From positions 1-44,161 of the forward strand of contig JAHFHD010000003.1 of the NCBI GenBank assembly GCA_023247075.1: DNA of 44,161 nucleotides, given 5' to 3'. This stretch comes from Candidatus Omnitrophota bacterium. GTDB taxonomy: Bacteria > Omnitrophota > Omnitrophia > Omnitrophales > Danuiimicrobiaceae. The notes under the pieces are model-generated. The model saw nothing but the letters and a program-made list of their open reading frames with translations. It did not search any database and was not told the DNA's origin. Shown one piece after another: positions 1 through 44,161 of this stretch. A program made the position numbers and the translations under genes. How positions within the stretch are numbered: the first letter of the stretch is position 1; each line of letters begins with the position of its first letter.

Positions 1-149
1 CGGTGGTTGCTTTTTATTACATTCTCTTTGTTACCGGACGCACAGTTGCGATTAACGGGTATTTACCGGCGTGGATTGCGCTTTGGATTCCGAATGTACT
101 TTTAATGGTTATTGCTATTTTTCTAAGTCGCAAAGTTGTTCGGTTGTGA
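1..149 (+). CDS. C-terminal end of a membrane permease, LptF/LptG (YjgP/YjgQ)-like; the 5' part lies upstream of the window
   Basis: Frame 3 is open from the window edge to TGA at 147-149; it is absent from the ORF track because it has no in-window start. The translation ...GRTVAINGYLPAWIALWIPNVLLMVIAIFLSRKVVRL ends in a hydrophobic helix plus basic tail, as in LptF/G C-termini. The family call rests on resemblance only. Confidence 0.4.
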   Translation, partial: VVAFYYILFVTGRTVAINGYLPAWIALWIPNVLLMVIAIFLSRKVVRL

Positions 150-191
150 GACCTAAATCATTCTGGTAAAATTCTGCTGATCTTTGACAAA

Positions 192-632
192 GCGCGTTAC
201 TCCTGATTGATGATCGCTTCCACTTAGCTCTTAAGTTTTGGGGCAGATGAGTGGGAGAGGAAAGTCCGGGCTCCCTAGGAGCAGGGCGCTCCGTAATGCG
301 GAGGATTGCTTTCCTCAAGGGAAGCAAGACGGAAAGTGCCACAGAAAAGAAACAGCCCCGCATTTTTTTACGAGAAGTGTGGGGTTAAGGTGAAACGGCG
401 GTGTAAGAGACCACCGGCCCAATGGTGACAAAGGGCGCATGGTAAACCCCGTCCGGAGAAAGACTGAATAAGAGACAAAGCTCGCCATAAAAAATATCGA
501 GCTTGGGACTGCTCGTCCTAAAAGTCTCGGGTTAGTCGCATGAGGCTTCATGAGAGTGAAGTCCTAGACAGATGATCATCCTTTCCATTCATTTGGGAAG
601 ACAGAACTCGGCTTATTTCAGGAGTAACTCGC
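192..632 (+). ncRNA. rnpB: RNase P RNA, bacterial type A
   Basis: Conserved P4 strands GAGGAAAGTCCGGGCTCC (257-274) and ACAGAACTCGGCTTAT (601-616). Also AGTGCCACAGAAAAGAAACAGCC and GGTAAACCCC. The 5' GCGTTACTCCTGA (194-206) pairs with the 3' TCAGGAGTAAC (618-628) as P1. The ends are approximate. Confidence 0.93.
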
Positions 633-664
633 TTTGTTTTTAAAAATTGAATTAAATTTTGAAC

Positions 665-693
665 TTGACGCATTTTAATTCTTCGAGTACATT
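665..693 (+). promoter_or_regulatory. Candidate sigma70-type promoter of the pyr operon
   Basis: TTGACG (665-670), 17-nt spacer, TACATT (688-693), just upstream of the PyrR-binding leader. Confidence 0.4.
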
Positions 694-704
694 TTAGTTC
701 AGCA

Positions 705-737
705 CCTTTTAATCTGGTCCAGAGAGGCCGGAAAAGG
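705..737 (+). promoter_or_regulatory. PyrR-binding loop (pyr mRNA leader, anti-antiterminator element)
   Basis: CCUUUUAAUCUGGUCCAGAGAGGCCGGAAAAGG contains the conserved PyrR recognition core UCCAGAGAGGC. It is closed by CCUUUU/AAAAGG pairing and lies in the 5' leader of pyrR. Confidence 0.8.
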
Positions 738-781
738 AAATGATGAGATTTTCAAAAAAAGCAAAAAATAAAAAATTTAAG

Positions 782-809
782 AGCTCACCAATCGGTGGGC
801 TATTTTTTT
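782..809 (+). terminator. Intrinsic terminator of the pyr attenuator
   Basis: 8-bp stem AGCTCACC / GGTGGGCT (one G-U pair) with loop AATC, followed by ATTTTTTT. It sits 20 nt before the pyrR ATG. Confidence 0.7.
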
Positions 810-828
810 AACCAAAACCTGAGTCAAA

Positions 829-1371
829 ATGACACAGAATAAACAAATTATGAATTCTGATGAGATGGACAGGGCGATTACGCGCATTGCTCACGAAATC
901 CTTGAGAAAAACAAGGGGACTCATCAGATGGTTTTGGTTGGCATTCATACCGGCGGCGCCATACTTGCAAAACAATTTCAGGAAAAAATTAAAAATATTG
1001 AAAGCCGCGAAGTTCCCCTTGGTTCACTTGACATCACGCTCTACCGGGATGATCTTTCAGAAATTGGTCCGCAGCCCAATATTGGTGAAACAGAAATTGA
1101 GTTTGATGTGAGCGGGAAAACCATTGTTCTTGTGGATGACGTTTTATTTACTGGCCGAACTGTACGCTGCGCGCTCGACGCTCTGATTGATTTGGGGCGG
1201 CCGCGCACGATTCAATTAGCAGTTCTGATTGACCGCGGACACCGCGAACTTCCAATTAAGCCCGATTTTGTTGGAAAAAATATTCCAACTGCAAAAGAAG
1301 AAGAAGTGGTCGTTGTGTTTGGAGAAAATGAGTCAAGCAATTGCGTTTTAATCCAAAGAAAGGATGTCTAG
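829..1371 (+). CDS. pyrR: Bifunctional pyrimidine operon regulator / uracil phosphoribosyltransferase PyrR
   Basis: 180 aa. Contains the PRTase motif [12 protein letters not shown] and PyrR-typical IAHEILEKN and LDITLYRDD. Preceded by the PyrR-binding attenuator. Confidence 0.95.
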
Positions 1372-2324
1372 TGCCTTCTGTTTGGAAAAGAAAAGATTTA
1401 GTAGGGCTAAAGGATTTGACAGCTGAAGAAATCCAGTTGCTTCTTGACACCGCAAAATCGCTTCAGCAAGTTTCGCTTCGGCCGGTGAAGAAGGTCCCAA
1501 CGCTTCGTGGCCGCACCGTGGCTAATTTATTTTTTGAGCCCAGCACACGAACGCGAATTTCATTTGAACTTGCAGAAAAACGTTTAAGCGCTGACACCAT
1601 TCAATTTACAGGTTCTAACTCAAGTGCGGTAAAGGGAGAAAATCTCAAAGACACAGTACGGAACATTGAAGCGCTCAAAGTGGATTTGATTGTGATGAGA
1701 CATTTTTCTTCCGGCGCACCGCATAGGCTTGCCCAATCTCTTCCGGTAAGCGTTGTAAATGCGGGAGATGGAATTAACGAGCATCCAACACAAGCGCTTC
1801 TAGACATGTTTACCATCCGCGAAAAAAAAGGAACACTTTCCGGGATTCAGGTGGCGTTTGTTGGTGACATACTTCATAGCCGTGTTGCGCGTTCCAATAT
1901 TTGGGGCCTCACAAAACTTGGCGCAAAAGTTACGGTGTGCGCTCCCAAGACATTGCTTCCGGCTGGAATTGAAACATTTGGAGTGCGTGTGACGAGTAGT
2001 CTTGAAGAAGCAATTCGTGATGCAGATGTGATTAATCTGCTCCGAATCCAAACGGAGCGCCAGGACGAATGTTATTTTCCAAGCATTCGTGAATATGCAA
2101 ACAATTATCAAATCAATAGCGAAATTTTGAAGCGCGCGAAGCCAGATGTTTTAATTATGCATCCGGGACCTGTCAATCGCGGGATTGAACTCTCAAGTGA
2201 AGTGATGGATGGTCCCTATTCAGTGATTCTAGACCAGGTGACTAATGGGCTCGCCGTTCGGATGGCAGTGCTCTACCTTTTGAGTGGAACAAGGCGGGGC
2301 GGCAGAAAGGTGAACGGCTCATGA
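1371..2324 (+). CDS. pyrB: Aspartate carbamoyltransferase catalytic chain
   Basis: Motifs [17 protein letters not shown] and HPGP. The ORF track starts at TTG 1341. GTG 1371 overlaps the pyrR stop (TAGTG) and gives a more typical N-terminus; start choice is uncertain. Confidence 0.93.
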
Positions 2325-3607
2325 GCGACAATCTTTTACTCAAACAAATTCACGTTATTGATCCAAAGAATCATGTGGACGCACGTCTTGATGTCGCGAT
2401 TCAAAATGGAATCGTCACTGAAATAAAAAAAGAAATATTAAATTCAAGCGGCAAAGTGATTGATGGAAAGAAATTACATTTATTACCAGGTTTGATTGAC
2501 ATGCATGTCCACTTTCGCGAACCTGGATTTGAGCAAAAGGAAACCATTGTGACAGGGTCAAAAGCAGCCATCGGCGGCGGGTTTGTTGCGGCAGTAACCA
2601 TGCCCAACACTCATCCACCCTGCGACCATCAAAGCGTCATTGACAACATTATTCGGAAAGCAAATGAAGTCCCATTTTATATTTTTCCAGCGGCAACAAT
2701 GACAAAAGGGCGCAGTGGAAAAGAACTTTCTGAAATGGCAGATCTAAAACGCGCGGGCGCGCGAGCGGTGACAGATGATGGAGACTGGGTGAGTGATTCA
2801 CTGCTGATGCGTCGGGCAATGGAGTATGCCTCCATGTTGGATTTGCTCGTGGTGTCTCACGCTGAAGACAAAAGACTTTCCGGCAAAGGAGTGATGAATG
2901 AAGGTGTGCATTCAACCGAACTCGGGCTTCACGGAATTCCAAATGCAAGTGAAGTGGTGGCCGTGAACCGGGATATTTTGCTTGCCGAATTAACAGGCGC
3001 ACGTCTTCACGTGACGCATATTTCAACAAAAGGAGCCTGTGAAGCAATTCAGGCCGCAAAGAAAAAAGGAATTCAAGTAACAGCGGATGTAACACCGCAT
3101 CACTTGAGTTTGACCGATCAAGCAATTGCTGATTATGACACTAATTTTAAAATGAATCCACCGCTTCGGTCCGAAGATGACCGCAAAGCAATTTTAGAAG
3201 CACTTGCAAATGGAACGATTGATGCCATTGCAACAGACCATGCACCTCACACGGATGAAGAAAAAATGATGGAGTTTCAGGATGCTCCGGTGGGCGTGAC
3301 GGGAGTAGAAACCGCGCTTGGTGTTGTGCTCACCGAGCTTTACCACAAGCAAGTGCTTGACCTTGCAAACATTGCAGCCAAAATGTCGCTTCGTCCGGCT
3401 GAGCTTCTCAAATTACCGAAGGGATTTGGTGAAATTCAAATTGGCTCTGAGGCGAATTTAACGCTCGTGGATGTTAATTTGGAGTGGGTGGTCAAAAGAG
3501 ATGAATTTATTTCTAAGTCAAAAAATTCATGTTTCATCGGAAAAACGCTTCGCGGAAAAGCGGTTGGAACTATTTGTAAAGGAAAGTTATGGGAAAAGCA
3601 GTTTTAG
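2321..3607 (+). CDS. pyrC: Dihydroorotase
   Basis: 428 aa. Metal-binding [10 protein letters not shown] and ATDHAPH. ATGA overlap with the pyrB stop. Confidence 0.95.
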
Positions 3608-4728
3608 CGCTTGAAGACGGTTTGATTTTCCGGGGCGAGTCATTCGGAAAAATTGGGGAAACTTCTGGTGAAGTGGTTTTTAATACTTCGCTTAGCGGTT
3701 ACCAGGAGATTTTGACTGACCCATCTTACAAAGGTCAAATCGTTTCAATGACTAATCCTCACATTGGTAATTACGGAATTAATTCCGAAGATGCGGAATC
3801 AAGGCGGCCATGGGTGGAAGGATTTGTGGTGCGGGAGCTGAGTCCTATTGTGAGCAACTGGCGTGCTGAAAAATCACTCGACCAATATTTGAAGGAATGG
3901 GAGATTTGTGGAATCAGCGGAATCGATACGCGTAGACTGGTGAAGCATTTGCGAGATTTTGGGGCAAAGAAGGGTGTTATTTCAAGTGTGGATTTGGATG
4001 AAGGTCGGCTTGTAAAGAAAGCAAAAGACGCTCCAAGTATTGTGGGAGTTGATTTAGTGAAGGAAGTAAGTTGCGAAGCTGCATATGACTTTAATGAATC
4101 TCTACCAAGTGATTTTATGTGGCCTGAAAAATCCGCTGAAATATGTCGGTCGCGGCAAAAGCATTTTGTGGTTTGCGTGGATGGAGGAATCAAATTCAAT
4201 ATTTTACGAAAACTAAACCAGCACGGATTTCGCGTTAGGGTGGTTCCTGCACAAACAACAGCTGAGCAAATTTTAGCCCTCAAACCCAAAGGAGTTTTTT
4301 ATTCCAATGGGCCGGGTGACCCGGAGCCGGTCACTTATTTGTGGCAGGAGATGCGAAAATTAGTTGGAAAAGTTCCAATTTTTGGAATTTGTCTTGGGCA
4401 TCAAATGGTGGGTCTTGCGCTCGGAGCCAAAACGTACAAACTTAAGTTTGGTCATCGAGGAGGAAATCATCCGGTAATGGATTTGAAATCAAAACGGATT
4501 GAAATTACTTCTCAAAATCATGGTTTCTGCGTGGATGAAAAGTCACTTCCTCTGGATGGACTAGAATGCACCCACATCAATTTAAATGACCGGACTGTGG
4601 AAGGACTCAGACACAAGAAAGTCCCGCTTTTCTCAGTTCAATACCATCCTGAAAATTCGCCTGGTCCGCATGACTCTGACTATTTATTCAGCCGTTTTTA
4701 CGCGATGGTCGACCATGGTGTGTGGTGA
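3589..4728 (+). CDS. carA: Carbamoyl-phosphate synthase small (glutaminase) subunit
   Basis: 379 aa. Motifs GEVVFNTSLSGYQEILTDPSY, catalytic GICLGHQ and HRGGNHP...QYHPE. Confidence 0.97.
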   Translation: MGKAVLALEDGLIFRGESFGKIGETSGEVVFNTSLSGYQEILTDPSYKGQIVSMTNPHIGNYGINSEDAESRRPWVEGFVVRELSPIVSNWRAEKSLDQYLKEWEICGISGIDTRRLVKHLRDFGAKKGVISSVDLDEGRLVKKAKDAPSIVGVDLVKEVSCEAAYDFNESLPSDFMWPEKSAEICRSRQKHFVVCVDGGIKFNILRKLNQHGFRVRVVPAQTTAEQILALKPKGVFYSNGPGDPEPVTYLWQEMRKLVGKVPIFGICLGHQMVGLALGAKTYKLKFGHRGGNHPVMDLKSKRIEITSQNHGFCVDEKSLPLDGLECTHINLNDRTVEGLRHKKVPLFSVQYHPENSPGPHDSDYLFSRFYAMVDHGVW

Positions 4729-4748
4729 AAAATCTTACAAGTGCTTAG

Positions 4749-7700
4749 ATGCCAAAGCGAACAGACATTAAAAAAATACTTTTGATTGGTTCTGGCCCCA
4801 TCATCATCGGGCAAGGCTGCGAGTTTGACTATTCGGGCACTCAAGCCTGTAAAGCACTTCGTGAAGAAGGGTATCAAGTGGTGCTTGTTAATTCCAATCC
4901 CGCTACCATTATGACCGACCCAGAGGTTGCTGACCGCACGTATATCGAACCCATTACAGTTGAGGTGCTTGAAAAAATAATCGAGCGTGAACGGCCAGAA
5001 GCATGTCTTCCAACTATGGGCGGACAAACCGGCCTCAACACTGCAGTTGAAGCATATGAAAAAGGAATTTTTGAGCGCTACGGAGTTGAGCTGATTGGAG
5101 TGAAGTACGAAGCGGTGAAGAAAGCCGAAGACAGGTCTCAATTTCGAAAAGCGATGCTGCGCATTGGACTCGATCTTCCAGATTCACGTTGCGTTTATTC
5201 AGTGGAAGAAGCGCATCAAGCGGCGCTTGAAATTGGTTACCCCGTAGTGGTGCGGCCGAGCTTCACGCTTGGCGGTTCAGGTAGTGGAATTTGTTTTAAT
5301 GCAAATGAACTTTCGCGCACTGCTCGGCTTGGTCTTGAATACAGTATGGTGCATGAGGTGTTGATTGAGGAATGTATTTTGGGTTGGAAAGAGTTTGAGC
5401 TTGAAGTGATGCGAGATGTGCGCGACAACTTCGTTGTGATTTGTTCGATTGAAAATTTGGACCCAATGGGAATTCATACGGGAGATTCCATTACTGTTGC
5501 GCCGGCACAAACACTCACAGACAAAGAATATCAAAGGATGCGCGACGCTGCCCGGCTTGTCATTTCTGAAATTGGAATTGAAACAGGCGGGTCAAACATT
5601 CAATTTGCCATTCATCCAGGAACTGGCCGGATGGTGGTGATTGAAATGAATCCCCGCGTGTCGCGCTCTTCAGCGCTTGCGTCCAAAGCAACGGGATTTC
5701 CAATTGCAAAGTTTGCAGCCAAACTGGCTGTTGGAATGTCTCTTGATGAAATTCCAAATGACATTACCAAATACACGCCGGCCGGATTTGAACCCTCAAT
5801 TGATTATTGCGTTGTAAAAATTCCGCGTTTTGCTTTTGAAAAATTTGAAGGAGTGGATGACCAACTCACGACTCAAATGAAGTCAGTTGGTGAGACAATG
5901 GCAATCGGTCGCACATTTAAAGAAGCGTTTCAGAAAGGTTTGCGCGGCCTTGAAACAGGACGTTTTGGTCTGGGCGGGGACGGACACGACCGGTTTTTTG
6001 ATCTTCGAATTAAAACCCATAGTGAGCTGCTTCAATTTCTTCAGGAAATCAAAACCGAAGAGAATCGTAAAAAAATTTTGAATTATATTTCTAAACCAAA
6101 AGCAGACCGCGTGTTTTACCTGGGGTATGCGTTTCACGCAGGTTATTCAGTATGGGAGATTCATCAAATAACGGGAATTGATTCATGGTTTCTGGAACAG
6201 ATTCGCGAGATTACCGCACTTGAATCTGAAATTCTAAAATGCGAAAAAATATCAAGTGCAACTCCTGAGCTCATCAGGAAAGCAAAACGATTTGGTTTTT
6301 CAGACCGGCAGCTTGCGTTTTGTCTTAATGGAGCAGAGCAAGATGTCCGTGAATTTAGGGGGAAGAATGGAATTCAGGCCGTGTTTAAACTGGTGGACAC
6401 TTGCGCTGCTGAATTCAAAGCCTACACGCCTTATTTTTATTCAACTTATGAAGAAGAGGATGAAACCATTCCAAGTGAAAAGAAAAAAGTAATGATTTTG
6501 GGCGGTGGCCCAAATCGAATTGGTCAGGGGATTGAGTTTGACTATTGCTGCGTGCACGCGGCTTTTGCACTTCGGGACTTGGGTTATGAAACATTAATGG
6601 TCAATTCAAATCCAGAAACGGTGAGTACAGACTATGACACTTCAGACAAACTTTTCTTTGAACCACTGACACTTGAAGACGTGCTCAATATTGTGGACCG
6701 CGAGAAGCCAGAAGGAGTGATTGTCCAATTAGGCGGCCAGACGCCGCTTAATCTAGCGAATGGACTTGAAGCAAATGGGCTCAAAATTCTCGGGACGTCG
6801 ACTAAATCCATTAACATGGCAGAAGACCGGAAATTATTTCGGGACTTGCTCAACCAGATTGGAATGAAACAACCCAAGAGCCGGATTGTGGCCACTGCTG
6901 ACCAAGCTTATGAGGCTGCAAAAGTGGTGGGTTACCCGGTGCTCATCCGACCTTCTTTTGTGCTCGGCGGCCGGGCCATGGAAATTGTTTACGATGAAGC
7001 AGGCCTCAGAAAATACATTCATCACGCGGTGGAAGCAAGTGGTGAGAATCCTGTTTTAATCGACCAGTTTCTTGAAGATGCAGTTGAAATTGACGTCGAT
7101 TTGATTGGCGACGGACACCACTTTGTGGTTGGCGGCGTGCTTGAGCATATTGAAGAAGCTGGAGTTCATTCTGGAGACGCCGCTATGGCGCTTCCACCAT
7201 TTTCTATTTCAAAAAAATTAATTCAGGAGCTCATTGATAAAACCAAGCAGCTTGCCCGCGAGCTTGACATTCGCGGACTCATGAATGTTCAATACGCCAT
7301 TAAGGATGGTGAAATTTACTGTCTTGAAGCCAATCCGCGCGCTTCCCGAACCGTGCCGTTTGTGAGTAAGGCAATTGGTGTGCCGCTTGCTAAGCTTGCA
7401 GCACAAATCATGGTAGGTAAGACACTTGAAGAGCTTGGATTTGTAAAGGAAATCACACCAAACTATTTTTCAATTAAGGAATCTGTTTTCCCATTCGTCA
7501 AATTTCCAGGTGTGGACATCATTTTGTCTCCAGAAATGAAGTCAACTGGTGAAGTAATGGCAATTGATGAAGACTTTGGTCTTGCGGTGTACAAATCTCA
7601 GCAGGCTGCTTACAGCCGGATTCCATCTGATGGCACCGTATTTTTTAGCGTGAAGGATGCGGACAAGAAGAAAGCACTCGCAGTCGCAAAAGATTTAATC

Positions 7701-8075
7701 CGGCTTGGCTACAAACTCGTGTGTACGCGCGGAACGAGTGAGTATTTGGCAAAATTTAATGTTGAAACAGAAGTCGTGCACAAATTAAGTGACGCACATC
7801 CCAATGTGGAAGACCGGCTCCGTGCAAAGGAGATTGCGTTTGTCATTAATACGCCGACCGGAAAAGGTCCGATGCTGGATGAAGCAAAAATTCGCTCACT
7901 TGCTGTTTCATTTAACATTCCCTGCATCACGACGTTGAATGCAGCAAAGGCGATTGTTCAGGCAATCGAATCATTTCGAAAAAAAGGACTTTCAGTGAAG
8001 TCGCTTCAGGAATATCAAGGGTCAAGAAACGCTTATTGTCATCCTGAGCAAAGCGAAGGATCTCGCATTTGCTAG
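4749..8075 (+). CDS. carB: Carbamoyl-phosphate synthase large subunit; the last 12 codons plus stop are supplied by a repeat element
   Basis: 1108 aa. Starts [30 protein letters not shown], with duplicated ATP-grasp halves and an MGS-like C-terminal domain. The tail [12 protein letters not shown] (8037-8075) lies inside a repeat copy. Confidence 0.97.
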
Positions 8076-8126
8076 ATTCTTCCCCTGCAGATGATTGCAA
8101 GATTCTTTTGCAGGGTTAGAATGACA
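8037..8126. repeat. MITE-like modular repeat, short copy (TGTCATCCTGAGC ... TTAGAATGACA)
   Basis: Shares the modules GTCATCCTGAGC / GAAGGATCTCGCATT / GCTAGATTCTTC / AGAATGACA with 7 other sites in the window. Has an internal CCCTGCA...TGCAGGG hairpin. Confidence 0.85.
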
Positions 8127-8157
8127 AAAATTTACCAAACCAAAATTAATAAAAATC

Positions 8158-8931
8158 ATGTTTGATGAAACGGTCGCAATTCTTGAAAACAAGCGTGTCA
8201 ACGCGGAGTATTACAAGCTTACTTTCCATTCAAAGCGGATTGCAAAGTTTGCTCAGCCGGGCCAATTCCTAAACGTTCAAATTGAAACACATTCCGACCC
8301 ATTTTTAAGAAGGCCATTCAGTTTCTACAGGGTTCAGGGTGCAAAAGTTGAACTTTTGTATGAAATACTTGGCCGCGGAACCGAACTCTTGTCGCAAAAA
8401 GCGAAAGGAGCAAGCCTTCGAGTTTTGGGTCCACTTGGCATTCCATTTACAAAAAACTTGAAGGGAAGAAAACGAGTACTGGTTGCGGGTGGGGTGGGAG
8501 TTCCGCCGCTTGTTTTTTTGGCTGAGCAGGTGAAACAGGAAAAAAAACATTCTGTCCTCATGATTGGCTGCCGGTCCAAAGCTGAAGTATTGCCGCGCAA
8601 GGAATTAGCAAACTTAAAAAGTTTGGTGGAGTATGCAACTGACGACGGCTCCTTTGGAAGCAAGGGGTTTGTGACTGTTCTGCTCGAAGTTTTACTTCAG
8701 CGGGAAAATCCAAAAAATCTTTTTATTCAAACCTGCGGGCCGCATGCAATGATGGCGCAGGTGATTCGCCTTGCAAAAAAATATGGTGTGGAGGGCGAAG
8801 CTTCAATTGATGAACGGATGGCGTGCGGCGTAGGTGCTTGTCTTGGTTGTGTGGTGGAGACGACAGATGGTTTCAAGACAAGCTGTGTGGAAGGACCGGT
8901 TTTTAATTTTTCGAATTTGCTGTCATCTTGA
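8158..8931 (+). CDS. pyrK: Dihydroorotate dehydrogenase B, electron-transfer (FAD/2Fe-2S) subunit
   Basis: 257 aa. RRPFSF flavin motif and C-terminal cluster motif CGVGACLGCVV...C. Adjacent to pyrD. The stop codon lies in a repeat copy. Confidence 0.9.
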   Translation: MFDETVAILENKRVNAEYYKLTFHSKRIAKFAQPGQFLNVQIETHSDPFLRRPFSFYRVQGAKVELLYEILGRGTELLSQKAKGASLRVLGPLGIPFTKNLKGRKRVLVAGGVGVPPLVFLAEQVKQEKKHSVLMIGCRSKAEVLPRKELANLKSLVEYATDDGSFGSKGFVTVLLEVLLQRENPKNLFIQTCGPHAMMAQVIRLAKKYGVEGEASIDERMACGVGACLGCVVETTDGFKTSCVEGPVFNFSNLLSS

Positions 8932-9058
8932 GCTCTTCGCTGTGTCATCCTGAGCGCAGCGAAGGATCTCGCATTCGCTAGATTCTTCCGCCAAAATACT
9001 GGCGGACAAGTCAGTTCGCCCCGCAAAATAAATTTGCAGGGCTGCGCTCAGAATGACA
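8919..9058. repeat. MITE-like modular repeat copy
   Basis: TGCTGTCATCTTGAGCTCTTCGCTGTGTCATCCTGAGCGCAGCGAAGGATCTCGCATTCGCTAGATTCTTC ... GCTCAGAATGACA. Same modules as 38735-38880 and 41865-42005. Confidence 0.85.
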
Positions 9059-9068
9059 AAGGGACAAA

Positions 9069-10019
9069 ATGAATAAAATTAATCTCACGACTAAAATTGG
9101 AACACTTGTCTTTAAAAATCCAGTGACAGTTGCTTCCGGAACCTTTGGGTCAAAGGGCGAGTATGCGCATTATTTCCCACTTGAAAGATTGGGTGCAGTC
9201 GTCACGAAGACAGTGACGCGTGCACCGAGGCGAGGAAATCAAATGCCCCGCATTTGGGAAACGCCAAGTGGCATGCTCAATTCAATTGGCCTGCAAAATA
9301 AAGGAATTGATGATTTTATTGAACATAAAATTCCCTATTTTCAAAACATCAAAACACATCTGATTGTCAACATTGCCGGAGAAAGTGTGGATGATTTTGT
9401 TTATTTGGCGAAGAGACTCGACTCGGTTAAAGGGGTGTCTGCACTTGAACTTAACATTTCATGTCCAAATGTAAAAAAGGGACTTGAATTTTGTGCGCGG
9501 CCGGATCTTGCGTTTGAAGTTGTGCGCGAAGTGAAGCAAGCAACAAAGCTTCCTATTTTCACAAAACTTTCTCCGGAAGCGCGTGATTTTCTTGGCGTCA
9601 CAGAGGCGGTAATCAAAGCAGGTACAAATGGCGTAAGTCTGATTAATACCATCCGAGGAATGGCTGTGGACATTGAGAAGCGAACGCCGCAGCTCGCGAA
9701 TATTTTTGGGGGATTGAGCGGGCCCGCGATTCGGCCAATTGCTTTGCGTTATGTTTATGAAGTAAAGCAGGCTTTTGATATTCCCGTGATTGCGATGGGT
9801 GGAATTTCAACGGCTCAAGACGCACTTGAATTTCTCATCACAGGAGCGGATTTGGTTGCGGTGGGAACAGCAACTTTTGTCAACCCGACTGCGCCTATTG
9901 AAGTGGTGAGCGGCATCGAAGCTTACCTCAAAAGAAAAAAGCATACATCAGTTTCAGACATCCGTGGAACACTTAAAGTCAATCAAGAGCAGAAATCAAA
10001 TGGTGCAACAGCTGGTTAA
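9069..10019 (+). CDS. pyrD: Dihydroorotate dehydrogenase B, catalytic subunit (class 1B)
   Basis: 316 aa. Motifs NPVTVASGTFG, NSIGLQN, LELNISCPN and GGISTAQDALEF. Confidence 0.95.
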   Translation: MNKINLTTKIGTLVFKNPVTVASGTFGSKGEYAHYFPLERLGAVVTKTVTRAPRRGNQMPRIWETPSGMLNSIGLQNKGIDDFIEHKIPYFQNIKTHLIVNIAGESVDDFVYLAKRLDSVKGVSALELNISCPNVKKGLEFCARPDLAFEVVREVKQATKLPIFTKLSPEARDFLGVTEAVIKAGTNGVSLINTIRGMAVDIEKRTPQLANIFGGLSGPAIRPIALRYVYEVKQAFDIPVIAMGGISTAQDALEFLITGADLVAVGTATFVNPTAPIEVVSGIEAYLKRKKHTSVSDIRGTLKVNQEQKSNGATAG

Positions 10020-10022
10020 TAC

Positions 10023-10177
10023 CTTGAGTTCTGCACTTTTTTCCCTCGCCCCTACAGGGGGAGAGGGCAGGGTGAGGGGGATGTAAAGTGCTTGTATTTT
10101 TTCACCCTCACCCCAACCCTCTCCCTCTGCTTCGCGAGGGAGAGGGGAATTGATTTAAAAAATTTGTAGAACTCAAG
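10023..10177. repeat. MITE-like repeat bounded by CTTGAGTTCTGCA / TGTAGAACTCAAG, with three internal G/C-rich palindromes
   Basis: Outer inverted repeat plus inner hairpins CCCTCGCCCCTACAGGGGGAGAGGG, GGGTGAGGGGG...CACCCTCACCCC and CCCTCTCCCTCTGCTTCGCGAGGGAGAGGGG. Flanked by TTAATA on both sides. Confidence 0.85.
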
Positions 10178-10213
10178 TTAATAATTTAAAAATTAAATGA
10201 AAGTTAAGAATTA

Positions 10214-10948
10214 ATGACTCAAAATAAAACTCAAGTGAATTTAAAAAATCGGATTATCGTGGCACTTGACACGGCTGATTTTACTCAAGCAAAGTCACTC
10301 GTGAAAACACTTAAGCGTGACGTCCCAATTTTTAAAATCGGGAGTGAACTTTTTACCGCTTGTGGACCAAGGGCAATTCAAATGGTGCGCGAGTCAGGTC
10401 GAGAAGTTTTTTTGGATTTGAAGTTTCACGACATTCCAAATACCGTCCACCGCTCAGTCCGTGCCGCGATTCAATATGAAGTCGCAATGCTCACCATCCA
10501 TGTTTCAGGTGGACTGAGGATGATGCAGGAGGCATGTGTGGCGGCCGCTGATGAAGCGCAAAAAAAAAATTTGGAATTGCCCAAGTTGATTGGTGTTACG
10601 CTTCTGACGAGTCTGAGTGAAGAAGATGTGAAAAATGAAATTGGTCTTTCTAAGCCCATTCAAGAGACGGTGCTTCGCTATGCAGGACTTGCCCAGAGGG
10701 CGGGACTTGATGGGATCGTAGCTTCGGCATTTGAAATCAAGCGGATTCGAGAACACTATGGCCCAGACTTTTTAATTGTGACCCCTGGCGTTCGACCCGA
10801 AGGAGCGTCACGTGACGACCAGGAACGCGTACTCACTCCCAAAGAAGCATTTGATCTTGGGGCGAGCTACATTGTGATGGGCCGTCCAATCACACAGGCC
10901 ACGAGTCCCGCGGATGCAATGGCTCGGGTCATCCAAAGTCTCACTTGA
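10214..10948 (+). CDS. pyrF: Orotidine 5'-phosphate decarboxylase
   Basis: 244 aa. Motifs IVALD, FLDLKFHDIPNT and the C-terminal VMGRPI. Confidence 0.95.
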   Translation: MTQNKTQVNLKNRIIVALDTADFTQAKSLVKTLKRDVPIFKIGSELFTACGPRAIQMVRESGREVFLDLKFHDIPNTVHRSVRAAIQYEVAMLTIHVSGGLRMMQEACVAAADEAQKKNLELPKLIGVTLLTSLSEEDVKNEIGLSKPIQETVLRYAGLAQRAGLDGIVASAFEIKRIREHYGPDFLIVTPGVRPEGASRDDQERVLTPKEAFDLGASYIVMGRPITQATSPADAMARVIQSLT

Positions 10949-10968
10949 GTTTAGGCGGGGGTCATTTC

Positions 10969-10996
10969 TTGACAGGCAAATGAGATTTGTTACAAT
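10969..10996 (+). promoter_or_regulatory. Near-consensus sigma70 promoter for yicC-gmk-rpoZ-coaC-coaB
   Basis: TTGACA (10969-10974), 16-nt spacer ending in TGT (extended -10 TGn), TACAAT (10991-10996). Confidence 0.55.
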
Positions 10997-11087
10997 GAAT
11001 CTCAGTTTAAGCAGCCTCGTTTTTCTCCTAAATAATTTAAAATCAATCATTTGTAGATGATGAAATAGGATGGGTGTCAGTAATCAT

Positions 11088-11969
11088 ATGATTCAGAGCA
11101 TGACGGGGTTTGGGCAAGCTTCAGGGAACCACGCTTCTGGGAAATGGGTCGTAGAAATTAGATCATGGAATCACCGTTTTTTTGATTGCTCACTTAGGAC
11201 GCCTGGGTTTCTTTCCGGCCTTGAAGATGAGATTAAGGATTTGATTCACAGAAAAGTGAAGCGCGGAAAAATCGCAGTTTCCATCATTTTAAAATCAAAA
11301 AACGCTTCATCAAACGGAATGGTTTTGAATGAAACTAAAGTGGGAACTTATGTCCGCACGCTCCGAAAAATTCAGAAGCAATACAAGCTTTCAGACGAGC
11401 CAATTCGAATTGAGTCGTTGCTTCAAATCCCCAGTCTTTTTATCGTAGAGGATTCGGAAAAATCAGTTGAAGAAAGCTGGGCATATTTAAAAAAACTGAT
11501 TGTGCTCGCGTGTGAGAAGCTTCTCCTGATGAAAGTCAAAGAAGGAAAATCGCTTGGACTGGAACTGGGCAAAAGAACCCGCTTACTTGCTCAGGAGACC
11601 CAAGAAATCGAACAGGTAAAACAGAAACTTCCGGCGGAGCGGCTCGCGCGCTTTAAGGAGCGGGTTGGCGAGCTGGGCAAAGGCCTTTCTTTTGATGTGC
11701 CAAGACTTGAACAAGAAATTGTGCTTTTTGTTGATCGATCCGATATTACTGAAGAGGTTGTGAGAATCCAGCATCATCTCGGCCAATTTGAAAAGTCACT
11801 TAATGAAACTGGCGAGGTCGGAAAAAAACTTGATTTTATTGCGCAGGAACTGGGCAGAGAAGTTAACACCATCGCTTCAAAGTCTCAGAGTTCTGAAATC
11901 TCAAGTGTGGTGGTGCGCATGAAAGCAGAGCTTGATAAAATTCGCGAGCAAGTCCAAAACGTCGAGTGA
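11088..11969 (+). CDS. yicC: YicC-family stress-induced protein (putative endoribonuclease)
   Basis: N-terminus MIQSMTGFG. C-terminal motifs DITEEVVRIQHH and GKKLDFIAQELGREVNTIASKS. The ORF track starts at 11070; ATG 11088 matches the family N-terminus. Confidence 0.9.
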   Translation: MIQSMTGFGQASGNHASGKWVVEIRSWNHRFFDCSLRTPGFLSGLEDEIKDLIHRKVKRGKIAVSIILKSKNASSNGMVLNETKVGTYVRTLRKIQKQYKLSDEPIRIESLLQIPSLFIVEDSEKSVEESWAYLKKLIVLACEKLLLMKVKEGKSLGLELGKRTRLLAQETQEIEQVKQKLPAERLARFKERVGELGKGLSFDVPRLEQEIVLFVDRSDITEEVVRIQHHLGQFEKSLNETGEVGKKLDFIAQELGREVNTIASKSQSSEISSVVVRMKAELDKIREQVQNVE

Positions 11970-11985
11970 GCCGACGGGAAATCCA

Positions 11986-12561
11986 ATGCCACCAGTTGTC
12001 GGGAAGTTCATCGTGATTTCAGCGCCTTCCGGAGCAGGGAAAACTACGATTGTAAAGAAACTTCTTACACGGCACAAAGGTTGGGTCCGTTCGATTTCAT
12101 ACACGACGCGTTCTCCGCGCAAAGGTGAAGAAAACGGTCGGGACTATTTTTTTGTGACGGCCAAAGAGTTCGAAGAAAAAAAACGCGCTGGTTTTTTTCT
12201 TGAATCTGCAAATGTGTTCGGTGCTTTTTATGGAACTTCAAAAGAATTTGTGTTGAATCATGTCACGCACGGGCGGTGTGTTCTTCTGGCAATTGATGTG
12301 CAGGGCATGAAGCAAATCCGTGAAAAACTTGAAGAGGAAGTACCCACCCTCTCATTTTTTATTATGCCGCCTTCTTTAGACGAACTGAGAGCCCGTCTTG
12401 AAAAGCGCAACACTGAAAATCAAACTGAGGTGGAAGTGCGCTTGAAAGTAGCGCGCAAAGAAATTGCACAAAAAGATTTTTATGATTTTGAAGTGGTGAA
12501 CCAAGAAGTAGACTTAGCAGTTAAACAAATAGAGGAGATGATTCATGACCATTCCAATTGA
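11986..12561 (+). CDS. gmk: Guanylate kinase
   Basis: P-loop SAPSGAGKTT and YTTRSPRKGEENGRDYFFV. The ORF track start at 11932 overlaps yicC; ATG 11986 is preferred. Confidence 0.93.
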   Translation: MPPVVGKFIVISAPSGAGKTTIVKKLLTRHKGWVRSISYTTRSPRKGEENGRDYFFVTAKEFEEKKRAGFFLESANVFGAFYGTSKEFVLNHVTHGRCVLLAIDVQGMKQIREKLEEEVPTLSFFIMPPSLDELRARLEKRNTENQTEVEVRLKVARKEIAQKDFYDFEVVNQEVDLAVKQIEEMIHDHSN

Positions 12562-12766
12562 AAAATTAATTAAAGAAATCAGCAGTTATTACCGGCTTGT
12601 TTTAATCGCCTCCCAACGCGCCAATGAATTAATTAGCGGAGCTCAGCCGCTTGTCATGCCGGTGTCAAAAAAGGCGACCATCAATGCGCTTCAAGAAATT
12701 GCAAGAGGTAAAATCCATGTTGGAGCCAAGATTGAAAAAGCAGACAAGTCCAAAGCCTCCGGCTAA
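12545..12766 (+). CDS. rpoZ: DNA-directed RNA polymerase subunit omega
   Basis: 73 aa. Core YRLVLIASQRANEL. Conserved gmk-rpoZ synteny. Confidence 0.88.
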   Translation: MTIPIEKLIKEISSYYRLVLIASQRANELISGAQPLVMPVSKKATINALQEIARGKIHVGAKIEKADKSKASG

Positions 12767-13331
12767 TCCCACTGCTTTTAGCGAGAAGACAATTCTGCTC
12801 TGTATTTCAGGGAGCATTGCCGCATACCGCGCTTGTGAATTGGTACGAGAGCTTCGAAAAAGAGGGGCGCGGGTTTTCTGCCTCATGACAGAGTCTGCAA
12901 AAAAATTTGTGACTCCAATAACTTTTCGCGCGCTCAGCGGAAATCCAGTTTACTCAGACCCATTTTCGGAGACAGAAGATTGGAACATCATTCACACGGA
13001 TTTGGCTGACCGGGCTGATTTGATTTTAATTGCTCCTGCAACAGCTGACCTGATTGCACGCCTTGCATGTGGCTTTGCCGATGACCTTGTTACTTCCGTC
13101 GTGCTCGCATCACGGAGAAGAATCCTCGTGGTGCCCGCAATGAATGACCGCATGTACACACATCCAGCGACACAGGTAAATCTTGGAAAACTTCTTGAGA
13201 TGAATTATGAAGTCATGAAACCCATCGAAGGTGATTTAGTTTGCGGAAGGACAGCCATTGGTCACATTCCAAGTCTTGATGCAATCTTGTCTCGCGCTGA
13301 ATTAATGTTTTCTCGCCCAAATAGTATTTAA
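12717..13331 (+). CDS. coaC: Phosphopantothenoylcysteine decarboxylase (flavoprotein domain only, stand-alone CoaC)
   Basis: Motifs ILLCISGSIAAYRA, PAMNDRMYTHPATQ and LVCGRTAIGH. ATG 12717 has an AGAGGT RBS. The ORF track start 12651 lies deep inside rpoZ. Confidence 0.88.
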   Translation: MLEPRLKKQTSPKPPANPTAFSEKTILLCISGSIAAYRACELVRELRKRGARVFCLMTESAKKFVTPITFRALSGNPVYSDPFSETEDWNIIHTDLADRADLILIAPATADLIARLACGFADDLVTSVVLASRRRILVVPAMNDRMYTHPATQVNLGKLLEMNYEVMKPIEGDLVCGRTAIGHIPSLDAILSRAELMFSRPNSI

Positions 13332-13336
13332 TCCTC

Positions 13337-13996
13337 GTGCTTAAAAAACTCCGCGTTACTGTAACTGCCGGGCCGACACGAGAAATGTTAGATCCGGTTC
13401 GGTTTCTTTCTAATGTTTCGACGGGTCAAATGGGTTATGAGCTCGCGCGGGAAGCAAAACAATTGGGCTTCCAAGTGTCACTTGTGAGCGGGCCAACGCA
13501 TCTTGATCCACCGCAAAATGTTTTTCTCATTCGCGTGGTGACAGCCCACGAAATGAAGCAGGCAATCAAAAAATTGTGGCCTAAGACCGATGTTTTGATT
13601 ATGACAGCCGCTGTTTGTGATTACACGCCCGTTCATTTCTCACCTAGAAAAATCAAACGCATCAAACAAAAAAGCATCCAGTTCAAACGAACTGAAGACA
13701 TCCTCTCATTTTTTGGAAAAAGAAAAGGGAAGCGTTTGCTGGTCGGCTTTGCGCTTGAGACGGACCATTTTTTGGAATATGCGGTGCAAAAGTTAAAGGC
13801 AAAAAATCTCGACCTAATTGTTCTGAACTGGTACAACCAAACACACAATCCTTTTGGGCAAAACAAGGCCTCTATGATTTTAATTGACCGGAATGGGAAG
13901 AGGAGTACTCTGCGTCGGATGAGTAAACAAAATGCTGCGCACGAAATACTTGCGGAAACAATTACCCTTTTGGAATCTAGTACCTTGTCACATTAA
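13337..13996 (+). CDS. coaB: Phosphopantothenate--cysteine ligase (stand-alone CoaB)
   Basis: 219 aa. Motif VTAGPTREMLDPVRFLSNVSTGQMG. GTG start lies 5 nt after the coaC stop and in a different frame. Confidence 0.88.
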   Translation: MLKKLRVTVTAGPTREMLDPVRFLSNVSTGQMGYELAREAKQLGFQVSLVSGPTHLDPPQNVFLIRVVTAHEMKQAIKKLWPKTDVLIMTAAVCDYTPVHFSPRKIKRIKQKSIQFKRTEDILSFFGKRKGKRLLVGFALETDHFLEYAVQKLKAKNLDLIVLNWYNQTHNPFGQNKASMILIDRNGKRSTLRRMSKQNAAHEILAETITLLESSTLSH

Positions 13997-14212
13997 TCAT
14001 TGCAAGTTCGTTTTTTAAAGGAACAAGGTACAGTACTCTGTTCCATAGACAATAATTAATGTTACAGAGTGCTAGAGCAACTTAGTTGCTGAATTTCACA
14101 GCTCATTTGAAACACGAAAACTATTGAAATGGTTTGTGGTTTATTGGTATGCTTAGCAAGTTCGCGCTCTCACTAAAAAATATAAAATTAACTGTGTACC
14201 AGGAGGAGAAAT

Positions 14213-14680
14213 ATGAAACGATTAACAGGAACATTGCTCATTGTGGCAGTTGGTTTTATTGGTTGTTCGACTGAAGGTGGTGGAGGGCTTTCAGAGCGAG
14301 AAACAAGTGCTCTTTTAGGAAGTGGTTTGGGCGCTGGACTCGGAGCTATTATTGGTCATCAGACTGGTCATGCTGGCGCTGGAACAGCCATTGGAGCTGG
14401 AACAGGTGCTCTCGCTGGTGCTTTGGCTGGAGAAGGTTTGAGACGTACCAAAGAGAATGCGAAGCAAGAAATCCGTCAAGAGATGATGCAGCAGCAATAT
14501 CAGGCTGGAGCGGCTCCTCAATATGGAGCAAGTCCTCAATATGCACAGCCTCAAGTATATCAGCAGGCAGCTCCTCAGCAGGAAGTACATACCAAATACA
14601 ATCCCCGGACGGGTCAGACTTTTCCGGAGCGTTATCAATTTGATCCGACAACTGGTGAACAACTGAAGTACATTCGTTAA
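14213..14680 (+). CDS. Lipoprotein with glycine-zipper domain and Gln/Pro-rich tail
   Basis: AGGAGG RBS. Signal peptide plus lipobox FIGC. Glycine zipper GSGLGAGLGAIIGHQTGHAGAGTAIGAGTGALAGALAG. Confidence 0.75.
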   Translation: MKRLTGTLLIVAVGFIGCSTEGGGGLSERETSALLGSGLGAGLGAIIGHQTGHAGAGTAIGAGTGALAGALAGEGLRRTKENAKQEIRQEMMQQQYQAGAAPQYGASPQYAQPQVYQQAAPQQEVHTKYNPRTGQTFPERYQFDPTTGEQLKYIR

Positions 14681-14703
14681 GCCCCAAGTTTTTAATTTCT
14701 CAA

Positions 14704-14746
14704 GGGCCAGGTGAAATGGTAAAATTCCTGGCCCTTTTCTTTTTCT
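14704..14746 (+). terminator. Rho-independent terminator
   Basis: GGGCCAGG (14704-14711) pairs with CCTGGCCC (14727-14734), followed by TTTTCTTTTTC. Confidence 0.75.
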
Positions 14747-14921
14747 GTCTAACTGATTTTATTAAATAAAATTAAATTGGAAATCGGTACAGTGCCAACT
14801 TCTAATAAATAATTTGGTGAAAGTTGGCGCGGCACTGATTTCATTAATAAACGTAAATTAGAAATTAGTGCAGTGCCAGCATCTCATAGATGATTGCTTG
14901 TTTTTATTTTTAATGAAAGTT

Positions 14922-14993
14922 GGCGCGGTAGCAAAGTGGTAATGCACGGGTCTGCAAAACCTGAATGCGGCGGTTCAATTCCGCCCCGCGCCT
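14922..14993 (+). tRNA. tRNA-Cys (GCA)
   Basis: Cloverleaf read by hand: acceptor GGCGCGG/CCGCGCC, anticodon loop CUGCAAA, T arm GGCGG-TTCAATT-CCGCC. No encoded CCA. Confidence 0.93.
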
Positions 14994-15030
14994 CGAAATT
15001 TATAGTAGTATTTTAGTTTTTAATTTTTTC

Positions 15031-15117
15031 GCCGGGATGGCGGAATGGCAGACGCATGGGACTTAAAATCCCAAGGGCTTTTAAAAGCCCGTGCCGGTTC
15101 AAGTCCGGCTCTCGGCA
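15031..15117 (+). tRNA. tRNA-Leu (UAA), class II with long variable arm
   Basis: Acceptor GCCGGGA/TCTCGGC, anticodon stem TGGGA/TCCCA with loop CUUAAAA, variable arm GGGCTTTTAAAAGCCC, T arm GCCGG-TTCAAGT-CCGGC. Confidence 0.93.
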
Positions 15118-15370
15118 GCTTGATTAGGAGAATTGTCTATACTCAATTAAAGTCACAAATTGTGATTTTAAATAATTGCATTTAACACCTTATTAAGTAG
15201 TGCCGATTAGGTAAAGAAACTCATGCTTTGTAAGCTCAAGAGGTATAGTTAAACTAAACAATTCTATTCTGAATAGATACCTCCGCATGTTGTCCCTCAT
15301 CGTTCTTGCTATAAACCTCATTTTCACCGTATGCTTCCTAGAAAATTGCTGTGAAAGGAACAAACTTAAA

Positions 15371-15643
15371 ATGCACAATGAAACTAAAGAATTAATTGAG
15401 AATTACGGGCTGCTTGATTTTATTGAAATGAATGTGTCTAGCGGTGTCACGCAAGTATTAACGCGTGTTCAGAAAGGATTAAAAGTAACCCAAAAGACAT
15501 CGAGGCCAGTTTTACTCAAAGCCATTGCTTGCGGTGAACAGGTGATGTTGATTAAGCCGCATCGGATGAAAAAATTGAACCGCCTTTTATTCATCAATGC
15601 CCGCGATGGTTCTTTCAAAGAAGCTGTGATTCAGCACGCCTGA
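15371..15643 (+). CDS. Hypothetical small protein (orphan)
   Basis: Only an open frame in an AT-rich gap after the tRNAs. The internal ATG at 15371 (MHNETKE...) is preferred over the track start at 15287. No recognisable motifs. Confidence 0.3.
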   Translation: MHNETKELIENYGLLDFIEMNVSSGVTQVLTRVQKGLKVTQKTSRPVLLKAIACGEQVMLIKPHRMKKLNRLLFINARDGSFKEAVIQHA

Positions 15644-15843
15644 TTCAAATTTATTTTCACAAATTGATTTCCACCTTGTCAAAATAATCGTCTTATGTTA
15701 CGTTACTGACTGCCAAGAAGTTAATATGGTTTCTCAAGATGTGTGAGGCTATTGTCGTAAAATTAGAGGTCGCATTCGTAATCAATTAAGAATTTGAAAG
15801 AGCCTCATATGATTTGTTTGAATAACCTGAAGGAGGAAATGAA

Positions 15844-16158
15844 ATGCCGTACGTGATTACGGAGAAGTGTTTAGGGGAACAGTATGCATCTTGTGTTGCA
15901 GTATGTCCGGTTGACTGTATTCACCCCGGTGATTATAAAAATGAAAAGTTCATGATTATTGATCCTGAAACATGCATTGACTGTGGACAATGCCTTCCCG
16001 AATGCCCAATTAATGCGATTGTTGCTTCAACGGATGAGGCTCCGGCTTATGCAAAAATTAATGCTGAATTAACCCCTGGCTTTAAAGAACACCCAAAGGT
16101 TGCGGAGAGACCCAAGAACGATCCGCCCAAGAAACCAGGCAATAAGCTTGTTCAGTAA
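15844..16158 (+). CDS. Ferredoxin, two-cluster (7Fe/FdxA-like) type
   Basis: AGGAGG RBS 7 nt upstream. Cluster motifs C-x7-C-x3-CP (CLGEQYASCVAVCPVDC) and CIDCGQCLPECP. Confidence 0.9.
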   Translation: MPYVITEKCLGEQYASCVAVCPVDCIHPGDYKNEKFMIIDPETCIDCGQCLPECPINAIVASTDEAPAYAKINAELTPGFKEHPKVAERPKNDPPKKPGNKLVQ

Positions 16159-16218
16159 TTAAGCAAAAATTCTGGCCGCTTAAAGTATTAAGTGAAGTCC
16201 TATTTTTAAGGAGCATAC

Positions 16219-17625
16219 TTGCTCGTTATGAAAAAAAGTGGTCTGCTGATTTTGATTCTTTTCGCTTCACTAAGCTTGCTCACTCCCCAAACTCTTTTTG
16301 CTGTTGGTTCAGCCGGTATTGAGAATGCTTCTTTTAGTGGCCGTCAAATAGCGCAATCGGGTGCTGGAACGGCGCAAGCGGATGAGCCAGCTGCTATTTC
16401 TTACAATCCCGCCGGCATCACCCAGCTTGATGGTCTTCAAATTGAGCCCACGATGCATTTTATTGACATCTTCACTTTTTTTGAAAGTGATGAGCCCCTA
16501 AGCGGTGGTAAGGGAAGCAACACGCGAAGCTCCGGCACTGTTCTTCCAGTTCCCACAGGGTACATTACTTTTAAACCAAAAAATTGGTTTGACAACCGAA
16601 TTACTTTTGGCGTCGGCTCTGACTCACCATTTGGATTCTCCAACAAATTTAATTCAACCCATCCAATTGCTCAGCTTTCTGGATTTAAGAATTGGTTTAA
16701 AATGTACACAGTAAAACCAACTGTTGCAGTAAAACTAGCCGATTGGCTTTCGATTGGCGGTGGCCCAATGTATTACCGAATTTATGATTGGGGCGGTATT
16801 CAAGCTTACCCGAATATACTTTCGGCTGGAGCACCATTTGGTACCCTCAAGACAGATTTAGGACAAGTTCGCCTTAACTTGAGCGGAAATCACTGGGGCT
16901 GGCATTTCGGTGTGCTTGCAACACCGCATAAGCAGCATCAATTTGGTTTTTATTTTAGAAGCCCAGTTGTTGTCAAGACAAGTGGCATTATTAAAGTAAC
17001 TAATTCAAGCAGAGGATATTTTGAAACAGGTGGAAATGCAAAGTGGAGTTTGCCTATGAATTTGACGTGGGCATACGCATTTAAGCCGACTGAACGCGCT
17101 ACAATCGAATTTGATTTTGGGTATACTCGCTGGTCATCATTTGAGCGATTATTTATTAATGCTGATCCAGTAAGTCCAGCTGAAGACAATATTCTTAGTC
17201 TTATTGGAAAGAATAATAAAGATTGGAAGGACAGTTACAATTTGCAATTAGGTGGTAATTACAAGCTTACGAATCGCCTGACAATTCGCGGCGGCGGGTA
17301 TTTCTACACAAATTCAGTACCAGAGGTTTCCTTTATTTCTGCAGTACCCGATGGCAATCGGCTTGCTTATTCTCTGGGTGCGAGTTATGAAGTGAACAAA
17401 AACTTTGGGGTGGATGCAGCTTACCTCAACGTGTGGAATCTAAGGCGGACGGTCAATAATAATATTGGCAATGGCCTTGGTGTTTCTCAGGATGGTGATT
17501 ATGTCACCTACACTCAGGAAGCGACTGTTAGTTGCCGTTTTGCTTTTGATGACCCAATTGCAGATTTAGTGTCGACTACTTCCAATCCTTCTCCTGTTTC
17601 TCAAGAATTACCTCTTACGCTTTAG
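16219..17625 (+). CDS. Outer-membrane hydrophobic-compound channel, FadL/OmpP1/TodX family
   Basis: Signal peptide MKKSGLLILILFASLSLL...FA. N-terminal hatch motif SGAGTAQADEPAAISYNPAGI. Alternating beta-strand pattern through the rest of the protein. The start may be ATG 16228. Confidence 0.82.
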   Translation: MLVMKKSGLLILILFASLSLLTPQTLFAVGSAGIENASFSGRQIAQSGAGTAQADEPAAISYNPAGITQLDGLQIEPTMHFIDIFTFFESDEPLSGGKGSNTRSSGTVLPVPTGYITFKPKNWFDNRITFGVGSDSPFGFSNKFNSTHPIAQLSGFKNWFKMYTVKPTVAVKLADWLSIGGGPMYYRIYDWGGIQAYPNILSAGAPFGTLKTDLGQVRLNLSGNHWGWHFGVLATPHKQHQFGFYFRSPVVVKTSGIIKVTNSSRGYFETGGNAKWSLPMNLTWAYAFKPTERATIEFDFGYTRWSSFERLFINADPVSPAEDNILSLIGKNNKDWKDSYNLQLGGNYKLTNRLTIRGGGYFYTNSVPEVSFISAVPDGNRLAYSLGASYEVNKNFGVDAAYLNVWNLRRTVNNNIGNGLGVSQDGDYVTYTQEATVSCRFAFDDPIADLVSTTSNPSPVSQELPLTL

Positions 17626-17659
17626 TTTTAGCTCGTTTCACCTCAAATTCTCCTATTAA

Positions 17660-17736
17660 CTCGAGTTCTGCATATTTTCCCCTCGCCCCCTATGGGGGAG
17701 AGGGGAGTTAAATTCTGAAAAAGTGCAGAACTCAAC
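17660..17736. repeat. MITE-like repeat (CTCGAGTTCTGCA ... TGCAGAACTCAAC) with CCCCTCGCCCCC/GGGGGAGAGGGG hairpin
   Basis: Same outer ends and G/C palindrome type as 10023-10177 and 32489-32536. Confidence 0.85.
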
Positions 17737-17918
17737 TCATTAAAATTAAGATTATTGCAACTCGACCGCTTCCTTACCTTTCCAGATTCAATATGGTATT
17801 CTTCTTTAAAGAGTAAATTTCCGATTGTCAGCAAGGGTTGGCATCAGTACAATAATGCAACTTAAAATGCACTAATTGCGTTAACTGCGCTTATTAATTA
17901 CCAGGTTGAATTTTATTA

Positions 17919-18121
17919 TGACGAAACTTATTACTGCTAAAGAACTAAGTAAATTTCTTCGAGTCCCTAAGCGGACGGTTTACAAATTTGCTCAAGAAGG
18001 AACCATTCCAGGAACTATTCGAATTGGAAAGCATTGGCGGTTTAGAGAAGACATCATTCACCGTTGGATGGAAGAATCAAGCCAACCGCTGCATCCAACC
18101 AAAAACGGCGTTGAGGAATAA
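17919..18121 (+). CDS. Small excisionase/MerR-type helix-turn-helix DNA-binding protein
   Basis: LITAKELSKFLRVPKRTVYKFAQEGTIPGTIRIGKHWRFREDIIHRWM matches the HTH_17/excisionase-family pattern. Its stop lies 1 nt before the next ATG. Confidence 0.8.
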
Positions 18122-18122
18122 C

Positions 18123-19709
18123 ATGAATCCCCCCATCAATGAATTAATCGAAGTGAGTGTTACCAAGATTCTTCCTGCACGAAAGTGGAAAGTCTTGAGG
18201 TTAATTACCCACATCGAGCGATTTCCTGAATTCATGCCGAATGTAAAATCCTGCAAAATTGAAGAGAAAAAATCGAGGACCACAAGTGTGACGAGCTGGA
18301 ATGTGGAGGTGGATGGGATTCCACTTAGTTGGAAGCAGGTCGACCAAATTGATTTTGAAAACTTCAAAGTTCGATTTAAAGCGATTGAAGGCGATTTGGA
18401 ATTTTTTGAAGGTACTTGGGAGCTTCAAGATGCAGAGGAGGGAAAAACCCGGGTGTCGGTTCAAATGAAAGCAAGAGTTGGAATACCAATCGTGACTCAA
18501 ACCATTCCTCAGGTGATGTGTGAGAAGATTGGAAGAAACTTTTTGATGATGCTCGAAGCGATGAATCAAATTCTTGTTGCTTACCGTTACAAAAATATTG
18601 GAGACCGGAAAGTAAGCGACTTAAGCGGATTTGCTGTGATTGGCCATCCATACAATTTTCAGCATTTGGTCCGGTACTTTAAGTTTTTTAAACCAGACAT
18701 GAAATTACCCTCCAATGAATTTGTCGCGGGTCTTTTTGATCTTGTCCCTTCATACAAAGCCTACGACATCAAGAATTTTAAGTCGAAAACTGGAAAGTCA
18801 GTGGACGGCTGTTTTGTAATGTGCCCGATTATTCCAGACATGGTTGAGGTCAGTCCAGAACGTGTGGTGGAAAAGGTGGTTCAGGCCTGTCGCGTAGCTG
18901 AGCAGTACGGGATGGGAATTGTGGTGCTTGGCGGATTCACTTCAATTGCAGGAGAAAGATTCCCAAAAGTTTTAATGGAATCGGTTCACATTCCCGTCAC
19001 AACTGGAAATGCACTAACGGTGGCGCTTGTCATTGACGGGATTGAAGAAGCAGCTCGCCTCATGGGCTGCGACTTGTCTCGGTCGAAGATGACGATTATT
19101 GGCGGCACTGGAGACATCGGAAGCGCAGTGGCGAGATATTTTTCAGAAAAAGTGCCCGAAATTACAATCACAAGCCGAAATGAGAAAAATTTGATGGACA
19201 CCGAGCGTACGCTTTTTTATTACGGGAAGGCGAAAATTAAAACAAGCCGGGACAGCGCTCAAGCAGTGCGAAATGCAGACGTCGTGCTTGCAGCAGCAAG
19301 TGTTTCAAATGCGCTTCTTGGTTTTGAAAATTTTAAGCCTGGGGCCATCATCTGTGACGTGGGGTATCCTAAGAACATTTCCTACACAGAGTGTAATCGA
19401 AAAGATATTTTCATTTTTTCAGGAGGGATTACCGCCCTTCCTTCCGAATTTAATCTGGGTTTTGATTTAGGTCTTCCCAATCCCCGCGTGCTTTACGGCT
19501 GCTTTGCAGAAGCAATTCTACTTGCCCTCGAAGACCGCTATGAGAATTTTTCTTGGGGAAAAGGGAACATTAGCCGCGATCGCGTCGAACTCATCCGCAT
19601 TGCAGCAAAGAAGCATGGCTTTGAGCTCGCACCTTTTTTCTGGGGGAATCGGCTCATGACGCCTGAAGACATTGAACAAATCCGGACGGTTGCCAAAGGA
19701 ACAGTCTAG
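18123..19709 (+). CDS. Fusion protein: N-terminal SRPBCC (START/cyclase-dehydrase) domain plus C-terminal acyl-ACP reductase (AAR)-like NAD(P)-binding domain
   Basis: 528 aa from ATG 18123; the track start 17988 overlaps the HTH gene. The N-terminal part contains ERFPEFMPNVKSCKI. The C-terminal part has the ordered motifs GFAVIGH, LGGFTSI, TTGNALT, GGTGDIGSAV, DVGYPKN, CFAEAILLA and NFSWGKGNIS. Confidence 0.8.
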   Translation: MNPPINELIEVSVTKILPARKWKVLRLITHIERFPEFMPNVKSCKIEEKKSRTTSVTSWNVEVDGIPLSWKQVDQIDFENFKVRFKAIEGDLEFFEGTWELQDAEEGKTRVSVQMKARVGIPIVTQTIPQVMCEKIGRNFLMMLEAMNQILVAYRYKNIGDRKVSDLSGFAVIGHPYNFQHLVRYFKFFKPDMKLPSNEFVAGLFDLVPSYKAYDIKNFKSKTGKSVDGCFVMCPIIPDMVEVSPERVVEKVVQACRVAEQYGMGIVVLGGFTSIAGERFPKVLMESVHIPVTTGNALTVALVIDGIEEAARLMGCDLSRSKMTIIGGTGDIGSAVARYFSEKVPEITITSRNEKNLMDTERTLFYYGKAKIKTSRDSAQAVRNADVVLAAASVSNALLGFENFKPGAIICDVGYPKNISYTECNRKDIFIFSGGITALPSEFNLGFDLGLPNPRVLYGCFAEAILLALEDRYENFSWGKGNISRDRVELIRIAAKKHGFELAPFFWGNRLMTPEDIEQIRTVAKGTV

Positions 19710-19797
19710 TATTTTGTTGAGCCAGCACCAAGTTCTGTCTCTCACATCAAATCAACTCACTTTTAATGATTAGTATTACGCAGCACTAGAGGCGCTA

Positions 19798-22005
19798 GTG
19801 ATTTTCAGTTTCCCATCACAATTCCAAATGAATTGGTATTCTTACCCAGTACTGATTGTGAGTACTGTCATCTTTTGCATCGGTCTTTTTGTTCTCCTCC
19901 AAAATCCAAAGTCGATTGTCAATAGCTGCTTTTTCTTGATTTGTCTGTGCGTTAATTTCTGGTTGTACGGCATTTCATTTGTTTACGGAGCAAATGGACC
20001 TGAACTTGCGCTCAACATTTACAAGCACATTACGTTTCTTGGTGTTTCATTTGTCGCAACAGGCGTTTATTGCTTTTCAGTAGCATGGCTCAAATTGTAT
20101 GAGCGCCAGAAATATCTGGTTTGGAGCGCGCTCTTAAGCAGCCTCACCTTTTATTTAACAGGCCTTTTTCTCCCGCAGAGTTTTCCACGCGCGACACTTT
20201 ATTTTTGGGGTTATTACCCAGTTTATGGCTCAACAACTCAAGCTTTCCTCCTCATTTTTTTCGGACTCTTTTTCGCTGCTTTTGCTAACTTTGTCCGCGC
20301 GTACCGGAGCGAACCACAACCAGTCAGAAAAACACAAATCCGCTTGATTGCTGTGGCATTTTTGATTTCGTTTATTGGCTCAATTGACTTCATTCCAAAA
20401 CTAACTTATTTCCCGGTTTACCCGGTTGGATTTACCTTTGTTTTTTGCTGGATTATGACCGTTGCCTATTCGATTGTGCGGTACAAAGTGATGGACATTG
20501 AAACAGTCATTCACAAGACCATTCTTTGGCTTGCAACTTCATCGATTGTGGTGCTTCCAATTGTTGGTCTCATGTTTTTTTTGAAAGGATGGTACCGGGA
20601 AGCGAGCCCAATTGCGCTCGCGCTTTGGACGAGTATTCTCCTTGTTTTATTCAATCTTTATTTAAGAACGGTGCAGCCAAAAATCGACCACTTTTTTAAA
20701 CGTAGGGAACTTGACCTTGAAGAAGCAGTTTTTCGTTTCAACGAGAGCTTGGTTCATCTCAAAGGACTTTCAGAATTGTCCAATTACATGGTTCAAACGA
20801 TTCGTGAAGTGCTTTATGTGGAACCAATTCAGATTTTTTTAAGGCATGGGGAGAAAAAAAGTTTTTTCAGAATCGATGGCGCGGCACATGGCGACGAAGA
20901 TCTTTTTTACGAAAACCCATTTATTCAATGGCTGGAACGGGACGACCGGGTGGCACTCGTTGAATTTGTAGGGCTCGACCCCCGCTTTCAATCGGTTGAG
21001 CAGGAAGCGGTAAATTTCTTCAAGCGGCTAAATGTTCACGCGAGCGTACCGCTTGTTTTAAACGGCGAACTGATTGGTCTGATTAATTTGGGACGAAAGA
21101 CAAATCTGAAGCCATTTCGCGCGGCGGAAGTTAAATTTCTCTCTGAATTTAGACGTGCTGCCACAATTGCGCTTTCAAATTCAGTTCGGTTAATTGAGAT
21201 GCAGGAAAATCTTAGGCGTTGGAATGAAGAACTTGAGGAAAAAGTGAAGCTCCGCACGAAAGAACTCGAAGAAACTCAAAAACAGCTCATTCAGGCTGAA
21301 AAACTTGCGACGATTGGTACGCTGGCAGGAGGCGTTGCACACGAAATCAACAACCCGCTTACGGCGGTGCTGACGAACGCGCAAATTTTGAAAATGGATG
21401 CCAAACCGGAAGATTTGGAATCCATCAGTTTAATTGAGGCTGGAGCCAAGCGCTGTCAGGAAATCATCCAGAAAATTATGAAATATGCCCGCCGGCCGCT
21501 TGGACCTGAGAAAGTTGAAGAGGTTGATTTGAATCGAGTAATTGAAACAGCCCTCTCATTTTTGAAGTACCAACTAAGTCAGGAAAATGTTAAGGTTACC
21601 ATTCAAAAGGCGGTGGGATTACCACTCATTCAGGCAAACAGTAATGAGCTTGAGCAAGTAGTGACGAACCTGATTTTGAATGCCAAAGATGCATTGAAGG
21701 GCGAGTCGCGTGAAGGGAAGATTGAGGTGAGTACCCATTTTAATGATGGTGCTGCAGAGCTGATTGTGGAGGACAATGGCCACGGCATTGCCCGAGAACA
21801 TCTGACCAAAATTTTTGACCCTTTTTTTACCACCAAACCCGTGGGTAAAGGAACTGGTCTCGGCCTGGCTGTGACGTACGGAATTGTCAAAAAATACAAC
21901 GGCCGGATTGAAGTCGATTCGCAAGTTGGCAAGGGAACCATATTTAAAGTGATTTTCCCCAAACACCTCCAGGCTTTAACGGGGGTTGGGAGTACGCATT
22001 CGTGA
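19798..22005 (+). CDS. Sensor histidine kinase: multi-pass (7TM-type) membrane domain, GAF, HisKA, HATPase
   Basis: About 7-8 hydrophobic helices in the first 260 aa. GAF-like end motif VPLVLNGELIGLINLGRK. H-box VAHEINNPL, N-box LILNAKDAL, G-boxes DNGHGI and GKGTGLGLAV. Confidence 0.9.
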   Translation: MIFSFPSQFQMNWYSYPVLIVSTVIFCIGLFVLLQNPKSIVNSCFFLICLCVNFWLYGISFVYGANGPELALNIYKHITFLGVSFVATGVYCFSVAWLKLYERQKYLVWSALLSSLTFYLTGLFLPQSFPRATLYFWGYYPVYGSTTQAFLLIFFGLFFAAFANFVRAYRSEPQPVRKTQIRLIAVAFLISFIGSIDFIPKLTYFPVYPVGFTFVFCWIMTVAYSIVRYKVMDIETVIHKTILWLATSSIVVLPIVGLMFFLKGWYREASPIALALWTSILLVLFNLYLRTVQPKIDHFFKRRELDLEEAVFRFNESLVHLKGLSELSNYMVQTIREVLYVEPIQIFLRHGEKKSFFRIDGAAHGDEDLFYENPFIQWLERDDRVALVEFVGLDPRFQSVEQEAVNFFKRLNVHASVPLVLNGELIGLINLGRKTNLKPFRAAEVKFLSEFRRAATIALSNSVRLIEMQENLRRWNEELEEKVKLRTKELEETQKQLIQAEKLATIGTLAGGVAHEINNPLTAVLTNAQILKMDAKPEDLESISLIEAGAKRCQEIIQKIMKYARRPLGPEKVEEVDLNRVIETALSFLKYQLSQENVKVTIQKAVGLPLIQANSNELEQVVTNLILNAKDALKGESREGKIEVSTHFNDGAAELIVEDNGHGIAREHLTKIFDPFFTTKPVGKGTGLGLAVTYGIVKKYNGRIEVDSQVGKGTIFKVIFPKHLQALTGVGSTHS

Positions 22006-23750
22006 AGATATTTGAAAGTTTACGCGCAAATCATCCGGATTCTTTGTCCACGCGAACGAATACGGTAAAGCGCCTGCTTTTAAACGGCAAACAATTAAAT
22101 GTTCGCCTGCTTGCTCAAAAAATGCTTGTTGCAAGCGGTCTCCTTGTCTTTGCTTCCATTATTTTTGGCGTGACACTCGTAAGCGGGCAAATCATTCTGG
22201 GTCAGTCCTTCAGCGTTGACGGGATTTTTATTTTTGCTTTGAGTATTTTTTTATTCGTCCTAGGGGTCGAACCTGCACGTCAATTTCTCACTCAGGTTAT
22301 AAGCCCGCTTGTTATTCAGCGGAAATTTGATTACCGAAGACTCTTGAAAGATGCGCCTGCCATTATTTCCAAAATTAAAAGCTTAGATCATTTACTGAGT
22401 CTCGTGGTTCATTTTGTGACGATGCGGTTAAAAGTGAAAAATGCGGCTGTATTGATGCATGACGCGGAGCGGCATGTGTTTAGTCTGGTAGAGCCGCGTG
22501 GGTACGCGGAGCAGCACCGGGCGCGTGAGCGAATGATTTTTAATGAACAAGATCCGTTCATCCGTTTTTTGGCTTCTGAACATGCTCCTCTTTCTTTGGT
22601 ATGGGTGCGGGAATGTCTCAAAGTAGATGGCTCCATTCAAAAGTTGGATGACGAAAAAGAAAATTATGATTTCCGTTTAATCGAGTCGCGCATGCAGGAG
22701 CTTAGCGCAAGCTGCTGCATCCCCAGCTTTTTGGGAAAAGAATTGAGAAATGTGCTAATTCTTGGCGAGCGAAAATCTGGCGAAGTTTATTTGGAAGAAG
22801 ATTTGAATGCACTTTACCTCGTGGCACAGGAGTCGGCCATTGCGGTTGAAAATGCCCGTCTTTATGACCAGGCGGTTGAAAAAGCCAAAGAACTTGAGGT
22901 GATTAACCGTCAGCTTAATCAGGCGCAGAATCAATTGATTCAAGCGCTGCGCGAAACGGAAGTGGCCAATAAAAGGCTTCGGGACACACATGTCCAGCTC
23001 ATCCATGAACAAAAAATGGCGACGCTTGGCCGGCTTGCTTCCTCCGTTGGGCACGAAGTGAATAATCCACTCACCATTCTTTCAATGAATGTGAGCCGGG
23101 CCATTCTCAAGTACCGCAGAAATCCAGATTTGAAGGTGAGTGAGATTACAGACACGTTTGAAAAAATGGAACAGAATATTTCCCGCATCAAGGCTGTGGT
23201 CAATACGTTGACCGGCCTCCTCAAAAAGTCAGAGCACGGAAAATTTGAGCCCCTTTCACTTAAGCTGGTTCTGGAAGAAACGCTTCCACTCGTTCAATTT
23301 CAAACTTACCTTGAGAATCTTTCCGGCACCGAAGTTGAATTTGATATTCCGAACAATCTTCCTTTAATTAAAGGCGACCTCGAGCGGCTTCAGGAAGTAT
23401 TCCTGAATTTGTTTATTAATGCCTACCACGCGATGATTGGGAAACGGAACCGTAGAATTACCGTTTCGGCGCGCGAACATCCTGCTCACCCTGCAATGGT
23501 CATATTGGAATTTACTGACAATGGTTGCGGGATGAGTGATGAGGTGATGAAAAAGATTTTTTCCTATGGATTTACAACGAAACCAGCCGGAAAAGGTTCG
23601 GGAATGGGGCTTTACATGTGCCACTACATTGTAGAGCTCCACGGCGGGGAAATTAAAGTTCGCTCTAAAGTGGGAGAAGGAACCACTTTTGTCATTACAC
23701 TCCCGACTTATGAAGAGAACGTTGAATCGAATACACTTGAAAAACAGTAA
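22002..23750 (+). CDS. Sensor histidine kinase: TM helices, GAF, HisKA, HATPase
   Basis: GTGA overlap with the upstream kinase. GAF end motif LRNVLILGERKSGEVYLEEDLNALYLVAQESAIAVENARLY. H-box VGHEVNNPL. G-boxes DNGCGM and GKGSGMGL. Confidence 0.9.
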   Translation: MKIFESLRANHPDSLSTRTNTVKRLLLNGKQLNVRLLAQKMLVASGLLVFASIIFGVTLVSGQIILGQSFSVDGIFIFALSIFLFVLGVEPARQFLTQVISPLVIQRKFDYRRLLKDAPAIISKIKSLDHLLSLVVHFVTMRLKVKNAAVLMHDAERHVFSLVEPRGYAEQHRARERMIFNEQDPFIRFLASEHAPLSLVWVRECLKVDGSIQKLDDEKENYDFRLIESRMQELSASCCIPSFLGKELRNVLILGERKSGEVYLEEDLNALYLVAQESAIAVENARLYDQAVEKAKELEVINRQLNQAQNQLIQALRETEVANKRLRDTHVQLIHEQKMATLGRLASSVGHEVNNPLTILSMNVSRAILKYRRNPDLKVSEITDTFEKMEQNISRIKAVVNTLTGLLKKSEHGKFEPLSLKLVLEETLPLVQFQTYLENLSGTEVEFDIPNNLPLIKGDLERLQEVFLNLFINAYHAMIGKRNRRITVSAREHPAHPAMVILEFTDNGCGMSDEVMKKIFSYGFTTKPAGKGSGMGLYMCHYIVELHGGEIKVRSKVGEGTTFVITLPTYEENVESNTLEKQ

Positions 23751-24601
23751 TGAGAATCAAGTTTAATTTACCTGCCGCCACTTTTTTTCTTGCCGTCTTA
23801 CTAGCCAGTTCTAATTTTCTTTTTGCAAACATCACGGGTAAGGATGAAGAAACTGTCCATCGCATCGTTAGTGAAGTGCTAAATGAAAAGATGGGGAATT
23901 TCATTGCAGTCAGGCGCGGCGTTTTGCATCACGGCGAGCGAATTCCACTGCCTATTTTCCAGGATGGAACGACTGCCAAGCGCAGTGAATGCACCTATTT
24001 TGTTTCACCGAAGGAAATCACAACTTCAATTTCCCAGATGTCGGTTTTTCAGGGCCGCTCACAGTCACGTCGGGATTTAGAGCAATTGTCTGATGCAGAC
24101 AAGCGAAAAGCGCTTGAAAAAGAATTACTCAAACCGGAACCAGCAGCTGACATTAAGGCAGAATTAGAAAAGCTTGTTAATTTTAACAAAAGTGAAAGTA
24201 AAGATGCCATTCTGAACCTCGCTTCAGAAATGGTGGGCCTTAAAGAAGAGTTGAGGGGTCAATCGTTTTCAGAAGGTGCCATTTATTATGTGACATGCAG
24301 CGTGACAGACGACGGTCAAGTGGAAATTGGTCTCTGGAAAGACCGCGTTGTGGGTCCTGATGCAAATGTGGCGGATGACCAGGCTTTTAAAAATTTAGAA
24401 AAGTATTACAAAGAACGGGGCATTAGTTCTGCGACGCCAAATTCAGTCGATCCCCAGCTTGAAATTTACAAAGGACTTAAAGAGCGGCTGCTCGTGAATT
24501 ATTTGGTTATTGCAATCCGTGGAGAAAAGGCGAAAAGTCTGCGGCAAGAATTAACAGCTCAAATCACCAAACCTTTCAGAAGAATCAAGAGCAACGTTTA
24601 G
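23750..24601 (+). CDS. Secreted/periplasmic protein of unknown function
   Basis: 1-nt TAATG overlap with the kinase gene. Signal peptide MRIKFNLPAATFFLAVLLASSNFLFA. No motifs recognised. Confidence 0.6.
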   Translation: MRIKFNLPAATFFLAVLLASSNFLFANITGKDEETVHRIVSEVLNEKMGNFIAVRRGVLHHGERIPLPIFQDGTTAKRSECTYFVSPKEITTSISQMSVFQGRSQSRRDLEQLSDADKRKALEKELLKPEPAADIKAELEKLVNFNKSESKDAILNLASEMVGLKEELRGQSFSEGAIYYVTCSVTDDGQVEIGLWKDRVVGPDANVADDQAFKNLEKYYKERGISSATPNSVDPQLEIYKGLKERLLVNYLVIAIRGEKAKSLRQELTAQITKPFRRIKSNV

Positions 24602-24610
24602 CTCGTCTCT

Positions 24611-24817
24611 GGGTGCATCCCACTTTATCCAGTGTGTCATTCTTCGCCAAAAGGACGAATCCGTCCTCTGGCGGATGAGGCGAAGCCGAAGAATCTAGCG
24701 AACTTAGATCCTTCGCGGAGTTTACCCTGAGCGCCAGATCCTTCACTTCGTTCAGGATGACACAGCGAAGGGCTCAGGATGACATGAAAAACAACCGCAT
24801 CAAGTGGGATACGCCTT
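24611..24817 (-). mobile_element. Full-length ~200-bp MITE-like element, inverted relative to the copies at 38705 and 41829
   Basis: Ends GGGTGCATCCCACTTTATCCAG... and ...CATCAAGTGGGATACGCC are imperfect terminal inverted repeats. The 9-bp sequence CTCGTCTCT occurs at 24602-24610 and 24818-24826. Confidence 0.85.
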
Positions 24818-24911
24818 CTCGTCTCTCTGCGACCAGCTTGCAGGGCTTGGTAATCTTGAAAATCAGCGTGTATACTTATTCAAGAAAAGGAAAAAGAGGA
24901 GTTTTCCCATT

Positions 24912-25352
24912 ATGAAAACCATTTTGATTGTGGATGATGAAGAAGGAATTTCGAAACTGCTTGCAGAAAATCTAACCGAGGACGGTTACAAGGTTGTTAT
25001 TGCCACTAATGGCGAAGATGGCCTCAGAAAAGCTCAAATTACAAAACCCGATCTCGTGATTTTAGACGTGATGATGCCGAAGATGGACGGAGCAGAAATG
25101 TGCGCCCACCTCAGAGAAAACGCGAAAACCAAAGACCTCCCAATTATTTTTATGACCGGTCTTAAAACCAAAAACGATGATTTTCAGCTTGGCCGTGATG
25201 TGGGCAACCACACCATTTTCTCAAAACCTTTTGATTATGACGAGCTCTTGGGAACCATCCGCGAAATGCTAAACATCAAAGGTGAAAGTCAGGCCGGCTC
25301 AATTCTCAAAGGTGTTGCACAGAAATTTCTAGGACGAAAAAAAAGCACTTGA
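24912..25352 (+). CDS. Single-domain response regulator (CheY-like receiver)
   Basis: GAGGAG RBS. Motifs MKTILIVDDEEG, DLVILDVMMPKMDG, IFMTG and SKPF. The track start 24804 lies in the repeat and is not credible. Confidence 0.9.
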   Translation: MKTILIVDDEEGISKLLAENLTEDGYKVVIATNGEDGLRKAQITKPDLVILDVMMPKMDGAEMCAHLRENAKTKDLPIIFMTGLKTKNDDFQLGRDVGNHTIFSKPFDYDELLGTIREMLNIKGESQAGSILKGVAQKFLGRKKST

Positions 25353-25409
25353 TGTTTTGCAGACCAGTCCTTGGGCGGCGATTCTCGAGGAACAACAGAG
25401 GAGAAGGCG

Positions 25410-25799
25410 ATGTCAAAGAACATTCTCGTTGTCGATGATGAACCTGAAATAGCTTTGCTCGTTGCAAGCCGGCTGCGCACCGCCGGTTATCAAGTTCAAG
25501 TTGCAAAGGATGGTGAGCAGGCGCTTCGGCTTGTCACCATCACAAAACCAGATTTGATTGTCTTAGACGTGGCTCTTCCGGGAATGAGCGGCGGTGATGT
25601 GTGTGCTCATTTGCAGAAAGATGAAAAAACAAAATATATTCCCATTATTTTTTTAACGGCGCTTAAAACCAAAGAGGATGACGTAAGGCTTGGTTTTGAC
25701 ATTGGCCGCCACACTATTTTTGCAAAACCCTTTAACCCTCAAGAATTTTTAGGTGCAGTTCGGGATGCTTTGGCAGCCCAGAAAGCATCCAAGAGTTAA
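25410..25799 (+). CDS. Single-domain response regulator (paralogue of 24912-25352)
   Basis: Motifs MSKNILVVDDEPE, DLIVLDVALPGMSG, IFLTA and AKPF. Shares LKTK-DD--LG-D-G-HTIF-KPF with the preceding receiver. Confidence 0.9.
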   Translation: MSKNILVVDDEPEIALLVASRLRTAGYQVQVAKDGEQALRLVTITKPDLIVLDVALPGMSGGDVCAHLQKDEKTKYIPIIFLTALKTKEDDVRLGFDIGRHTIFAKPFNPQEFLGAVRDALAAQKASKS

Positions 25800-25825
25800 T
25801 GAATTAGTTAAGCTCAGAGCCCATC

Positions 25826-27460
25826 ATGTTGCATTCAAAGCACGCCATTAAATCTAAAACTCTGAGCGGTTCTCAAATTGAGGTCGAGCAACTTCAAAAA
25901 AAAGTGGAATTACTTCAAAAAGAGCTTGAGCTGCGCGAGCTCGACGCAAAGAAATCTCAGGAAGACTTCACTATTTTGCGGCAAGAGCTGAAGCGAAGCC
26001 GGGAACAAACACGTGTCGTGATTGAAACGGCAAGTGACGCCTTCATCGGAACGGATGCGCGCGGGCTTATTATTGATTGGGACCGTCAAGCGGAAATTAC
26101 ATTTGGCTGGTCCCGGTCTGAAGTCGTTGGTCTTCCATTTGCAGACACAGTTATTTCCCCAAAATTTAGAACTGCTTATGATGAAACCATCCAGCGATTT
26201 GTAGAAACAGGAGACGGGCAAATTTTCATCAATCGAAGATTCCAGACAACGGCGCTTGACCGGAATATGCGCGAATTTCCGATTGAACTTTCAGTTTGGC
26301 CGGTGGATGGCGGGGCTGCCTACCGGTTTAATGCATTTGTACGTGACATGAGTGAGCGTAAGCGCCTTGAGCATCTTAAGAATGAATTTGTGAGCACAGT
26401 TTCTCACGAGCTCAGGACACCAATGACGATTATTCGTGAAGGAGTGAGTCAGGTGGTCGATGGCCTTTTAGGTTCGATTAATGAAGAACAGAAACAATTC
26501 CTCAATATTTCGCTTGGCGCCATTGACCGATTAACCCGAATTGTCAATGACCTGCTTGATTTCTCAAAGATTGAATCCGGAAAAGTCGAGCTTAAAAAAG
26601 AACATGTTGACTTAACAAAACTCGCCCAGGACGTTATCTCGAATTTTCATTCCCGCGCTCAGGAACTTGGACTTGAAATTTGTTTTGAACCTTCAAGTCC
26701 AAAACTCGAGCTTTACCTTGATCGTGACAAGGCGATTCAGATTTTTATAAATTTAATTGGAAACGCACTCAAATTTACTGACACTGGATTGATTACCATT
26801 TCCATCACGGACCGGGAAAAAATGGTGGAGTGCAGCGTCAAAGACACCGGCCGCGGAATCAGCGCTCGCGACCTTCCTCATGTGTTTGGGAAGTTTCAGC
26901 AGTTTTCAAGAGAAGCGGGCCCGGGAGAAAAAGGAACGGGACTTGGGCTTGCCATTTGCAAGGGCCTGGTCGAGCTTCATGGAGGAGCAATTACAGTTTC
27001 AAGCGAACTTGGTTCCGGCACCACATTTACATTTTCATTTCCAAAGTACACGGCAAGGCAGGTTTTTTTGCAGCGCTTGATACACGAGGTAAACGAAGCT
27101 ATGCGCAGGGAAGAATCCCTTGCGGTTTTGCTTCTGACCATTTCGCGTCTTGATTTTGTACGCCGCACCGTTGGTGAAGAACGTTTTCAAATGATTCAGA
27201 AAAAAATGTTAGGTCGAATTCAAGGTGAGTTGAGGACTCAGGATGACCATATTGTCAGTGACCCCCCGCACGTACTTGCAACATTTCGGAAAACGAAAAA
27301 AGAAGATGCACTTTTAATCGGCGGCCGGCTTCAGCAAATCCTGGATGAGGAACTCACACAGCAAGGCATTGTGGATCAAGTGGGTATTGGATGCCGCGTT
27401 GTAAGCTTTCCGGATGAAGCTCTGAATGCTGATGACCTCCTCAACCTTTTGTTCCGTTAA
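25826..27460 (+). CDS. Soluble histidine kinase: coiled coil, PAS, HisKA, HATPase, degenerate GGDEF-like C-terminal domain
   Basis: No TM segment. H-box VSHELRTPMT, N-box LIGNALKFT, G-boxes DTGRGI and GTGLGLAI. The C-terminal ~135 aa follow a GGDEF-fold pattern with DPPHV in place of GGEEF. Confidence 0.88.
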   Translation: MLHSKHAIKSKTLSGSQIEVEQLQKKVELLQKELELRELDAKKSQEDFTILRQELKRSREQTRVVIETASDAFIGTDARGLIIDWDRQAEITFGWSRSEVVGLPFADTVISPKFRTAYDETIQRFVETGDGQIFINRRFQTTALDRNMREFPIELSVWPVDGGAAYRFNAFVRDMSERKRLEHLKNEFVSTVSHELRTPMTIIREGVSQVVDGLLGSINEEQKQFLNISLGAIDRLTRIVNDLLDFSKIESGKVELKKEHVDLTKLAQDVISNFHSRAQELGLEICFEPSSPKLELYLDRDKAIQIFINLIGNALKFTDTGLITISITDREKMVECSVKDTGRGISARDLPHVFGKFQQFSREAGPGEKGTGLGLAICKGLVELHGGAITVSSELGSGTTFTFSFPKYTARQVFLQRLIHEVNEAMRREESLAVLLLTISRLDFVRRTVGEERFQMIQKKMLGRIQGELRTQDDHIVSDPPHVLATFRKTKKEDALLIGGRLQQILDEELTQQGIVDQVGIGCRVVSFPDEALNADDLLNLLFR

Positions 27461-27481
27461 CCGACTTGGCTGGTGCTGCTT

Positions 27482-27844
27482 ATGACTCGGAAAGTATTGG
27501 TTGTGGAAGATGAGCCTGTACTTGCTGCAATGATTCAGTCGCGGCTTGAATCGAATCAATATGAAGTTTCAATCGCGGGGAATGGATTGGAAGGACTCAA
27601 GCAAATTGAAAGAGCGAAGCCAGATCTGATTGTGATGGACATTGCGATGCCTCAAATGGATGGCTACACGCTCGCAAAAATGCTTCGGAGCCGAATAGAA
27701 TTTAAAGAAATTCCAGTGATTGTCGTCACAGCAAAGGGAAATCAGCTCAAAAGTCTGTTTGAACTTGAGGGAATCACTGATTATTTAATTAAGCCATTTC
27801 AGGCCCAGGAGTTGCTTGAGCGAGTCAAGAAGCACATTGGTTAA
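27482..27844 (+). CDS. Single-domain response regulator
   Basis: Motifs MTRKVLVVEDEP, DLIVMDIAMPQMDG, VVTAK and IKPF. Confidence 0.9.
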   Translation: MTRKVLVVEDEPVLAAMIQSRLESNQYEVSIAGNGLEGLKQIERAKPDLIVMDIAMPQMDGYTLAKMLRSRIEFKEIPVIVVTAKGNQLKSLFELEGITDYLIKPFQAQELLERVKKHIG

Positions 27845-27858
27845 GGAGCATTAGAATC

Positions 27859-29064
27859 ATGATGGAAAAACGGGACGAGGAAACCAGAAAAAATATTTTG
27901 GAAGAACTTTTAAATCTTAAGCGCGATCTTGATGTGCTGAAACAATATGTGGATGAACGCGTTCAAGGCGAGCACGACACTCAGACATTTATTCAAAAAA
28001 TCTCTCACCTTTTAAGAACTCCGCTTACAACCGTTCGGGAGAGTATTTCACAAGTCCGAGAAGGTCTTTTTGGTCCGGTTTTGGACGAACAAAATGATTA
28101 TTTAAATTCTGCCCTTCACGAACTCGACCGGCTCAAACGAATCCTCGAAGATTATCTTGATCTTTCAAAAATTGAATCGGGCATCGTCTCGCTCAGGAAA
28201 GAGAAGATTGATTTAGCGCGTCTTGCTCAAAAAACTGCACGTCAATTTGAGCTTTACGCAAAGCAGAAAAATCTTTTAGTGACCACTTCCTTTTCAAGTG
28301 AGAAAATAGAAGTGTTTGCAGATCCGGACCGGTTGACTCAAGTGTTGACCAATCTGCTTGGGAACGCCATTAAATTTACAGAAGAAGGAGCCATTCACGT
28401 TTCAGTCACGGAATTGGCGGAAACAGTTGAATGTTCTGTCTCTGATACCGGAGTTGGAATTGACGAGGCAGATTTACCCAGTCTCTTTACCCGATTTAAG
28501 CAAGTAGGACCATCAAAAGGAGCAGCGCTTGGCACGGGACTTGGTCTTGCCATCAGCAAACAGTTTATTGAATCGCACGGCGGTCAAATCCGAGCAGAGA
28601 GTCACGAAAAAACAGGTTCAAAATTTATTTTCACGCTTCCGAAGCTTGACATTTCTTATGTGCTCAGAGAATCGGTTGCGAGCGGCCTTGCTGATGCGAT
28701 TCAGAAAGAAACAGAGCTTTCGCTCTTGCTTTTTAATGTGACCAATTATGACGAAGTATTGAAGCGTGTCGGCGAAGCAGAAATGGCCCAGATGACTTCA
28801 AGGCTCTCAGAGGTGATTCGCGGTAGTTTCAGGAAAAATGTGGACCAAGCACTTGCCTGGGACGTCAAAAGGGTTCTCGCAATTTTGCCGAGAACCAATC
28901 GGGATCAGGCGCTTGAGGTGGGAAAGAGGATTCAGACTCTTGTCGAAAAAGATTCAGAAATGATTAAAACAACATCGGCACTTCACATTGACTTCCACGT
29001 TACCAATTTTCCGACAGATGGACGGACCGAAGAGATTCTTTTAAAAAAGGCGTTTTCAGAGTAA
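27859..29064 (+). CDS. Soluble histidine kinase without an N-terminal sensor domain; HisKA, HATPase, degenerate GGDEF-like C-terminal domain
   Basis: H-box ISHLLRTPLT, N-box LLGNAIKFT, G-boxes DTGVGI and GTGLGLAI. The C-terminal ~135 aa have DVKRV in place of GGEEF. Confidence 0.88.
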   Translation: MMEKRDEETRKNILEELLNLKRDLDVLKQYVDERVQGEHDTQTFIQKISHLLRTPLTTVRESISQVREGLFGPVLDEQNDYLNSALHELDRLKRILEDYLDLSKIESGIVSLRKEKIDLARLAQKTARQFELYAKQKNLLVTTSFSSEKIEVFADPDRLTQVLTNLLGNAIKFTEEGAIHVSVTELAETVECSVSDTGVGIDEADLPSLFTRFKQVGPSKGAALGTGLGLAISKQFIESHGGQIRAESHEKTGSKFIFTLPKLDISYVLRESVASGLADAIQKETELSLLLFNVTNYDEVLKRVGEAEMAQMTSRLSEVIRGSFRKNVDQALAWDVKRVLAILPRTNRDQALEVGKRIQTLVEKDSEMIKTTSALHIDFHVTNFPTDGRTEEILLKKAFSE

Positions 29065-29120
29065 AGTATTGTCCTGTTTGGCCTTCATAAAAGTAGTAGC
29101 TTATAATTCAGGAGTGCTTT

Positions 29121-29489
29121 GTGGCGAAAAAGATTTTGCTCGTCGACGACGAACCCCAAATATTGATGCTGGTTGCAGCCCGCCTCCGGGCGAATGGGTA
29201 TGAAGTGGTAACGGCGTCAGATGGGGAGGCAGGTCTCAAAAAAGCTCAAAGTGAGCAGCCAGACCTCGTCATCCTTGATTTGATGATGCCCAAGATGGAT
29301 GGCTACCAGGTGTGTGCTGCTCTTAAGGGAGATCAGCGGTACCAGAAAATTCCAATTCTGATTTTTACAGCAAAAGCAGGTGAAGAAGAACGGCGAGTCG
29401 GCCTTGAAGATTGCGGAGCCAATGGATTTTTAATCAAGCCCTTTGAGCCGGCATCTTTGCTTGCGAAAGTGGCTGAGATTTTGGGATGA
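29121..29489 (+). CDS. Single-domain response regulator, translationally coupled to the pilus ATPase
   Basis: GTG start with AGGAG RBS. Motifs KKILLVDDEPQ, DLVILDLMMPKMDG, FTAK and IKPF. The stop overlaps the next ATG (ATGA, 29486-29489). Confidence 0.9.
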   Translation: MAKKILLVDDEPQILMLVAARLRANGYEVVTASDGEAGLKKAQSEQPDLVILDLMMPKMDGYQVCAALKGDQRYQKIPILIFTAKAGEEERRVGLEDCGANGFLIKPFEPASLLAKVAEILG

Positions 29490-31192
29490 AGAAGTCCAAT
29501 ACCTCGCTTGGAGAAAGCCTGGTATTTGAAGGTTTGCTAACCCCAGAGCAATACCGGCAAATTCAAATTGAAATAGAGAAAACCCAAGAGTCTTTCGTCA
29601 AAGTTCTGCGCCGCCTCCGTCTGATTGATGAAAAACGCCTACTCGCTTTTTTAAGCGCTAAGTTTCAAATTCCTCAAGTGGAGTTGACCCATCAAATCAT
29701 CAAACCTGAAGTGCTCAAGGTGATTCCAGAGATGCTTGTTCGCCGCTTGAGCGTTATGCCCATCCGGAAAATTGGAAAGCGATGCACGGTAGCCGTGAGC
29801 GACCCGATGAATCTGAGCGTGACAGACCGGTTGAGAATTGAGACTGGTTTGGACATTGATCCTGTTCTTGCAACGGAATCTGAAATTAAAAATGCGATTG
29901 ACCAATATTATGGGGCTAGAAGTGAAATGAACGATGTGGTTGAAAGTTTGATTCAGCCTGAAGAAACAACTCCGGATGCAAACACTCTGGCGCAGGGTGC
30001 TGGCATTGAAGAAGCACCGATTATGAAACTGGTCAACACCATGTTTTCGGAAGCGATTCGACAAGGGGCGAGTGATGTTCACATTGCGCCGGACAAAAAA
30101 GAGGTGGTGGTCAGAAATCGCGTTGATGGCATGCTGCGGGAAGTCCATCGTTACCCAAAATCGTCGCACACCGCTGTTGTGTCGCGCCTCAAAGTTATGG
30201 CGAATCTGGATATTTCAGAAAGTCGGGTCCCACAAGATGGCAGGGTTCAACTCGAAAGTCAGGGAGAACAAGTCGATCTTCGTGTGTCGATTGTCCCGAC
30301 CATTCACGGAGAAAATTTGGTCATTCGGCTGCTGAATCTTTCAACAGCCGTCCGTTCTCTTGAGGATTTGGGAATGCTCGAAGCAGATTCAGAAAGTTTC
30401 AGGCATTTAATTTTAAAGCCTTACGGCATGCTTTTAATTACGGGACCGACGGGGAGTGGAAAAACCACGACGCTTTATGCAGCACTTCATCAAATCAATA
30501 CTCCAGACAAAAATATTGTGACGATTGAAGATCCGGTGGAATACCAGCTTCCGATGGTCAGGCAAATCCACGTCAATCCGAAAGTAGACCTGACTTTTGC
30601 AAATGGGCTGCGTTCCATTTTAAGGCAGGACCCCGACATTATTATGGTGGGAGAAATACGCGACAAAGAGACAGCTGAAATTGCCATTCAGGCTGCGCTG
30701 ACTGGGCATCTGGTGCTTTCTACGCTACACACCAATGATGCAACATCCGCTGTGGCGCGCCTGATTGATATGGGAATCGAACCATTTTTAATTTCTTCCA
30801 CCGTGATTGGTATTCTGGCTCAGAGACTGGTTCGAAATATTTGTCCGGATTGTAAGCGTGAGTTTCCAGTCGAGGATCAGATGCTCCGGAAGTTTGAGTT
30901 TGCCCGAAACGGTCTCCCAAAATCCGCTGCTTATGAATTTAAGTCATTCTTTAAAGGGACGGGCTGCTTAAGTTGCAGACAGTCCGGCTACCGGGGACGC
31001 TCTGGGATTTTTGAATTGTTTATTCCGGATGATGAAATTCGTGAACTCATTTTGCACAAAGCTTCGAGCACCTCCATTCGTGAACGAGCAGTTGCTAAGG
31101 GGATGAACGTTTTAAGACAGGATGGGCTTGAGAAAATCAAACGGGGAATGACAACCATCGATGAAGTTTTTCGCGCGACACAGGATGTGTGA
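29486..31192 (+). CDS. Type IV filament assembly ATPase (GspE/PilB family)
   Basis: 568 aa. T2SSE_N-type N-terminus, Walker A GPTGSGKTTT, Asp box EDPVEY, Walker B IIMVGEIRD, His box GHLVLSTLHTND, and tetracysteine CPDC...CLSC. Confidence 0.95.
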   Translation: MKKSNTSLGESLVFEGLLTPEQYRQIQIEIEKTQESFVKVLRRLRLIDEKRLLAFLSAKFQIPQVELTHQIIKPEVLKVIPEMLVRRLSVMPIRKIGKRCTVAVSDPMNLSVTDRLRIETGLDIDPVLATESEIKNAIDQYYGARSEMNDVVESLIQPEETTPDANTLAQGAGIEEAPIMKLVNTMFSEAIRQGASDVHIAPDKKEVVVRNRVDGMLREVHRYPKSSHTAVVSRLKVMANLDISESRVPQDGRVQLESQGEQVDLRVSIVPTIHGENLVIRLLNLSTAVRSLEDLGMLEADSESFRHLILKPYGMLLITGPTGSGKTTTLYAALHQINTPDKNIVTIEDPVEYQLPMVRQIHVNPKVDLTFANGLRSILRQDPDIIMVGEIRDKETAEIAIQAALTGHLVLSTLHTNDATSAVARLIDMGIEPFLISSTVIGILAQRLVRNICPDCKREFPVEDQMLRKFEFARNGLPKSAAYEFKSFFKGTGCLSCRQSGYRGRSGIFELFIPDDEIRELILHKASSTSIRERAVAKGMNVLRQDGLEKIKRGMTTIDEVFRATQDV

Positions 31193-31269
31193 TGTTGACA
31201 GTCAATTCAAATTGGTAGGGAACGATTTGGTGCCATTCCCTACAGACCAAAAGTAATTAAATACAAATT

Positions 31270-32481
31270 ATGCCGACATTTGCTTATCAAGCTCGCACAC
31301 AGCAAGGTAAAAAAGTATTCGGAACTGTTGAAGCAGTTTCAGAGCACTCACTTGCAGACCAATTGAAGCGCGAAGGCTATTTCATTACCTCAATCAAGGC
31401 AACGGACGCTCACTCTCATCAGGCATCACTTCGTGTTTCATCTGGCGGCCGAGTGGGCGCCGCGCAACTGTCTCTTTTTTACTTCCAACTCGGAAATATG
31501 CTTGAAGCCGGTGTGCCGTTACTTGCGTCGTTAAAAGCGGTTCAAAAGCAAAGTACAAAACAATTTTTCAAGCAAGTAGTTTTAATGCTTGCAACTCAAG
31601 TGGAGCAGGGGGTTCGTTTTTCAGATGCTTTAACACGCTACCCCAGGATTTTTCCAGAACTCTACAGGGCAATGATTCAAGTTGGTGAGACAAGCGGCAA
31701 TTTGGACCTTGTTTTAAAACAGGTTGCTGAGTTAAATGAACGGAATGAAAAATTGCGCCATGAAATTTTCTCCGCGCTCGCTTACCCGGTTGTTCTTGTC
31801 TGTGCGAGTATTGCCGTTGTGACTTTTATGATTGTCTGGATTGTTCCGTCATTTTCCGCTATTTTTTTAAGAGCAGGCGTACCGCTTCCGCTTCCAACGC
31901 GGCTTCTTTATGGCTTCAGTATGTGGGTGAAATCAAATGTCTGGTTTTTGGCAGTTGCTGCAATTGCTTTTGGTTTCGGCGCACCCTTCTTGCTTCGCTT
32001 TGAAAAGTTTAAATATGGGTGGGACCGGTTTTGGCTTTCTGTTCCCATTGTTGGGCAATTAATAAGTCAAATCGAAATTTCACTTTGGGCGCGGAACGTT
32101 GCACTTATGCATGCAAGCGGCGTCCCAATCTTAAAGACGCTTGAGATGACGGGAAAACTTGCGGGAAACCTTCCCTTTCAGAGGGTACTGATACAAGCCC
32201 GGGTTCGTGTTCAGGCAGGGGAGAAATTGGGTGAGACGATTAAAGAAGGTGGCATTTTTCCACCTGATATTGTTCAAATGGTACTCACGGGCGAACAGTC
32301 TGGAAACCTGGACAAAATGTTGTACAAGGCTGCACTATTTTACGATGAACTTCTTACCCGAACACTCAAGCAGCTCACGTCTGCGATTGAGCCCATCTTT
32401 ATTGTCTTTATGGGAATCGTGGTAGGGTTTATTATGATTTCTGTTTTACTTCCAATTTTTGATATGCTAAAACTGTTTTGA
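31270..32481 (+). CDS. Type IV filament platform protein (GspF/PilC family)
   Basis: 403 aa. Two GspF-type repeats (LGNMLEAGVPLL... and VALMHASGVPIL...) and three TM segments. Confidence 0.93.
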   Translation: MPTFAYQARTQQGKKVFGTVEAVSEHSLADQLKREGYFITSIKATDAHSHQASLRVSSGGRVGAAQLSLFYFQLGNMLEAGVPLLASLKAVQKQSTKQFFKQVVLMLATQVEQGVRFSDALTRYPRIFPELYRAMIQVGETSGNLDLVLKQVAELNERNEKLRHEIFSALAYPVVLVCASIAVVTFMIVWIVPSFSAIFLRAGVPLPLPTRLLYGFSMWVKSNVWFLAVAAIAFGFGAPFLLRFEKFKYGWDRFWLSVPIVGQLISQIEISLWARNVALMHASGVPILKTLEMTGKLAGNLPFQRVLIQARVRVQAGEKLGETIKEGGIFPPDIVQMVLTGEQSGNLDKMLYKAALFYDELLTRTLKQLTSAIEPIFIVFMGIVVGFIMISVLLPIFDMLKLF

Positions 32482-32488
32482 GCATTAA

Positions 32489-32536
32489 CCCCCTCTCCCC
32501 CTGTAGGGGGCGATGGGAAAAAGTGCAGAACTCAAG
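32489..32536. repeat. Half copy of the CTTGAGTTCTGCA-type repeat
   Basis: CCCCCTCTCCCCCTGTAGGGGGCGATGGGAAAAAGTGCAGAACTCAAG. Only the right end and one G/C palindrome are present. Confidence 0.75.
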
Positions 32537-32602
32537 CTTGAAGTAGTTAAACTTTAGGGTATCTTTGTAGAGGGTGCGCAAATAACGAGAGATGGAGGAA
32601 AA

Positions 32603-33091
32603 ATGAAGCGTAGTTGTAGGGAAAACAAGTCGCGAGGCTTCACGCTTTTAGAAATTTTGGTTGTGATTACGCTCATCATTCTCATTGCCGGCATTGCGAT
32701 TCCACGATTTGCGGGAGTAACAGATGAAGGTCGGCGCGCAAAATCTCACGCAGAACTCAAAACAATTCAAACAGCACTTGAGTCGTATCTTTTGAATGTA
32801 TCGGCCACCCTTCCCGCGGCAGGCGGCGGTAACGTGGGTGATTTGGAAGTGACTTTGGAAGGCGCAACTCCGCGTCTCGTTGGTGAAATGGATGATTTTG
32901 TGGACCCTTTTGGCGCCACAGCCACCACCCAGTATCTTTACATGATTAGTGCAAATTCGAGATTTTATGTCATGTTTTCAATTGGTCCGGATCGCACGGC
33001 TGACATCACGGGCATTTCAGCAACTGGTAATATTACTCCAAACAGTCCGGATGACGACATCTTCGTCACAAACGGCCAGCTTGCTGCATAA
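32603..33091 (+). CDS. Major pseudopilin/pilin, GspG-like (prepilin-type N-terminus)
   Basis: GGAGG RBS. Leader MKRSCRENKSRG followed by FTLLEILVV (Gly-1, Phe+1, Glu+5). GspG-like core AKSHAELKTIQTALESY and DPFG...SIGPDRTADITG...DDDIF. Confidence 0.85.
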   Translation: MKRSCRENKSRGFTLLEILVVITLIILIAGIAIPRFAGVTDEGRRAKSHAELKTIQTALESYLLNVSATLPAAGGGNVGDLEVTLEGATPRLVGEMDDFVDPFGATATTQYLYMISANSRFYVMFSIGPDRTADITGISATGNITPNSPDDDIFVTNGQLAA

Positions 33092-33147
33092 CTTTCTGAT
33101 TGAACACACAACCTTTACACATCTCGCCATCTGGAAATAGAAACGCA

Positions 33148-33531
33148 TTGCGAGGCACTTCTGTTCGTCTCATTTTTAAGCCCCGTGGTTTTACTATTCT
33201 GGAAGTCCTGATTGCCGCACTCTTGGTTGGGGTCGGTATGTTTGCCATTATGGAAGCCTTCAACCGCGGATATTTTGGAATTGGAACTGTGGAAGATTAC
33301 AACCTCGCCCTTTCACTGACTGAAGAGCGGCTTGAACAAGTGAAAGATGCAAGCTTTGCTTCCGTGTCTTCAAGTGCCCGCGCAGCGGTGAGTGGTTTTT
33401 CTGATTTTGACCAGCAAGTGGTGGTAACCAGTCCTCACGCAGATTTAAAACAAGTGGCAGTGACCACGTATTGGCAAGTTCCGGGTGGAGAGAAAAACAC
33501 AAGCTTGACCACTTATGTCGTAAATAATTAA
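33148..33531 (+). CDS. Minor pseudopilin, GspI/PilV-like
   Basis: Prepilin motif KPRG followed by FTILEVLIAALLVG. There is no ATG upstream of the motif. TTG 33148 is the preferred start over TTG 33100; the start is uncertain. Confidence 0.75.
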   Translation: MRGTSVRLIFKPRGFTILEVLIAALLVGVGMFAIMEAFNRGYFGIGTVEDYNLALSLTEERLEQVKDASFASVSSSARAAVSGFSDFDQQVVVTSPHADLKQVAVTTYWQVPGGEKNTSLTTYVVNN

Positions 33532-34053
33532 ATGAATAAAAAAGCATTGACGCTTCTTGAGCTTGTTTTCTCACTTTCCCTTGTCATCTTTCTTGTCGGC
33601 TCCATTCTCTTCCTTTATGTGGTAGTCATGCGCGGCTCTAGTGAGCTTAGGCATCGGACAGGTGTCGGGGAGAAGCTTTATTTTGCACTTGAGCGGGTGA
33701 GTCGCGACGCGCGAAATGCAAATGCGATTTCAGTTGCAAATCACGCTTTGAGATTCACCGTAAGCGAGGGCGGAAGTGACACAAGTTACATCTATTACCT
33801 TTACAATGCTGCCGATTCATGGGTTCCGGCCTACAACCAAACAAGTTATGATTTAAGAAGAGCGCCGCTTACTGGAGGAATCAATGGGACATTTACCTAT
33901 GGAGCGGGAACTTTGATTGCTTCGGGTCTTCTTCCGCCGGCGGCCAACTCCACCATTACAAGTTCTGGAAATGTCGCGATTTTAAAGCTAGTCGGTTCAG
34001 AAAACAACAGCACACTGACTGTACGAAGAAGTGTGCTCCCAAGGAATGTGTAG
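33532..34053 (+). CDS. Minor pseudopilin, GspJ/PulJ-like
   Basis: N-terminus MNKKA followed by LTLLELVFSL, with Ala rather than Gly at -1 and Glu at +5. The start abuts the previous stop. Confidence 0.7.
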   Translation: MNKKALTLLELVFSLSLVIFLVGSILFLYVVVMRGSSELRHRTGVGEKLYFALERVSRDARNANAISVANHALRFTVSEGGSDTSYIYYLYNAADSWVPAYNQTSYDLRRAPLTGGINGTFTYGAGTLIASGLLPPAANSTITSSGNVAILKLVGSENNSTLTVRRSVLPRNV

Positions 34054-34054
34054 T

Positions 34055-35278
34055 ATGAGAAGTTCCCGAAGTGGATTTGTGCTTCTGCTCACGCTGATTT
34101 TGATGACGAGCATGGCTGCAATTGCCGGAGGTTTAATTATTGCGCTCACAACTGAATTCCGCGCCGCAAAAATCCAGATGAACGACCAAAAAGCTTTTTG
34201 GCTTGCCGAAGCAGGAATGGCTGATGCCGTGAAGCGCCTTAAGAATGATGAAATTAATTTAAATGATGGTGCTACAGACAACAGCACAATGGCCAATGTG
34301 AGCTTTGCCGAAGGAACTTATTCTGTTGTGCTCACACGGACTGGAAATGATATTTCAACTGTGGTGACTGGAACCTTTGGCGGCCAAAGCCGTGTCCTAA
34401 ATACCACCTTTACTTTTTCTTATGGACTTCCACCTGCTTTTAGTTACGCACTTTTTGGCGGGAACACAAATGCTCAAACGTTTAAAGTGGGAAATAATAA
34501 TACCGCCATGGCTTTAATCTCAGGTGACCTGTTTTACAATGCAACGGCAGGGGTGGATATTGTGGACGTAAAAAATAGTGCTCAGGTGACAAATGGAGTG
34601 GTTTACGCAGACCAAGCAACGGGTGGTGGATCGTACACGCTCGTCACTACAGTTCCAAGTCCACTTCCAACTTATCCTAGTTTTACGTCAACTTTTTACG
34701 ACAATAAAATTACAACTGCGGAGGCAAATTCTTCCGGAAATTTTACCTTAAGCTCAAACAATAATCTCAATCTCGCAGGCGGTACAGTGTACTATGACAC
34801 AGTGACAATCAAGAATACAGCAACGGTAACGGGGCCCGGCACTATTGTGGCAACCAAAGCAATCACCATTCAGGATCAAGCGGCGATTGGTGCGGATGTT
34901 AACATCATCACCAAAAAGGATGTGACGATTCAAGACAGTGCAACAGTTCAGTCTGGCGGGTCAATTTACGCACGGACAGACATTACAGTTAAGAACAGTG
35001 CTAATGTAACTTCATCACTACTTGCTCCAGATTCCGGTCAGCAGATTACGGTTTCTCAAACCGCACAGGTCTCAGGGATTTTGTACACTGATAAAGCAGT
35101 TTTAAAAGATGACACTGTGACTCAGGGCAGTGTAGTAGCCAATAAATTTGGGAGTAATCAAATTGAGGGAAATGCACATTTAATTTTTAATTCGAATGTG
35201 CTGCCGCACACACTTCCGCAAGGAATCACAGGAATAGAACAATATACTCAGAAAGCAAATTCGTGGAACGAAAGTTAG
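34055..35278 (+). CDS. PilX_N/GspK-like minor pilin with a large beta-helix-like repetitive C-terminal domain
   Basis: N-terminus MRSSRSGFVLLLTLILMTSMAAIAGGLIIALTTEFRAAKIQMNDQKAFWLAEAG (PilX N-terminal pattern, no Glu+5). The C-terminal half has reiterated short beta-strand units (VTIKNTATVTG, ITIQDQAAIGA, VTIQDSATVQSG, ITVKNSANVTS, ITVSQTAQVSG). Confidence 0.78.
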   Translation: MRSSRSGFVLLLTLILMTSMAAIAGGLIIALTTEFRAAKIQMNDQKAFWLAEAGMADAVKRLKNDEINLNDGATDNSTMANVSFAEGTYSVVLTRTGNDISTVVTGTFGGQSRVLNTTFTFSYGLPPAFSYALFGGNTNAQTFKVGNNNTAMALISGDLFYNATAGVDIVDVKNSAQVTNGVVYADQATGGGSYTLVTTVPSPLPTYPSFTSTFYDNKITTAEANSSGNFTLSSNNNLNLAGGTVYYDTVTIKNTATVTGPGTIVATKAITIQDQAAIGADVNIITKKDVTIQDSATVQSGGSIYARTDITVKNSANVTSSLLAPDSGQQITVSQTAQVSGILYTDKAVLKDDTVTQGSVVANKFGSNQIEGNAHLIFNSNVLPHTLPQGITGIEQYTQKANSWNES

Positions 35279-35288
35279 AGTTGCTTAA

Positions 35289-35396
35289 CTTGAGTTCTGC
35301 ATATTTATGTCATTTTGACCCCGTAGGGGGAAGAATCTAGTGAATGCGAGATCCTTCACTTCGTTCAGGATGACATGCAAAGGACTCAGGATGACA
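35289..35396. repeat. Composite MITE-like repeat (CTTGAGTTCTGCATATTT end joined to GTCATTTTGACCCCGTAGGGGGAAGAATCTAG ... CAGGATGACA modules)
   Basis: Near-identical to 35892-35950 and reverse-complementary to 37741-37795. It overlaps the 5' end of the next ORF. Confidence 0.85.
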
Positions 35397-35879
35397 GCTA
35401 GGAAATTGAAATTTGCTGACCCCAAATTGCCTAAAAAGCCATTTGGCCTTACTCTTATTGAAATGGTGATGGTATTTTCGCTTGTTGCGCTAGTACTTGG
35501 AATCTTCGTAGTCAGGACAGCAGGTCTTAATGACCAGAAACGGATTGAAACTGCACGCGGAGATTTGCGGGCGCTTGAAACTGCTGTTCACGCTTATTAC
35601 CTCAATCATAGTAATGTTTACCCGTCAGGCTCTGACTGGCAGACAAATGACCTTCAGAGTGAAAACCCTCGCGTGACTGGCCAGGTTTTGTTTGATCCGT
35701 TTGCGTCAAGCAGCGGGGAATATCTTTTTTCAACCAGTGCGAATGGTTCCTATTATGTCATTTACTCCATCGGTCCAAACCGCACGGCAAACATTACGGG
35801 AATCAATAATAACGGTCTGTTGACAGGGGTAAATGCCGATGATATTTTTGTCACAAACGGAACAAGCGCCTTCGCTTGA
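35391..35879 (+). CDS. Second GspG-like major pilin (paralogue of 32603-33091)
   Basis: Prepilin motif KKPFG followed by LTLIEMVMV (Glu+5). Its C-terminus YVIYSIGPNRTANITGI...ADDIFVTNG parallels YVMFSIGPDRTADITGI...DDDIFVTNG of the first pilin. Candidate starts are GTG 35340, ATG 35370 and ATG 35391, all inside the repeat. Confidence 0.8.
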   Translation: MTARKLKFADPKLPKKPFGLTLIEMVMVFSLVALVLGIFVVRTAGLNDQKRIETARGDLRALETAVHAYYLNHSNVYPSGSDWQTNDLQSENPRVTGQVLFDPFASSSGEYLFSTSANGSYYVIYSIGPNRTANITGINNNGLLTGVNADDIFVTNGTSAFA

Positions 35880-35891
35880 GCTAACTTGTAA

Positions 35892-36060
35892 CTTGAGTTC
35901 TGCATATTTATGTCATTCTGACCCCGTAGGGGGAAGAATCTAGCGAATGCGAGATCCTCTTCGCGGAGTTTACCCTGAGCGCTAGATCCTTCACTTCGTT
36001 CAGGATGACACGCGAAGGGCTCAGGATGACAACTAAAAAGTTGAAATATGCAGAATTCAA
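35892..36060. mobile_element. Composite MITE-like element bounded by 17-bp inverted repeats TTGAGTTCTGCATATTT / AAATATGCAGAATTCAA
   Basis: 16/17 matching terminal inverted repeats enclose GTCATTCTGA..., GAAGAATCTAGCGAA, GGAGTTTACCCTGAGCGCTAGATCC and CAGGATGACA modules shared with the other copies. Confidence 0.85.
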
Positions 36061-36082
36061 ATTATTAATCAACCAAATCCAT

Positions 36083-37672
36083 ATGCACACCAAAAATATT
36101 TTCCTTGCGATTGAGTTTTCAATCAGCCGTGTCAAGCTAGTGAAGATGAAAAAGGAAGGCCTGCGCCTTTCTTTGCTTGATGCCCGGAGTGTGGTGATTC
36201 CACGAGGTGTGAGTGAAAAAGAATTGAAAGAAGTGTGGCGCGAGGCAGTTAGACAAGTGACAACTGGTGAAGTGAATAATCGTGTCACAGTGCTGATTGG
36301 GGCGGACAGCCCGCGAAATGTTTTCACTTATTTTAATTTACCTAAGCTTCCGAAGTCAGAGCTTTTGGACACGCTCAAATGGAAAATAAAAGAGGAGCTC
36401 ACTTTTCCGATTGAAGAAGCAGTTTTAGATTACCGAATTCCAAAATCATTTTCCGGCCGTAAAGATGACCTTCGCGAGACTTTGGTGAGCGTCCTGCCTC
36501 AGTCTGAAATTAATCCATTTATTGAAATGGTGAAGTCTCTTGGTTTTGAACAAGTTTATGCTGCTCAATGTATTTTTTCGATTGAGCGCCTCCCCCAAAC
36601 ATTTCCAGATTTTGAAAGTACCGTCCTTAGCGTCGTCGACATTGGTGAAGCAGTAACGGAAATTGCACTCTACCAAAAGGGTACGCTTCGTTTCCTTAGA
36701 AAAGTTGCTTTTGGCGGACGATTTTTAACTTCTCTGCTCACACAACCGCTTGCTGGCAGCAAAGGGACTGCGACACTTTCGTGGGCGGAAGCAGAGCGGG
36801 TGAAATCAGAAGAGCATCTTGTGCTTCCAATTGATGACAAACTTTTGCTTGGAAAAGTAGAACGTTCAAAACTCCGCGCTGTCATACGACCTGAGCTTGA
36901 GCGGCTCCTCAGTGAGCTTAAGCGTTCTTTTGAGTCATATGGAGAATCAAATGGTCATCTGGTGGAACAAATGTTTGTGACGGGTGGATCAAGCAAGCTT
37001 CAGGGGCTACGCGCTTTTCTTGAAGAGGAACTTCATATTCCGGTTAAGCGGGTAACAATTGAAAACGATTTTACTTTTGCAAGTGGACAAACAAAACCAG
37101 ACTCAGATTCCTATTACCGGATGCTTGCGCTTGCCTCCGAATTTGATTTGGACGGAGCGCGCGAACGTCTTCAAGGCAATGTTCAGAGAGATCAATTGAT
37201 TCGGCGTATTTTAAATGTTCCGGTTTTGATTGGATTTTTTTTGATTGTGCTCACGGCCTGCGGGTTCCTTCATTACCAGTACCGGACGCTAGACGGTGCT
37301 CGGCGCGATTTAGAACGTCAAACGGTAGGTTTAAAACCCGGCTACCAGGCAGCAAAGGACGCTCAAGCGCTTGAACAAAAATTGACGTTTGAGAAAAATT
37401 TGGAGACAGCGGCACTTTCAGAGGAACCGTTTTGGACTGAGGTGTTAAGTGAGCTTCAGGGCATTTTTCAAAAAGGAGTGACGCTTCACAGTGTGCAATA
37501 TGAAGACCACAGCCTTTTGGTGGATGGCGAGGTTCAGGGGACATTTGGGAAGGACTCATTTGTAGAATTTGCAAGAGCAGCCCAAGGACCCATTTTCCAC
37601 ACCGCCGCACTTGTTCGTGCCGAACCAAACGGAGACGCAACCAATTTTACAATCCGTCTTGAAATGAGTTAA
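36083..37672 (+). CDS. Fused PilM-like (actin-fold ATPase) / PilN-like (TM plus fimbrial assembly) protein
   Basis: PilM pattern IFLAIEFSISRVKLV...LPKSELLDTLKWKIKEELTFPIEEAVLDY...VTGGSSKLQGL. This is followed by the TM helix VPVLIGFFLIVLTACGFL and a PilN-like C-terminal domain. The track start 36005 and ATG 36026 lie inside the repeat. Confidence 0.8.
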   Translation: MHTKNIFLAIEFSISRVKLVKMKKEGLRLSLLDARSVVIPRGVSEKELKEVWREAVRQVTTGEVNNRVTVLIGADSPRNVFTYFNLPKLPKSELLDTLKWKIKEELTFPIEEAVLDYRIPKSFSGRKDDLRETLVSVLPQSEINPFIEMVKSLGFEQVYAAQCIFSIERLPQTFPDFESTVLSVVDIGEAVTEIALYQKGTLRFLRKVAFGGRFLTSLLTQPLAGSKGTATLSWAEAERVKSEEHLVLPIDDKLLLGKVERSKLRAVIRPELERLLSELKRSFESYGESNGHLVEQMFVTGGSSKLQGLRAFLEEELHIPVKRVTIENDFTFASGQTKPDSDSYYRMLALASEFDLDGARERLQGNVQRDQLIRRILNVPVLIGFFLIVLTACGFLHYQYRTLDGARRDLERQTVGLKPGYQAAKDAQALEQKLTFEKNLETAALSEEPFWTEVLSELQGIFQKGVTLHSVQYEDHSLLVDGEVQGTFGKDSFVEFARAAQGPIFHTAALVRAEPNGDATNFTIRLEMS

Positions 37673-37683
37673 TTTTTTTTAGC

Positions 37684-37795
37684 TGTCATCCTGAACGACA
37701 CGTCTTGCGAGTGCGCAAAAGCGCGAGTGAAGGATCTCGCATTCACTAGATTCTTCCCCCTACGGGGTCAGAATGACATCAATATGCAGAAATCA
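37684..37795. repeat. Composite MITE-like repeat copy
   Basis: TGTCATCCTGAACGACACGTCTTGCGAGTGCGCAAAAGCGCGAGTGAAGGATCT is identical to a module at 41888-41940. It is followed by CGCATTCACTAGATTCTTCCCCCTACGGGGTCAGAATGACA and a degenerate AATATGCAGAAATCAGG end. Confidence 0.85.
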
Positions 37796-37810
37796 GGTTA
37801 ATTGAAACAA

Positions 37811-38656
37811 ATGATAAATCAATCCCCAAATTTTAATTTGGTTCGACTCGCAGCCGCTTTGGTGTCGGTGCTTTTTAGCCTCGCACTTATTCTTTTTTTT
37901 GTGCATCGGGTGGACGAAGCCAAAACAAAGCTTCGCAAAGAAAAAGAAATCCTCACAGGCTACCGTTCTGTCGTGCAAAAGTTAAGTTCAGTCAATAAAA
38001 AGAAATTGGATGAGGAACATTCGCGTCTTGCGAAGCGCCTTGCGCCGGAAGACAATCATTCATTATTGATTAGCGAGATTACCGAGTATGCTCGGAAACA
38101 CGGGCTTACGCTTCGTTTTGAGAATCCACTTGAAAATGAGCGGGGAAGTATAAAAGAAAGTGAGTTGAAACCGTTTTTTGACCAGGCACCATTTCAGATG
38201 GTGCTTGAAGGGAGTTATGCTGGAATCGCGCGATTTTTGGATGATTTAAGCAGACTTCAAAATGGATTGATTCACGTAGGGCAATTTTCTATTCGTCCAA
38301 GTGAATCCCACCCGCCGCACTTAGAGCTTTCGCTTCACTCCTTTCTTTTGGTTGAAAATGTTCACGCGAGCGAGCAAAAAGTTCAAGCTCCAAAGGGGCA
38401 GGCACGCCATAAGGCAAAAAGCCGCTACGAACTTTCAAAACGAAATCCCTTTCTTAAGGTGGAGCGGTTGAGTGATAAAAAGTTGACGCTTGAAGGAATT
38501 GTTTATGACCCAAATTCACCGGTGGCATTAATGGATGGTGAGATGAAACGCGTCGGTGACCAGGTGCGCGGCGCCACGATTGTCGAGATTAAGCCTGACA
38601 GCGTCCTCTTTAAAAAAGGCGAAGAAACCCTCCGCGTCCGCCTCAAGCAAAATTAA
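37811..38656 (+). CDS. Fused PilO-like / PilP(GspB/GspC HR)-like pilus alignment protein
   Basis: TM helix LVRLAAALVSVLFSLALILFFV, a coiled coil, and the PilO-like core FQMVLEGSYAGIARFLDDLSRL. The C-terminal beta-domain is LTLEGIVYDPNSPVALMDGEMKRVGDQVRGATIVEIKPDSVLF. TTG 37802 is an alternative start. Confidence 0.7.
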   Translation: MINQSPNFNLVRLAAALVSVLFSLALILFFVHRVDEAKTKLRKEKEILTGYRSVVQKLSSVNKKKLDEEHSRLAKRLAPEDNHSLLISEITEYARKHGLTLRFENPLENERGSIKESELKPFFDQAPFQMVLEGSYAGIARFLDDLSRLQNGLIHVGQFSIRPSESHPPHLELSLHSFLLVENVHASEQKVQAPKGQARHKAKSRYELSKRNPFLKVERLSDKKLTLEGIVYDPNSPVALMDGEMKRVGDQVRGATIVEIKPDSVLFKKGEETLRVRLKQN

Positions 38657-38704
38657 AAGTTTTTAACCCTTAAGTTCTCAAAAAGGGAAAGTTGCTAAGA
38701 AAAG

Positions 38705-38897
38705 GGGTGCATGCCATTGATGCGGTTGTTTTTTATGTCATCCTGAGCCCTTCGCTGTGTCATCCTGAACGACCCTAAAGGGCTGCTGCGCGGAGTGAAG
38801 GATCTAGCGCTCAGGGTAAACTCCGCGAAGGATCTAAGTTCGCTAGATTCTTCGGCTCCGCCTCAGAATGACACACTGGATGAAGTGGGATGCACCC
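38705..38897 (+). mobile_element. Full-length ~200-bp MITE-like element
   Basis: TIRs GGGTGCATGCCATTGATGCGG... and ...CTGGATGAAGTGGGATGCACCC. Flanking 9-mers TAAGAAAAG (38696-38704) and TAAAAAAAG (38898-38906) match at 8/9 positions. Confidence 0.88.
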
Positions 38898-38978
38898 TAA
38901 AAAAAGATACCGCTTTCTTCGAATCAAGCTGTGGGCATAATGCCTTCAGGTAAGAACGCAATTTTTGGAGGTGAATAC

Positions 38979-39200
38979 ATGAAGAAAAAACTAATCACTC
39001 AATCGAAGGATATTCTTGGCGGCACACCAGTTTTTGCAGGCACAAGAGTTCCTGCCCGTGCTTTGTTCGACTACCTTGAGGTTGGTAGGCCTCTTGATGA
39101 TTTTCTAGATGATTTTCCTGCTGTCACCAAAACTCAAGCAGTAGGTCTGATTAAACTTCTCAAAGCAAATGTTGTGAATCTCCATGAACGTGCTGCTTGA
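38979..39200 (+). CDS. DUF433-family antitoxin-like protein
   Basis: GGAGGTG RBS. ILGGTPVFAGTRVPARALFDYLEVGRPLDDFLDDFPAVT is the typical DUF433 core. Confidence 0.8.
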   Translation: MKKKLITQSKDILGGTPVFAGTRVPARALFDYLEVGRPLDDFLDDFPAVTKTQAVGLIKLLKANVVNLHERAA

Positions 39201-39507
39201 CGAATGCATTCCACGGAAACTAAAACATGAATTTAAAGGGCATTCTGTTTCTACTGTCACTGAAGAGGGCTGGTCAGGAAGAAAAAATGGTGACCTGCTC
39301 CGTTTAGCGGAAAAGAAGTTTGACGTTTTTATTACCGTCGACCAAAGTTTAAGCTACCAGCAAAATATTGCCAAATTCAAAATAACCACTGTTTTGTTAG
39401 CTGCTAAAAACAATGATTTGGATACACTGAGGTCATTTATTTCTAAAGTCTGCCAAATTTTAGAATCTTCAAAAGTAACAGGTCGTATTTTTAAGGTTAA
39501 ACTTTAA
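39184..39507 (+). CDS. DUF5615 (PIN-like/Mut7-C-type) toxin-like protein
   Basis: 17-nt overlap with the DUF433 gene. Sequence LLDECIPRKLKHEFKGHSVSTV...GRKNGDLLRLAEKKFDVFITVD. Confidence 0.75.
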   Translation: MNVLLDECIPRKLKHEFKGHSVSTVTEEGWSGRKNGDLLRLAEKKFDVFITVDQSLSYQQNIAKFKITTVLLAAKNNDLDTLRSFISKVCQILESSKVTGRIFKVKL

Positions 39508-39599
39508 ACATTCTCCAATTGTCGGCGGCTGCTAATAATTGGATGGTGCGGCTGAACTAACTTGACATTACCAATACGCCTTTAGATTTTCAGATTGAT

Positions 39600-40349
39600 T
39601 TATGATTTCTTGTCAGTGTACGCCTTGACCAGTTCCATTAACTCCACAGGCACAGCCAAGATGACCGTATTTGAGGCGGTGGGTCCAAGACCATCTATTG
39701 TCTGAAGTGTCCTGAGCTGCATCGCGCCAGGACTTGCTGTCATTGTTTTGGCGGCTTCGGCAAGATTGAATGCAGCTAGCTTGTCTCCTTCAGCCTTAGT
39801 AATAGTCGCTCTCTTTTCTCGTTCAGCCGAGGCTTGGCGTGACATCATTTTCTTCAACTCTTCGGGAACATCCACATCCTGAATTTTGATGGTGACGACT
39901 TCCAAACCCCAAGCTGAACTTTCTTTCCTGACAATTTTTTCGATTTCCTCACTAATAATTTGCCGCTCTGCCAAAAGGTCGTCAAATGTCATTCCACCCA
40001 CAACATCCCGCAATGCGGCCTGTGAGAATTGGCCTATTGCATAATTGTAATCCTGCACTTTGATGATTGCGGTCGAAGCATCAAGCACTTTAAAGTAAAC
40101 AACACCGTTGATTGTGACCGGCACATTGTCTTTGGTAATGACTTGCTGTTTTGGAATGTCGCGGGTCAAAACTCTCATATCAACTGAGGTAGTTTGCTCG
40201 ATGAATGGAATAATTAGATTAAGACCAGGACTCAAAGTGCGGCTGAAACGGCCCAAGGTAAATACAATAAACGTTTGGTACTGCTGAACAATTCGAACTG
40301 ACAATGCTGCTAAAACTGCCGCAAGCGGAAGAAGAAATGTCAAAAACAT
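39600..40349 (-). CDS. SPFH/band-7 (stomatin/slipin-like) membrane protein
   Basis: ATG 40349 has a GAAGGAGGG RBS; the track start 40376 contains that RBS. N-terminal TM helix, then VQQYQTFIVFTLGRFSRTLSPGLNLIIPFIE...VITKDNVPVTINGVVYFKV. Confidence 0.9.
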   Translation of the reverse strand: MFLTFLLPLAAVLAALSVRIVQQYQTFIVFTLGRFSRTLSPGLNLIIPFIEQTTSVDMRVLTRDIPKQQVITKDNVPVTINGVVYFKVLDASTAIIKVQDYNYAIGQFSQAALRDVVGGMTFDDLLAERQIISEEIEKIVRKESSAWGLEVVTIKIQDVDVPEELKKMMSRQASAEREKRATITKAEGDKLAAFNLAEAAKTMTASPGAMQLRTLQTIDGLGPTASNTVILAVPVELMELVKAYTDKKS

Positions 40350-40518
40350 GATTAACCCTCCTTCAATTAACACCAAATCGTTTAATGGTTCATATGGACA
40401 AGACCTGTTAAATTTTCGCAGTGTTTAATCATCGGCTGAGCTTCGATTAGACTTGAAAAAGGTGTGTCTGTTTAATCACAAACCCTTTATTGAGTATTTT
40501 CGATTTAAGTAAAGAAAC

Positions 40519-41742
40519 TTACGCGTTGTACGCTTGAGAAGTACAGCTTACGGCGTTTACTATTTTGATTATTCTTACGAGTCCTTCAGCGAATATTTTT
40601 TCAGGGACGAGTAAACTGACAACAAGGTAAACGCCATCCGCAAAGTTGTAGAAATACCCCGGATGCGTGAGCACTTGGCCTGACTCAAGCAGCGCAAGCG
40701 CCCAACCTTCATCATCCAAAGTGTCCGGTAACCGAATAGGAATCACCCACCCGCCTTGCCAAGTATGAACAGTAATTTTAGCGCCCGAAATCTCTTTAAC
40801 AAGACGAGCATAATTCTGGCTGACACGAAACCTGATTTCGTCTTGAATGGTGTCAACGCACTTCATCCAATCATGAAATGCGTTTTGTGCGGGTGTTGAA
40901 ACTGACAAATAGGTGTCTGAGATGATTGAGAGTTTATCGAGAGCGTTCATTAGGAGCGGCTCTGGACCATTTACCACAATCCACGAGAGTTTCATTTGCG
41001 GCAGCCCTAGCACTTTTGAAATTCCGCTTAACGTAAAGGTGAGAACATCTTTAAAATCCGCGAAAGTATTTTTCCGGTAAGAAGGTTCAAGACCAAAATC
41101 AAGGAACACTTCATCGACAATCAGCGCCAAATTTTTTTGCGTGAGCCAATCAGCAAGGTTTTGACGTTCTGAAGAATGGAAATAGTTTCCAGTTGGATTA
41201 TTGGGATGTATAAAAAGCATTCCACGAGTGCGATTTGTTGCCAAGGCATTCATATTGTCCAAATCAATTCGCCAATCGTTTTGGGCTTGTAATTCGTAGC
41301 GCTTGATTGCAACATCGTTAAAATGAGCCAGGTCATCAAGCAGCGGGTAGCTTGGCGCAGGAGCGAGCAGTTCGTCACCAGAGTTCATGAGTAATTTAAA
41401 AATAAATGTGTACGCTTCGCTTGTATTCGCTGTCAAAATAATTTGGTCGGGCTTAAGTGGAACTCCCTTATTTGCATAGTAGTTTATGATTTCCTGTCTG
41501 GCTTTGAGAAGGCCGAGTGGGTCTGGCTCATAAGTTAAGTTGGCATGATTTTGAAATGCTTCCAGAAGATTTTGGTCTAAGTATTTAAACGACGACTGGG
41601 TGGGATTTGAGATGGTTAGGTCGAGAATCGTAATTCCTTTTCGGATTAACTTCTCTTTTTTAAGCGTGAGCGGATTGGTCTGAGTTTCAATGGATTTCAA
41701 GCGGTCTGAAAACGGAAACGGTTTAAGTGGATGTTTGAGCAT
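40519..41742 (-). CDS. Class I/II pyridoxal-phosphate-dependent aminotransferase
   Basis: 407 aa. Motifs HPNNPTGN and DEVF. PLP-lysine motif SGISKVLGLPQMKLSW. Confidence 0.9.
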   Translation of the reverse strand: MLKHPLKPFPFSDRLKSIETQTNPLTLKKEKLIRKGITILDLTISNPTQSSFKYLDQNLLEAFQNHANLTYEPDPLGLLKARQEIINYYANKGVPLKPDQIILTANTSEAYTFIFKLLMNSGDELLAPAPSYPLLDDLAHFNDVAIKRYELQAQNDWRIDLDNMNALATNRTRGMLFIHPNNPTGNYFHSSERQNLADWLTQKNLALIVDEVFLDFGLEPSYRKNTFADFKDVLTFTLSGISKVLGLPQMKLSWIVVNGPEPLLMNALDKLSIISDTYLSVSTPAQNAFHDWMKCVDTIQDEIRFRVSQNYARLVKEISGAKITVHTWQGGWVIPIRLPDTLDDEGWALALLESGQVLTHPGYFYNFADGVYLVVSLLVPEKIFAEGLVRIIKIVNAVSCTSQAYNA

Positions 41743-41828
41743 GTGATTGTTTTGATTTAATTAGTTTTATTAAAAACAGCGACATGGTATCACAGGAAAC
41801 ACTGATTTGACAGGAGTGGGGAAAGCGG

Positions 41829-42028
41829 GGGTGCATCCCACTTGATGCAGTTGTTTTTCATGTCATCCTGAGCCCTTCGCTGTGTCATCCTGAACGACAC
41901 GTCTTGCGAGTGCGCAAAAGCGCGAGTGAAGGATCTAGCGCTCAGGGTAAACTCCGCGAAGGATCTAAGTTCGCTAGATTCTTCGGCTCCGTCTCAGAAT
42001 GACACACTGGATGAAGTGGTATACACCC
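41829..42028 (+). mobile_element. Full-length ~200-bp MITE-like element
   Basis: TIRs GGGTGCATCCCACTTGATGCAG... and ...CTGGATGAAGTGGTATACACCC. The exact 8-bp sequence GAAAGCGG occurs at 41821-41828 and 42030-42037. Confidence 0.9.
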
Positions 42029-42128
42029 AGAAAGCGGAGAACGGCGTCGCAAGAAATCAAGCCTTACCATAGGAAAGAATACCTCCCCCTTGAATATGCT
42101 GTAATAATTGACTACAATTGTGGTACTT

Positions 42129-43007
42129 ATGACAACAATCCCGTTTTACCTGTACCTGAAGCGAGAGACTTTAAAGGGGAGACTCCTCACTTATTTTTTT
42201 ACACATCCCCAGCAAAGCCATCACTTGCGCGAACTTGCGTCCATTCTGCATGTCGATGCGAGCAATTTAAGCCGTGACCTCAAGCTCCTGCTTGAAGAAG
42301 GTATTTTTCGTTCAGAGGTGCGTGGAAACCTGAAAATTTTCTCACTTAATCCCAATTATTCGCTTTACCAGGAATTAAAGTCGGCTACTCAGAAAAGCGT
42401 TTTGCCCGCAATGGGAAAAGGCACGGAAAAAAAAGCAAATGTTTATGTGATTGCAGGCCCAAATGGTGCCGGAAAAACAACTTTTGCACGAACCTTTCTC
42501 CCCACATTTATTGGACTTAAAACATTCATCAATGCTGATTTGATTGCGAGCGGCATTGCGCCGCTTGATGCGCAAGGTGCAGCACTTCGAGCGGGGAAGC
42601 TGCTTTTGAGTGAGATTGAAACCGCACTTAAGAGCGGAAAGGACTTTTCATTTGAAACAACACTTTCTGGAAAGAGCTATGTCCATTGGTTTAAGCGGCT
42701 GATTGAAAGTGGTTACGCCATTCATGTCTTGTTTCTCTGGATTCCAAATCTCAGCTTGTCTCTGAAGCGAGTGAGTGAACGTGTGAAGCGCGGAGGGCAT
42801 GACATACCTGAAGTGGTGGTGAAGCGGCGTTTTTACCGTGGCATCCAAAACTTGTTCCATCTTTACCAACCATTTCTCTCAAGCTGGGCGGTTTATGATA
42901 ATTCAAGCGTATTGCCAGAGTTGATTACTTATTGTTTGGACAGTGAAACAACTATTTTAAGTCAAGATCGTTATGAGCAGGTTTTAAAAGCCGCGGGAGA
43001 GAAATAA
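42129..43007 (+). CDS. Fusion of a winged-HTH domain and a zeta-toxin-like P-loop kinase (COG4185-type)
   Basis: wHTH segment LRELASILHVDASNLSRDLKLLLEEGIFRSEVRGNLKIFSLN. Then Walker A VIAGPNGAGKTTF and the zeta-like core FSFETTLSG...RVKRGGHDIPE. Start uncertain (TTG 42108 or ATG 42129). Confidence 0.72.
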   Translation: MTTIPFYLYLKRETLKGRLLTYFFTHPQQSHHLRELASILHVDASNLSRDLKLLLEEGIFRSEVRGNLKIFSLNPNYSLYQELKSATQKSVLPAMGKGTEKKANVYVIAGPNGAGKTTFARTFLPTFIGLKTFINADLIASGIAPLDAQGAALRAGKLLLSEIETALKSGKDFSFETTLSGKSYVHWFKRLIESGYAIHVLFLWIPNLSLSLKRVSERVKRGGHDIPEVVVKRRFYRGIQNLFHLYQPFLSSWAVYDNSSVLPELITYCLDSETTILSQDRYEQVLKAAGEK

Positions 43008-43195
43008 TGAAAAAACAAACCAATCAATTGCTTGCGTTTCTTGGACTTGATGCTCTAAGACAGGCGGTCAGGGAAGCTATTGAAGACCATGCACGGACGG
43101 GAGACAAAGTTGCTATTTTACGAAACGGAAAAGTGATTGAGGTGTCTGCCAAATCACTTTTGCCCAGATTTCGCAAGCAGCAAAGGAAAAAATAA
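43007..43195 (+). CDS. Small basic-tailed protein, translationally coupled to the zeta-like gene
   Basis: TAATG overlap with the upstream stop. 62 aa with no recognisable motif. Confidence 0.4.
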   Translation: MKKQTNQLLAFLGLDALRQAVREAIEDHARTGDKVAILRNGKVIEVSAKSLLPRFRKQQRKK

Positions 43196-43214
43196 GTTCC
43201 CCGCTTCTAAATTT

Positions 43215-44161
43215 CTAAGCAGCTTTTTGGAAGGTTTCATGAGATTTGGCGGCAAGCAGGGCAGCAGCAATCGCATCGCTATTAAGTGCAAGGAAGCCAA
43301 GCGTGCCGGACGAGAATAGGTTTTCAGAATAGCCAAGCCCCGCAAGCTTTCCCATCAGCGCAACTTTTAAGTAGTCGACTTTGATTTGCCTTATTTTTTC
43401 TGGTCTTGTTTTATTCTGAGCTGACAGTTGATTTAATTTTTCTTCAACTGCTCGTTGATATTCCTCACTCTTCAGGATTTCCGACATCAAAAGTAAAATC
43501 GTGACAAAAAGCAGCTCATTATGGAAGAGCATATTGGGGCTTAGAGGTTGCGTATGATTTTCAAGTGCAACTCCCACATAACTTTGGTTCATGGATTTTG
43601 GAAGTGTTTTTGAATCGTTAAGAAGCGCAAGTGGGACATCCGCCTCGCCATTTCTAAAAAGTTCATTAATTTCAGTCGAGAAGTCATGTCCTTTAAGCGG
43701 TATTGAGGTGACAAGCGAATTTAATTTTTCTTTTCCGATGAGCTGAGCAAGATGGGGATGGGACTCGCGGCTGGTAAAAAGTTTGGCCTTTTGTTTTTGT
43801 CCACCCAGCTCGTCAAGCAATTGTTTTAAAAATGAGTCATGTTTTCCAGCCTCTCCCAATTGAAGTGCCAGAGTGATTTCACCTTCCAGCCATTTTCGAT
43901 TCTTAAGCCAATTCAGTAACCGCCCGCTTTGCACAGCCGCTAATTCAGAGAGATTGCTGATTCTGGTTAATCGATTGCTTGCGCTTTCAATTCGCTCTTT
44001 TGTAATCTTTTCAATGGTTTCAACAAATCCCTCAAAATCAGAAATCGTAAGTTCGTAAATCTGCCTGAGTTCAGCGCGGGGAAGAGGAGTCGCTTGATCT
44101 CTTGGGTCTAGGGCATTGACAATTATGTTCGCTGCCAGGGTTCGTGCTTCCTGGCGGGGGA
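43215..44161 (-). CDS. Hypothetical protein, 5' end beyond the window
   Basis: The track lists 43215-43934 from an internal GTG. The same minus-strand frame stays open to the window edge (...PRQEARTLAANIIVNALDPRDQATPLPRAELRQIYELTISDFEGFVETIEK...). No family recognised. Confidence 0.5.
   Translation of the reverse strand, partial: PRQEARTLAANIIVNALDPRDQATPLPRAELRQIYELTISDFEGFVETIEKITKERIESASNRLTRISNLSELAAVQSGRLLNWLKNRKWLEGEITLALQLGEAGKHDSFLKQLLDELGGQKQKAKLFTSRESHPHLAQLIGKEKLNSLVTSIPLKGHDFSTEINELFRNGEADVPLALLNDSKTLPKSMNQSYVGVALENHTQPLSPNMLFHNELLFVTILLLMSEILKSEEYQRAVEEKLNQLSAQNKTRPEKIRQIKVDYLKVALMGKLAGLGYSENLFSSGTLGFLALNSDAIAAALLAAKSHETFQKAA

Follow-up and report, generated by a model that had tools for sequence, protein, structure and literature searches.

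The gene at positions 18123-19709 (+) of the 44,161-nucleotide stretch of Candidatus Omnitrophota DNA analysed here (the window) encodes a 528-aa protein in which an SRPBCC (START/Bet v 1-like) domain is fused to a thioester reductase resembling the acyl-ACP reductase (AAR) of cyanobacteria. Within the AAR-like thioester-reductase superfamily the protein is a member specific to Omnitrophota, and represents a known kind of enzyme in a new architecture and a new system context. The architecture, fold and catalytic residues are conserved across the phylum, the gene is linked in an operon to a histidine kinase with a membrane sensor region of the 7TM type, and that sensor region co-varies with the tailoring genes found between the two.

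The SRPBCC-reductase fusion protein

The open reading frame translates without stops. A small HTH_17 gene ends in a TAA (18119-18121) 1 nt before the ATG of the frame (18123), and the last codons of that gene contain a Shine-Dalgarno motif, GAGGA (18113-18117, +), read from the sequence. Homologues are 520-540 aa long and can be aligned from about residue 5, which supports the start at ATG 18123. The 528-aa frame 1 nt after the HTH stop, and all the motifs quoted in an earlier sequence-only reading of this DNA, were present in the translation of 18123-19709; the AAR motifs listed in that reading were compared with the deposited 6jzu sequence.

An error of assembly, frameshift or gene calling that merged two neighbouring genes was considered as a source of the fusion, and would be in keeping with the occurrence of the SRPBCC and AAR-like domains as separate adjoining genes in Brocadiia and Desulfobacterales. 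However, one unbroken frame of 520-540 aa was found in more than 120 protein clusters and 80 species genomes, the linker is modelled with confidence (pLDDT 84-90), and R155 and Y156, which lie directly before the linker in the C-terminal SRPBCC helix, are conserved. At least 80 species-level genomes from independent assemblies encode the full-length frame, with identities of 44-77%, indicating that the fusion is genuine; given these genomes and the more than 120 full-length homologues, an artefact was ruled out and its probability is negligible. In the AlphaFold2 model of the whole protein (pLDDT 89, pTM 0.85), the pTM indicates that the arrangement of the two domains is defined.

The SRPBCC domain (residues ~9-157; 18147-18593, +) was identified by Pfam, the AlphaFold2 model and Foldseek. 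Residues 23-125 matched PF03364 Polyketide_cyc (2e-13, 51.1 bits against a cut-off of 23.4), and the fusion protein also scored above the cut-off for PF10604 Polyketide_cyc2 (34.9 bits against 27.4). The model shows a sheet of seven strands, with a long helix at the C-terminal end of the domain. Foldseek aligned the domain with TTHA0849 (2d4r) at a TM of 0.91, and PYR/PYL structures were also among the fold matches. The Pfam scores and the fold match bear out the SRPBCC fold that had been proposed for the N-terminal part. Four aromatic residues, W59, W70, F85 and W99, do not vary among 44 homologues, which hints at a cavity that may bind a hydrophobic ligand.

The reductase domain (residues ~170-528; 18630-19706, +) is longer than AAR at its C-terminus, by an extension of ~25 aa. 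A Shikimate_DH-type Rossmann domain was found by Pfam at residues 310-428, and residues 218-501 matched the NCBIfam model TIGR04058 (AcACP_reductase; 3e-46, 158.3 bits). The top PDB sequence match was S. elongatus AAR (6jzq, 2e-36), and a Foldseek comparison with AAR chain 6jzy_A covered the entire AAR chain (E 3e-26, TM 0.83). Homology to AAR, which the sequence-only reading had proposed, extends over residues ~170-501. Identity to AAR was 31% across 325 aligned residues in a pairwise global alignment, from which the residue equivalences given here were taken.

The cysteine of the CFAEA motif, C460 (codon 19500-19502, +), aligns with the AAR nucleophile C294, confirming the earlier assignment, and is invariant in 44/44 close and 20/20 distant relatives. 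Also invariant in the 44 close homologues are the TTGN motif (T293-N296; 18999-19010, +), the counterpart of AAR T128-N131 and of a Thr-Thr-Gly in the TAD of NRPS enzymes, where it positions the catalytic Cys (10.1101/2024.10.28.620694); the dinucleotide-binding loop, GGTGDIG here and GG(T/A)GDIG in the family (residues 327-333; 19101-19121, +), which aligns with 162-GATGDIG-168 of AAR (PMC7089970); and R352 and D412/Y415/P416/K417, which map to AAR R189 and D244-K249. The set of C460, TTGN, GGxGDIG, R352 and D412-K417 is retained in relatives at 27-35% identity. A reading of the domain as a catalytically dead sensor was ruled out for the fusion, in which all catalytic residues are conserved, but holds for a stand-alone paralogue present in some operons. 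The fold, the invariant Cys, the T-T-G at the domain junction and the Rossmann loop are those of the AAR-like thioester-reductase superfamily (COG5322; AAR, PigE-N, KecF-C and TAD), which comprises 2622 clusters (50% identity, E <= 1e-3). The catalytic mechanism of AAR, with the part played by C294, has been described (PMC7089970; 10.1101/2024.10.28.620694), and by homology the fusion very probably reduces a thioester to an aldehyde via C460. The putative substrate, cofactor and aldehyde product are assigned from homology at 31% identity, and the role of the SRPBCC domain is likewise a putative one.

The protein had been described as a homologue of the cyanobacterial-type AAR. The homology stands, but orthology does not: the score of 158.3 bits is far under the curated TIGR04058 cut-off of 449.7 bits and equals that against the PigE N-domain model (NF053554, 155 bits). 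Five AAR residues (R73, R79, K80, R118 and Y247) contact the aldehyde-deformylating oxygenase ADO, and the R73A and R79A substitutions each abolish ADO binding (PMC7089970). Three of the five are lost in the fusion family, in which R73 is replaced by P/I/M, R79 by E/Q and R118 by H/N/K, and only K251 and Y415 are kept. Searches for ADO by phmmer and tblastn, with the SeADO sequence (verified as identical to PDB 4quw) as query, gave no match at E <= 10 in the window and 85 related loci (1.33 Mb in total), extending the earlier observation that none is encoded in the window. A canonical AAR of an alkane/alkene pathway, with ADO or an analogous partner encoded elsewhere, would be suggested by the homology itself and by some databases, which label members 'fatty aldehyde-generating acyl-ACP reductase' or 'Long-chain acyl-ACP reductase'. 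Against this stand the low score, the replaced contact residues, the ADO-free flanks of the 86 loci and the position of the SRPBCC domain, which sits N-terminally beside the AAR-like N-terminal domain, where the ADO-docking surface is found in AAR (PMC7089970). The low score, the replacement of docking residues and the 1.33 Mb of flanks without ADO ruled out a true AAR orthologue with a hidden ADO, and a canonical alkane pathway is very improbable.

Distribution and operon context

A scan of GTDB species genomes identified 135 that encode a relative. All of the 80 retained (80/80) carry the full-length fusion, and nearly all of these are Candidatus Omnitrophota. The host of the gene in the window, suggested earlier to be a non-cyanobacterial diderm, belongs to this phylum. 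In a sister clade at ~33% identity, HTH_17 and PilZ domains are also fused on, giving HTH_17-PilZ-SRPBCC-AAR. Unfused SRPBCC and AAR-like proteins are encoded by adjoining genes in Brocadiia and Desulfobacterales, where the orthologous SRPBCC gene (29-34% identity) lies directly upstream of the AAR-like gene; the pairing is older than the fusion. The Desulfobacterales cassettes combine SRPBCC, AAR-like and GMC genes with an acyl-AMP ligase, ACP and a radical-SAM enzyme, and the similar Brocadiia pair lies in a biosynthetic cluster; both are without kinases. These kinase-free biosynthetic clusters indicate that the ancestral role was probably lipid or metabolite biosynthesis. The architecture had not been recognised as one already described, and in the literature searched no paper was found on an SRPBCC-acyl-ACP reductase or on an Omnitrophota acyl-ACP reductase. 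Searches on Omnitrophota quorum sensing and histidine kinases retrieved nothing on signalling in the phylum, and a search on HisKA_7TM retrieved only archaeal surveys.

Downstream of the fusion lies its partner, a multi-pass membrane sensor histidine kinase with a 7TM-type N-terminus followed by GAF, HisKA and HATPase domains (Pfam; 19798-22005, +; ATG 19828 is a likely alternative start). About nine hydrophobic segments are predicted, and the kinase has no match to PF16927 (HisKA_7TM) at E <= 1. Its first 310 aa can be aligned over their full length with kinases from two related loci that do match PF16927 (L018, 44% identity, 8e-93; L016, 4e-56). Among loci with at least 4.5 kb of downstream sequence, 53/54 carry a 7TM kinase gene on the same strand within 4 kb downstream of the fusion; the intergenic gap is at most 120 nt in 29 of the 54, and the genes overlap in 17. 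As a control, such a kinase was found within 4 kb upstream in 3/61 loci and 4-8 kb upstream in 0/51. The placing of a putative synthase gene next to a membrane kinase gene is the arrangement of lipid-signal modules. The linkage is kept in the HTH_17-PilZ-SRPBCC-AAR clade at ~33% identity, and at the exceptional locus, L054, a stand-alone PilZ gene takes the place of the kinase. The conserved gene order is (HTH_17), SRPBCC-AAR, (optional tailoring enzymes), 7TM-GAF kinase, then a second kinase and receivers. This operon context moves the likely role of the protein from hydrocarbon or lipid metabolism to signalling. The near-universal kinase operon was not part of the sequence-only reading.

Further genes of the window extend this signalling context. 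The start of a second histidine kinase gene (22002-23750, +; Pfam HisKA, HATPase) overlaps the stop of the first, and a second kinase is also found downstream in many related loci. It is followed by a 283-aa protein with no family match (23750-24601) and by two single-domain response regulators (24804-25352 and 25371-25799, +; Pfam Response_reg); receiver-only proteins occur downstream of the kinase in 40/84 loci. A signalling array of a PAS histidine kinase, a receiver, a HisKA-HATPase-GGDEF hybrid and another receiver (25826-29489, +) is tied to the fusion by position only, an association not kept within 10 kb in other loci, and leads to a type IV pilus operon (29486-38656) that begins 9.8 kb downstream of the fusion. 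A conserved link to type IV pili was rejected, as PilB/PilC were not found within 10 kb downstream in other loci, and the pilus operon is local context only.

Upstream, the HTH_17 gene (17906-18121, +; Pfam 9e-15) encodes a small excisionase/MerR-like DNA-binding protein and is translationally coupled to the fusion; its start is more likely ATG 17919 than the listed TTG 17906, and 27/84 related loci also have an HTH_17 gene ahead of the fusion. Among sigma-70-like promoter sites of the region, the one with the best match (TTGTCA-17-TACAAT, 10/12; 17825-17853, +) precedes the HTH_17 gene by ~65 nt. The operon may start there, although the evidence is weak, since sites in the region are no more numerous than in shuffled controls; promoter and terminator scans in general performed no better than on shuffled sequence. 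Directly upstream lies a gene for a FadL/TodX-family outer-membrane channel for hydrophobic molecules (16219-17625, +; Pfam Toluene_X 2e-45), which is possibly associated, with a FadL gene upstream of the fusion in 6/84 loci. RND pumps are encoded near the fusion in several loci. An RND pump identity for the 1108-aa frame at 4749-8075 was rejected, as this is CarB in a pyrimidine operon. The locus in the window has neither a tailoring gene nor an obvious exporter.

Sensor co-variation and the proposed module

The genes found between the fusion and the kinase vary by lineage, and all are of aldehyde- or alcohol-handling types, which supports an aldehyde as the intermediate of the pathway. Some loci contain a class-III aminotransferase with a GNAT or a formyltransferase, and Aminotran_3 is encoded directly downstream of the fusion at L001, L011, L014 and L058, an insertion that matches, by analogy, the known PigE/KecF logic of an AAR-like reductase followed by a transaminase. 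Others contain a CCR/DFR-type SDR (~890 aa, with a 556-aa tail that has no family match), and further inserted genes encode a GMC oxidoreductase, ALDH, a B12-radical-SAM enzyme and a methyltransferase. About 20 changes of tailoring class were counted on the enzyme tree.

Divergence of the kinase 7TM region tracked tailoring class in a partial Mantel test with enzyme divergence and kinase catalytic-domain divergence as controls (r 0.54, p <= 0.0005, the loci not being phylogenetically independent), while no significant relation was found for the kinase catalytic domain (r 0.08). L016 and L018 share 90% identity in the enzyme and 82% in the kinase catalytic domain, but only 26-37% over the first 200 kinase residues. 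Co-variation of the kind expected between a receptor and its signal is thus seen in the 7TM region only, as a correlation that is not fully corrected for phylogeny. At ~30% identity, the differences between 7TM regions may reflect module swapping instead of ligand-driven divergence.

A mechanism can be proposed in which an acyl group would pass from acyl-ACP or acyl-CoA onto Cys460 of the C-terminal domain, and reduction of the thioester with NAD(P)H would set free a lipid aldehyde. The fused SRPBCC domain would bind the hydrophobic chain and most likely take over the aldehyde, the role played in cyanobacteria by the docked oxygenase ADO as aldehyde receiver. The aldehyde or, depending on lineage, an amine, N-acyl-amine, alcohol or other derivative would be the ligand of the 7TM region of the adjacent kinase, and the whole would form a self-contained lipid-signal synthase and receptor module. 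In the sister clades the module would also be gated by c-di-GMP via PilZ and coupled to DNA binding via HTH_17. Lipid-derived signals sensed by membrane kinases are known, as in DSF/RpfC (PMC5391125) and 3-OH-MAME/PhcS (PMC11960443). The FadL channels and RND pumps encoded near the fusion in several loci also fit the model. We infer that the product is the ligand of the kinase, and the chances that the full synthase-receptor model is right or wrong are about even. The broader claim of a new class of lipid signalling, in which an SRPBCC-chaperoned AAR-type reductase and diversifying tailoring enzymes would supply a co-evolving 7TM kinase, with PilZ/c-di-GMP gating and HTH feedback in some clades, is put forward only tentatively. 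Against the model, AAR-like relatives can carry out other chemistry, as suggested by TAD, which may amidate and uses NAD (10.1101/2024.10.28.620694), and the linkage and co-variation are correlational. The locus in the window, with no tailoring gene or obvious exporter and with a kinase N-terminus that falls short of HisKA_7TM significance in Pfam, and the kinase-free unfused pairs also weigh against it.

Some of the loci point towards lipid biosynthesis. A PlsC-type acyltransferase gene lies directly upstream of the fusion in 31/84 loci, and downstream of the kinases a receiver domain is joined to HMG-CoA reductase at L050 and to a ketoacyl synthase at L004; these features fit a membrane-lipid homeostasis circuit equally well. 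The enzyme may feed fatty aldehyde or alcohol into a structural lipid (alkyl-ether, fatty alcohol or wax-type), its product being a building block and not a signal; the 7TM kinase would then respond to the state of the membrane and control lipid synthesis. The kinase-free unfused cassettes of Desulfobacterales and the similar pair in Brocadiia are consistent with such a role, and the association of a reductase, an acyltransferase and an FAD enzyme recalls the logic of eukaryotic and myxobacterial ether-lipid synthesis. However, translational coupling to a sensor kinase in 53/54 loci is rare for housekeeping lipid genes, and a structural-lipid role does not account for a 7TM region that alone changes with the tailoring set while the enzyme and kinase core stay 70-90% identical. 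The ~20 switches of tailoring class, a lability atypical of core membrane lipids, and the PilZ and HTH_17 fusions are also left unexplained, and this alternative is considered unlikely.

The PilZ and HTH_17 fusions bear on another alternative, in which SRPBCC-AAR is itself the sensor, of the acyl-ACP pool or of a bound ligand, through its acylation, NADPH or lipid-bound state; it would relay by contact to the kinase, or to DNA (HTH_17), and to c-di-GMP (PilZ), with no ligand released. The four-domain HTH_17-PilZ-SRPBCC-AAR proteins recall bifunctional enzyme/regulators such as BirA, PutA and MocR. The PilZ that stands alone in place of a kinase at L054, a stand-alone paralogue with Ala replacing the catalytic Cys in some operons, and the existence of SRPBCC ligand receptors in plants, with PYR/PYL among the fold matches, also fit. 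In contrast, the catalytic residues are strictly conserved in ~65 sequences including the PilZ clade, which argues for real turnover, and the aldehyde-modifying enzymes encoded downstream imply product release. The part of the kinase that co-varies is moreover the membrane region, not the cytoplasmic GAF/DHp where a soluble partner would dock. A trigger enzyme of this kind is improbable.

Comparison with known systems

To our knowledge, work on AAR has dealt almost exclusively with its place at the start of alkane synthesis in cyanobacteria and with its use for biofuels, non-cyanobacterial relatives have been described only from pigment, alkaloid or NRPS pathways, in which they form domains, and Omnitrophota have no cultured model and no known signalling chemistry. 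The present analysis defines a large, phylum-wide AAR-like subfamily with a new architecture. The SRPBCC fusion could be a natural answer to the poor solubility and slow product release of AAR, and is of practical interest for making aldehydes or alcohols. The near-invariant coupling to a kinase, together with the change of its sensor with the tailoring genes, yields a testable hypothesis of a lipid signal and its receptor. If true, no chemical communication or autocrine system would have been proposed before for the uncultured, possibly host-dependent Omnitrophota, and the AAR enzyme family would gain its first signalling role; the pair would also provide a candidate ligand class for the orphan HisKA_7TM sensor family.

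Cyanobacterial AAR (S. elongatus orf1594; TIGR04058; 6JZQ/6JZU/6JZY) shares with the fusion a three-part fold (TM 0.83), 31% identity, the CFAEA Cys, TTGN, the GxTGDIG loop, (T/S)xR after beta-2, D-x-G-Y-P-K-N and NFSWG, and by homology likely the same ping-pong reduction of a thioester to an aldehyde. The fusion differs in its N-terminal SRPBCC domain, its C-terminal helix of ~25 aa, the loss of docking residues, the absence of ADO from the flanks searched, its phylum, and a sensor-kinase operon instead of an ADO neighbour. The stand-alone SRPBCC proteins (TTHA0849, the CoQ10/RatA group, polyketide ARO/CYC and PYR/PYL) have in common with the Omnitrophota domain the helix-grip fold and PF03364 and PF10604, but only the latter is covalently linked to a reductase.

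PigE, KecF and PtTAmH, fusions of a reductase with a class-III transaminase (NF053554; PDB 4PPM), contain a homologous reductase domain (155 bits to the PigE model), and their logic of aldehyde formation followed by transamination recurs in Omnitrophota loci L001, L011, L014 and L058. In Omnitrophota, however, the transaminase is a separate gene if present, with none in the window, the fusion partner is SRPBCC, and the context is signalling and not a pigment or alkaloid cluster. The TAD of CarI and other NRPS (PDB 9E4S-9E56) has the same two-lobed fold (Foldseek 2e-20), an equivalent invariant Cys and the Thr-Thr-Gly. TAD is NAD-specific, dimeric and NRPS-embedded, with a proposed role in amidation, whereas the Omnitrophota protein is discrete and keeps the AAR-type R352.

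In RpfF/RpfC (DSF), PhcB/PhcS (3-OH-MAME), and CqsA/CqsS and LqsA/LqsS (alpha-hydroxyketones), as in Omnitrophota, the gene for an enzyme that acts, or in Omnitrophota is predicted to act, on fatty-acyl thioesters adjoins that for a polytopic membrane histidine kinase. In the putative Omnitrophota module the kinase sensor is of the HisKA_7TM type with GAF. The enzymes of the known pairs are a crotonase, a methyltransferase or a PLP acyltransferase, whereas that of Omnitrophota is an unrelated AAR-type reductase. The Omnitrophota loci also resemble the agr and com polymorphisms, in which a hypervariable sensor region changes together with the genes for biosynthesis.

The fusion protein and its predicted chemistry

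The fusion gene (18123-19709, forward strand) forms an uninterrupted ORF of 528 codons. Its translation contains every motif quoted in the sequence-only reading, which had proposed an N-terminal SRPBCC domain joined to a homologue of cyanobacterial acyl-ACP reductase (AAR), with no aldehyde-deformylating oxygenase (ADO) as partner. The ATG lies 1 nt past the stop codon of an HTH_17 gene (71 aa) and is preceded, 5 nt upstream, by a GAGGA ribosome-binding site. Homologues measure 520-540 aa and align from about residue 5, which makes a longer in-frame start (TTG 17988) unlikely. Pfam models for SRPBCC (Polyketide_cyc and Polyketide_cyc2) matched residues 10-125 and a Rossmann domain was found at residues 310-428, while the NCBIfam AAR model, TIGR04058, matched residues 218-501 (3e-46). 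Among solved structures, the top match by sequence was Synechococcus elongatus AAR (2e-36). An AlphaFold2 model built from 44 homologues was confident (pLDDT 89, pTM 0.85), and Foldseek matched it to the whole AAR chain (6jzy_A, E 3e-26, TM 0.83) and to the SRPBCC protein TTHA0849 (TM 0.91), in agreement with both proposed domains.

The AAR and ADO query sequences were checked against the PDB and were identical to the deposited chains. Pairwise alignment of the fusion with AAR gave 31% identity over 325 positions. C460, the cysteine of the CFAEA motif, aligned with AAR C294, the acyl-thioester nucleophile (PMC7089970), as had been suggested from sequence, and was invariant in 44 homologues. 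Also invariant in this set were T293-N296 (AAR T128-T-G-N131), the GG(T/A)GDIG sequence at 327-333 (the AAR dinucleotide loop), and D412, Y415, P416 and K417 (AAR D244, Y247, P248 and K249); R352 (AAR R189) was kept in 43 of the 44. The cysteine, E463, T293/G295, the glycine loop and D412/P416 were retained in relatives with as little as approximately 27% identity. Because the catalytic residues match those of AAR and stay conserved, we expect an active enzyme that follows the ping-pong chemistry of AAR, and consider this proposal very likely.

The description of the protein as an AAR homologue with a matching nucleophile stood. The fusion is not, however, an orthologue of cyanobacterial AAR: its TIGR04058 score of 158 bits falls far short of the curated cut-off (449.7) and is level with its score to the PigE N-domain model (155 bits). 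Single replacement of AAR R73, R79, K80 or Y247 with alanine abolishes ADO binding, and R118 likewise touches ADO (PMC7089970). Three of these five contact positions are replaced in the fusion family: R73 by P, I or M, R79 by E or Q, and R118 by H, N or K. Neither the window, as the sequence-only reading had stated, nor the 85 related loci yielded an ADO homologue (1.33 Mb searched in all). Together, the low model score, the replaced contacts and the absence of ADO from these loci effectively exclude the canonical alkane pathway. The rest of the window contained no wax-ester synthase or aldehyde reductase; it holds a pyrimidine operon, YicC, Gmk, CoaB/CoaC, a signalling array and a type IV pilus operon. 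The CoaBC halves (12651-13996) are separate adjoining ORFs, Flavoprotein/CoaC at 12651-13331 and DFP/CoaB at 13337-13996, rather than the usual single fused gene.

Distribution and origin of the fusion

A protein-database search returned 832 relatives, the best 120 of which share the two-domain architecture at 49-77% identity and are named Candidatus Omnitrophota or Omnitrophica wherever a taxonomic name is given. When one genome per GTDB species was scanned, a relative was encoded in 135 genomes, of which 80 were retained; each of these has the fusion at full length (44-63% identity). Its presence at full length in both sets shows the fusion to be genuine and effectively excludes an artefact. 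Nearly all of the 80 are Omnitrophota MAGs, with a few labelled Planctomycetales or Uhrbacteria. Labels of Candidatus Uhrbacteria, Planctomycetales or Planctomycetia on MAGs carrying the fusion operon (loci L036, L049, L061, L062, L070, L072, L074, L078, L083 and L085) are probably binning or taxonomy mislabels, horizontal transfer being less likely.

The AAR-like domain superfamily comprises 2622 clusters (50% identity, E <= 1e-3), mostly of stand-alone proteins of 350-380 aa. The nearest stand-alone relatives, at 40-42% identity, occur in Brocadiia (Planctomycetota) and Desulfobacterales. Both encode, upstream in the same cluster, an SRPBCC protein 29-34% identical to the N-terminal domain of the window protein; its gene directly adjoins the AAR-like gene in Brocadiia and is separated from it by a GMC oxidoreductase gene in Desulfobacterales. 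Neither cluster contains a kinase. Since the two genes are clustered unfused in both groups, the partnership is ancient, and their fusion and the coupling to a kinase are two separate Omnitrophota steps.

The Desulfobacterales cluster (L090:3778-11380, GCA_034520365.1) further encodes an acyl-AMP ligase, a carrier protein, a radical-SAM enzyme, thioredoxin, an RND pump, SBF and an LGT-like protein. Its GMC/Fe-S oxidoreductase is 40% identical to the Omnitrophota counterpart, and the cluster looks like an uncharacterised lipid biosynthetic pathway. In the Candidatus Brocadiia locus (L089:6546-14143, GCA_046538415.1), from an anammox lineage, the unfused SRPBCC and AAR-like genes are followed by genes for a TPP-dependent enzyme and a 1413-aa BcrAD_BadFG/DUF2229 protein of the dehydratase-activator type. 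A second, stand-alone AAR-like paralogue (approximately 330-347 aa) lies upstream of the PlsC and fusion genes in L063 (8350-9393) and also occurs in L057, L062, L067, L071, L074 and L081. It is 24% identical to the fusion AAR domain and has no Pfam match. This paralogue is probably a pseudoenzyme or binding subunit because alanine replaces the catalytic cysteine (AALAEP versus GCFAEA).

The operon and its signalling links

ORFs were called in all 86 loci and searched with profiles built on Pfam-checked seeds. Downstream sequence of 4.5 kb or more was available for 54 loci; in 53 of them, a same-strand kinase of approximately 720-770 aa, with a 7TM region, GAF, HisKA and HATPase domains, follows the fusion within 4 kb. 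The gap is at most 120 nt in 29 loci, and the coding regions overlap in 17. As a control, such a kinase was found upstream within 4 kb in 3 of 61 loci and at 4-8 kb in 0 of 51; other flanking genes vary from locus to locus. The sole exception, L054, has a stand-alone PilZ gene where the kinase is expected; this overlapping gene is accompanied by genes for an outer-membrane beta-barrel, a radical-SAM protein and a secretin (6832-11277), with no kinase downstream. In the window, the partner kinase is encoded at 19798-22005 on the forward strand. Pfam makes no call at its N-terminus, yet residues 1-310 align end to end with PF16927-positive kinases of related loci (L018, 8e-93), and approximately nine hydrophobic segments are predicted.

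Between the fusion and kinase genes, some loci carry Aminotran_3 with GNAT or a formyltransferase, others a CCR/DFR-type SDR (337 aa, or fused to a 550-aa tail without known family), a GMC-type FAD/Fe-S oxidoreductase or a B12-radical-SAM enzyme; ALDH and methyltransferases lie just past the kinase. Almost all of these enzymes consume or interconvert aldehydes, which independently supports an aldehyde as the predicted fusion product. Loci with Aminotran_3 beside the AAR-like enzyme mirror the established logic of PigE/KecF.

Several further genes were noted around the module. In L034 (8600-15500), L031, L024 and L045, the primary kinase gene is succeeded by a tandem array of up to five genes for short 7TM histidine kinase paralogues (approximately 460 aa each), which suggests local expansion of the receptor family. 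A two-gene cassette of an HTH/nucleotidyltransferase (MarR/TrmB and NTP_transf_2) and a small second gene (HEPN in L087, no Pfam match in L013) lies between enzyme and kinase in L013 (11778-12730) and upstream of the enzyme in L087 (7537-8518); the cassette resembles a mobile insertion of the toxin-antitoxin type. In the window, a gene at 23750-24601, flanked by those of the second kinase and the receivers, encodes a 283-aa protein with a signal-peptide-like N-terminus; Pfam gave no match to it, and none of the 85 related loci has a counterpart.

Upstream of the fusion were found a PlsC-type acyltransferase (31/84 loci), HTH_17 (27/84) and FadL (6/84). In an Omnitrophota sister clade (approximately 33% identity), the enzyme itself takes the form HTH_17-PilZ-SRPBCC-AAR-like (approximately 720 aa) or PilZ-SRPBCC-AAR-like (approximately 650 aa), as in P0144, P0281 (L086:9001-11184), P0282 (L087:9001-11166) and P0284 (L088:3754-5730). 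All catalytic residues are kept, and an overlapping HisKA_7TM-GAF kinase gene comes next. Because the separate HTH_17 gene of the window is a fused domain in this clade, there is Rosetta-stone evidence that the HTH_17 protein and the enzyme would work together; the PilZ domain is predicted to add c-di-GMP input. The HTH and PilZ fusions would also suit a model in which the fusion protein is a trigger enzyme or sensor, which we consider improbable given the strict catalytic conservation and the tailoring enzymes encoded downstream.

The window also encodes a histidine kinase fused to a GGDEF domain (27859-29064), with a receiver next, and then a PilB-type ATPase with MshEN (29486-31192). The ATPase gene opens a type IV pilus operon that includes PilC, pilin, PilM and PilO and extends to approximately 38656. 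MshEN is a c-di-GMP-binding domain, and the signalling array may control pili via c-di-GMP.

Co-variation of the sensor with the tailoring genes

For 67 enzyme-kinase pairs, pairwise divergence was compared between the enzyme and two parts of the kinase, its 7TM region and its catalytic region. Difference in tailoring class, the kind of aldehyde-modifying gene set between the two genes, predicted 7TM divergence with the other two distances controlled (partial Mantel r 0.54, p <= 0.0005, phylogenetic correction being partial) but not catalytic-domain divergence (r 0.08, not significant). At enzyme distances below 0.35, the 7TM distance was 0.43 within and 0.69 between classes, and the kinase catalytic distance 0.27 and 0.31, respectively. 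Loci L016 (SDR) and L018 (none), for example, are 90% identical in the enzyme and 82% in the kinase catalytic region but 26-37% in kinase residues 1-200. The same pattern was seen for L027 and L028 and for L063 and L067; it was absent from the same-class pair L063 and L062 (90, 92 and 90%). A UPGMA tree built for the enzyme shows approximately 20 switches of tailoring class, and the signal therefore does not come from one event. This correlational pattern, in which module swapping and rapid divergence look alike, is expected if the membrane sensor recognises the pathway end product.

The best-supported model, to which we give roughly even odds, is that a synthase of lipid aldehydes, carrying its own lipid-binding domain, would make a ligand that passes to the co-operonic 7TM kinase. 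Its main rival, a circuit for membrane-lipid biosynthesis or homeostasis, is favoured by the PlsC genes near the fusion, by the biosynthetic clusters that lack a kinase in other phyla and by receiver domains fused to HMG-CoA reductase and ketoacyl synthase; it leaves the sensor-specific co-variation and the lability of the tailoring genes unexplained, and we regard it as rather unlikely. These receiver (Response_reg) fusions, encoded just downstream of the 7TM kinases, to HMG-CoA reductase in L050 (15256-17067, 604 aa) and to ketoacyl synthase in the last gene of L004 (start 17556, running off the locus, 559 aa), imply that isoprenoid and fatty-acid synthesis may be phosphorylation-controlled in Omnitrophota.

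Family proteins carry generic database names ('SRPBCC family protein', 'NAD(P)-binding domain-containing protein', 'fatty aldehyde-generating acyl-ACP reductase'). A literature search found no publication on the SRPBCC-AAR architecture, which the first inspection had not recognised as described, nor any on AAR-like enzymes from Omnitrophota or on the ligands that HisKA_7TM kinases bind. The enzyme itself is of a kind already known, in changed form. As a system, a synthase and its tailoring enzymes linked to a 7TM kinase that co-varies, joined in some clades by PilZ and HTH, appears to be undescribed. The agr and com systems show specificity-group polymorphism, which the co-variation of sensor and tailoring genes observed here resembles.

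Follow-up and report, generated by a model that had tools for sequence, protein, structure and literature searches.

What controls a type IV filament machine whose genes follow directly on a dense array of kinases and receivers? This question is raised by a groundwater MAG of an uncultured Omnitrophota bacterium, from which we analysed a stretch of 44,161 nucleotides, hereafter the window. On its + strand, positions 24912-38656 carry signalling genes in the order receiver, receiver, PAS-kinase, receiver, kinase, receiver (24912-29489), and after the fourth receiver the genes of a PilB/GspE ATPase, a PilC/GspF platform, five prepilins, a PilM-PilN fusion and a PilO-PilP/GspC-like fusion (Table 1). 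Gene identities rest on Pfam and NCBIfam profile searches of the window, which bore out every gene of the same-strand run described in a first-pass annotation, and in the same order. The gaps in the regulatory part, described there as short, measure 14-57 nt, and the last receiver gene overlaps that of PilB by 4 nt. As had also been claimed, all four receivers (RR1-RR4) consist of a receiver domain (REC) with no output domain, and the two kinases (HK1 and HK2) are soluble, having no hydrophobic segments. We assign a probability of roughly 55% to the reading that the run is one functional unit, i.e., a type IV filament (TFF) machine typical of Omnitrophota and a two-component input that belongs to it, including direct control of the motor.

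Table 1. Features of the locus and its surroundings (window coordinates; a slash in a pilin motif marks the break given in it).
Feature	Position	Strand	Evidence or remark
Multi-TM GAF membrane kinase	19798-22005	+	Pfam; TM segments
2-TM membrane kinase	22002-23750	+	Pfam; TM segments
Signal-peptide protein, 283 aa	23750-24601	+	directly upstream of signalling array
Small interspersed repeat before RR1	24676-24815	.	repeat search of window
RR1, stand-alone receiver, 146 aa	24912-25352	+	Pfam Response_reg 91 bits
RR2, stand-alone receiver	25410-25799	+	Response_reg 87.6 bits
HK1, soluble kinase	25826-27460	+	Pfam PAS, HisKA, HATPase_c; no TM segment
RR3, stand-alone receiver	27482-27844	+	Response_reg 96.7 bits
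HK2, soluble kinase	27859-29064	+	Pfam HisKA 52 bits, HATPase_c 103 bits; no TM segment
RR4, stand-alone receiver	29121-29489	+	Response_reg 103 bits
PilB/GspE extension ATPase, 568 aa, MshEN-type N-terminal domain	29486-31192	+	T2SSE 465 bits, MshEN 68 bits
PilC/GspF platform	31270-32481	+	T2SSF 196 bits, two repeats
GspG-like pilin (G/FTLLE)	32603-33091	+	N_methyl; TIGR01710 GspG 51.7 bits, cut-off 88.85
GspI/PilV-like minor pilin	33100-33531	+	GspI 29.7 bits, cut-off 44.35; PilV 22.5 bits
'J'-position minor pilin (A/LTLLE)	33532-34053	+	weak ComGE/ComGF matches
GspK/PilX-like tip-type minor pilin, no Glu5	34055-35278	+	GspK N-terminus 25 bits
Second GspG-like pilin (G/LTLIE)	35391-35879	+	GspG 32.6 bits
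PilM-PilN fusion	36083-37672	+	PilM_2 69.9 bits; PDB PilM matches
PilO + short PilP/GspC-HR/GspB-like beta domain	37802-38656	+	PilO 29.1 bits
Related repeat copies	35285-35428, 35889-36063, 37684-37801, 38717-38902	.	repeat search of window

Asp-Asp, Asp, Thr and Lys are retained at their positions in all four receivers, which look phosphorylatable. RR2 is a paralogue of RR1, with which it clusters in the receiver tree; RR1 is 67% identical to its orthologue in a related genome (G006) and RR3 55% identical to its orthologue in another (G004). RR4 ranks with the best-conserved products of the cluster, at 67-71% identity to the PilB-adjoining orthologues in G006, G004 and G018, versus 57-63% for PilB. 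Its stop codon overlaps the PilB start codon as ATGA, and in the receiver tree it belongs to a short-branched 'position -1' group that holds 11 of 13 PilB-adjoining receivers. RR4 is thereby singled out as a candidate direct regulator of the motor.

HK1 has a coiled coil and PAS, HisKA and HATPase_c domains, and it ends in a degenerate GGDEF domain (aa 409-544, nt 27050-27460; 16.6-18.4 bits), which reads DPPHV where GGDEF is expected and has RTQD at I-site spacing. HK2 has no N-terminal sensor, and its GGDEF tail scores 32 bits, above the Pfam cut-off, with DVKRV replacing GGDEF and a weakened I-site (KNVD); its G006 orthologue (46% identity) immediately precedes PilB there. Both tails are catalytically dead. 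They may bind c-di-GMP or GTP, by analogy with SgmT, a dead-GGDEF kinase that serves as a c-di-GMP receptor (PMC3509222). Such degenerate tails are kept on cluster kinases of at least eight relatives, with one Asp that is invariant and Arg at -3 or -4.

The three genes at 19798-24601 overlap one another and are separated from RR1 solely by a repeat insertion. Beside orthologous clusters they have faint or occasional matches and are otherwise not conserved; it is possible that they are an upstream extension of the signalling array, although their membership is uncertain. The wider gaps are filled by small repeats, which push three ORF starts too far upstream: that of RR1 (open from 24804, the added part lying within the repeat), the second GspG-like pilin (35340, in a repeat) and PilM-PilN (open from 36005, inside a repeat). 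In the source metagenome, repeat read depth peaks at 96-267x, compared with about 8x. Promoter and terminator scans of the locus gave background levels, and a metatranscriptome of the same sample contained no reads from this organism.

The order PilB-PilC-G-I-J-K-PilMN-PilO-PilP recurs in orthologous clusters at 26 loci across many Omnitrophota families. Kinase/receiver genes lie at most three genes upstream of PilB in 18 of these, where the density of such genes in the genome predicts about 2 (nominal P 7e-15, which overstates independence because the 26 clusters are related to one another). Chance does not account for the arrangement. At most loci, between -4 and about +30 nt separate the upstream gene from PilB, and an ATGA overlap or tight spacing is found in several genera. 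When four other PilB paralogues of the genome were placed in a tree, the cluster PilBs formed a clade apart from C31a, C31b and C72, and C122 fell inside the large clade. The other eight clusters have no kinase/receiver genes upstream of PilB, which means that this input is not essential to the machine.

Further evidence comes from paralogous clusters in four genomes (G080, G087, G113 and G132), which encode a PilB-REC fusion of 702 aa (T2SSE, Response_reg and MshEN). In the first three, the fusion gene is followed by PilC and G/J/K-type pilins, and a kinase and receivers flank the cluster; in G132 it is surrounded by kinases and receivers, and no PilC or K homologue was found. The fused receiver falls outside the RR4 group in the receiver tree, whose backbone is weak, and this argument therefore holds only at the level of the domain family. 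Direct control of the motor is thus supported by the phylum-wide linkage, the conservation of RR4, the tight spacing to PilB, the PilB-REC fusions and the lack of output domains on the receivers. Together, these observations suggest post-translational control, as the first-pass annotation had proposed; it is the best-supported reading, but we still infer it.

The same annotation had called the machine a mix of the canonical T2SS and T4aP architectures, which is misleading, since the gene order is the norm of the phylum and the ATPases score alike on both models. PilB reaches 616.6 bits on TIGR02538 (cut-off 675.65) and 605.2 bits on TIGR02533 (cut-off 630.25), with PilF and PilB as its top PDB matches and GspE next. 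All extension ATPases of this genome likewise have near-equal scores on the PilB and GspE equivalog models, under both cut-offs. The platform protein scores 355 bits on GspF (cut-off 424) and 286-307 bits on PilC models. Moreover, a PilM-PilN fusion has the same domain architecture as GspL, and GspM is a homologue of PilO. Given the near-equal scores, the phylum-wide order and these equivalences, we regard the locus as one coherent, lineage-typical filament system and not a hybrid. It fits neither curated family and is the usual filament type of Omnitrophota, not a chimera.

The pilins had been described as T2SS-like pseudopilins. Their Gsp likeness is real, but all scores are under the cut-offs, the J-position pilin has no GspJ match in NCBIfam, and the nearest fold to the K-like pilin is ComZ, a tip pilin of T4aP. 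The first GspG-like pilin (67-69% identity in relatives) is probably the major pilin; the second is 37-40% identical to it and is limited to the window's own family (G006, G004 and G018 only). The J-position pilin is kept at the same position phylum-wide. The C-terminal domain of the K-like pilin varies from 138 to 546 aa among relatives and is modelled here as a beta-solenoid of about 250 aa (AF2 pLDDT 79); the top fold match of this pilin is Thermus ComZ (6qvi, E 3e-7), with low TM-scores (0.24-0.28), followed by beta-helical ice-binding proteins.

The alignment proteins had been described as T4aP-like; PilM and PilO are their best matches. In the PilM-PilN fusion, a single TM segment (aa 397-415 of the long ORF) lies between an actin-like cytoplasmic domain and a periplasmic domain; a PDB search gave no GspL match, and distant orthologues retain the PilN motif 'INLLPPEI' at the junction. 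The modelled PilO-PilP-like fusion (AF2 pLDDT 82) matches the folds of PilO, Amuc_1100 and PulM, and weakly that of PilP. Its halves are separate adjacent genes in distant relatives, and the P half of one relative has a weak T2SSC match.

The control might instead be indirect: the array would form a branched phosphorelay with its output elsewhere (a DNA-binding regulator encoded in trans, a REC-GGDEF cyclase or some other enzyme), and the filament would follow c-di-GMP or transcription. Orthologous clusters have REC-GGDEF cyclases as neighbours in G092 and G026, a partial one in G262 and a CheB-like REC protein in G227, and part of the signal may therefore pass via c-di-GMP; however, the window's own locus has no output-domain receiver. 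Both kinases carry GGDEF-derived tails and the genome has many GGDEF proteins (at least seven good ones), but PilB lacks the canonical MshEN c-di-GMP motif (16.3 bits, cut-off 38). While single-domain receivers are frequently phosphate sinks, e.g., PilH (PMC11656802), the best-conserved receiver here is the translationally coupled one adjoining PilB, and the PilB-REC fusions indicate that a receiver domain can act in cis on this ATPase family. We consider indirect control unlikely, though well worth keeping in mind. Far less credible is the idea that the array belongs to some unrelated pathway and that its place upstream of the filament genes has no functional meaning. Two-component genes are common in this genome (about 60 kinase- or receiver-like places) and the array is absent from 8 of 26 clusters, but an accidental neighbour would hardly give the 18-cluster linkage in many families, the overlap or abutment of PilB by its upstream gene or PilB-REC fusions within the phylum; nor is there such linkage at any of the seven other PilB paralogue loci examined.

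It is also important to consider that the machine might be a T2SS, in which a short GspG-like periplasmic pseudopilus drives folded proteins out through a secretin whose gene lies elsewhere, and the receivers time secretion. The genome does encode, outside the locus, a prepilin peptidase, PilT-type retraction ATPases and an orphan secretin; the last, on contig C95, would be a candidate for this role and lies beside an ExeA-like AAA_22 protein and a GspB-like protein that shares a C-terminal beta-domain motif with the P-like domain. No secretin in cis was found in any of the 26 clusters; the one that was seen, at L041 in G024, is part of a divergent cluster, the PilB of which falls with the C122 paralogue. 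The top curated matches of the pilins are GspG, GspI and GspK, the platform is best on GspF, and the P-like domain has weak GspC/T2SSB matches, yet every Gsp score is under its curated cut-off. The order E-F-G-I-J-K-L(=PilMN)-M(=PilO) parallels gsp operons, but none of the 26 clusters has GspL/T2SSL, GspH or GspC-PDZ, and the best matches of the alignment proteins are to PilM and PilO. A large, variable, ComZ-like beta-solenoid suits a surface-exposed tip, not a periplasmic piston, and the two PilT-family ATPases of the genome also speak against secretion, which we consider a doubtful explanation.

We return to a filament machine whose motor is probably under direct control. An extension ATPase, a platform and a GspG-like major pilin would form its core, with an I-J-K-type priming complex whose K member, bearing the variable ComZ-like beta-solenoid, is probably at the filament tip. 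The PilM-PilN and PilO-PilP-like fusions would build an inner-membrane/periplasmic alignment complex, while the prepilin peptidase, PilT-type ATPases and any secretin would be supplied from elsewhere in the genome. In the input module of two cytoplasmic kinases and four single-domain receivers, one kinase would sense via its PAS domain, and we infer that HK1 and HK2 phosphorylate the receivers. RR4, translationally coupled to the ATPase, would in one phosphorylation state bind the motor, at PilB or at one of the partner proteins PilM and PilC, and this binding would gate filament extension. The remaining receivers might be antagonists, branch points or sinks that compete for phosphate, as in the pairs PixH/PixG and PilH/PilG. 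Phosphorylated receivers that bind T4P motors have precedents in PixG~P with PilB1 (PMC11181946) and Rre6 D318E with PilT2 (PMC7656254).

Among known machines, the T4aP of Myxococcus and Thermus resemble this one in the PilB-type ATPase with N-terminal MshEN-type domains, the genomic PilT paralogues, the PilM, PilN and PilO homologues (by sequence and fold), the short PilP-like beta domain and the tip pilin with an inserted beta-solenoid, as in Thermus ComZ. However, PilM-PilN and PilO-PilP are fused here, PilQ is absent in cis, the GspG-like major pilin has no disulfide region, and PilB and PilM score under equivalog cut-offs. The T2SS (GspC-M) shares the order E-F-G-(H)-I-J-K-L-M, pilins best on GspG, GspI and GspK, a fused PilM-N architecture equal to GspL and a GspC-HR/GspB-like domain; it differs in that scores here are under cut-offs, secretin, GspC PDZ and T2SSL signature are absent, the alignment proteins are nearer to PilM/PilO and the K-like pilin has its large variable beta-solenoid. 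Akkermansia Amuc_1098-1102 is similar in its PilM-like protein (Amuc_1101-family model, 73.8 bits, far under the family cut-off of 650) and in the Amuc_1100-like fold of the PilO half, but its gene set is unlike this one, and we know of no kinase/receiver context for it.

Among signalling systems, SgmT of Myxococcus xanthus (PMC3509222) is likewise a histidine kinase whose C-terminal GGDEF domain is catalytically inactive and retains an I-site-like RxxD; it works in a pathway linked to behaviour that depends on T4P. Unlike HK1 and HK2, it is of the hybrid type and includes a receiver domain, and its partner DigR is a DNA-binding regulator, where the receivers here are bare; the HK2 I-site is weakened, and c-di-GMP binding here is putative. 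The PilB-REC clusters, from the same phylum and order, also set a PilB-type ATPase amid kinases and bare receivers, but the receiver is fused to the ATPase C-terminus and is not clearly orthologous to RR4, PilM-N, PilO and PilP are absent, and their PilB, about 38% identical, is a paralogue. Pil-Chp of P. aeruginosa, with ChpA, PilG and PilH (PMC10519157, PMC11656802), has single-domain CheY-like receivers of opposing roles and controls T4P activity and polarity post-translationally. It differs in being chemosensory with a CheA-type kinase, in having no GGDEF-tailed kinases, in being encoded apart from pilB and in that PilG acts partly via the adenylate cyclase CyaB and polar recruitment. Tax1 of Synechocystis, with the PixL kinase, the PixG and PixH receivers and the PilB1 motor (PMC11181946; bioRxiv 10.1101/2021.06.11.447907), is a chemotaxis-type system with a CheA-like kinase, CheW, an MCP-like photoreceptor and a PATAN domain on PixG. 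By contrast, our locus has classical HisKA kinases that end in dead GGDEF tails and have a PAS sensor or none, bare REC receivers, no CheA, CheW or MCP, and a module that shares a putative operon with the machine. The likeness that we propose is that in both, phosphorylated receivers with no DNA-binding output act on a T4P extension ATPase, several receivers serve one kinase, and a second receiver opposes the first.

The gene list that the first-pass annotation had read from the sequence is borne out by searches with Pfam and NCBIfam models: each gene is present, in the proposed order and on the + strand. The window is the entire contig C134 of a metagenome-assembled genome (2.28 Mb, 95% complete), and the source sequencing run is a groundwater metagenome. 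The signalling part consists of the receivers RR1 and RR2, the PAS-HisKA-HATPase kinase HK1, RR3, the HisKA-HATPase kinase HK2 and RR4. These genes are followed by those for a PilB/GspE ATPase with an MshEN-type N-terminal domain, the platform protein PilC/GspF and five proteins that each bear a class III signal peptide. The operon ends with a PilM protein of 529-555 aa, which has a TM segment and a periplasmic tail (PilM-N), and a 284-aa PilO protein with an additional beta domain at its C-terminus (PilO-P). The short spacing of the regulatory part also stands, with gaps of 14-57 nt and an ATGA overlap of RR4 with PilB. As claimed, RR1-RR4 are bare REC domains without output, and their phospho-acceptor residues are complete (acidic pocket, phospho-Asp, Thr and Lys). 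In the receiver alignment, an E. coli CheY row served only as a position ruler. Both kinases have the HisKA H-box and HATPase_c, and neither has a hydrophobic segment.

Some features had been overlooked. Both HK1 and HK2 end in a GGDEF-derived domain from which the GGDEF motif is missing; it scores 32 bits in HK2, above the Pfam cut-off, and 16.6-18.4 bits in HK1. Directly upstream, on the same strand, are mutually overlapping genes for a multi-TM GAF kinase, a 2-TM kinase and a signal-peptide protein. A paralogue of the signal-peptide protein (42% identity over 66 aa) is the final gene of another cluster of PilC plus pilins in the same genome, so this family may be filament-associated. Features of the Pil-Chp or Tax type (a CheA-type kinase with Hpt and P5, CheW, MCP) are absent from the locus: its kinases are of the HisKA type, and the domain searches showed neither CheW nor MCP there. 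Promoter and terminator scans gave no signal above the level of shuffled sequence, and a promoter-like site before RR4, matching at 10/12 positions, carries no weight. A metatranscriptome of the same groundwater sample contained 0 reads of this organism.

Coordinates of features in the window, in other contigs of its genome (C) and in related Omnitrophota genomes (G) or loci extracted from them (L)
Feature	Location	Remark
Small interspersed repeats	24676-24815, 35285-35428, 35889-36063, 37684-37801, 38717-38902, 41830-42033, 8902-8992	inverted-repeat ends
DUF433 + DUF5615 (PIN-like) pair	38931-39507	directly after operon, flanked by two repeat copies
Signal-peptide protein	23750-24601	upstream of RR1
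Paralogue of signal-peptide protein	C114:1181-1759	
Promoter-like site	29078-29107	before RR4
Second GspG-like pilin	35391-35879	between K-like pilin and PilM-N
RR4 orthologue in G004	L037:10155-10403	
REC-GGDEF proteins beside orthologous clusters	L081:16194-17063; L088:2232-3134; L090:267-1436	three relatives
Orphan secretin and neighbouring genes	C95:4956-9067	
F-type ATPase and filament genes	C27:11683-24270	
Large protein, PilB, PilM-like protein, secretin	C122:76-15371	
PilB-receiver fusion locus L110	G080:C8	
PilB-receiver fusion locus L111	G087:C33	
PilB-receiver fusion locus L113	G113:C15	
PilB-receiver fusion locus L112	G132:C12	

The larger gaps of the operon are occupied by a repeat family that had likewise escaped notice: copies lie before RR1, between the K-like pilin and the second G-like pilin, between the latter and PilM-N, between PilM-N and PilO-P, and after PilO-P. 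Read depth in the source metagenome is 96-267x over the repeats versus about 8x in their flanks, which confirms them. The repeats occupy four intergenic gaps of the operon and interrupt no ORF, but the in-frame start codons that they supply lengthen three ORFs, so that for RR1, PilM-N and the second G-like pilin the start taken from the longest ORF is inflated. The DUF433/DUF5615 pair is probably a toxin-antitoxin module.

We classified the machine on the basis of HMM scores, PDB matches and a within-phylum tree. The locus has what is generally expected of a type IV filament system, namely a PilB/GspE ATPase, PilC/GspF, class III pilins (with G|F/L-T-L-x-E motifs) and an A24 peptidase in the genome. 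The equivalog models do not assign it further. PilB scores 616.6 bits on the PilB model TIGR02538 (cut-off 675.65) and 605.2 bits on the GspE model TIGR02533 (cut-off 630.25), and its best PDB matches, over the full length, are PilF and PilB. The platform protein scores 355 on the GspF model, where the cut-off is 424. The pilins are also below their cut-offs (GspG, 51.7 versus 88.85; GspI, 29.7 versus 44.35; GspK, 25.1 versus 130); none of them matched GspJ, and GspH gave only weak N-terminal matches. Among the alignment proteins, the T4aP subcomplex is recognized by PilM_2 (69.9 bits, cut-off 27) and PilO (29.1, cut-off 22). PilM-N has a GspL-like architecture, yet it matches PilM and not T2SSL; its PilM half matches solved structures of PilM and none of GspL, and in distant orthologues the PilN motif INLLP occurs at the fusion junction.

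AF2 models the protein at the end of the operon with a pLDDT of 82, and the best structural match is PilO, followed by Amuc_1100 and PulM. The resemblance of its C-terminal beta domain to the PilP fold is weak (2lc4, E 0.23), as is the assignment to PilP, and a short HR-like domain weakly matches GspC/T2SSB, without a PDZ domain. In distant relatives, the PilO and PilP-like parts are encoded by two neighbouring genes, of which the second includes a TM helix of its own and weakly matches T2SSC, and the reading as a PilO-PilP fusion is therefore sound. The K-like pilin lacks Glu5 and is modelled (pLDDT 79) as a pilin stem with a beta-solenoid. Its best PDB match is ComZ, the competence tip pilin of Thermus (E 3e-7), with TM-scores of merely 0.24-0.28. 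Relatives have beta-solenoid domains of anywhere between 138 and 546 aa, variability of the kind that an exposed tip would show.

By the curated models, then, the locus is neither T2SS nor T4aP. The other four extension ATPases of the genome are likewise tied on the PilB and GspE models, which makes the tie a trait of the phylum and not of this locus. We also rejected the reading as a two-system chimera, since this composition is the norm throughout the phylum. The proposal that the locus mixes the two canonical architectures is not borne out for this reason. It should be replaced by a description as a phylum-typical filament system, which curated T2SS and T4aP models do not separate.

To find related loci, we mapped the window's proteins to relatives and then to the best 30 PilB matches among 400 genomes of the phylum, and 20 of these loci were extended to up to 20 kb. 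Two other searches were less productive: PilM-N as a protein query gave only four weak matches, and a related-locus search with an alignment of 4 sequences recovered only three genomes already known. The gene order PilB-PilC-G-I-J-K-PilMN-PilO-PilP was found at 26 loci from many families. At 18 of these, one or two kinases and one to five receivers are encoded within three genes upstream of PilB, where the genome density of such genes would lead one to expect about two loci by chance, with a P-value that ignores shared ancestry. The gene preceding PilB touches or overlaps it at most loci. In the PilB tree, the cluster's PilBs form a clade apart from three of the four other extension ATPases tested (C31a, C31b and C72), while the fourth, C122, nests within the large clade. 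Presence of kinase and receiver genes changes about six times on this tree, so the linkage looks old, with several losses. No kinase or receiver neighbours were present at any of the seven other PilB paralogue loci examined.

Between RR4 and its orthologues in three genera, identity is 67-71%; the corresponding figures are 57-63% for PilB and 30-39% for the alignment proteins. Of the 13 receivers encoded immediately before PilB in orthologous clusters, 11 fall into one short-branched group, with weak backbone support. The RR4 orthologue in G004 is open for 85 aa only (67% identity over 83 aa), and this short ORF may be due to a frameshift, or to misassembly of that MAG. The second GspG-like pilin and the PilO-PilP fusion are both confined to the family of the window and its nearest neighbour (G006, G004 and G018); they are recent elaborations of the phylum-wide cluster.

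A search with a chimeric query, joining the PilB C-terminus to RR4, uncovered 702-aa proteins in which PilB and a receiver are fused (MshEN + T2SSE + Response_reg by Pfam). They occur in G080, G087 and G113, which share an order with the window's genome, and in G132. In the first three genomes, PilC and G/J/K-type pilins follow the fusion gene, and receivers and a large kinase flank it; downstream of the pilins, G080 and G087 encode bare receivers and a kinase of 1245 aa. A gene for a BBP2-type beta-barrel porin lies immediately upstream of the fusion in G080. In G132, kinases and receivers surround the fusion, and no PilC or K homologue was found there. The fusion clusters are without PilM-N, PilO and PilP, and the fused PilB is about 38% identical to that of the window. 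The existence of the fusion shows that a receiver can act in cis on this ATPase family. The fused REC domain is 39-44% identical to RR4-type receivers, and its best matches are receivers located immediately before PilB. However, it falls outside the group of these receivers in the tree. We therefore dropped the idea that it is an RR4 orthologue and retain the argument at the level of domains only; the fusion does not show that RR4 would be the same receiver set free.

The first-pass annotation had proposed a genome search for the rest of the machine. A secretin, a prepilin peptidase and PilT are all present, but none is in this locus. No secretin was found on this contig or in the orthologous clusters, and PilQ is absent from a pilMNOPQ-like position, as the operon stops after PilO-P and the DUF433/DUF5615 pair follows. 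The only secretin seen within a cluster belongs to a divergent one (L041 in G024), whose PilB groups with the C122 paralogue; two secretins in G307 are about 12 kb downstream, apparently inside a separate filament cluster. The genome's own four secretins are on other contigs. Those on C72 and C122 lie within other filament clusters, and the one on C11 probably continues the T4aP-like cluster of C31 across a contig end. The fourth, on C95, is an orphan of 527 aa; genes for an ExeA-like AAA_22 protein and a GspB-like TM protein of 227 aa precede it, and one for a TPR/coiled-coil protein follows. The C-terminal motif of the TM protein, L.L.GI...VGD..G..V..I, is shared with the window's PilP-like domain. 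The C95 secretin is a candidate for the outer-membrane channel of the window's machine.

A single Peptidase_A24 is encoded on contig C177, and PilT-family ATPases on C33 (461 bits) and C71 (363 bits) exceed the cut-off of 319. On C122, a protein of 2466+ aa is encoded directly upstream of another PilB. On C27, F-type ATPase genes are directly upstream of PilB, PilC, pilins and a PilM-N fusion, with PilB apparently split, or broken by a frameshift, into two ORFs (350 and 432 aa). This cluster matches the "symbiotic F-ATPase/T4aP" loci described for Omnitrophota (PMC10066038), from which the window's locus differs.

The earlier proposal of post-translational control by the receivers gains support from the linkage, the spacing and the fusion paralogues, although direct action on the motor is a step that we infer. 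The regulatory idea is reasonable, and it is now based on comparative evidence. We assign a probability of roughly 0.55 to the direct reading, in which the kinases would phosphorylate the receivers and RR4 would bind the motor and gate extension. HK1, with its PAS input, and HK2, which has no sensor, would phosphorylate RR1-RR4, and both might be modulated via the GGDEF-derived tail. RR4, in one phosphorylation state, would bind PilB, PilM or PilC and thereby gate extension, and the remaining receivers would compete for phosphate or antagonise RR4. There are precedents: PixG~P binds PilB1, with PixH as an antagonist (PMC11181946), phosphomimic Rre6 binds PilT2 (PMC7656254), and PilG/PilH offer a further precedent for receiver control of type IV pili (PMC10519157, PMC11656802).

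It is also conceivable, but unlikely, that the signalling genes influence the filament indirectly, through a trans-encoded regulator or via c-di-GMP.

Cluster kinases of at least eight relatives have kept the dead GGDEF tail, and in 11 aligned tails the Asp is invariant, with an Arg 3 or 4 residues earlier, at I-site spacing. At the I-site position itself (RxxD, five residues before the GGDEF position), HK1 has RTQD with the right spacing and HK2 has KNVD. These tails recall SgmT, a kinase with an inactive, c-di-GMP-binding GGDEF domain (PMC3509222). The window's genome encodes at least seven good GGDEF proteins, and REC-GGDEF cyclases adjoin the orthologous clusters of G092 and G026, as does a partial one in G262. 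The final stretch of the G262 protein resembles an MshEN-type motif. As for PilB, the MshEN c-di-GMP motif model NF053729 scores 16.3 bits on the window's protein against a cut-off of 38. Relative to the tandem motif RLGxxLLxxGLIxxxxLxxxLxxQ, its N-terminus has Ser where the first Arg would stand, and its second motif copy is degenerate. PilBs with and without upstream kinases and receivers do not differ in this N-terminal motif (both KSLGESLV..). Mere neighbourhood of signalling genes and a filament operon is very improbable. The filament's function is a separate question. We favour a surface pilus for adhesion or uptake, and we doubt that the filament is a periplasmic T2SS piston.

More speculatively, and with more doubt than conviction, we suggest an Omnitrophota circuit without chemosensory parts. 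Soluble kinases of the classical type would read a PAS signal and, through the dead GGDEF domain, c-di-GMP. They would phosphorylate bare receivers, of which one would dock on the extension ATPase and license assembly. The circuit would exist in two evolutionary states, namely a receiver gene that overlaps pilB and, in paralogous clusters, a receiver fused to PilB. If true, it would add a new principle to the regulation of PilB/GspE motors. The controlled machine would have no secretin in cis, and prey, host or DNA may be what its variable, ComZ-like tip pilin recognises.

To our knowledge, the switching of extension ATPases in type IV filaments is understood in only a few model organisms. The recognised routes involve c-di-GMP acting via MshEN, the PilZ/FimX proteins, and PixG and PilG, which are receivers of chemosensory pathways. 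Omnitrophota are ultra-small, possibly predatory or host-dependent bacteria. The locus is a compact and self-contained case, in which one operon encodes the motor together with two kinases and four receivers, and a fusion counterpart exists within the same bacterial order; direct gating is thus testable with few recombinant proteins. The failure of curated T2SS/T4aP models to partition Omnitrophota filament systems also matters for automated annotation. Pili are thought to be central to host or prey attachment in this phylum (PMC10066038). As to two-component genes beside pilus loci, we found neither "two-component" nor "response regulator" in that paper. Receiver control of a type IV filament motor is of a known kind, and what is new here is the use of classical GGDEF-tailed kinases with operon-encoded bare receivers.
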